Position numbers and translations under genes: made by a program. Positions 1-35,874 of a DNA stretch of 35,874 bases are shown here, piece after piece. The stretch lies in the NCBI GenBank assembly GCA_000934665.2, contig JYFJ02003974.1, positions 1-35,874 of the forward strand. Reading direction: 5' to 3'. Positions within the stretch are counted from its first letter, which is position 1; every line of letters starts with the position of its first letter. The notes below the pieces were generated by a model. It saw only the letters and a program-made list of their open reading frames with translations. It made no database searches and was not told the origin of the DNA. The DNA is from Catajapyx aquilonaris (lineage: Eukaryota).

Positions 1-437
1 CAAAAAACTCCTCCTGAGATTTTTTTTCTATGTCAGGGAAAGGGTCTGAGTTACAACATATTTAAAAATCGGATTTTTAAATTAGGCGGATTTTTTTTTA
101 AAAAACTTTGAAATTTTGAAAATGAGACAAAATTTTCAAAGAAATCACAATACGAATTTTCAATCCTTAGTGAGATTGGGCTCTCGAATCTCTTCAAAGG
201 GAGCTGTCTGCGACGTCTGTAGCTCAATTGGTTCACGAGATATGACCGATTTCTGAAACCCTACCTTCCGAAAAGGACGTTTTTTTCGGTGGGCCTATCT
301 CCGGGGAGGGGGGGTAAATCTCCAAACCGCGCAAATGGTATTTTTGAAAGACGTAATTAAAGCGATTCGCCGATTTTCGTCAAAATCTGACAACCCAAGG
401 GTCAGGGGGCTCGGTGAATTGACATGGAATGACCCCC
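1..437. mobile_element. Probable terminal part of a non-autonomous DNA transposon, truncated by the window edge
   Basis: Ends in ...TTGACATGGAATGACCCCC (reverse complement GGGGGTCATTCCATGTCAA), a terminus resembling TIRs of arthropod DNA elements, followed by TA. Interior is CpG-rich and non-coding, unlike the flank. The other TIR is outside the window, so TIR/TSD cannot be confirmed. Confidence 0.45.
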
Positions 438-2021
438 TAGCAAAATGACACACTTAGCAAATTTAGTAATGAACTTGTGTCCTTTCTCTCTGGCTCTAGC
501 AAAAACCTAGCACGAGGACAAAAAACCCAACTGTTCTACACACCCGTAACTTACAAAAATGGGCTTACAATTACATAAAATGACAACATCAAAAGATTAT
601 AAATTGTGACTATGCATTTTTTTAAACTGAGCACACTGTAGAGTGATTATACACATAGAGCATTCATGATATGTGTCTTACTAATGACTGGCAAGTACAC
701 AAACTGGCTTGTAAATAATACAAATGCTTTCAGGGACCCTTATTAAATTCATGAACAAAGGAAGGTCCTATCTACACTTAAAATCTGCAATCGATTTGGC
801 AGGCCTACGTTATGACCTCCCCTCTGACTTCACTTAATCAAGGGGGGAAAAATCAATGAAGAAGCAATCAAACTCATGTGACCCTTTCAAAGTTTGGTCC
901 AATGACCATAATTTCAAGCCACTCAGTAAGAATTTCCAGAAAATTGATCAAACTAGCCAGGCGGCATGAATGAAAGCTCAAGCAAATGGTAAAGTGGTTT
1001 GTAATGTGGAGCTCATTAAAAATTCGCATTATTTTCAGATGTCGCATTTCATTTTAACAGATAGTAACTGGAAATTGAGTAGTGATTAACTCCTCCAATA
1101 AAAAACAGACAGTTATTAATCTAGTAACTGGCAATATTTCACTTTAAATACACCAGCAAGAAGACAAATTGAGATTTATGAGACATCTTGATCAAAAACA
1201 TCGCTGTCAGTATTGGCAAACAATTTTCATAGCTTATCATAAGTTATAAATCATTCACACAGCCTTTTTGAGAAGCACATACTTTCCAAGTGGCATCACA
1301 ATGACAAGTCTACCTTATATCAGTCTGACTTCAATTCTACATATTATTACATATTCTGTTCAAGATCCCTTGAAATTAAACTACATTAGATTGATCTTTC
1401 ATAATATGTATCTTAAAATGTCGGTGACAGTACGGACCGCTCAAGGTATAAAGTTCCAGCATAAGAAGAGATACCAGATAAGAAATCATAGGTTGTACAA
1501 ATGAATGCAAAACACTTTCTTTTGTTAAGAAAATTTAGCCCACGCAATAACCAAGTGCTGTATTACATGGTGCAATGGGTCTGCTCTGATCTTATTCTCA
1601 TTCATGTGGACAGGACTCAAAAACATTTTAAAGCAAGATAGATGGCAGCAGTGTTGAAACTCACATAATTTCGTGATAATTGTGATGGTTTCCCACTCTC
1701 CCCACCTTTTGGCCATGAGTCATTACTGCTTGAATCCTCTCCAGCTATAGCATCATCTCCCATTCCAGAAAAATGTGACCACAGATTCTATCCTTTGAGA
1801 GCAGACTGATGTATCATTTTTAAGAATGTCTGTCACCATTATTTTCCCACCACTTCCAACATGGTTAGCTAGTAGATTAGGATTTTCCAGCTCTGACTTT
1901 GACCTCTGGCCCTGGTATTTTGTTCTGATCAAAACATATTGCACTGTAAGAATCAAGACTATTTGCTGAGATGTATGAGCCCAACAGGTTTAACTTGAGC
2001 ACTTCCCTAGTTCCTTTATAT

Positions 2022-2280
2022 CAGTGCCTCCCAAACTGTGGGTAGCGACCCCAAATGGAGACACAAACATAATATTTGGGGTCGCAAGGGAGGGTTAACT
2101 AGTTATTTTTACTAACTGATTCTGTCTCTCTGAAAAAATTTGCCCGTAAACGAGATGTGTTGATTTAGCAATTATTGTAATAATTGACTACCACCAAGGG
2201 GGGTGGAATTAGAAGTGGGCGTCGAGAATTTTACGAAACTATTTTTTGGGGTCGCCAATGGAAAGGATTGGGACGTACTG
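2022..2280. mobile_element. hAT-family MITE (259 bp) in an LPCAT intron
   Basis: Imperfect TIRs CAGTGCCTCCCAAAC / GATTGGGACGTACTG; perfect 8-bp TSD CTTTATAT at 2014-2021 and 2281-2288; subterminal GCGACCCC/GGGGTCGC motifs. Confidence 0.85.
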
Positions 2281-2315
2281 CTTTATATATTAGGCTGCCA
2301 ATATAAGAATCTTCA

Positions 2316-2318
<3 letters not shown>

Positions 2319-2356
<38 letters not shown>
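2319..2356. repeat. (AG)19 microsatellite
   Basis: Directly visible; starts about 12 nt into the intron after the LPCAT exon donor. Confidence 0.97.
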
Positions 2357-2360
<4 letters not shown>

Positions 2361-2368
2361 ACACTAAC

Positions 2369-2781
2369 TTCCTCCAGCCTGAGATGGGTTTGTCATGCTT
2401 GTCCATGGACCCTGCTCCAGCCAACCCAATAAACGCAACAATCCATGCCACGATCAGGCAGATGAGTATGGAGACAACCCTCAGTGGCATCACTGTGACA
2501 GTCATCAGCAACACTTTGATCTTTTGGTAGGCAGTGGGTAGGCTTAGATGTTCAACAAATGGGTTGAGAGGTAGCCAAGGTCCCATCCTCCCCTTGGTTC
2601 CTCGGCCCAGGACACCACAGCTCAGTTTCGTGGCCAACCCTTTCTTCTTCTTTGCCAAGGCAGGGAGATCTCCAGGGAGGCGCCATAAATTCTGTGTTGG
2701 GAGCTCGTCCTTCTTGGGAGACACCTTGCTGTTGGGATGATCAACGTGGTTGGCCACTTTGCCCGATTCAGACATGCCTGC
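2369..2781 (-). CDS. LPCAT: Lysophosphatidylcholine acyltransferase (LPCAT1/2-like), first large coding exon; rest of gene lies left of the window
   Basis: Translation LNPFVEHLSLPTAYQKIKVLLMTVTVMPLRVVSILICLIVAWIVAFIGL...KPISGWRK matches the LPCAT N-terminus (NPF motif, TM helix, WRK). Acceptor ttcacag|GCAGGCATG (ATG at 2775); phase-2 donor AGGAA|gttagt at 2368. Confidence 0.9.
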
Positions 2782-4959
2782 CTGTGAATTAAAGATGCAT
2801 ATTCAGCCAGACAGTCACACATGTTGCTACATGATGGAGGCAACCCTTGCAATCTCTTTCATCAGCGTAAACTTTCGAGTTAGTATCCATCTGTCTGGTG
2901 TATGTGAGTGCCAACATAAACACTCTTAAAGGTGAAGAAATAATGTTCCACTTATGATTCCAAACTGACAAGTTTAAGGAGCACTATGCCTTGCTTCTTC
3001 ATCATCCCTTCAACTAACTTATGAGGAAAAAAAACGCTGAGTACGTTTATATTCAGTTGTGTATGTGTACCGATAGTTAAATATTTGCGCTGGTTTCTCA
3101 TCCCACAGTTATAGTGAACTTGCAGTGGGCTTCTGTGACAGTTATAGAAATCCATTAATAGAAAAAATACAAACATGTCCAGGTGCCTTTAAAAAGATAA
3201 TCTCAAATTAAATAACAGTACAGACTTTTGTCTGCCTCCAATGACAGCTAACGTTATGTAGAGCTCAAGAAAGAATAACTAAATCCCTCAAAACTATCAC
3301 ATATGTAATGCTAGGGATGACTGCCGCACTATTTCCGTATGTCCATTTATTCCTTACTAAATCATGTATTACTATGCAGGACTGCTGCATTATCCTTTCC
3401 TAGATATCGTAAGGTAAAGTGCTGCAAGTATTGCCAAGTATTGCATGGTGTGTTAGCTAGGCATATGATACTCATCCTGATGATTCATGTGCTTCAATAA
3501 GGAAAAAAAAGACAACCCAGTATCACTCTCATGGTCACTCGCCATTCCTTCCTGTCATATATAATTAAACCGTAGCATGCTGCAGCTCAAGTTCTCCTTA
3601 TCATCATACAAACAGATAAGCAACACTGACCGACACCATAATATCTAATGAAAGTGATACCACACAGTATATCACTACAAAATTTCTAGGCAATCATAAC
3701 ACTGATTAATGATTACTGCAAAGGAAGGAATATGCAAAAAGGATTTCTGTGCATGGAAAAGAGCAGATACCTTTTTTGGCACATTACTGGGAGCCGGGCA
3801 CTTTTACAGCACTACTCACACCTCATTCCATGTTCTCAGGTTTTGTAGATTACAATCTGGGCATCCCCATGGAAACTCACTTGTCCACATTTGAATTCCC
3901 ACAATAAATGCACAACAATTGGAGCACAACACAAGCCTCCGAACATGAATAACAAGACCTTGCTCAAATAATGAATTATTGATCCCTCTCCAAACAGCAT
4001 CTTCCCACAATGTGAAGTGCATATCAAGTTCTTATATATTCTACCCGCATTCCCAATTCCATTCGCATTCTTACCCTTCCCTCTGATAGAACGCTGAGTT
4101 TGCATGTCACTATCGGTACAATTCAATGCTCCAGTTTCTTTCCTGAGGCTTACCCCAGTGCATAAGCTCACCGACTCCTTTTCTTGGCAGGAGCGTAAGT
4201 GTGCTTTGTTACAGGTGGAGAGAAATCAATGGGGGAAGAGGTGAGCGCAGTTCATTCTTTAACGACTGCCGATAACCGACAAACACTTTAAGAGTACTCC
4301 TCATTAGTGCAGGTCAATGCAAATGATATTAGGGGTGGCCTGATATATGCAAATTCTCAGCTGATGCGAATCATTCCACTGGCGCAGTTCACAGCTTCAT
4401 GAACCCGACAATAAATTATTCCACGTCACGCACGCAGCGAAACTACACACACGCAAACCCAACGCGACACTCGCTCCAACGCAACACTGTCCCCCCTCCC
4501 TGCAAATTCGGGGAATACTCTACCCCCCCTCCCTAAACTATCGACGTCAGTACCGAACTCGTGTGCGACACTTCCCCGGGCACAGCGCCCACAACCACCG
4601 ACGGAAGAGACGCAGAATGCCCAATCGAGATGGAACAGCACCCGGTGCAGAAGAAGAACCCTTTTCTTTAAAAAAAAAATATAATAATAGAAGGAATGGA
4701 ACTACAGCAATCAACACGTTGTACCTGTCAAAATATGATGGGAAGGGTGACGTACTTGGGACGTACGCCGGGAGGAGACCTGACGGGGAGTACCTCGCCT
4801 GCCTCACCAGGGAATAGAAATATGAGCCTTCCTTGGCGCTTGGCCTCACTCTGCTGCTGCCAGCGAACGAACGTGTGAAGAAGAGGGGAGGGAGGCTGCT
4901 GGGAGAGAGGGGGGAAAGGGGCGGGTGGAGGGGAAATAAAGGGGTGGAGGTGGGTTAAC

Positions 4960-4971
4960 CTCGTCAGACAT
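4960..4971 (-). CDS. LPCAT: Candidate LPCAT first coding micro-exon (MSDE)
   Basis: Good Kozak context ccgcccgccATG TCT GAC GAG|gttaac in a GC/CpG-rich promoter-like region; phase 0 joins in frame to GCA GGC ATG of the 2781 exon. Donor is only moderate. Confidence 0.5.
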
Positions 4972-7915
4972 GGCGGGCGGGCAATGGGAGAGGCCCAGTC
5001 TCATGCAGGCGGGGAGTTCGAATCAGGAAGGGCAGTGGCAAACGACGGGGTCGTGTCTCGTGTGAACCAGACGCACATTGAGAATGAGAGCCCTGACGCA
5101 CATGGTTCACAAATTCAAGTCAAAGACATTTAAAAACCAGCCTTTCCTCTCTTCATATACTCTGCTTCGTTTCTCTCTCCATCTGCCCCACCTTTGCATC
5201 TTCTTATAGCCAGATAGCCATAGTGTTGCTTTGGCTGCTTCCTAATAAACTAAACTAAAACTCTACTAGAGTGCTACTACTAAAGCTCTATTGCTTGAAG
5301 TAACAGATTATTGTACTCATTATAAGAGATTTTTAACGTGTCTACAGGGCATCATCTGCACCCTTGAATTCCTGTATCTTGGAATGCCATATATCCTTGA
5401 ATGAGTACTGAAACTAATGCATCAACGCACAACCACATGTGTGCAAGACTACGCTTTCAGAATGAGTGTTGCAGTTGTGCCCATGTTGTCAGGTCGTTAC
5501 TGCCTTCATGCATGTAGCAAACGCATCATTCTGTAGTCTGCTGGTGCTTCAAGAAGATAAACTCGAGGTATGGTAAGGAAGTCATGATGGGTCTGAATAA
5601 CAGTTTTTAGCCTTGTTGCAGACATATTCTAATTACTTAATTACATGCTTAAAAACATGCACTTTACCAAGGGCTGCTTCCACTAACATTACCTATCCTA
5701 GTGGTTTCTATTGTTTGCCTATGATTGTTTGCATGACAAGTATTAATTTCCCTAACGCATCCTTTTGTAACCTAACCTTTTAAAATCCTTGGTACTAATC
5801 AGAAAAAGGAAATGACACAAGTCACATTTTATTGTTTCTTATCCATAAACATTGCTATGTACCCTTCAAACATTTGCAGGAAGTTTTACAATGCCGATGT
5901 GACTATACTTTCAATTTTTGGTCGGCACCTTCCTTCAGTGTTTCGCACTCAACCACATCCACACTCACACCATGGTTTTTTTGTTTTTGTTTTTGTTTTT
6001 TTTTTGGCACTCGGGAGGGTGACACACTTGGGGAGGAAACATGTACATTGGGGGGACTTGATCCTAGAGACCTGCACCTGCTTTTTCCACATGACCCGAG
6101 CACCAGAGTTGGTTTAGGTAATCCAAAATCAGAGGAAAAAAACAGAGAATGACTGAAGAACAGGAACAAAGTACAGAAACATGTCCCGAACAGCCGTATA
6201 CCAAAATGGACCACACACATTCACATTTATCAGACACATATTCTCACTCGACTGTTTAGTTATTTATACAGCTATCATTGAGCTAGGCTACAATCACAAC
6301 TATTCACATCAAGTCCTCAACAACATGTGACATGCCAGATTTTATCCTTTGAATTAATTTTTCCACATTGAGAACACACCTACACAAAACTTTGGTAAAT
6401 GCAACATCCTCACATTTCTGATCGATTCACACCACCATTGATGATGTTAATACTGGCAGGTTAGTTGAGGACCATCCGATCTATGAGCTCTCTCACTTGT
6501 GTAGTATTTTTTCATTGAAATAGAGTGGAGCTAATCCACACCTGAAAGGAGCTCTGCTATGACAGAAAATGATGGATATGAGGAGAAAGACAATAGAAGA
6601 AGAGGGGAAACAAAGGGAATTTGTGGCAGAGAGGCGAATCATAAAAAAACATTCACATTCACAAAAGGTAGGGGGGTGAAGGTAGGGAGAAATAGTGTGG
6701 AGTTGTTCACACCTGAGTTTTATGTTGCCCTCCAGTTCACTTTTTCTTCAATTTCCAGAGACAAAAAGAATGCACCAGTCACTGAATTCCAACAAATTAT
6801 TCCGCCTCCCAAACTACTGCGTTTCCGAGGGCTAAATGCAAAACATGGCAAAAACTGATGAGAGTACACATGTGTCCACACATTGTGCCCTTTATTCACA
6901 TTATTATTTCCCTGTTTGCTTCCTTTGGTTAGTGGAAAGGGCGAGTCCCCCATGTCAAACCCCCCCAATAAATAGAATAAATCCTGCTATTAGTATGAAC
7001 AGTACAGCTAAATCAATATACGTAAGGTACCTTTCCTTTCATGAACATCAACTGAATCTAAAAGGATAATGAAGTTATTCAATAATGCCTATGTGGTGTG
7101 TATCGCAGAATATTGCAACAGGCAATTTTTGTACATACACATACTGGGAAGAAACACATTTATTATTATCACCTGTTGAAATCATTCTGCGACACACACA
7201 ATATAAATTTTCATGAAACATTCCTTCACCAATGTGAGGGTCAGTTATTGCAGATCGGTTATGGACTTTCACTTGTTCCAAATTTCTAAAGAAACACAAT
7301 AAATGAATTGTATGTACCTCCAGTCATCCTGTAAATTAATAATTAAGTGTAAATTTTAAAAATTACAGAAAGCCATTCCAATGCATGTAGCACAAATTAT
7401 AATTTTTTCCTTGCAACTTTTGACTACAATCACCATCAACAAGACATGAAATGGCAGTGATATTACAACAGCAGCAACAACAACAACGATAACAACAACA
7501 AAATCAGATACCAGGACGCGAAGGAAGACTGATAGATTTTAATAAACTTGCTGAACCTAAAATTGAGTGTTTCAGGAGCAATAATAATTCATGGACTCAC
7601 CCTTGCCACCAATTATTTTCAAGGGAAAGCAGAAAAAATGCACAAACACTTGTTTCAAATCACACCTGGATTGAGCGACCTTTTTCTCTTCATCTCCTTA
7701 TTCATGTTTCCCTCTGCCTTTTTTGCCGCCGTTGAGCAAAAAATATTGGGGGAGGAGAAAGGTAGAGGGTGGTTATAATGTTCGTCTTGTAGTATGTGTT
7801 TGTGAGGCAGTTTTCCATCTGAGATGTGGTGACATCACATTCGCCAGGTGCTAGCTGCTCTCCATCCACGTGGCCACCCTGCGTTGCCCTGCGGAGGGGC
7901 ACACTATGAGACTTC

Positions 7916-7935
7916 TCATCGAAATATGTTATGCT
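7916..7935 (-). CDS. PDE7: PDE7 possible terminal micro-exon (EHNIFR*), alternative to stopping at 8008
   Basis: Donor TCAG|gtgggt at 8015 and acceptor ctgacttttggctag| at 7936 define an 80-nt phase-1 intron with a branch-point-like CTGAC; TGA at 7918-7916. Confidence 0.4.
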
Positions 7936-8007
7936 CTAGCCAAAAGTCAGGCCTCCTAGTGTTTCATAACATCTCTTACCCTGTAATCTACTCTATCAAT
8001 CAATCAA

Positions 8008-8286
8008 CTACCCACCTGAGCCTGGAGTGAGTGCATCAACTGGCAGAGATCCCCTCCTCCTTTCCAGAAGTGGGTGTTGTGCAGGTGGACCTGGACCTCT
8101 TCCCCTTCCTCCACCTCCAAGCAGCTCCAGGCTGCCCCAAGCTAACCCACGGTCTGGCCCAAGGGCAGCAGCAGCCTCTGCAGGATACACTCCATTTCCA
8201 GCCTGACCCAGGGCTGCCCATGAGAACAACTCAGGTCCCCCTGAGCGCCTGCGCTTCAGGTTTGCAGATCGTTTGCCCAGAGCCAG
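8008..8286 (-). CDS. PDE7: PDE7 C-terminal tail exon (LALGKRSANLKRRRSGG...RRRGSLPVDALTPGSGG*)
   Basis: Acceptor ccctccaaaag|CTG, phase 0, matches the AAG|gtgagt donor at 9015; carries the same RRGSLP motif as the upstream exon; ends at TAG 8010-8008 or splices at 8016. Confidence 0.7.
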   Translation of the reverse strand: MALGKRSANLKRRRSGGPELFSWAALGQAGNGVYPAEAAAALGPDRGLAWGSLELLGGGGRGRGPGPPAQHPLLERRRGSLPVDALTPGSGG

Positions 8287-9015
8287 CTTTTGGAGGGATC
8301 ATAATAACATTCATGTCCTTTGGTCACACAAATTCAATAGCACATGCTAAATTACTTATGATGTAAAAGGCAAATTAATTTTTTTTATTTTCTCCTTCCC
8401 TTCAAAAAAAATCACCAGTGTTCTGAATAAAACAATGCAAATACTCTCAAAATGCTTACAATATTTTATGTGAATACCGATACGAGGCTTCAGAAATAAA
8501 TCCACAGCACCAGTAAATATATTTTATTTTCCTCTGCAATGACTTACTTGCCAGAACATTATGGTATGAACTTTACACTCCGTCAGTACAGGCCTCTATC
8601 ATGAAGTCCTCTACAACAAAGACAGTTACAGGACATGTTTGACAAACTAATCTTTCCTGCTGGTGTAGGGATATCAGCCATTTTTTTTCTGTATCAAGGC
8701 TGCCCATAATTTAGTTTGAAGGGCTTATGAGAGGTAATGGGGTAAAAATTACCCACTGGCAAGATGTATATTGCTGTACTGTACATTTTCAAAATGTACC
8801 CAACGAAACACAGTGCACTGATATGTTATGTTTCATGTAATGGAACACTGAAAAATGGGGGATAATCCAATTTACTAAAAACCTACATAAGCCCTTGCAA
8901 ATCTGCACATATCCCACTTCTTCCTCACAGCATCCAAGGTTGTGTGGTTGAAGCTGATTCATTGCATCTTACCACACACTGTGACAGTGACTTCCAATTT
9001 AGACCACACACTCAC

Positions 9016-9956
9016 CTTGTTGGCTGCCTCATGGTCTGAAGGTACTGATCCCCTCCTGGCAGTGAGTCTCCAGAGAGCAGTAGCATGTAACTGTGCTCCA
9101 CCCTCGCCTCCCACATCTGTAGCAGCCACCACCAGCATGGCTGCTGCGTCTGCTGGGAGCGATCCCCTCCTGACCAGTGCTGGTCCACGAGGATTATCCC
9201 TGGCCTTCAGAACCTGCCTGGAACCCTCCATTGGAGCTGATGCTCTTCTTGCCCACCTTCCATCTAAGCCCCACCCAAACTCCGACTCCCACCACACCCC
9301 TTCCTTCACTAGCCCAACAGGTGCAGACCCTCGCCTGCTGGTCAGTCTCTCCTTCACTCCTGCCACTTGAGGAGCATGCCTAGTCATGGCCACACCTCTT
9401 GATTCAATGTCTGCACCATCTTCAGTCAAGCTCCTCCAGGCTCTCTGCCTCCACCCATTGGCACCATTGCCTCTTCTAGAGGCAGGTGGAATCACATTCT
9501 CCTTTTCAACCTCACGGTGTCTCCGTCTAGTAGCTGGTAGTTCAACTGGCGTTGCCACTTGTGGTGGTGTACAACAGCCATTCTTGCATTTTGGGACATC
9601 ACCATGAGAAGAAGATGAAGAGCTTTCTGATCCCTCAGCCCCTCCTGAAGCCCCACCTTCTTTCTCATCAGAGGTTTCAGATGCAGCTGAAGCAGAAGCT
9701 GATAGGGATGCCTCCTCACAGCAGGAGCTGAGTTCCAGAGCAGCACTTAGGTATCGGGCCCTAAATGCAGCCGCACTTGACTGTGGTGGTGGGAAGGTCT
9801 GCTGGCGTGACAGCCGAGGCAAGGTTGGGCGGTTAAGCAGGGTGGCCAAGCGCGTTGTGTCATCCCGAGAAGATATTGATGCAATGGATGGCTCAGGTAA
9901 CAGGGCATCTGCATCTCGAGGGGTGGTTGGTGGAAGGTTTGCAGTCACAGACACAC
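9016..9956 (-). CDS. PDE7: PDE7 C-terminal low-complexity exon
   Basis: 941-nt open exon; acceptor cctgattcag|GT (phase 1), donor AACAAG|gtgagt (phase 0); Ser/Ala/Arg-rich with RRGSAP, RRASAP, RRGSLP, RRGSVP. Confidence 0.8.
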
Positions 9957-10150
9957 CTGAATCAGGAATAATTTGTGTTAAAATACAATTTTAATTTTTA
10001 ATATCACATCAATATAGCAATATGTTGGAGAGTTTCCTCAGATGGAAGTTCTACATGGAATCAGATGCTAAGAAATAAATTAAAATTGCTTCCATTTAAT
10101 TAGTGTCCTACGAAGGCTCAGATGTACAACATGGAGAATAATGTGCTCAC

Positions 10151-10708
10151 CTGACATTATGGACAGTGAAGAGAGATTAAGGCCATCATTCCTGTGCCAT
10201 ATGGTAGCAGAAGGAAACCTCCTCGGAGGTGCTGAGGGAAGGCTTTCCCTCCTGATTGTGGTCCTTGCTGCAGGTGGCTTGGGGATGCTGAGGGGAACTG
10301 AATGCCTTCTGAGCTGCCCTGCACCTGTTCCCACTCCTTCTGCATCATCATCATCCCCAGGCAGTCCTTCCCTCACACGCAGAAGACTTGAAGAAGAAGC
10401 CCTCCTGGATGATGAGCTCATCCCTTCCTCTGACGAAGACGACCTGCGAGTGCTGGAAATCTCCCCTGCCAGTAGAGCTGACCCTATTGCCCCTCCCACT
10501 AATTCCTCTTCATCTGAATCTATTCTGGGGTCAATTGGCTCTGTATCAGATATCTCAGTGCGGGTCTCTTCTGCAAGTTCCTGCTGTAACAGCGCTTCCC
10601 AGCGATCATGGTTGGTCTTAAGGTTGTTGAGCATGCGAGTGGAGAGGTTTGTCTTCAAAAATCGGTGCCACTCCTCAAACAAGGGGGACACCACAAATTT
10701 GAAAAAGC
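10151..10708 (-). CDS. PDE7: PDE7 end of catalytic domain and start of C-terminal tail
   Basis: (G)FFKFVVSPLFEEWHRFLKTNLSTRMLNNLKTNHDRW is the final class I PDEase helical segment; acceptor tttgcag|, donor TCAG|gtgagc. Confidence 0.92.
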
Positions 10709-10923
10709 CTGCAAAGCATGAGAAATTTTAATAATTCCCAGTGATTATTTTAGTTATACCCCATTACTGTTATGATTATCAAGTTCTCTCTCAGGTGGTG
10801 TCTTTCAGTACGTATTAAGAGAGAGACAATAAAAATATGTTTATTTCTATTCTATGCATTTAACTTAAGGTTAATAATGCAGAAAAGCTCCACAACTTTT
10901 GCCAAGAAAATGAGAAGACTGAC

Positions 10924-11338
10924 CTGACTGAATCTTGGGCACAGACGTCGACTGCCTGTCGCACAAGGAAGTGACTGGGAGATGAAGCCTTCTCTCGTAA
11001 TCCCCTTGTCTGAAAAACTCTTCACAAACTTTGTAGCTCCACCTCCTGCTCACCTCCCAGGGCCTGCAGGGGTTGCAAATATCTGCACATTTCAGAGCTA
11101 TTTGCAGGATGAAATGCCTATGTTCCGGCAGACGCATGTCCAGACCATCCTCATCCAGGTAGCGCCGAAAACCACACAAGAACTCCTGCTGCCGTGTTAT
11201 GTCTGTGGCCAAGATCAATGACTTGAGCTGTTCCTCCAGTTGGGATACCACAGATGGGCCCAGGGCTGCCCCAACTCCACTCTCACTAACACATCCCATT
11301 GCCGACCTCCAGTGATGGTTCTCTAGCACTGATGTGTT
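10924..11338 (-). CDS. PDE7: PDE7 catalytic exon
   Basis: [53 protein letters not shown], invariant Gln in KIQSG. The ENHHW, ADICNP and SxxWS signatures fit PDE7 rather than PDE4. Canonical splice sites. Confidence 0.95.
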
Positions 11339-11436
11339 CTGCAAGGAGTTAAGCCACGTGAGTTAAAACCAGTTGGGCAAGATTACTTCAATTTATTAAT
11401 GACGTGCAGCGGACCTGGTGATAACACGTTCCTTCA

Positions 11437-11549
11437 TTTATTGGCTAGCATAGTGGTAAGGGACAGTGTAATGATGTCACAGTGTATGCCTGTATAAGGG
11501 ATCCTTACACTGGCCTTGCAGGCTTGAAATCTAGCATGTAGCCAATAAA
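11437..11549. repeat. Imperfect ~113-bp foldback in a PDE7 intron
   Basis: Outer arms TTTATTGGCTA (11437-11447) / TAGCCAATAAA (11539-11549); inner arms CAGTGTAA (11464-11471) / TTACACTG (11505-11512). Confidence 0.6.
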
Positions 11550-11931
11550 CTAATACACCTAATGACAATGCCAATGGAACAGTACATTTTCAACAAATAT
11601 TACTTCACAGATAACATGTAGATGTCCCAAAAAAATTTATGAAGAGGTCACTATTTTTTGTAAAATATTGACTTCAACGTAAGTTGGTCAAGATGACGTC
11701 ATTTTACCTTATGTAAACATATACAGTATTTACCTTGAAAACATACTGTATGCATAATCTTACATAATTTTGCAAATACCAGTCCAAATCCAATAGATTT
11801 CTTTCAGAATACACAGTAAATGTTATTTCTGTACTGATGGAAAGTCATTTTACTGTACACCACATCAAAAATTGCCATAGCAGTAGTTCTCAAAGTCAAA
11901 ATGAGCTTACCAAATGCAAATGTAAACTTAC

Positions 11932-12063
11932 TTTGTACAGGGCTGCTAAATGGTTAGAAGTAGCCACAAGAAACGGTTGGTTGACCCCAGGATGATCCAA
12001 GTCATGAGTCACAGCGGCAAGGAGTGCTGCCATTGCCTCCATTGGTGTCATATGTTCACGTAT
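11932..12063 (-). CDS. PDE7: PDE7 catalytic exon (metal-binding HD motif)
   Basis: [57 protein letters not shown] matches PDE7 as recalled. Acceptor cttaag|ATA, donor AAA|gtaagt. Confidence 0.95.
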
Positions 12064-12135
12064 CTTAAGAGAGTGAAAAGTTGTTTGCATTCTCAATTAT
12101 GATGGATGTAACGACCTAGTGGAGTCTGATGCTAC

Positions 12136-12332
12136 CTTGTCCTCCTGAAGGAAGCAGTGCATGGCCTGAGTGACATCAGTGGCATGGATGGCATTGTGGT
12201 AAGGATTGCTACCGTGATAGCCCTCCTCTATGAGGCAGAAGAGTTTCCACACTTTGACAGCATCCAATCCAAAGTGATCCAGGAAGCCATACCAGTGGAA
12301 AAGGTAAGTACAGAGGACAGGTAGAGAACGGC
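12136..12332 (-). CDS. PDE7: PDE7 catalytic exon (YHN motif)
   Basis: Frame not in the ORF track: (G)[65 protein letters not shown]; acceptor cttacag|, donor AAG|gtagca. Confidence 0.95.
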
Positions 12333-12592
12333 CTGTAAGGAATAAACATTAGTTTCAGCAGGTGGCACTAAATTAACATTATTTGTATGCAAGTGTTGTA
12401 ACTGGCACTGAAAAAGCCCTGAAGCATCTCTAGGCTGATAATGAATTATTAAGTTACACAAAGATTGCTTTATTCTACAGATTCTAAATGCATAGTCACT
12501 TTGTGTCTTCCTCAATTTCAAAGAGAGCTTAAGCCAGTTTAAAAAATTTCAGTTACTTTTATAGCAGGATATTCCAAAGTGTTTGAACTTAC

Positions 12593-12656
12593 CGCCTGTG
12601 GCATTGTCGAGAGCAAATGCATTAAAGTGCCAGTGAGCACTCCTTTCCAGCAATAC
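12593..12656 (-). CDS. PDE7: PDE7 exon (start of catalytic domain)
   Basis: [21 protein letters not shown](G), matching the WxFxxFxxD segment; acceptor tatcag|GTA, donor GGCG|gtaagt. Confidence 0.9.
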
Positions 12657-12717
12657 CTGATATAAAATGCAAATTTTCACTTTCTAGATCACTTTTCTTC
12701 ATAATAAGTGTACCAAC

Positions 12718-12932
12718 CTTGGCCTGCCCATGGTATACATCATCCAACAAGGCCCTATCCTGAGTGAGGGCTCGAGTTGTGAGCCTCCTCCGCCTCCTCT
12801 TATGCATGGTCAGAAATCTGCCTGTATGGAGTGGACGGTGCGTACGCACATCCAGGGTTTCCATCAACACCCAGTCTGAGTCCATGCCCATGGCCTCGCG
12901 ATTTTCTCCTGCTTCTTCTCCACTCACATCGC
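12718..12932 (-). CDS. PDE7: PDE7 N-terminal exon
   Basis: (G)DVSGEE...[12 protein letters not shown]...[11 protein letters not shown] resembles PDE7A GDV...ILDDDYNGQAK as recalled; acceptor ttttcccag|, donor AAG|gttggt. Confidence 0.88.
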
Positions 12933-13909
12933 CTGGGAAAATAAAGCACCTTGCATCACCACTTGTGCCTGCCCGTTGCTCGAGAAGCACGACTTAACTA
13001 CAAAAAGTACGTAGTAAAGCCCTAATGCTCTCTATTTCACACATTTCTTACATAAAATACAATGCATCCTTAGAGATGGGAAAAGTTTCAAGGTTTGTGA
13101 TGTAATTAGCCTTTTTTATTCTATCCCTTTGAAAATCCCTTTATAGAGCACTTTAAACCACAGTCACGCATCTCACATTTAATCGTTTATAACATTCTCC
13201 CCAATTAGTTTTGTGCTAACTACATCAAGCATTCTACTCATAAAATTATAATGAACTGTTCATGTTACATTGGAAGAACATTGGTGGAACTGGAACGTTG
13301 GTTTCTACATTGTCATAGAAAGTGCCAAACCATCCTTATTCTCATTACACACTCCTAATGTATTAGCACAATTATTTACTTTATTTTCACCACTATGTTT
13401 TTCCCTTAGCACCACAAAAAGAAAGCACCGTCATGTTTACATCCAGCACATGCAAAAGATTCAAGGCACTGGACTTTGCACAATGCTGCCGTTTCACCAC
13501 TTCAACCGCATTATGCTTTCCCATGACTACAAACATCCCCCTCCGAATCTGCACGATTCCGTGAAACTTCTTATGACACAAGTGGACAACGACCTCACAA
13601 CATGACCCTAGCAGGTGCACCAGCATTGGAAGTAACCTGCCGCCTCTTCACATGCAATCCAATTTTTCTAGGGCAAGCCCTTATTCCCAAGAAGCTAAAT
13701 GATAGCGAAAGATGCCGCTCCACTGAAAATTCTGCGACATGCAAATTTCACTGTATTACTTGACAGACTCTGATTGTATGTTGCGTCGAGGACTTATACT
13801 CCATCGTTCCCTTTCATCCTTATTAGATTACTCCCTGCAACTGGACAGACCGTCCTCCCCAGTACCTGATATGTCCACACCAATGCAACTCTCAAACCAT
13901 TCCAATTAC

Positions 13910-13994
13910 CAGTCATGGTGACGGTGAGCACATGGCTGGAGATCCCAGCCACCAGACTCCTCTCCAGCGACGCCCTCGGGCCGGCACACACGCT
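13910..13994 (-). CDS. PDE7: PDE7 common exon 2
   Basis: Strong acceptor ttttctgtacttccag|; SVCAGPRASLERSLVAGISSHVLTVTMT(G); phase-1 donor ACTG|gtaatt gives MTG|DV, positionally like PDE7A IRMLG|DV. Confidence 0.75.
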
Positions 13995-16900
13995 CTGGAA
14001 GTACAGAAAAGGGAACCCCGGTCAGTGGCCATCTCACAACAGAATCCCCAGGCAGGTCTCTCTCTCCTTCTTTTTTACTTCTTCCCCACCTCGCCTCCAG
14101 CTTCAGCTTGCACACTGAGCTTACATATATTTTTTGCGCTCGTTCCTTTCACCCCCGAGCCACATTCCCGCGCGGTGTTGCCTAGTCTTTATTTATTTCC
14201 GTTCGAAGGGTGCTATCGTCTTATCTGGAATATTTGCAGTAGTCATGTGGTGTGCGAGATGCTGACAGGCAGGGTAAATCCCAAGAGAAAAATTTGCGCA
14301 AAAGTGCGTGTCTGGTGTCTGCAACAATTTGCAAGCTTTGACATTGATGATTCGAAACCCTCTCGTGTGTGACTAATGGGGTCATCTCCCCTTCGTCACG
14401 CTACAGTTGTTGTTGTTGTTTACCATGCACTGTACAGTACGTCTTGGCGCCAGTACTCGCAATTTCTAAATTGCAAAATCGCACTTTACACGGCAGCAAA
14501 AAATACGATACGTAATACTTACTGCGCTGTTGAATATTACGTGTCCGTTTGTCAACATGACACTCAATAGTTCGCAAAAAGAAAAAAAAAAGAGCAACAC
14601 GCAGAATCGCACTAAATACATACTGTTAGTGCTTCCAGACACCTCCACAAAAGCCTTGGAAAAGCACCAGGCGCCCTGTGGTTATTGGAACAGATCTATC
14701 TGCTGGACTGATCGCCGCTCAACTAACTCTATTGAGGCTGCCGGGGTCAAAGAGGAAGGCCCCGTGAATGAATTAAAGGTGTCGGAAGATTAGCCAGACA
14801 GCAAAAAAGGCAGACATCAATCAGATTGCAAGGGGAAGTAACATTGTACCAAGCGCAACATGGAAATGGGACTATTATGTATTCCACTTTTGCCCCCAAA
14901 TGATAAGCATCGCGATTGTACAACAATAATATTGTAGCCTACTAGTGGCAATTGTGTCGTTGAATGCGACCATTCACGCCTGTTCTTCAGTGAAGGTGAC
15001 AGGGGAAATCCACAGTTCAACTGGAGGTAGTTTACCCCAACAATTTAAATATTCACGAGTATTATTCGCTTTAAAATTATTTCCATTATTTATATCTAAT
15101 TTATCATTTAAATCGAAGCAATATTAATTGCTCTGTGACTTTTTGCTACTCTTGAACCTGGGTCTTGACCAGTGACTTTTTTTTTGATCAGCACGATTGT
15201 CACTATGCGACGTGTGTTGGTGTGAGGCCTTCGGACAGTTGATTGCCGATTTTTTAGGAGGGCTCTTATTCATTGCTCCCATTTGTATTCATCAGGGTAA
15301 TCTCCTGGGTGATCAAATCCCCACTCTATGATAAGTAGTGAACGGCTCTGGGCGTGCTCCCGGAAATGGCCAATTGGCAAACCTAGCCGTACAGATAGAG
15401 CCGGTTTGAATGTCGGGTGGTGGAGGAGGAGGAGACAGTGGGGGGTGGGGGTATGATGTTCGCTGTCCGCCATCTACAGGTGGCCGTTCGAAAATGAATA
15501 GGAATGAAGGTCGTGGAAGAGAAGGCCACCGTATGCATTCGAATGGATTAGAAGGGGCTAGCCTGTCGAAGGCCTCGGGAAAAAAACAGTGAAATGTCTC
15601 CCAAAATGTAAATGGGGGGAAATCACAAAACCAAATGACAGGTGCACGATTTTCTTCCCATCCTCACCTGTTTCCAGAAAAGAAACGTCCAATATCGACA
15701 TACATTATAGCCCGAACTGTACAACTATATAAACGGCGGCAATGAAGATGTGCCTTGTGGTCAGCAACGTGCTTTGAAAATAAGTATTCAGTTAGCAGCC
15801 GGGTGACTAACCCAACCTTGAAGAATGTCCATTAACCCTCAGGTGTGACTAAATACGACCCTGAATCACTTGGCCCCAATTATCACCCCAAAATGCATAC
15901 CACCACAACTGGCATCATCGCAATGACATAACTTCTCTCAGATTTTTTTTTTCTTCGCATCGCTTTCACTTCTCTACTGAATACACTCCTAACGAATTGG
16001 TGCCTTCAAGAAGGAAGAAGCACAAAAAAAACCTTGTTTATCCACGGTGTCAACGTTCGCCAAAATTTTTTTTGATGCTAATCAAAAACTGATTTGGCAA
16101 GCAGCGACCCGGACAAGCAGCCCGATAAATCACCCAATGTAAATGACCCCCATCGTCTGCCTGCATAAAACAACACAAGCGGAAGACCACCTCTCATGAT
16201 TCATCCAGGTCAATCCCACATACTCACATAGTGATTATGCCTACACACGCGCACGTACATATGCAGCACACACGTTGCACGTCCAACTCCCGCCTTCTCG
16301 CAAACCACTATGCCGCGTGTCGGCCTTCACTTACCCAACCACATACTCCTCCATCCCCCACTATACCCCCTGTATACTCCAAACAGGGCACATCCCCCTC
16401 AACATGCACAGACTTTCCTAATGCCACATTATTGTTGAGCACCACAAATTGTGAATGACTGGGTGTGAAAATTGTGGCATTGTTAGATACTTGTAGATTG
16501 ATATTGCTGGTTCGCTGTATATTGTATATACAGAAGCGGAAGGTGATGCTCAAATGGGAAAACAATGTTGGCCCGAGAGACTCCGACGACCTTTCTGTGA
16601 CAGGTGAATACCGTGCCAATAGATCTTGGCACGGTCCCGGGACGTTGGTTGGTCAAAATGCCACCGCATTTGCATGATATATGCAATATGTTCCGTGTGG
16701 ACTGAACCGGGTAAATCCGAATTTCTGCATATGTTGAGTCAGACATACACATGTGCATGCTATGTCAAGAGTATCTCAATGATTCGTCAATCCCGGCGCA
16801 TATAATTTATGACAGGCTATTCTATACATCGCAGGAATATTATCAGTTGTATTATGGTAATCATCAGTTTTGCAATGGCTATATTCTGACATAAATCAAT

Positions 16901-17432
16901 GAAGTCATTACATGGACCGCATTCTCTACCATTAATCACCACAATTTTTTTCATGACACATTATTGCTGCGAAGTTAATCGCTTAGTAGCAAAACAGCCG
17001 CTTGCCCTTTAAAATTCGCATATATTGCGTAATAGACTAATAGTACGACGCTTCAACTCGGGCAACACAATTACTCGATTCACTATACCAGTACAATGCA
17101 GTTGTATAAAGGAAAGGACGGAAGGCTAGAAAACAATCATTTCATATTATAATGCGTGGTGCGTTATTGTACAGTTGTTATCCGCATATGAAACAGGCTT
17201 ACAAGTACGCAAGGTGTTTTCAGATAAATCCCCCAGATCGTATTTGCAGCATTTTACCGAGTACTGCTGGTGTTCTTGGGATTTCTATTCATGCAATTCA
17301 TGCACTATATTTTTTAATCCGACCACATGCTCTTCTGTAAAGCTGTGACGCCGATCAGTTTTTCTCTTGCGCGAAAATCAGGGACCAATACCAAAGTTCA
17401 AAAATAAACGTGTCGGTTACTTATGTACGTAC

Positions 17433-17471
17433 TTGAGACCCACCACTTTGCGCCAATATAAACAACCCCAT
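17433..17471 (-). CDS. PDE7: Candidate alternative PDE7 first exon (MGLFILAQSGGSQ)
   Basis: ATG preceded by an in-frame stop, phase-0 donor CAA|gtacgt, about 200-300 nt downstream of a CRE cluster and a TATA-like TTATAT. Confidence 0.35.
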
Positions 17472-17605
17472 TCTAAAAGCGTGTCCCCAAAACAATCGTA
17501 ATTTTGCTCCCAAATTACACGAATCAAACCGCCCCGGTATCACGATAAATGAGATTCATTGCCCAATATTTCGCGAAAATCACTTCAATCATCATGGACG
17601 CACAG

Positions 17606-17850
17606 TAACGTCACAAAAAAATAAATCTCTGTCGATTAGATCAGATACCCACACAGGTGATATAATTGGCGTCCCTCGACGTCACGGCGTCCGAAAAGTA
17701 GAGGCCCGCCCTTTATTGACCTGACCTCGACGATTCCCTAGGTTGCTAGCGTCGCGTGACGTCACAGAGGTTGAGGGTCCGCCTTGACGTCACGAGAGAA
17801 AGAGCAGGCGAGAAGCGTCAAGGTGCATAACTGGCCTCTAAGTGACGTCG
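17606..17850. promoter_or_regulatory. CRE cluster (internal promoter or enhancer of PDE7)
   Basis: TGACGTCA at 17757-17764 and 17785-17792; near-CREs TAACGTCA 17606-17613, CGACGTCA 17677-17684, TGACGTCG 17843-17850; CpG-rich. Confidence 0.7.
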
Positions 17851-20800
17851 AGGGGCGTCGGTAGCGTCGAGAGGGTGGAGGGAGTGGTCATCGATATTCA
17901 ATTTCCCTTTCTCTCCTCCCTCTGTCGTAAATGTGGACACAGAGTCGCAAACAAAAATCCAGAGGGCTTTGTACCCATCAAGCACTTCACAGGCTATATC
18001 GATTGAATGAAAACTGACCTATCCCACTAGAACCATCCACGTTTCCACTTGACTACGCGAAAAAGAGCGGACTGGAAAGATCATTTTCGCAACTTCAAAT
18101 TGGCGGCCTTGGGGAGTTGTGCTGTCTGTACTTTCGACGGAGTGTTTTCCGTGCATTATGCGGTTGTGTTCGTGCACGGATCAAAAGTTTACATATCGTT
18201 GCATCGCTGCGCATGAGTACAAAAATTCCCTTTGGGTGGTCAACACCAGGTAATGTAAAAATAACAATGCTTTTGACATTGTTTACCTGTGTTTGGGGGG
18301 AAAAACAGAGTGTGTCCATAATATGATCAGGTAGAAAAAATAGGAGAACGCGAAATTAAAGTCATGCTTCGTCACATGGGAAAACTACGAGTGAATTCCC
18401 TCCAGATCCCACGATCCACTGTTGCCCCATAATATTGTACGTAAATTTTTCATAACACGTATGAAAAATGTAAGTGCAATATTATGGGGATAAAGGTGAC
18501 ACGTGTATCATATTTGCCTAATAAAACAACAGAAAAAATAGTTCTAACTAGAGCATGAATCCTATAAAAGGACCTGCGTCCCAAACATTGTTTACCATTC
18601 CGTTTACTGTGGTCGGTAATCCCTCTCGTATGTATGGTGCTTTGAGTGTGTGTATATGTGAACAGCATGACCCTAGTGGATGCATATGCCACACATTAAA
18701 TCCAGTCCCTGTGCTGTGTATTAGGCTACTCTTTTTATACGAGGTGTACGTACACCTCGAAACGACCTATATGACCTACACAACTAATTAATTACCCAAG
18801 CTATAGTCAATGACTTCACACAATTGGCCCTAAGTTTACCATGTACACACAACTCGGGTATGAAAAATGGCTATAATTAAGAACATAATAAATTGCAGGA
18901 AAATTCTGATCACTGGTCCACATCCATCCAAGGTCTCGACAACAACCTTGCTGGAACGCACAACGTGATGTTTTCCTTTCCGCAGATCAGCTATTGTTGC
19001 ATGAAGGTCAAATATTACTTGGCGCTCATTAATGTCATCTGTCATTGGTTATTCACGTCATCTACCTAAACCCGTACCTCGCCAAAATAAGACACGTTGT
19101 TACATCCCACGACACATTCAGATGTCACTTTACCTTCCAACAATCTCCAATGTGATATACCATTAGTCCATTACCAAGCACACTTTTCGATCACGGAAGT
19201 AAATCAATGCGAATATCTCTATACTGAATGAGACTTCGTCAAGAACCTTGACCAGATTTGAAACAAGGTTTCTTTTTCTGCACATATTTAAAAAAGTTTG
19301 GGCCCGAAATGGAGCCTCCCTTGCATAGTTTCGACTACTGCAGTAGTCTATTCCTAGCCCTCCGGCTTTACCATTAATCCCAAAATAAAAAGCTGAATGG
19401 GCGCAAGTGGCAAGAGGTCTCCACAAATAAACATTCCTCTTTTCATCCGAGGTCACTTCTACAGGATAGGAAAAAGAGGCTAAGGTAGTGTTTAACAACG
19501 GACATTAATAACAATCCCTTCTTTCCGTGCCAAACGGACCTATGATAGAATATTCAAAAAGGCCGCGGCTATATATATCCACCAGTTCCAATCCGCCGTC
19601 TCCACATACATATAGCTGAAGTTCAATATTCATTAGACCCGTGTGTATACTTCTGTGCAAATGCAAATTGCATAATTCAGCTCATGTAGTGTTTGCACTA
19701 CAACTTTGTGATTGGGGAAGCAACACGTCATGTTATGCTATAAACCGCCCCATAAAATTTGAGCTGATCAAAAAATATGGGCCTGGCGGAGGTGACGCCG
19801 ATGTATATTTACAGTACTGTACAGTGTGACGTCGGAGTTCAACATCCCCTCCCGACACTTGCGGACTTTGGGTCTGAAAGAGACAGGTTGTATCCCCTTT
19901 CCCTTCCTTTCAGGCCGACGGGTGTAAATATTTATTCCGAGCTGTTAGTGTAACCCATTCCTCCTTGGCTTCAGCCTGAATTCCATTCACATTCGCTAAA
20001 TAATGTAACCCATTTCTATCCAGGCCGCCTTTCCTGCTCGACTGGACTCAGGCTCAATAGTTTTCGTGAAAAGATAGCGGTTTGGCCCATATACGACCTA
20101 ATTCCTTGGGTCGCGAGTTTGTATTAAGTGTAATGAATGCGGAAAGGCTGCATAGATAGTAGGGTCTAAACTATTACTAACCTAGCTCAACCTTTCCTTG
20201 GCAAAATATATAGACGCGGCTATTTTTACTACAGTACTAACATTGTTGGCGTTTAGAATCTCCCTCCAAAATATAGGTTAGCTGAATGGCACCTAATTTT
20301 TCGTAATAATCAAAAATGTTCATTTTGACATCATACATAACGTGAACTCGACTCTACGCCCTAGGTGTACTATACGACAGCAACTTGGCATCGGGCCCAA
20401 ATGTTAAAACTCTAGTGGGTGCTGTGACAAGTGCCACCTCAAAGTGATTTAAGCTTAAGAAATGTGGCCTCGTCGTCAACACTGTACTTACTTCATTGAG
20501 GTTTATATTATGTCGTATATACAGTTTATAAGTACGTTTTGACTCACCATATACATTTTATCGTCGACACCTGTTAGCATTGTCCATATCCCAGAATGAT
20601 CATTACAAACTGCACTTTCAATTCTTGCCAATATCGCCCCCCATCCAAAATAGGATATCTGGCCCAAAAAATCTGGGGCGCGGACCAATCAGTATCCGGG
20701 CTCGGTCCGGTAACTCCGGTGTATATATCCACGGGTGTCCTATTAGCAGTCGGCCATGACGGGGGTTAATTGGGTCCTCATTCCGCAAATCCATTCCCCT

Positions 20801-23800
20801 CACCACCCGATGAGCAATCATTTTCAGGCGACGTTGCCAGAATGTGTGCACAACTGTGTGTTTCAGTGCTCCCTTCCCTCCCCCCTCTCCCCTCCCCTCC
20901 CTTCCCTGCACTTCATCCAAACCCAGAGCCTGCAATATTGATTTCGCCCGGGCAGCCCAAGAGAAGGACTGGGAAAACGGGAAGAAGAGCCTTTGATTTG
21001 CAGTCTGGGATGGAGGAGGTAAAAAGGAAGATTGGGGGTGGGGGAGGGAGGGAGGATGATAAAAAAATATGGGGAAGGGGTGTAATCAGGAGAGTCACGA
21101 TATTTGATCATTTTCGACACCCTCGTCACATTATCTTCAAATCAGGAGAGGCGGCCTATAAAGCTCAGGGGGTGACAGAATCGATATTTTTCTCATTAAA
21201 AATTTGCTTTTTTATTACTGAAGTCGATACTGGCACGCAACATGTAATAAGCGCTATGGGATAATTTTCTTAAAATGCTAAAAAGGTGTCAAATTGTAAT
21301 ACCCATGTGGGTTAGGCCTCCCGAAGAGCTATCATGATACAGCACTTACAAGAAAGTGAAATTAACAGTATAATATACGCAGCTTATTCGCTGTGATGAT
21401 ATATCTTTCGTTAGCATAATTTTAGACGTGTACTTTCCTTATTCTCGTCCTGCACTGCATATAACATGCAGATTTTCACAACTCAGCATATGAACAGAAT
21501 TTATGATGTTACGAAATGTGCTAATACAGAATAGATAAGGAAATCAGGAGCTGACACGTAAATTAGAGATGCAATAACCATAAAGTAAGGTTTTGGCAAT
21601 GGATTGCATTTAAATCAAAGGATTTGGGTTAGAATCACGGAAGTGGAATATTGCCCTTTATGAATAACATCACTTGACATAATAGCAAATTCCTGGTCCC
21701 CAATTCAACCTTTCTCTTGCGACCTCTGAATTACATACCGTTATTATACCAAGCCTTTCTCCTCAATTGGGTCTTTAATTGGGTACATATATTATCTCCC
21801 ATGCATCGCTTCCTCATGATATTTATTGGTACTGAACATGTGCTACAGATATCATAACTGGAGCAATCCGCTTTTACTTCCGCCACATCCCACATCTTTG
21901 AAATCATGCTTTCGACATGATTGCAACTAGTGCGCTGTTATTTCCTCAATAATTCAATTTCAATGGCGGATTTATAGGCAGGAAACGACACATTATTCTT
22001 CCGTTCGTAGACCTGGCTGCGCCCCAGAGGGAGACGTTTATTTCGGAAAGACAAGTCACCCAAGGACCAGAAATAGATCGAACTAACTCCCTCACACTTT
22101 TCTTTAAATCGACCTTTTCATTTGATTTTCTTTCAGAATTACAGGATTACATATACACCAACGCATATTTATTCTAACTCATTCATTTTATTCATAATGC
22201 AACTAGGATGTGCAGGACGCGAACAGAAATATTCATCTACGCACAATGTTACGTATGCATTAACTTGCAGCTACATATTCGTGGGAAAAAACTGTGCTCA
22301 AAATCAACTATACTGCCAGCAAATTGAATTTTATATGAACAGCACGCTGAAAAATCACAACCTTTCCATGAAAATGTGCGCTATAAGTTCGCGTTACGTA
22401 ATTTGTACATAAGTAAAAAATTTCTCAAAATTTTAATCAAGCAATATTTCGGTCCATCACAAAAGGCCATAAACAGCAGGCTTGGCATCACCTCAAATGT
22501 CACCATCGATCCTGACTTTTGGCACACTTGAGATTCAGGACCTTTTCTTTAATAACACTACTACGGGCCAGGACCCGTACCTTCTGCCAATTTCCCTGGG
22601 TTCTGGGCTTAGCTGCAACCTGGTCTATAGGAGGCGGAGGGCGATGACACCAGGGGAAAAGGTACGGTACACCACCTCCCCCTACCCCCTACCCACAGGC
22701 TTCCCGTGTGCCCAATCAATAAGGGAAGGTAGGAAAAGAGGTGACGAGAAGGGGAGGCAGGTAGGGGAACAATTCTGCATTTTTTAAAATCACCTTATTG
22801 CACCAGCACGTGCCAAAGATTGCGTATCCAACATCACCCGCTATGAAAAATAATGCGCAAATGAATGAGTGATCCGCGCTTAAGCCATACAACACTTGCA
22901 CTTGGCACAAATCACGCATTGGACTAATTGACCTCTGCTATCTGCACGTCCTCCCAAAGATAAACAAATAAAGGCCACGGGATTACGCAGGGGCACGAGC
23001 GAATCACGAGGCCCAAACCACAACAATAACCGTGGTGACGCTGGTCAAATGTGGCTAAATTCGGCAACACAGCCTGAAATGGCGCGCAAAATTTAAATCG
23101 TCCGATCATACAACCTTGGCTTAATACAAAATGTCAAAATAATTAAATATTTTCTACCGATATTACCAGCTCCGGAGCCAGAGACGTTTGGCTGCCCTTC
23201 TCCTCCGTGTGCAGGTCCTGTGTTCGATCCCCGCGGATGCAAAACAACTGCGCCAGAAAGTCCGCGATGGCGTTGCAGGCGCTCTGCATGGCACCCAGCA
23301 CGAGTGGTCACTGATAAGGGCTCTGCTGACACCGCACCAACCGGCAACACCGCTCGAGACCTCATCACTGTCACCTGTCCATTGTTGCCCCGCAATAAGT
23401 GACGGACACACCAGGGTCAACCGGCGTGCTTTGAACAACGCCAATCTTATTCCACCGCCAGGCGGATCATCAGGGTGCTAAAATGCTAGGCAACCCTGCT
23501 GACCCCAAAGTTCGTGACCCTGACCCCAATTTTTTTCCGCTTAAAGTAACTCTGATTTTCCCGCCTTTTTTTTTACTAGAGGGCGTCACCGCTTCCACGG
23601 GGCCAACCAACCGGCGACTAAACTCGGTCTATCTCAAGTTCGACGTTGCCGCCTCAGTCCGCGCACCTAAAAAAAACACACAATATCTACGCATGCGTAC
23701 TAATTACTAACCCCTCCCATTCCCAACTACACGGCGAAAATTATAGCAAAAGTTCGGCCAACTTGGCCAAAAAAAGCAAATTCGCCAAATTTGTCAACAC

Positions 23801-24642
23801 CGGTTTCAAAAATTGGGCATTGCACCCACAAAATGTTCGCAAAAATTTAGGTCCCCAGATTTGCATATCCGGCATTCGCGATGAGTAAACATGGGATCAG
23901 GCTGACCAATATTTATAAACCGATATCGCAATATTTGCACGGACACGAGGTTCGCGGTTTGTGATTCTGTAATCACTGACCTACGGCCATGCAGTGCGTG
24001 TCCGCCACTAAATTTAGCGTCGCTCCTATATTTAGAAGCCTCCGGTGATCGGACCTGTACTGAAAACTGAACCATGATTAGTCGTTGAGTCACTTGGGAC
24101 GCATTGTGTGTTGCATGCTGTTCAGGATAATGTGGGAAGCAGGCCACTGGAATCAGTAGACACTGACATATAAGCAGACAGAGAGAATAAGTGGATTAGT
24201 AGTATGAGTACGTTTGTATTTGTGTCGGTGTCTTCACCAACCTGTCTCCTTTGGTGGTCCTCTTTACTTAAAACCAGGCCGATAGTCCATTCCACAATTT
24301 TAGGACCCCCCCTGGAACCATGCCCAAAAATGTACAGCTGTATGCAAGGCCACATACCCTTCATGCCTTTGGTGGCGAGATTCAAATTCCGCGCTGGAGA
24401 TTAGCGGAGAAGGAGGTAAAAAGAGCGCGGGCGCGATTCCAACATTGGGAAGCGGAAGCGGATGTCGGAGGCAAAAACACGCTGGTTGGCGAGCCGAGTT
24501 GAGCGAGGGTTGGGTGGAGGTTGGGGTGTCGGATGAGGTGGAGTGTGACCCGGTTCCGGAGGGGGTGGTGCAAGACGACAGGGTTAGGGGGAACGCCTTC
24601 TATGACCTCAATCTGGCTATGCAGCTACAAATCGCCCTCCGC

Positions 24643-24684
<42 letters not shown>
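24643..24684. repeat. (AAT)14 microsatellite
   Basis: Directly visible. Confidence 0.97.
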
Positions 24685-25978
24685 CGACAGGCTGTCTTCC
24701 GTTATATGTTGCTCCATTGTTTACATTCAAGTGTGACGCCGCGTTGGCCTCCGCAGGTGGCGCACATATGGACACATCCATCTTAATAAAAGTGTCTATC
24801 TTGATTTGCATCTATTGGGCCACTCGCTCGTTGACAAGTTCAAATAAATGCACGTAGGGTGCGACATCAGGGAGCGAAGCAATGACGTGGCCGTTTTCCT
24901 GGTGTCTCGAGCAATCTTTACAACTTGTGCGTGGAACGTACATACGACACGGAGAGAGGTTATTGCAATTTACGCAACCTATCGCCAGTTCAGGGCTTTC
25001 GGTTTCATTTCCAGGGGGATTTGCGTCATTCGGAGTGCAAACGCAGCGTGCAGTGAAACAAAGCGGATTGTTTAATAAAAAAAATTAAAAAAACGAAAGT
25101 AATAATAAGTGTAGCACATGTGAGCACATGTGGTATACGACATGTAAACAGCAGTTTTAAACCTATATAAATTGTTCAAAGCTATTTTATGCAATATAAT
25201 ATGAAACTAGAGGTACTTTATCTATTAATCAGATTTAGCACTTTTAGTAGTTTGCACTCTTCTCCACATTGTATAATTTTGTAATTCGTAACCTACCATG
25301 GGTTTATAATGCGAACCAAGGGACCTTTCAGTGTCCAGGGGCACTCATACTGAATTTACTGCGGCATAAATTAGATTGGCGGATCCCATTTTGAACATTG
25401 ACCGAAAAGTATTCCGCAATGAGCAGCACGCTAAGTACAAAAATTTGCATCGTTCTTTTTTTGTGTGTGTGTGGCAAGGTTCAACTTTGAAAACCAGTGA
25501 TAATCGCCACAAGTTATAAACGGTGCAACCGATGGGGGGGAGGGGGGGGGGGGAGGAAGGCGATGACAAATGGGAATTCGAGCTACTGCACATTTACGGG
25601 TACAACATTGCAAGCTGCAATTTGCAAATCTCAGCAGTGCGAATAGTTACATAACGCATGAAAAATGCTACCGTATGTTTTGATTGGCATTACGCAATAT
25701 ATGGCGAAATAATATTAGCAAGTTAATAGTCATTTTTACGTATAGGCTCCTAAAATGCGATGAACGTAAATTAAAAATGAAGTCTCCCATTATGCTTAGG
25801 CACGTAATCAGAGATTTTCTCCTTAATTTGCGATGATACAACTACCCCCAAGTTTTTACGCTTAATTTCCCAGCAGGAACAGGCCAATTACCGTATTACC
25901 GTCACATACCTGATTACGGTGGCATATGAAACAAAACAAAACCTCATTAAACAAGGCGCAAAAAAGGAAACGCAATAC

Positions 25979-26035
25979 CTTCCAGACCAGTAATGAACAG
26001 GCGCTAATTATCATAATGATCCTCAAATGAGGCAT
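25979..26035 (-). CDS. PDE7: Candidate alternative PDE7 first exon (MPHLRIIMIISACSLLVWK)
   Basis: 19 hydrophobic codons with upstream in-frame stop and phase-0 donor AAG|gtattg; downstream of TATATAG (26183-26177, minus) and a CRE pair. Confidence 0.4.
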
Positions 26036-26235
26036 ATCTGCGTAACCGCCATCCTAGGCGGGCTACATTACATTTTACGCGCATTAAACCCACCTGAATA
26101 CAAAAAACCGAATCCAGGTCACTTTCAACAATAGAACCTTGCTCCCTTAATTATCCGCAAAACTGCAAAGTGCTAACTATATACAAGCGACAAAAAAAAA
26201 GAAAAAAAAAGTTTGAGCACGAGTCCTCCATATGA

Positions 26236-26384
26236 TGACGTCAAAGCCTTACCCCCAACGCGATCGATCCTCATTGGCTGGCCCTGAACTCATCCCCTCT
26301 ACCCCATCCAATCTCCTTCATCCGTCTCCCCACCCAGCCCCACCCCCTTTTATGCCTTGACGTCACTTCCCGGAAATCGGAAGT
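26236..26384. promoter_or_regulatory. CRE/STAT/ETS/CCAAT composite element
   Basis: TGACGTCA at 26236-26243 and 26358-26365; TTCCCGGAA (STAT GAS consensus) 26367-26375; CGGAAGT (ETS) 26378-26384; ATTGG and CCAAT between the CREs. Confidence 0.65.
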
Positions 26385-26771
26385 AAAATTGGTCAGGCTG
26401 CGTTGCCAAGACGTCCCATCGCATTATTACACTTCAAAAATAAAAATTAAAAGGTGGCCGCCAAAAAAAAAATTACATATTACATAGAGTATATCGATCA
26501 GCTACTTTTGTTTACGCTATGATGGGGAGGTGGGTGGTAAACGGGGTCATTGAACCAGTACGCATGTGTGCTGCCACCTGGTGCAAAAACCGGGTCCAAT
26601 TTGACCCCCTCAAATTTTGACAACACCGTCTTTCTAGGAGGGAAGCTCCTCCCCCCTTTTTACGCCCTCTTTTTTACTACCATGGCCATAAAATGCAATC
26701 ATCTGCGATAATAGCCGGGCGATATTGATTGACGCGGGGAAATTTAAATAATCATAATAAAAAATGCTGAC

Positions 26772-26861
26772 CTGCGAATCGGTGACCAGGACCCATCTGA
26801 AGGGCGAATCGGTGTCCCTGGCCGATCTCCTGCAGCACATGCACGACGCAAACGGGATCAT
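26772..26861 (-). CDS. PDE7: PDE7 probable first coding exon (MIPFASCMCCRRSARDTDSPFRWVLVTDSQ)
   Basis: 30 codons in a GC/CpG-rich island ending at CAG|gtcagc (phase 0, compatible with the 13994 acceptor), followed by an AT-rich intron start. Confidence 0.65.
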
Positions 26862-27442
26862 GTCTCCTCCTTGGTGTGTCCGGCCTCAGGGGGGGTCAAA
26901 GGTCACCTCCGTCCTCTCCTCCTCTTCCGTCTGGCCATGCTCATCCTCTCACCAATATGTAAATGGGGGGGGGGGGTCGTCGTACCGACGCCGCACAGAC
27001 GCCGTCCCCCCTGGGTTCTTCCGACGTCGACCGCCGGTTCCCAACTAGTAGGGCAGGCAACGGACTGGAGGCCAAATCCCCATACCTCCCTCACCACCAC
27101 CACCACCCTCCAACCCACCGACGCTCCCGACGCCCATCGATCCTTCCCAGCACGCCGACTCTCCCGAAAAGGAAGGAAGGCCAAACCCCTAGCTAACCCG
27201 CAATTTCGGCGGTTCCCACTATTTTGGCCCCCCATTTAAAAATTTCCGGGAGAGGGACCCCCTCTTTTCCCCACCAGAAACAGACGCATAGAGTGAACCG
27301 ATGAAGTAAATTGGCAGCTGACCTCATTCTTCGAAAATGACGCTAATGCGTTGTTTCACTAATTTGGCTAGATGTTATTGCTGGTTCAATTACATTAGAA
27401 GCACGTACGGGGCCGCTCACCTCCGGTCATTAAATCGCGGAT

Positions 27443-27638
27443 TGACGTCACCAGAGTCCAGCATGATATTTTTCCATCTTTATGGAGAGAGTCTAGTATA
27501 TACATCCCACGGACCAATATTTCCTTTAAATAATCGATTCTCCCTTACTTAAATGGACTTACACAGCCTTGACCTAATTCCGCCATGAATTATTCAGCAT
27601 TTTGTCAAAAGGGGATACCCTCATTCCGAATGACGTCA
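27443..27638. promoter_or_regulatory. CRE pair upstream of PDE7 exon 1
   Basis: TGACGTCA at 27443-27450 and 27631-27638, between the MTFR 3' end and the PDE7 CpG island. Confidence 0.6.
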
Positions 27639-28009
27639 CTTGATAAAAATCTTCCGGGCTTAATGCAAAAATTCCGACAGGGTCCTCCAAAAAAAAATAA
27701 AAAATGTGTGCTTGAATTAAAATGGGACGAACATTATTGCAATATTTGGTATAGGTGCAGCATGTACGATTGGCAAGTTTGCAAACTTCCTATACCAAAG
27801 TTCAATGCCAGTGTTGACAAACTAACTCCCCACCACACATTTGCCTCCCTCCCACCCTTCTCAAACTGCACCCTCAGGAGCCTACAGCGTTGCCCAATAG
27901 CATGAATACACAAGTGCTCAAATGAGGACAGTCCCAAAGGTTTGGAAGGAAAAAATCATACAGACTGGACACAACATGTTGCGGAAATGCGGATCAGTCC
28001 AAATAATGG

Positions 28010-28015
28010 TTTAAT
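28010..28015 (-). terminator. Candidate MTFR polyadenylation signal ATTAAA
   Basis: TTTAAT on plus strand, about 245 nt downstream of the predicted MTFR stop. Confidence 0.35.
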
Positions 28016-28259
28016 CCTTCCTCTGTGAATACATGCATCAAGAGCTAATGATGCGTACATAAAATAAAAATATAATGCTCGTTTTATAAAAAATTCATTT
28101 CACACGGCATGTACCACCAGGGTAGGCCAAAAGTCAATTGGCAAGAATGCATGAATTCAGGTCAAACCAGTGGTTTCTGATCTGCATGAGTCACAATCTG
28201 CACATGACATGATTGTCAGTATTGTCACACAAAAAAAAGTTTTTATGACTGAGGCAGCA

Positions 28260-28322
28260 TTAAATTCTCCAGGGTGCTGAAAACTTTCTTGCTGTATTTT
28301 TAACCTGGAGGGGTGACTTGCT
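28260..28322 (-). CDS. MTFR1: MTFR probable last coding exon (SKSPLQVKNTARKFSAPWRI*)
   Basis: Acceptor tttctttgccattgcag|AGC, phase 0; TAA at 28262-28260. No recognisable homology, supported by splice signals only. Confidence 0.55.
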   Translation of the reverse strand, partial: SKSPLQVKNTARKFSAPWRI

Positions 28323-28564
28323 CTGCAATGGCAAAGAAATAAAGCAGTTGAGTCACTGCTTCACAGTACAGTAATACCTTTTCTCACTTTTTAAAACATT
28401 AAAACATGACAGAGTAAATGACCATTCAGGTATTTTCAGTCACAAATCATATCACTTGCAGGTTATAAAACACTGTACCCCATGATATGTTAAAAAATAA
28501 TTGTTGGTTAATTGCTCCCAACAATTAAAACCAAGAACATGCATTTTGGGTTTAACATACTCAC

Positions 28565-28820
28565 CCTCCTCTCACTAGTAGCCTTCTTAGAAGATGAAGG
28601 GTTAACAACAGAAGCAAAATTGTTGTCGTCAAAAGGATCGCATGGGTCCAAATTCTCCTTTCCCATGCCAAAGCCACCATTGTAGCCTGGGAAGTCATTT
28701 TCACTCTCATCCTCCCCGTGTATTCCAGCAAACCTTCGCTTCAAGGCTTCAGCAATCACAGATGCAGGATCAGAGTCTGATAGAAGAGGAGCTTGGCGCA
28801 CTGGATTTCCTCCTGGAGAT
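28565..28820 (-). CDS. MTFR1: Mitochondrial fission regulator (MTFR1/MTFR2 family), coding exon 3
   Basis: (R)SPGGNPVRQ...DPASVIAEALKRRF matches the family motifs RSPGG and DPAxxIAEALKKKF; acceptor aatgtcag|A, donor AGG|gtgagt. Confidence 0.9.
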
Positions 28821-29039
28821 CTGACATTAAAATGCAAGAGTGATAAATGTATATTCTTCTGCTAACTTGAAACATGGAGAAAATCTAACTTTGTCAAAAC
28901 TTGATGCATATGCAAGAGGCTTGTATACAATGAAAGCAGTATATTTCATAACAGCAACTATAATGACGACGACGATGATAATATGCATCATCATGATCAT
29001 CCAGGGTAGTGCATTCACCGCTGTGGGGTATACTGTATG

Positions 29040-29280
29040 AACCTTTTTCCATAGTGCCCAAGTCCATGAGGGAGGGAGGGAGGGTGGTGGAAGAGGAAGT
29101 GTAGCTCCAAGGGCAATAACGACATTGGCCTGTTAGTGACTTCCTCCAGGTAGTTAGCCTAGCAGAAATCTCATCCAAGATGAATCTCCACACATGATTA
29201 GAAAAGGAAGCCCAGGTGAGAAATCAAACTGTGACCTTTCTATTGGTGGGTGCAAGCATTACAGCTGCACCACTCTGCCT
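29040..29280 (-). mobile_element. Possible degraded tRNA-derived SINE
   Basis: Minus-strand head aggcagagTGGTGCAGCTG...cacaGTTTGATTTC resembles degenerate Pol III A and B boxes at tRNA-like spacing; boundaries approximate. Confidence 0.3.
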
Positions 29281-29286
29281 CCTCAA

Positions 29287-29374
29287 ACAATTGAAGGGCT
29301 CCATGGAAGAAGCGGGTAAATAGATGGGAATTCCCATCTAGTTACCCCCTTCTTCCATGGAGCCCTTCAATTGT
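29287..29374. repeat. 88-bp spacerless palindrome in an MTFR intron
   Basis: Two 44-bp arms centred on GAA|TTC (29330/29331) with only 2 mismatched pairs. Confidence 0.95.
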
Positions 29375-30095
29375 AGTGTGTGCAAGAAATGAACAGGTGG
29401 CATGGTATAGTTCGGTTCAAACTTTGTGGAAGTTGCCTTATCTTAATCATACCCCTACCTCAACTAACATGAGATACTTTGAGACCATCAAGCTGCCAAA
29501 ACCAGGCAGATTGCCAAAATGATGCAGGGAAATGCATCACATTGTAATTTGCTGTATTGTTGAGAGTTCATCATCACAATAGTATCATCCTACAAAAAGT
29601 TACAACAGCATCATATGTGTTGCAACTCGCAAGGTTAAGTGCTGCAACGTGGCTTCATGCAGTTAACGGAGGTAAACAAGGCACACCCAACCTCATTGCA
29701 CATTGCAGTCACACCTTTCTTCGGAAGATGCCCAACTACGTAAATTTAGTTTGGTATGGAATGGAGTGGAATTAACGAAAAGGCCAATGTGGTCATTCAT
29801 AAGCGAGTTAAAAATTGGCATACTGCACTGATAAAAGCTTGCTCTACAATATTAATCTATAAATGGAATCTTTCAATTGAACTGTAGACTCATTTTATCA
29901 CTGAATACATAAAATGGCACAGCAATGGGACCGAGAGTTAAAAAAAAATTAGTTAGCTTCTAACACATTCCAAAACACTATTGACAACAGAAATGCAAAT
30001 ATGCAATGAACATGTTTGCAATTGACAAACATCATGCCACTTGTTTTGCAATTTGGCCACAACGACCAATTATGCAGGAATTCAGAGAAACTTAC

Positions 30096-30724
30096 CTTGC
30101 GACAGGTCTGAGCTTCACAGCCCCAAGCCCCTTAAGGACTTCCATCATGGATGGAGGTGGTGGGTTCTTGAGCTCCAATGCAGGCGATGGGGGTGGGGGT
30201 GATGGAGGAAAGTTGCTAAATTGCGAAAATGTCTTGGGAGGTAAGGGTGGGGGTGGCGGACAGGTCCAAGTTGGTGATGAAGGAGGCGTGAAGGTTGGGG
30301 AGACGAGAAGGTAGTCTGGAGGAGGTGGAAGTTCGTCCTCCTCGATCTTGGCATGAACAAAAGCAGCTATCTGTGCCTTGAGCTGAGCCAGTTCCTCCTG
30401 AAGGGCTGCAACCTTGTCTCCTTGACTAGATATAGCAGACTCGCCACCAAATGTTAGGCTATCCATATGTGGTTCCTCTTCTTCCACGTGGACCCATCTC
30501 TCATCATTCGCTTCTCCCTCCTCCTCTTCATAATAACCAATAGCACCCTTTATGCTCTGGGATAAAGCAGTTGAGTTGAGGGTGGGAGCAAAGGAATCAA
30601 AGCAACTGTCAGTAAGCTTGAGGAATATCTTTCGTTGGGGTTGCAGGTAGAGTGTGCTGCCAATGAGACGGGGCAGACTGCGGTAACGACCATGGCTGCG
30701 TTTCAGGTCAAGCAGCTTATGAAG
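30096..30724 (-). CDS. MTFR1: MTFR-family coding exon 2
   Basis: HGRYRSLPRLIGSTL (family G..RS..R.IG..L motif), coiled coil DKVAALQEELAQLKAQIAAFV, polyproline tracts, MMEVLKGLGAVKLRPVAR; acceptor tttcag|CTT, donor AG|gtaagt (phase 2). Confidence 0.93.
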
Positions 30725-31134
30725 CTGAAATGAACAAATTGCAACCTGAATTATCCCTTAACGTAAAAAATATTAATGCCCTCCTCAAGTCAAATTCAGT
30801 TACTCATTTATCTGATGTTTTTTTGTTTTTTTTGTAACGATATGCCTGCCTGATAATTTTGTAAAATCCATTTCAACAGACATTTTCCACAAGATTATTT
30901 ACTCACAACTGTCTTTTCAGAAACACTTTAAAAAATAATTACATATACTGTAACTTAGTTGCTGTTATCATTTTCCATGGTTCTTTGAGTGCTCAACTTG
31001 AATAGGCTCTTTAGAATGACTATGTAATCACCAATTTTTAGGCAATGACAGCACAACCTGCCCCTGAGAGGATGTTCTGATATCATCAAATAGCATGAAA
31101 AACCAATGTGAGTAATGTACCATACATGTTATCT

Positions 31135-31385
31135 CAAGCATTCCCCCTGTATTCGCTGGGAATAGGTTCCAAACCCACCCATGGATAATACTGAACCCCA
31201 TATAATCCAGGCATTAATACATTAGGTTCCAGACCACTACTGTAAAGCAAATCACAAGCTTCTTTCCCCTTACTAGTGCATTTTGAAGCCTTAAAACATG
31301 TGTACACTATCACATATTAGTGTGCAATAGTGCTAAGCCAAAAAAAGATGTAAAACTAAAAAACTGCTAAAATAATAATGCTCAG
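31135..31385 (+). mobile_element. Degraded Tigger/pogo-like DNA transposon 5' fragments
   Basis: TTCCCCCTGTATTCGCTGGGAATAGGTTCCAA resembles MER2/Tigger termini; GGTTCCAGACCACTAC...AGTGCAT...TACACTAT...GTGTGCAATAG is collinear with the Tigger1 5' end as recalled. Confidence 0.5.
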
Positions 31386-31638
31386 ATAATGAGTGCAGGC
31401 ACTGCAAGCGCAAGGCAATAGTCAAAAAGAATTAAAATGAATACATTGGAAGTGCTGCATTAGGTAGGATATTAATATCGTTACACATTAATCCAAGTAA
31501 ATGTTTGCCGAACACATTGTCCGTTACAGGAAGCCATGTTCTGTCCTGATGCCCATGATAAACGCCATTCCTAGACTCTGGACTTTACCACCCACTGCAG
31601 CTTTTTAGCCAAGGGCAATGGCGTTGTTGTAATCTAAC

Positions 31639-31764
31639 CTCATTGGTGACAATACGCAGTGTGGCATCCCACCCGAACCTGGCGAGGAAGAACCAGGCCA
31701 CTTCCTGCAAGTCAATGACAAACTCCTGGGCCAGCCCCCTCACGAAATCCACCACCTGATCCAT
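31639..31764 (-). CDS. MTFR1: MTFR-family first coding exon (MDQVVDFVRGLAQEFVIDLQEVAWFFLARFGWDATLRIVTNE)
   Basis: Acceptor tttcag|ATG; phase-0 donor GAG|gttaga in frame with the next exon; an upstream non-coding exon ends at 31871 (ACG|gtaggt). Confidence 0.75.
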
Positions 31765-31979
31765 CTGAAATGAGAAAACGGTGCCAATTAGTCCACTGGA
31801 ATCATAACCCGCTCGACCACCGCGCGCGTTAATCTTTTGCCCAATTATTTTAAATGCCCAGCCTACCTACCGTCCTTCTGTGCGTGCAGGCTCCTGGCCG
31901 ATGATGTGAAGAAGCAGCCTGGGGGGCCCTCAGGAATCGGAAATAACTGGACCACGTCTGGTCAGGCCAAAATCATGCA

Positions 31980-32400
31980 AAATCACTGCGATCTCCACTT
32001 TCTCCAGGCGTGACCTTTTATACTTTTTCAAATTCCAGGGTCACAAGATGCGCAACTCACACGCAAGGACGTAGATTACGTAGTTACGCTTCTAAATAGT
32101 ATTATTTAGCACTTAAATATTATCTAATTACTTTTTTGATTTCTGAAAATGTTAATTAATAAACTATTAATGGAAAGTGTGCCAACAGTTACTGCGTATT
32201 CAGTATTTATCTTATTGTTTAACTTCCCGTTACAATAAGAATTATGCAATAATTTGTATACTTATTTTATTTACACAATGAATGATTATTATGCAGAACT
32301 AATTTCGTTTTCAAATTGGCAACGCGTGAATCGATCTCCAACGGTTTTCCGCAGTTCCGCCATATTTGAAAAGGTGTCAGTTGGAAAGAGGCGAACGTCG
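31980..32400. promoter_or_regulatory. Putative bidirectional promoter of MTFR and ARMC1
   Basis: Divergent genes with start codons 742 bp apart; AT-rich core about 32090-32310 flanked by CpG-rich segments; plus-strand CCGCCATATT (YY1/Pho-like) 32357-32366 and TCAGTT (Inr) 32377-32382; minus-strand TATAAAAG 32022-32015. Confidence 0.65.
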
Positions 32401-32505
32401 GGAGAACGGAGAGTCGCCCGAGGTTTATCAGAAACCGGCGGGTTTGGCTCGCCTAGCCATATTCATACCCGGTAGTCGAAGAGGAGGAGGAGGAGAGAAA
32501 GAGGC

Positions 32506-32589
32506 ATGTCTAACGAGCACGCCAGGGGACTGCTGGAGTCCTTCGGGGCCATGGCGGCCGATCCGCAGAAGAGGAAAGTCCTGGTCAAG
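32506..32589 (+). CDS. ARMC1: Armadillo repeat-containing protein 1, exon 1
   Basis: MSNEHARGLLESFGAMAADPQKRKVLVK matches ARMC1 LAADPLNRRAIVQ as recalled; donor AAG|gtaagg. Confidence 0.85.
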
Positions 32590-32618
32590 GTAAGGAAAAG
32601 AACGCCGTGCTCGTCCCT

Positions 32619-32642
32619 AGAGAGAGAGAGAGAGAGAGAGAG
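32619..32642. repeat. (AG)12 microsatellite in ARMC1 intron 1
   Basis: Directly visible. Confidence 0.95.
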
Positions 32643-32784
32643 TGTGTCACTGCTGCGGGGATGTCACATTCCTGAAGGGGAGTTCAGACAGTACTATAAC
32701 AACAACATGACTTATCAATACCAGGCTTTCATTTCAATAGTTGTCACATGCATTGTACATTCACCAGGTTTTTATTTGTTGCAG

Positions 32785-32951
32785 GAGAATAATTTCCTGA
32801 GCACGTTGGTGTACCTGATGGACGACAAGGATGAAGTGGTTGTATCTGGGGTGCTTGACATTCTTCACCAGATATCGGACACGGAGGCCATACGTCGCAA
32901 GCTGGCCTTGTCTCAGGAAGTCACCATGGGCCTCAAGTGCATGGCTGATGA
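32785..32951 (+). CDS. ARMC1: ARMC1 exon 2 (armadillo-like repeat)
   Basis: ENNFLSTLVYLMDDKDEVVVSGVLDILHQIS...RRKLALSQEVTMGLK aligns with ARMC1 [24 protein letters not shown] as recalled; acceptor ttgttgcag|, donor GA|gtaagc (phase 2). Confidence 0.87.
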
Positions 32952-33228
32952 GTAAGCGTCTTCCTTCATTCGGCAGATAAATATTGCTTCTGCAGCTTTC
33001 ACTCCATCATTGGTTCTGTAAGGGGAAAGCAGCTCTGGAGGTGGCATTGTTTTCCCAACAGGGTCCTGAATGCCCACTTTTCTGTGTGTGTGTGTGTGTA
33101 TGTGTCATTCTAGTTTCATGACCTATGGCCCCCTTTTGCGTACTTGCCTTAGCACTTGATTCTGCTAAACGTTCTTTCTAACCATGTGATGGCGAAGGAT
33201 ATGTACAACCAACAGTAGTTTGTCAATA

Positions 33229-33562
33229 CAGGAAGTCCCCGGTCTATGAACGGAGTTACGTTCCTGAAAATGTCCATAAGTCGGATTAGTACATAACTCA
33301 GATCCCTGAGGAACACCGTATATACAGCGTAAAGATGCTGCTCCAACGAACTGCTTACGTCATGTGTGATTGTTTGCATGTCGGAAGAACGTAGTTTCCC
33401 AATTGTTTATTAATTATACTGTGTTTACGTTGAACTTTGTGTTGGTCAACGTGAGCATAGCAGAAGCGATTGAAAGTGGAGGGATAATTATAAATTATAT
33501 CCTTCTGGGGAGCCTTGGAGCCCATTCGTAAGTGTGGATCGCCGTAAACCAGGGACTTCCTG
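33229..33562. mobile_element. Tigger/pogo-like MITE (334 bp)
   Basis: TIRs CAGGAAGTCCCCGGTCTATG and (reverse complement) CAGGAAGTCCCTGGTTTACG, flanked by TA at 33227-33228 and 33563-33564. Confidence 0.85.
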
Positions 33563-34913
33563 TACTTGCTTTGCACGCAACAAGATTTAAACTTGATGCG
33601 GAAACAGTTTTTCAGCAAGAATTGTGGTGGTATCATACATGCTGACAGAAAAGAGAAGGATTTACTCTTCAACGCCTCATATGATTGCCACAACAGAAAG
33701 AACAAAATGGTGCCATGTTGTCAAAGGCAAAACCCATCCAAATGTGGCCCACAACACAGCTGCCTTATTGGATACTTGCACAGCCTTTCCTCGTATCCAG
33801 ATTCCTGCAGGAGTGAATTTTCCTAGAATCTGGATTCTTCTTGGTATTTGCATTGTCAGCAATGCATACACAGTGGGCTAGATAAAAATGTGCAACAACA
33901 TCTTTGCCTGGAACAATACAGTATAACTGGATGAGTTCAGAAATGAAGGGCATAGTGGTTGAGTAATTGTGCCACTTGCCATCACAGTGGGAGGTCTAGG
34001 AATCAAATCATGACCCAACCACATTCTCATGGTTGAGTCAAGTAATCATGCTGATTTCATTCCTTCTCTCCTAAGGGACTAGAGAAAAGATCGGATGTAG
34101 CCTACTGAGATATTGCAAAATGAACTGAAAAAAGGGACAATTGTGATGACCATTCTGACCATGTTTAAGCATCATTTTAGACTTAAACTGTCATCACACA
34201 TTGTCTTTGCATTGATTTAATTCCAAGCACTGAGGGAACACATTGAACATATTGGGTGGATTGCGATTGGTGGATTGGGTGGATTGCGAGTTTAAACTGT
34301 GCCTCAATTACATCGCAGTTTAAACATGTCTTTGAAATCCACCCCATTGAGATTGTCTATTTATAAACCACGGAAACTCTCTTCTTCTCATAAGGAAAAA
34401 TAAGGCAGATTATACGCCTACACATCAGGCACATTTGCAGTTTTCCCGATAAAATTAAGCAGCCTTGAGTGTTTCCTGTCCATAAGCTCATTTCCATAAC
34501 CTGGTATTTTAAGTTCCTTCTGTAGCACAAAAATGCAGAAGTTACCATATTACCATGCACTCTGCTGCATGCTGGTAAATTCAGGGTGGCCAATTTTTAT
34601 AAAATGCACATCTGGTGACTATACAGGCACTCCAGTTTAAGTATAAACTTTTTTAAAAAAAATTTAGAGAATAAAGGAGGGAATAGATACTCATCTCCTT
34701 CCCATCGTCTGTGTCAACCAGTTACGAATTCCCATGTACGATCTTGTAAATCACTAGCCAATTCATTACTTCAATTTTGATAATTTTGAAGGGAAGGAGA
34801 AAATTCACAAAAATTTCCCATTTTATATTGGCTGGCCCTCTGCTTAGGAATTAGACTAATGCACAAGTCAACTACTCCATGAGACAATCCACAAATCGAT
34901 ACTTTCTTTCCAG

Positions 34914-35307
34914 CAATAAAGTGCGCAACCCTGCCTTGGCAAACCGTGCCACACTCCTACACCAGCGCCTGAGCATTGCAACCATGCTGAGAGAGCGTCG
35001 CAACCAGGCTCATCCTCCTCCTCCAGACGGCAAGGGGTCCAAGGTTCCACATACACCTGGCAAGTTTGCATCCATTCCGATCAGGCTGGAACTCAAAGGG
35101 GCAGTGACTGGCAGAGCGAGGAAGGCCCTGGAGGCAGGCCTTGTGGACGTGAGGGGGGTGGTTTCCTTCCTGGTTGATCCAGCCTCATCTCGGGTCACTG
35201 TTCGAGTCAAGCCTGGGATAGCCAACACAGAGGAACTGTTCAAGGCTGTGGCCAAAGCCGGCTGGGGTCTAGAAAATGTCCGGATGTTTGGGCCCAGAGG
35301 AAATGAG
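34914..35307 (+). CDS. ARMC1: ARMC1 exon 3 (HMA-like domain); gene continues beyond window
   Basis: IRLELKG...RARKALEAGLVDVRGVVSFLVDPASSRVTVRVK...EELFKAV matches ARMC1 LCEEALLKIKGVISF...RCVVRI as recalled; acceptor ttctttccag|C (phase 2), donor GAG|gtaagt. Confidence 0.88.
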
Positions 35308-35671
35308 GTAAGTTCACCATGCATATTATTATAAGTAGCTTTGTTCGAATCAGGGCTGCTGGTTAATTCTGGTGGTGAATGTAATCTGTTAGGAATATTA
35401 GATGCATGTGCCCTTGTGATACTTGTTGTCTTCCATTTGACAAACACATACCATTTGGAAAGACGACAAAAAATATCTGATCAAGAAATATGTCAGTAAT
35501 CACATCTGGAAAGGTCAAAATATGGATAGTAATGTATCAAGGGTGTGACCTGATGATAAATGTGCAGCCAGTGTGTGATACAGCGCTGGCCTTCACAGGT
35601 GCCTTAACCCCATATCATATCAAGTATGTACTGTTACTGACCCGAGTGTATCATTCTTCATTTTCTTAATA

Positions 35672-35874
35672 CGAGGGCGGTTCGGAAAGTTCTAAGAATC
35701 GGATGGAAAGAAACACAATATCAGAGTGATTTAGGTTTTATTTTTTGACGTAATCTCCTCGAAGGTGAATGCACTTTTTCCATCGGCCCTCCAATGCCTT
35801 GACACCAGCAGAATATGTGGATTCGTCCAGGTCTGCAAAATAGTCCGTCACTGTGGAGATGACGTCTTCATTGG
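35672..35874 (-). mobile_element. Mariner transposon 3' end (TIR plus transposase C-terminus), truncated by window edge
   Basis: TA (35670-35671) then CGAGGGCGGTTCGGAAAGTT TIR; minus frame 35872-35738 reads NEDVISTVTDYFADLDESTYSAGVKALEGRWKKCIHLRGDYVKK*, the typical mariner C-terminal RWxKCI..xGxY motif. Confidence 0.92.

Follow-up and report, generated by a model that had tools for sequence, protein, structure and literature searches.

The window analysed here (35,874 nucleotides of contig JYFJ02003974.1 from Catajapyx aquilonaris) carries on its minus strand the C-terminal extension of an arthropod-type PDE7, a putative cAMP phosphodiesterase. This tail holds a series of short RRxSxP islands separated by low-complexity sequence and, judging by its sequence, very probably serves as a multi-site regulatory switch built into the enzyme. 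Our main reading, to which we give a probability of roughly 0.5, is that the islands are PKA targets that become 14-3-3 docking sites in a feedback on cAMP. A multi-site tail of this type on PDE7 appears to be new, while regulation of PDEs by PKA and 14-3-3 is already known in kind.

The Pfam profile PDEase_I (PF00233) matched three exon translations (E 3e-37, 2e-14 and 1.5e-5), and both metal-site motifs, HNxxH and HDxxH, were present in the joined translation (THDLDHPG was read there). Among solved structures, the best match was PDE7A (168.8 bits), followed by an entry titled only 'Phosphodiesterase' (77.8 bits); PDE9A, PDE4D and other named PDE families reached at most 65 bits. The catalytic region was 66-76% identical to complete hexapod models over about 370 aa and, among the best 120 of 879 matches, catalytic-exon identity to relatives did not exceed 78%. 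The Catajapyx protein was placed in an open polytomy with hexapods by maximum likelihood. The gene is organized as follows:

12882-12718, 12656-12593, 12332-12136, 12063-11932 and 11338-10924, minus strand: PDE7-like catalytic exons (Pfam, tblastn, contigs)
10151..10708, minus strand: tail exon A, both end joints in public run X1
9016..9956, minus strand: tail exon B, joints 10151/9956 and 9016/8286 in run X1
8016..8286, minus strand: tail exon C, joints 9016/8286 and 8016/7878 in run X1
7879..8015, minus strand: GT..AG intron of 137 nt, containing a TAG at 8010-8008
7835..7878, minus strand: coding part of terminal exon D, ending in ...WPRGWRAASTWRM, stop TGA at 7837-7835

The open frame extends over nine exons and 928 aa, with GT..AG at all borders, and was co-linear with termite proteins (residues 72-1020 of 1039; tblastn with Cryptotermes secundus P0003). 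Exon A encodes the final 45 or so residues of the catalytic domain before the tail begins. Seven exon joints were bridged by spliced contigs, with one contig per joint from the single public run X1, whose library type is unrecorded. Besides the tail joints listed above, the first of which (10924/10708) leads from the last catalytic exon into exon A, these were the catalytic joints 12718/12656, 12593/12332 and 12136/12063; joint 11932/11338 was placed solely by its GT..AG ends and the open frame. The exon joining proposed by the sequence-only reading (catalytic domain to tail, A to B, B to C) was thus bridged at each point, and the phases of the GT..AG introns 10151/9956 and 9016/8286 match. 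A termite-guided search of the window for the 5' coding exons of the gene yielded nothing convincing.

At the distal end, the same reading had counted three tail exons and placed the end of the protein at 8008. Its exon borders were correct, but the stop at 8010-8008 lies inside a spliced intron, so the tail comprises four coding exons and its coding end moves to 7835, unless this intron is retained. The splice across 8015-7879 (137 letters skipped, CT..AC, cut +1) was seen in one contig with a shorter side of 167 letters, and exon D was covered by contig pieces 7711-7877 and 7402-7712 of run X1, extending the 3' UTR to at least 7402. With the intron retained the protein ends in ...GSGG at 8008, and with the intron spliced in ...STWRM at 7835. 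Counted from 10590, the tail measures about 552 or 564 aa, respectively, close to the 550 or so first proposed.

All motifs reported by the sequence-only reading were found on the minus strand where it had placed them. They are given here together with further conserved or distinctive stretches:

10574-10545, minus strand, exon A: acidic AEETRTEISD island
10448-10431, minus strand, exon A: RRSSSS
10406-10389, minus strand, exon A: RRASSS
10310-10293, minus strand, exon A: RRHSVP
10253-10236, minus strand, exon A: RRESLP
9903-9874, minus strand, exon B: LLPEPSIASI
9813-9787, minus strand, exon B: LSRQQTFPP, containing RQQTFP
9762-9745, minus strand, exon B: RARYLS
9507-9487, minus strand, exon B: EKENVIP
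9336-9319, minus strand, exon B: RRGSAP
9249-9232, minus strand, exon B: RRASAP
9171-9154, minus strand, exon B: RRGSLP
9057-9040, minus strand, exon B: RRGSVP
8256-8230, minus strand, exon C: KRRRSGGPE, containing RRRS at 8253
8058-8041, minus strand, exon C: RRGSLP (last)

When the 603-aa tail was shuffled 20,000 times with its composition preserved, no shuffle reached the observed numbers of RRxSxP (7, against a mean of 0.062 and a maximum of 3), RRx[ST] (10, mean 1.17) or Rxx[ST]xP (8, with 0.84 expected). Gaps of 19, 29, 26 and 38 residues separate neighbouring islands. A recent origin by tandem duplication was rejected: at the DNA level only the motif-coding stretch of about 24 nt recurs, and the absence of long duplications indicates that the islands have been maintained and are not recent copies.

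No domain was detected in the tail by a Pfam search. Disorder-promoting residues make up 66% of it, and the charge-hydropathy plot gave a borderline value that does not class it as natively unfolded (H 0.437 versus a boundary of 0.420). Taken together with its conservation pattern, composition and lack of a Pfam domain suggest a disordered tail, at this borderline charge-hydropathy.

The tail was located in 136 of the 139 retrieved proteins, each displaying 2-10 RRxSxP motifs in conserved order, and tails of 550-900 aa occurred in at least 14 hexapod orders. Conservation was examined in 151 non-duplicate hexapod PDE7-like tails, heavily weighted towards Hymenoptera, and since these tails are interrelated the counts given below are not independent events. 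The best conserved island was RRHSVP, with R/R/S/P present in 151/151/151/149 of the 151 tails, followed by RRGSVP (137/137/138/135; extended form RRGSVPxD) and RRGSAP (134/137/136/134; extended form RRGSAPV). The C-terminal RRGSLP was kept in 117-122 tails (R/R/S/P 118/118/119/122) and the RRSSGGPE island in 115-123. Most non-matching rows at the islands were gaps in incomplete gene models, and substitutions of the serine at position 0 by Thr, Ala, Asp or Glu were very rare. The first two islands lay 17-25 residues apart in 100 of 101 tails, and up to ten RRxSxP-type islands were found in insect tails. Outside the islands, LxRQQTFPP was kept in 147-149 and RxRYxS in 141-145 of the 151 tails. 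EKENxxP was likewise conserved (K in 147, E in 149, N in 148 and P in 145 of 151 orthologues); the KEN-box degron consensus recognized by APC/C is [DNE]-K-E-N-x-x-P in a non-globular region, and EKENVIP, which matches it, is a candidate degron by sequence. A C-terminal WR[LMF] was common to 31 of 152 tails, including those of termite, cockroach, honeybee and sawfly. The surrounding sequence was far more variable: 94 of 558 tail columns reached a 75% majority and 224 stayed below 30%. The expectation that the islands would be conserved within a divergent background was thus confirmed, and the tail provides a clean natural case of short-motif conservation within fast-evolving sequence.

Searches with individual exons drew a similar distribution. 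Exon B was 31% identical to the termite tail over 308 aligned columns (E 5e-20), and its 63 matches all carried PF00233. Exon A retrieved 113 matches, of which the named ones were all hexapod PDE proteins. Among the matches of exons A and B and the best 120 of 879 catalytic-exon matches, the only named non-hexapod was one fish model, with a long gapped match. A phmmer search of a representative library with exon B gave 11 matches, none better than 1e-8, which added no taxon beyond hexapods; the five that bear a name (P0002, P0014, P0139, P0141 and P0142) were insect proteins or exon A matches, and six were nameless. Ten clusters were checked, five of which bore an organism name, all of insects (termite, planthopper, beetles). 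The ESM Atlas returned no usable match.

The islands fit both the PKA consensus (RRxS followed by a hydrophobic residue) and the 14-3-3 pattern RxxpSxP. According to the main reading, a rise in cAMP would lead the PKA catalytic subunit to phosphorylate the island serines; PKA is proposed as the kinase because RRxS-hydrophobic is its optimal consensus. The pSer-x-Pro islands would then be mode-I-type ligands of 14-3-3, a dimer of which would bridge neighbouring islands and clamp the tail, and the clamped tail would alter how active or stable the enzyme is or where it resides, resulting in a rapid feedback on cAMP. The analogy of PDE3B and PDE4 leads us to favour activation or stabilisation, and hence negative feedback, though the direction is suggested with low confidence.

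The residues flanking the serine bear on both halves of this scheme. Position +1 was V, L or A in all seven islands, and L, V, A, M, I or F in 853 of 902 orthologue sites. Proline at +2 occurred in 122-149 of 151 rows at four islands; it is nearly invariant although PKA needs none, which argues for a reader of pSer-x-Pro. Position -1 is occupied by G in four islands and by E in one, the others being RRHSVP and RRASAP, and G stood there in 474 of 902 orthologue sites. The canonical 14-3-3 pattern of ELM disallows G, P, D and E at this position and would admit only RRHSVP and RRASAP, so that 14-3-3 may bind several of the five islands with G or E only weakly. RRPSLP of PDE3B, reported to be a 14-3-3 site, would fail the same rule. 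An acidic residue at +4 (D or E in four of the seven islands and in 474 of 902 orthologue sites) is explained by neither PKA nor 14-3-3 and may point to another reader.

The identity of the kinase is the point at which the main reading meets its best competitor. The islands might be phosphorylated by another basophilic kinase (PKG, CaMKII, PKD, RSK/S6K, PAK or an AMPK-related one), bringing cross-talk into cAMP breakdown with 14-3-3 being optional; we regard this as a minority possibility that deserves attention. It is established that RRxS is common to many AGC and CaMK kinases, and it fits the first five of those named as well as Aurora kinases. Moreover, LxRQQTFPP in the tail fits LxRxxS/T kinases and RxRYxS the Akt/RSK/S6K consensus, and these conserved sites of other kinase types make the tail look like a multi-kinase hub. 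Yet arginine at -3 and -2 combined with a hydrophobic +1 is the textbook optimum of PKA, and feedback by PKA is described as the rule in PDE3, PDE4 and PDE8 in an excerpt of PMC10926215.

A broader version of the PKA/14-3-3 reading, which we offer as tentative and rather doubtful, sees the tail as an ancestral arthropod module lost in vertebrates and higher flies. It would act as a multivalent, cAMP-gated 14-3-3 clamp in which 7-10 PKA sites produce a steep, switch-like response, and it would integrate the Akt-type RxRYxS, LxRxxT, the KEN degron and the C-terminal WR[LM].

It is unlikely that the array instead acts mainly on PKA, as a sink or anchor for the free catalytic subunit. Such a role would extend that of vertebrate PDE7A1, whose two N-terminal pseudosubstrate sequences bind and inhibit the PKA C subunit (excerpt of PMC6143667). 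RRGAI sites of this kind were not seen by the sequence-only reading, and neither RRG[AGS]I nor RR[GNS]A[IVL] was matched on the window's minus strand, but this holds only for the exons located there: besides the tail array, the orthologues of termite, stick insect and cockroach carry RRGAISV(D/E)RT in an N-terminal exon. On the other hand, a sink needs neither the proline at +2 nor the conserved flanks (APVG, PxD), true pseudosubstrates bear Ala and not Ser at the acceptor position, and 7-10 sites on an enzyme of probably low abundance would make a small buffer.

Still less credit is given to the idea that the islands are basic signals for docking or sorting, for instance in di-arginine retention, import into the nucleus or binding of nucleic acids, with Ser and Pro kept for shape. 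The tail is indeed Arg-rich (10.8%), but its invariant serine (151/151 in RRHSVP; 138/138 occupied rows in RRGSVP) is the hallmark of an acceptor residue, and the domain search detected neither a membrane-spanning domain nor one that binds nucleic acids. Finally, an artefact (chance motifs in wrongly joined exons or in read-through of low complexity), which the low complexity between islands and one X1 contig lying within the B-C intron (8532-8776) could have suggested, was refuted by the spliced contigs at the joints, the open frame with its GT..AG borders, the shuffles, the positional conservation and the co-linearity with the termite and more than 100 orthologous proteins.

Should the sites prove to be PKA and 14-3-3 sites, insects would possess a PDE7-based cAMP feedback loop without vertebrate counterpart. 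Such a loop would be relevant to neuromodulation, learning and hormone signalling in pests as well as in bees and mosquitoes, and the tail would be a target region missing from vertebrate PDE7. If the ancestral clamp were also true, PDE7, which a review (PMC12346295) describes as devoid of regulatory domains, would become the most heavily wired insect PDE. To our knowledge, the two standard invertebrate models, Drosophila and C. elegans, lack PDE7, and functional work on PDE7 was all carried out on the short vertebrate enzymes. The former, together with the lack of brachyceran flies among the 113 exon A matches, would explain why the tail went unnoticed; our literature search retrieved no description of an arthropod PDE7 tail and no paper on the hexapod PDE7-like models.

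These models, which are automatic predictions often labelled 'uncharacterized protein' or PDE7-like, are the closest known relatives of the Catajapyx gene. Their tails are co-linear with its own and display islands in matching order, forming one family with it:

Cryptotermes secundus LOC111867414 (P0003)
Zootermopsis nevadensis LOC110835253 (P0031)
Apis mellifera LOC414021 (P0009)
Anopheles gambiae LOC1276218 (P0115)
Folsomia candida LOC110842028 (P0137)

Some differences were nevertheless observed. Many insects carry RRPSLP at the place of RRASSS in Catajapyx. The Catajapyx tail is also devoid of the RRYSTP island of Hymenoptera, and it shares a WRxRxWxSLT insertion with the springtail alone.

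Vertebrate PDE7A and PDE7B have the catalytic domain in common with the Catajapyx protein, PDE7A being the closest solved match. Vertebrate PDE7 stops soon after this domain, and the single fish model retrieved stops 19 residues past the matching point. According to the review cited above (PMC12346295), the catalytic domain is the only one known in PDE7. The link of PDE7A1 to PKA, as presented in the excerpt cited above (PMC6143667), is N-terminal and inhibitory to the kinase, whereas Catajapyx displays a C-terminal array of candidate acceptor sites.

PDE3B and PDE3A resemble the Catajapyx protein in belonging to a cAMP-hydrolysing PDE family with RRxSxP-type sites. In PDE3, 14-3-3 binding follows phosphorylation by PKA or PKB. 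As described in PMC10926215, PDE3B phosphorylated by PKA binds 14-3-3 more readily and has its activity protected, and PDE3A Ser428 and PDE8A Ser359 are 14-3-3 binders as well. RRPSLP, present in rat PDE3B according to an excerpt of PMC2995729, recurs as the opening island in many insect tails. Yet PDE3 sites are few, lie N-terminal to the catalytic domain of another catalytic family and do not form an ordered array of 7-10 sites. The PKA-dependent binding of 14-3-3 zeta at Ser359 of the cAMP-specific PDE8A (PMC10926215) likewise recalls the role proposed for the tail, but there a single site is involved, binding lowers activity, and both family and position differ.

Hexapeptides nearly the same as RRHSVP, RRASLP and RRGSLP are encountered in AANAT (RRHTLP) and in an engineered PKA/14-3-3 sensor (LRRASLP). 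The latter is presumably the peptide of AKAR1. RRHTLP of AANAT is named as a 14-3-3 motif (bioRxiv 10.1101/683466), LRRASLP serves as a PKA recognition motif (PMC13602928), and the first PKA reporter, AKAR, combined 14-3-3 tau with a site derived from Kemptide (PMC4526808). Although these sites are single and located in unrelated proteins, such a hexapeptide can there serve both PKA and 14-3-3.

The PDE gene of the window lies on the minus strand, where exon translations match Pfam PDEase_I, and the catalytic domain identifies its predicted product as a PDE7: the central catalytic exon scored 168.8 bits against PDE7A among solved structures, the next entry reaching 77.8 bits. After reading of region 7900-10800 and joining of exons by script, a frame remained open for 928 aa over nine exons, every border being GT..AG. 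A search of the window did not locate the gene's 5' end.

Exons located for the PDE7-like gene
12882-12718, minus strand, exon 1 of those located
12656-12593, minus strand, exon 2
12332-12136, minus strand, exon 3
12063-11932, minus strand, exon 4
11338-10924, minus strand, exon 5
10708-10151, minus strand, exon 6 (tail exon A)
9956-9016, minus strand, exon 7 (tail exon B)
8286-8016, minus strand, exon 8 (tail exon C)
7878-7835, minus strand, exon 9 (tail exon D, coding part)

The sequence-only reading had listed RRxSxP and related motifs in the tail that follows the catalytic domain, and all of them were found where it placed them. The 603 residues between the last catalytic helix and the stop displayed seven RRxSxP, ten RRx[ST] and eight Rxx[ST]xP motifs, versus means of 0.062 (maximum 3), 1.17 and 0.84 in 20,000 composition-preserving shuffles, none of which matched the observed count for any of the three patterns. 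A recent tandem duplication as the origin of these islands was ruled out, because only a motif-coding stretch of about 24 nt recurs in the DNA (four copies, 71-100% identity).

Tail exon A (185 aa) matched 113 proteins and tail exon B (313 aa) 63, with PF00233 present in all 63 exon B matches and in all exon A matches except seven short fragments. Matches with an organism name were all hexapods, from springtails to bees and mosquitoes; half of the looked-up clusters without a name of their own include a named insect protein (e.g. Coptotermes). Exon B and a termite tail shared 31% identity over 308 columns (E 5e-20), identities clustering in LLPEPSIASI, RQQTFPP, KNGCxTP, RRGSAPVGL, RRxSxP and RRxSLPxD. 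A tail position was assignable in 136 of 139 proteins, each with 2-10 RRxSxP motifs in a constant order: (RRPSLP)-RRHSVP-RRESLP-(RRYSTP)-RRGSAP-RRGSVP-RR[AS]SLP-RRGSVP-RRGSLP. Only four of the 139 displayed RRxSxP N-terminal to the located tail point, one each in P0014, P0100, P0136 and P0139, the last three being proteins whose tail location was improper. For the main count, 203 proteins were narrowed to the 163 with a tail of 390 aa or longer; removal of 12 isoform duplicates left 151 tails to be aligned with that of the window.

Conserved tail islands (tails out of 151, from at least 14 hexapod orders; rows are related, Hymenoptera over-represented, and counts are non-independent events)
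RRHSVP: R 151, R 151, S 151, P 149
RRGSAPV: R 134, R 137, G 134, S 136, A 133, P 134, V 130
RRGSVPxD: R 137, R 137, G 134, S 138, P 135
RRSSGGPE: 115-123
C-terminal RRGSLP: R 118, R 118, G 117, S 119, L 120, P 122
9903-9874, minus strand, ENLLPEPSIASIT island (LLPEPSIASI): L 150, P 149, I 150
Within 9813-9745, minus strand, LSRQQTFPP (LxRQQTFPP): 147-149
Within 9813-9745, minus strand, RARYLS (RxRYxS), 11 residues after LSRQQTFPP: 141-145
9507-9487, minus strand, EKENVIP (EKENxxP): K 147, E 149, N 148, P 145

The remaining rows at the Arg-Arg islands are mostly gaps from truncated gene models. A majority of at least 75% was reached in 94 of 558 tail columns and 224 fell below 30%, so that the suggestion that RRxSxP islands are conserved in a divergent background was strongly borne out. 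The seven RRxSxP sites of the window correspond to seven orthologous positions, and RRASSS occupies the position holding RRPSLP in many insects.

Splice joints were detected with contigs from X1, a single public sequencing run (library type unrecorded, 32 million letters of contigs) containing 39% of sampled words from 7900-12900. On 6000-25000 these contigs displayed seven skipped stretches with plus-strand ends CT..AC, i.e. GT..AG on the gene strand. Joints 10151|9956 and 9016|8286 were bridged exactly as initially proposed and joint 10924|10708 connects the tail to the catalytic exons, each by one contig of this one run. Exon joining is independently supported by termite P0003 (Cryptotermes secundus LOC111867414), which is co-linear with the window in exon order from residues 72 to 1020 of 1039. 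The stop proposed at 8010-8008 (TAG) did not hold, as it lies in an intron (8015-7879) that is likewise skipped, in one X1 contig; once this is spliced out, the frame runs 13 residues more.

7852-7838, minus strand, C-terminus STWRM of the spliced form

This is the conserved end: WRL, WRF or WRM ends occur in 31 of 152 tails (window counted), including termite, cockroach, honeybee and sawfly. Its hydrophobic-x-hydrophobic carboxyl end resembles a class II PDZ ligand. A 245-nt X1 contig at 8532-8776, within the intron that separates tail exons B and C, may derive from RNA that was not spliced or from an alternative 3' end, which would shorten the tail; some insect isoforms (Xylocopa) are without the final one or two motifs. 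At two positions a single X1 contig departs from the window, with T in place of C at 10440 and A in place of G at 10961; individuals probably differ in allele here. Contigs also touch 24160-24207 with loose ends on both sides, perhaps marking a repeated element or else an exon of the PDE7 gene that lies upstream.

The optimal consensus for PKA consists of RRxS with V, L or A in the next position. Pro at +2, nearly invariant in the tail islands, is not required by PKA and is the defining residue of the RxxpSxP 14-3-3 pattern. Adjacent islands are separated by 19-38 residues in the window and the first pair by 17-25 in 100 of 101 tails, a spacing that we take to be compatible with 14-3-3 dimer bridging. 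Published work provides precedents: rat PDE3B contains RRPSLP (PMC2995729), PDE3B, PDE3A and PDE8A are reported to bind 14-3-3 in a PKA-dependent manner (PMC10926215), RRHTLP of AANAT is named a 14-3-3 motif (10.1101/683466), LRRASLP serves as PKA recognition motif (PMC13602928) and the first PKA reporter joined a Kemptide-derived site to 14-3-3 tau (PMC4526808). Consensus fit, these hexapeptide precedents and dimer-compatible spacing led us to adopt a chain that is plausible from the motifs and stands, as a whole, at about even odds (0.5): upon a rise in cAMP, PKA would phosphorylate several tail sites, 14-3-3 would clamp the phosphorylated tail, and enzyme activity, location or stability would be altered, providing feedback on cAMP. 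Kinase, 14-3-3 reader and direction of effect are what we infer here, next to the observed anatomy, splicing and conservation. The PKA reading is weakened by the fact that RRxS is common to several kinases. The ELM 14-3-3 pattern excludes G and E at -1, present in five of the seven RRxSxP sites of the window, which weakens the 14-3-3 reading. Both are further weakened by D or E at +4 (4/7 window sites, 474/902 orthologue sites), a feature that PKA and 14-3-3 do not account for, and by the borderline charge-hydropathy measure of the tail.

EKENVIP, which we take to resemble a KEN box ([DNE]KENxxP), suggests APC/C-dependent turnover. LSRQQTFPP fits the LxRxxT kinase pattern and RxxTxP, and RARYLS an Akt/RSK-type consensus, making both conserved candidate sites for non-PKA kinases. 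Among the non-basic islands of the tail, LLPEPSIASI shows the highest conservation, and it matches no motif known to us; the acidic AEETRTEIS island is also conserved.

Upstream of the PDE7 gene, on the same strand, lies a further ORF.

30092-30757, minus strand, 221-aa ORF, Pfam Mito_fiss_reg (mitochondrial fission regulator), E 9.7e-15

PF05308 and PF00233 occur together in the model of one database protein, P0150 (1229 aa). Since human MTFR1 adjoins PDE7A, and MTFR2 PDE7B, this adjacency may be a very old micro-synteny. Diptera among the matches were mosquitoes, gall midge, sand fly and sciarid; neither Drosophila nor other brachyceran flies were among those listed for exon A, exon B and the catalytic exon. 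This is consistent with Drosophila which, to our knowledge, lacks PDE7, and is weak evidence of loss.

The relatives of the window protein are hexapod gene models, mostly named 'uncharacterized protein', that form one family with it; identity is 74-76% to polyneopteran insects over 370 aa versus 43% to fish PDE7 (one model retrieved), and its position relative to insects and springtails came out as a polytomy in a maximum-likelihood tree. We know of no vertebrate PDE7 with a tail of this kind, and the fish model stops 19 residues past the matching point. Termite, stick-insect and cockroach orthologues display N-terminal RRGAISV(D/E)RT, similar to the pseudosubstrate-type sequences of PKI and PDE7A1. 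Termite and stick-insect proteins start MQQCGICSV...SRRGSGDSYYQEL...RRGAISVDRT, their Cys-rich beginning being a possible site of lipidation; in the cockroach model the sequence reads RRGAISVERT (P0003, P0031, P0046, P0075). No RRGAI-type sequence occurs on the window minus strand, the 5' exons of the gene not being among those located there. A review describes PDE7 as having a catalytic domain and no other (PMC12346295), and the PDE7A1-PKA link consists of two N-terminal pseudosubstrate sequences (PMC6143667). No paper on the PDE7 tail was found in the full-text literature (subscription journals outside coverage). PDE regulation via basophilic phospho-sites and 14-3-3 is of a known kind; new here is an ordered C-terminal array on PDE7, for which such a role is predicted.

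Follow-up and report, generated by a model that had tools for sequence, protein, structure and literature searches.

Described neighborhoods of ARMC1, MTFR and PDE7

The genes for MTFR, ARMC1 and ARFGAP1 constitute block 7418 of the Syntenic Density Database, where they are classified as 'Planulozoa novel' (Robert et al. 2022, PMC8851819, supplementary file 4). The block has 30 rows and covers 8 of 49 genomes, four of these being cnidarian. ARMC1 and MTFR are listed for 8/8 species and ARFGAP1 for 5/8. No arthropod, vertebrate or phosphodiesterase is included, PDE7 being listed for 0/8 species. Because the block includes cnidarians, the ARMC1-MTFR core is older than Bilateria (cnidarian-bilaterian) and already catalogued. 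The table is devoid of strands; the orientation and spacing of ARMC1-MTFR given below are those of the genome described here. A vertebrate ARMC1-MTFR1-PDE7A block may be present in the vertebrate section of the same file, which has at least 30,623 rows.

Human ARMC1 binds and stabilizes MTFRs on mitochondria and shields MTFR from the proteasome; the two proteins assemble one to one with MIRO in human cells, and MTFR is removed post-translationally when ARMC1 is short, as stated in the available parts of McKenna et al. 2025 (PMC11980836). These parts name no PDE partner. In the main text, the terms 'adjacent', 'chromosome' and 'synten' have zero occurrences.

Among human ancient gene pairs with fully conserved orientation, 5'-5' pairs account for 75.8% (Irimia et al. 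2012, PMC3514665). The conserved ancestral microsyntenic pairs (CAMPs) of that study include a co-regulated 5'-5' class, for example HSPE1-HSPD1 and HADHA-HADHB. Table S2 of that study may already list ARMC1-MTFR1 or MTFR1-PDE7A.

The order on cattle chromosome 14 is ARMC1, MTFR1, one LOC and PDE7A. Human PDE7A and MTFR1 are adjacent, and PDE7B and MTFR2 are within one 6q23 region. The original prediction took ARMC1, MTFR1 and PDE7A to be neighbors on human 8q13 and the paralogs PDE7B and MTFR2 to be neighbors on 6q23. On human 8q13, ARMC1 and MTFR1 are presumably divergent, with PDE7A converging on MTFR1; we further assume that human ARFGAP1 is at 20q13 and that the mammalian ARMC1 and MTFR1 starts are at least 10 kb apart, which is not a core bidirectional promoter.

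On chromosome 5 of the snail Biomphalaria glabrata, PDE7 (+) and MTFR (-) are convergent and 38 kb apart, with just two single-exon tandem-repeat models between them. The source reports the pair merely as QTL content (Table S9, PMC11699755). The annotation contains no ARMC1 model beside snail MTFR, the next model being pikachurin at a distance of 13 kb. This case was found by a text search for co-mention and is a selected positive.

The Catajapyx aquilonaris locus

The window, which is the whole stretch of DNA analyzed (35,874 nt), corresponds to one complete contig of Catajapyx aquilonaris (JYFJ02003974.1, C2125). The gene order is PDE7 (-), MTFR (-), ARMC1 (+). The studied feature (8008..35307) runs from the stop of PDE7 (8008) to the last base of ARMC1 exon 3 (35307), and ARMC1 is cut by the contig end. 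A non-deuterostome origin of the DNA, on which the prediction depended, is borne out by 66 cuticle-protein matches (PF00379) in the genome, which is that of an arthropod. Run X1 (one contig set, contigs only) is the sole transcript source and was taken as RNA because its contigs have spliced joints. The features are:

12932-12718, 12656-12593, 12332-12136, 12063-11932, 11338-10924, 10708-10151, 9956-9016 and 8286-8008, minus strand: PDE7 coding exons, one open frame, GT-AG ends
13910..13994, minus strand: candidate upstream PDE7 coding exon, AG/GT ends, fitting phases
23167..23289, minus strand: candidate for the initial coding exon in a long isoform of PDE7, ATG, 41 codons, phase-0 GT donor, in frame
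26091..26365, no strand: promoter-like segment containing two CRE sites, perhaps the 5' end of PDE7 (X1 contig and CRE)
32186-31871 (non-coding), 31764-31639, 30724-30096, 28820-28565 and 28322-28096, minus strand: MTFR, five exons (spliced X1 contig of 1553 letters)
32187..32505, no strand: MTFR/ARMC1 divergent promoter region, from the MTFR contig end to the ARMC1 ATG, including the ARMC1 5' UTR
32506-32589, 32785-32951 and 34914-35307, plus strand: ARMC1 exons 1-3 (exon 1-2 joint in X1, HMA-like fold)
35575..35671, plus strand: segment identical to the terminus of contig C902 (100% over 97 bp)
35672..35874, minus strand: terminal part of a mariner-like transposon that sits at a TA in ARMC1 intron 3, 14 genome matches
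G000:C902:64761-64540, minus strand of C902: ARMC1 exon 4 (frame, motif, contig overlap)

PDE7 has a class I PDE catalytic domain (PF00233 match in a Pfam profile search), followed by a low-complexity tail of more than 500 aa. For its largest catalytic exon, the score with human PDE7A is 173 bits and that with other PDEs does not exceed 79 (among the best 60 of 150 PDB sequences matched); the next PDE in the same genome reaches 45% over 65 aa. Judged from exon sizes and phases, four intron positions are common to this gene and the PDE7 model of the snail; exons of 64/197/132/415 nt in the window correspond to 64, 96+101, 132 and 92+82+66+97+81=418 nt in the snail, with equal phases. The last exon (8286-8008) is similar to the PDE7 tail in locus L002. 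X1 does not cover the candidate 5' exons (13994-13910 and 23289-23167), which is no evidence against them; homology support for 23289-23167 was not found. In the promoter-like stretch, an unspliced X1 contig of 247 letters (26091-26337, depth 3.8) is accompanied by CRE sites at 26236 and 26358.

MTFR codes for 357 aa, with the stop at 28260 and a transcript from 28096 to 32186; all four joints of the spliced X1 contig have CT..AC ends. It matches PF05308 (9.7e-15), as the single match genome-wide, and has a poly-proline region. In the window and snail genes alike, a phase-2 intron splits the R codon that precedes SPGG; compared by eye, the two also have the motifs RSPGG and DPAS in common. A homologue search with exon 2 gave 0 matches among 592 candidates.

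ARMC1 has 288 aa in four exons. Exon 3 has a predicted HMA-like fold, the top Foldseek matches being HMA domains (prob 1.00), and is devoid of metal-binding cysteines, as cysteines occur solely at 80, 220 and 272, outside this exon. [quoted passage not shown] The acidic residues D19/E29/D41 have the spacing of the MTFR-binding acids of human ARMC1 (D27/D37/D49), a spacing that arises in 13% of shuffles and is weak alone. [quoted passage not shown] The C-terminal motif used as bait for exon 4 is one that we took to be typical of ARMC1. The pattern search gave 62 matches vs 74 in the control, and of 20 matches fetched, one was confirmed by independent criteria (contig overlap, reading frame and motif). 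A homologue search with exon 3 returned 12 matches, eight being HMA-domain proteins by Pfam and none ARMC1. The protein collections searched returned no animal MTFR or ARMC1. A complex prediction that paired MTFR exon 2 with the N-terminal part of ARMC1 (translated across intron 1) scored 0.00, which is no evidence either way.

The 97-bp overlap sequence occurs at just these two places in the genome and joins the window to ARMC1 exon 4 and ARFGAP1 on C902. ARFGAP1 is next after ARMC1, tail to tail, with stops 485 bp apart; its bit score is 162 with ARFGAP1 and 105 with ARFGAP3. The mariner-like insertion is absent from C902; its product is, as we take it from resemblance, a transposase-like C-terminus.

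Orthology of PDE7, MTFR and ARMC1 is supported as far as domains, fold, intron positions and motifs can show. Genes, strands and order of the claimed head-to-head pair ARMC1 (+)/MTFR (-) were confirmed. PDE7 was predicted to be immediately downstream of MTFR. Its order and strand hold, while 'immediately' only means that no intervening gene was found: the MTFR transcript ends at 28096, 15.2 kb from the PDE7 exon that starts at 12932, and 0/15 of the longer ORFs scanned in this gap have a Pfam match.

Probable inheritance of the neighborhood

As in block 7418, orthologs of MTFR, ARMC1 and ARFGAP1 are together here, with no gene between them; the block is defined by at least three orthogroups with at most five intervening genes, and the count here rests on the 97-bp join. 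No ORF in the window or in C902 was recognized as CSPP1 or TAF2, the other block members. The mammalian order equals that of the window, but PDE7 is co-oriented with MTFR in the window, ARFGAP1 is no neighbor in the cattle list, and the promoter gap here is at most 320 bp. The snail pair has PDE7 and MTFR adjacent and intron positions in common with the window genes, but differs from the window in being convergent, 38 kb apart and lacking an annotated neighboring ARMC1 or ARFGAP1.

When genes are permuted within linkage groups that contain 250-500 of them, the named trio has a chance probability of 3e-5 to 8e-6. For the named PDE7-MTFR pair, the chance value is 2e-5 to 6e-5. By chance, 0.1-0.2 trios and ~48 pairs are expected per genome pair, and 0.2-0.8 three-lineage pairs such as PDE7-MTFR genome-wide. 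Therefore, the additional lineages carry the case, not the human match alone. A metagenome scan with PDE7 gave 74 PDE-like loci (median 3.9 kb, not all PDE7) with 0 matches to MTFR, ARMC1 or ARFGAP1, these loci being too short to inform.

We consider it reasonably probable that an inherited four-gene neighborhood, PDE7-MTFR-ARMC1-ARFGAP1, is represented, with the window as its left part and ARMC1-MTFR as its durable core. MTFR-ARMC1(-ARFGAP1) dates from the cnidarian-bilaterian ancestor, according to the published block, whose membership extends to this locus. The trio had been predicted to be an ancient bilaterian block; ancient linkage stands, while the core is older than proposed and its catalogued partner is ARFGAP1. 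Because the adjacency also occurs in the snail, convergent as assumed for human, the PDE7-MTFR link is probably at least bilaterian in age, probably tail to tail at first, and the arthropod orientation is probably derived. By parsimony over three lineages, PDE7 would have been flipped by a single local inversion on the arthropod branch. PDE7 and ARFGAP1 would be passengers, shed by different lineages, and the PDE7-MTFR link is easily broken.

It is very unlikely that PDE7 came to lie beside MTFR again by chance, both genes having stayed in a single ancestral linkage group. The differing orientation, the ~48 shared pairs expected by chance and the absence from block 7418 are consistent with it; three lineages, two vertebrate paralogons (given the 6q23 region and what we assume of human gene order) and the low chance value for this named pair argue against it.

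The prediction also regarded the survival of linkage through an inversion as a hint of constraint, but linkage can be expected to outlast a single local inversion even when no selection acts. The constraint it had in mind was a regulatory or functional one involving cAMP/PKA signaling and mitochondrial dynamics; that the trio is kept together as a functional module linking the two is, in our judgment, highly improbable. PDE7 and MTFR are adjacent in mammals, in the snail and here, which fits this view, as does the fact that PDE7 is a cAMP PDE by family and that six full CRE sites are in the MTFR-PDE7 gap. A three-gene constraint is not supported: PDE7 is listed for 0/8 block species, with no other PDE in the block, and the snail annotation has no ARMC1 beside MTFR. 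Orientation varies between lineages, no CRE was found in the sequence of the ARMC1/MTFR promoter, and the accessible portions of McKenna et al. 2025 name no PDE partner. The CRE count in the gap region is 7 vs 0.39 in shuffles, but C902 of the same genome has 8 in 68 kb, which leaves a modest excess (P ~0.01). As an argument for synteny, the CRE excess was rejected, since it shrinks against the genome background.

Alternatively, enhancers in or beyond MTFR that serve PDE7, a large signaling gene, might hold PDE7 beside a housekeeping pair in any orientation. The 15-kb gap is rich in CpG, with an o/e of 0.86 compared with 0.27-0.45 for gene bodies, and looks regulatory, and the candidate PDE7 promoter is ~1.8 kb from the MTFR end. 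This alternative is improbable, given that MTFR introns are short (106-1275 bp), that PDE7 regulatory DNA sits in the gene's own 5' region after the inversion, and that the PDE7 link is missing from 8/8 listed block species.

The divergent ARMC1-MTFR pair

The distance from the MTFR contig end to the ARMC1 ATG is 320 bp, an upper bound, and from ATG to ATG 742 bp; these values are based on contigs, not on mapped start sites. The pair is thus bidirectional in the usual sense (divergent starts less than 1 kb apart). CpG o/e is 1.08 in the promoter region (32187..32505) vs 0.31 and 0.45 in the bodies of the two genes. A common divergent promoter for obligate partners is plausible. As in the human ARMC1-MIRO-MTFR-TMEM11 complex (PMC11980836), the key acids of ARMC1 and probably its domain layout are kept here, with one ARMC1 and one MTFR; the complex was demonstrated solely in mammalian cells, whereas the arthropod pair is known from sequence. 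Like the 5'-5' class of CAMPs (PMC3514665), ARMC1 and MTFR are unrelated genes, 5'-5', less than 1 kb apart, with products in one complex. While that class is co-regulated, a shared promoter and co-expression are putative for ARMC1-MTFR. The pair is present in cnidarians, molluscs, a brachiopod and a hemichordate by the five-gene rule of the block, and in mammals and this arthropod; the CAMP rule is at most four intervening genes in at least four major lineages.

The core may have persisted because a shared promoter couples the doses of obligate partners, leaving little room for a harmless break; to us, this part of the favored inheritance scenario is evenly balanced. Post-translational removal of MTFR when ARMC1 is short lessens the need for transcriptional coupling. 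Pure inertia, with neighbors inherited in a slowly rearranging lineage, no link selected and an interaction that is incidental or later than the linkage, is rather unlikely but is the rival with most in its favor. It fits the piecemeal loss (PDE7 missing in 8/8 listed block species, ARFGAP1 in 3/8, ARMC1 unannotated beside snail MTFR), the block's presence in just 8/49 genomes, and the unrelated ARFGAP1, whose place in this genome is no less well preserved than that of the interacting partner. It is at odds with a core that all block members (in part because of how blocks are built) and mammals have in common, with 5'-5' spacing of at most 320 bp, and with the obligate physical dependence described in the available sections on the human proteins.

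Both ARMC1 and MTFR are on a list of genes that only honey bee and vertebrates have in common, a hint that other lineages lost the two together. The literature searched contains no link between the old 5'-5' pair and the recently shown obligate complex. Connecting the two suggests that the ARMC1-MIRO-MTFR system is older than vertebrates. The synteny itself is ordinary, with hundreds of such neighborhoods known; with this locus, block 7418 gains an arthropod as well as PDE7 as a member, and the ancestral four-gene order becomes reconstructable. It is tempting to speculate, as a tentative reading, that ARMC1 and MTFR are an operon-like pair of obligate MIRO adaptor subunits, head to head since the cnidarian-bilaterian ancestor through selection for matched dosage and gained or lost together, and that this arthropod alone among the genomes compared keeps the full PDE7-MTFR-ARMC1-ARFGAP1 order, the halves of which survive separately in vertebrates, snail and cnidarians. 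If this is true, the biochemical result of 2025 would have been predictable from gene order. ARMC1-MTFR is a clean test of dosage coupling as the holder of ancient gene pairs.

Genes of the locus

The window is the complete contig C2125 of a 285.6-Mb assembly. The cuticle family PF00379 has 66 matches in this genome among 70 candidates and 0/14 in control genomes. Thus, the source is an arthropod, and a deuterostome origin is ruled out. The originally predicted trio and its arrangement were confirmed:

8008-12932, minus strand: PDE7, eight exons that form a single open frame, the first beginning at 12932 and the last ending in the stop at 8008
28096 (boundary facing PDE7) upward, minus strand: MTFR, five exons, all four joints covered by a single spliced contig of run X1, which is taken as RNA
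32506 (ATG) onward, plus strand: ARMC1, three exons inside the window, the remainder on C902, a second contig of the assembly

The MTFR product (357 aa) matches PF05308 and is the sole match of this type in the genome. Because its X1 contig extends to 32186, the divergent starts of MTFR and ARMC1 lie at most 320 bp apart, a figure measured from contig end to ATG, since contigs do not map start sites. This intergenic stretch is CpG-rich relative to both gene bodies. Over the whole window, the CpG observed/expected ratio is 0.27-0.45 in gene bodies and 0.85-1.08 in promoters and the PDE7 upstream region; judged from base composition, this contrast of depleted gene bodies and undepleted promoters is the pattern of putative gene-body methylation.

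The end of ARMC1 was sought with a presumed ARMC1 C-terminus as bait. The pattern search was overall no better than its control (62 versus 74 matches), and 20 places were fetched from it. One of these, at the end of C902, has an exact 97-bp overlap with window 35575-35671 and carries the ARMC1 frame on in phase 0, which results in a full protein of 288 aa. The ARMC1 contig of X1, 951 letters long, is consistent with a coding end at letter 900. The acidic linker from this join has the spacing published for human ARMC1. A mariner-like repeat (14 genome matches) sits at a TA site on the window allele and is missing from C902. The contig break is attributed to the coexistence of filled (window 35672-35874) and empty (G000:C902:65291-65387) insertion alleles in ARMC1 intron 3. 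The fold predicted for exon 3 is HMA-like and lacks cysteines; such a domain is reported for human ARMC1 by McKenna et al. (PMC11980836). Intron 1 (window 32590-32784, 195 nt) has no in-frame stop, and its retention would add 65 residues; it is spliced out in X1.

The next gene on C902 is ARFGAP1 (162 bits, versus 105 for ARFGAP3; of the remaining ArfGAPs in this genome, the closest reaches 56% over 62 aa). It is arranged tail to tail with ARMC1, with 485 bp between the stops. The order is thus PDE7-MTFR-ARMC1-ARFGAP1. Past ARFGAP1 on C902 (G000:C902:1-55400), a Nop-domain gene, which we take to be NOP58-like, and a gene for a ubiquitin-conjugating enzyme are arranged head to head. The same stretch contains a SOCS gene with both SH2 domain and SOCS box, a low-complexity ORF of 1176 aa, a member of the DFP family, a gene for a sugar transporter and one with a CABIT domain.

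For the largest catalytic exon of PDE7, the match to human PDE7A reaches 173 bits, and no other PDE compared exceeds 79. The second-nearest PDE of the genome has 45% identity to PDE7 over 65 residues. The PDE7 tail (window 8008-10590, minus) is of low complexity, exceeds 500 aa and has 10 RRx[ST] motifs; a comparable tail occurs in the PDE7 of locus L002, where corresponding motifs stand close to the end. Two candidate 5' exons would join in frame according to splice-site and phase fit, and RNA support for them was not found among the X1 contigs. In the 15.2-kb gap between MTFR and PDE7, 0/15 of the longer ORFs scanned have a Pfam match. Six full CRE sites form three clusters 5' of PDE7 (window 17757-17792, 26236-26365 and 27443-27638), a number only modestly above genome background. 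It is possible that they mediate cAMP feedback onto PDE7 via alternative promoters. Downstream of PDE7, the exon at window 2359-4800 (minus) is presumably the 5' part of an LPCAT-like gene; neither Pfam nor Atlas supports this exon.

The neighborhood in other lineages

The MTFR-ARMC1-ARFGAP1 core is already covered in print by microsynteny block 7418 (Robert et al. 2022, PMC8851819, supplementary file 4). In the available part of that table, which is without strands, the block is labeled 'Planulozoa novel' and has 30 rows from 8 of 49 species (Aurelia, Nematostella, Exaiptasia, Acropora, Crassostrea, Euprymna, Lingula and Saccoglossus), with no arthropod or vertebrate among those listed. ARMC1 and MTFR occur in 8/8 species, ARFGAP1 in 5/8, the CSPP1 and TAF2 groups in 2/8 each, and any PDE in 0/8; 'PDE7' is absent from the 30,623 rows listed, which reach into the vertebrate section. 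The locus adds an arthropod and PDE7 to this catalogued ancient block. A literature search, largely without subscription journals, found no paper on ARMC1 microsynteny or PDE7-MTFR synteny. One paper that mentions both ARMC1 and synteny names ARMC1 only in a teleost figure legend. Among the matches listed for ARMC1 with MTFR, no title concerns gene order, and among those for head-to-head genes neither ARMC1 nor MTFR is named.

In a QTL table for Biomphalaria chromosome 5 (PMC11699755), PDE7 (+, 42.440-42.453 Mb) and MTFR (-, 42.491-42.498 Mb) are convergent, whereas they are co-oriented (both minus) in the window. Two single-exon tandem-repeat models lie between them, and the table has no ARMC1 model adjoining MTFR. 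In exon size and phase, the two snail genes agree with their counterparts in the window; the case is a selected positive, picked up through gene co-mention. The snail also has a CABIT gene, a possible orthologue of that on C902, at 120 kb from PDE7, while 185 kb separate its MTFR from an EYA gene. PDE7 and MTFR are also close together in cattle and human: published sources give the cattle order as ARMC1, MTFR1, one LOC, PDE7A, describe human PDE7A and MTFR1 as adjacent, and place MTFR2 and PDE7B in one 6q23 region. Other papers drawn on for the analysis as a whole are PMC7601430, PMC10486602, PMC12186830, PMC5115837, PMC2656531, PMC6808451 and PMC3397983.

Chance was modeled by shuffling gene order within linkage groups of 250-500 genes. 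Under this model, any two genomes would have about 48 pairs and 0.1-0.2 trios in common. For a named pair recurring in two further lineages, p is 2e-5 to 6e-5, with 0.2-0.8 such cases expected genome-wide. The named four-gene run, every link of which is seen elsewhere, has a probability of about 1e-7 to 2e-8 and far exceeds chance expectation. Inheritance of the core is near certain, and that of the PDE7 link is probable. The arthropod orientation of PDE7 is considered derived because the gene is convergent with MTFR in the snail and, presumably, in human.

Persistence of the ARMC1-MTFR pair

According to PMC11980836, human ARMC1 binds MTFR via D27, D37 and D49. When ARMC1 is missing, MTFRs are degraded; MTFR and MIRO assemble in a one-to-one ratio. 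Acids 19, 29 and 41 of the arthropod ARMC1 have the same spacing, which arises in 13% of shuffles and is weak evidence by itself. Both genes are found in a table of genes common to honey bee and vertebrates only. A shared promoter in the divergent stretch would couple these two obligate partners, and such coupling would protect the pair. The matching class is the commonest among the ancient pairs of Irimia et al. (PMC3514665). Against a shared promoter, snail MTFR has no annotated ARMC1 alongside; mammalian ARMC1 and MTFR1 starts are presumably far apart, which also counts against it. Plain inertia is a serious rival.

The original prediction hinted at a module that would link cAMP/PKA signaling to mitochondrial dynamics. 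The prediction is supported in part, for an ancient linkage (probable in the case of PDE7) and a derived PDE7 orientation. The cAMP module itself has little support: PDE7 is the member most easily shed, its orientation has flipped, and the CRE sites, a modest excess, sit upstream of PDE7, with none at the ARMC1/MTFR promoter. A shared promoter may protect a putatively co-regulated ARMC1-MTFR pair, whose divergent starts are shown for this genome. The part worth following is that this head-to-head pair encodes what is, in human, an obligate protein complex.
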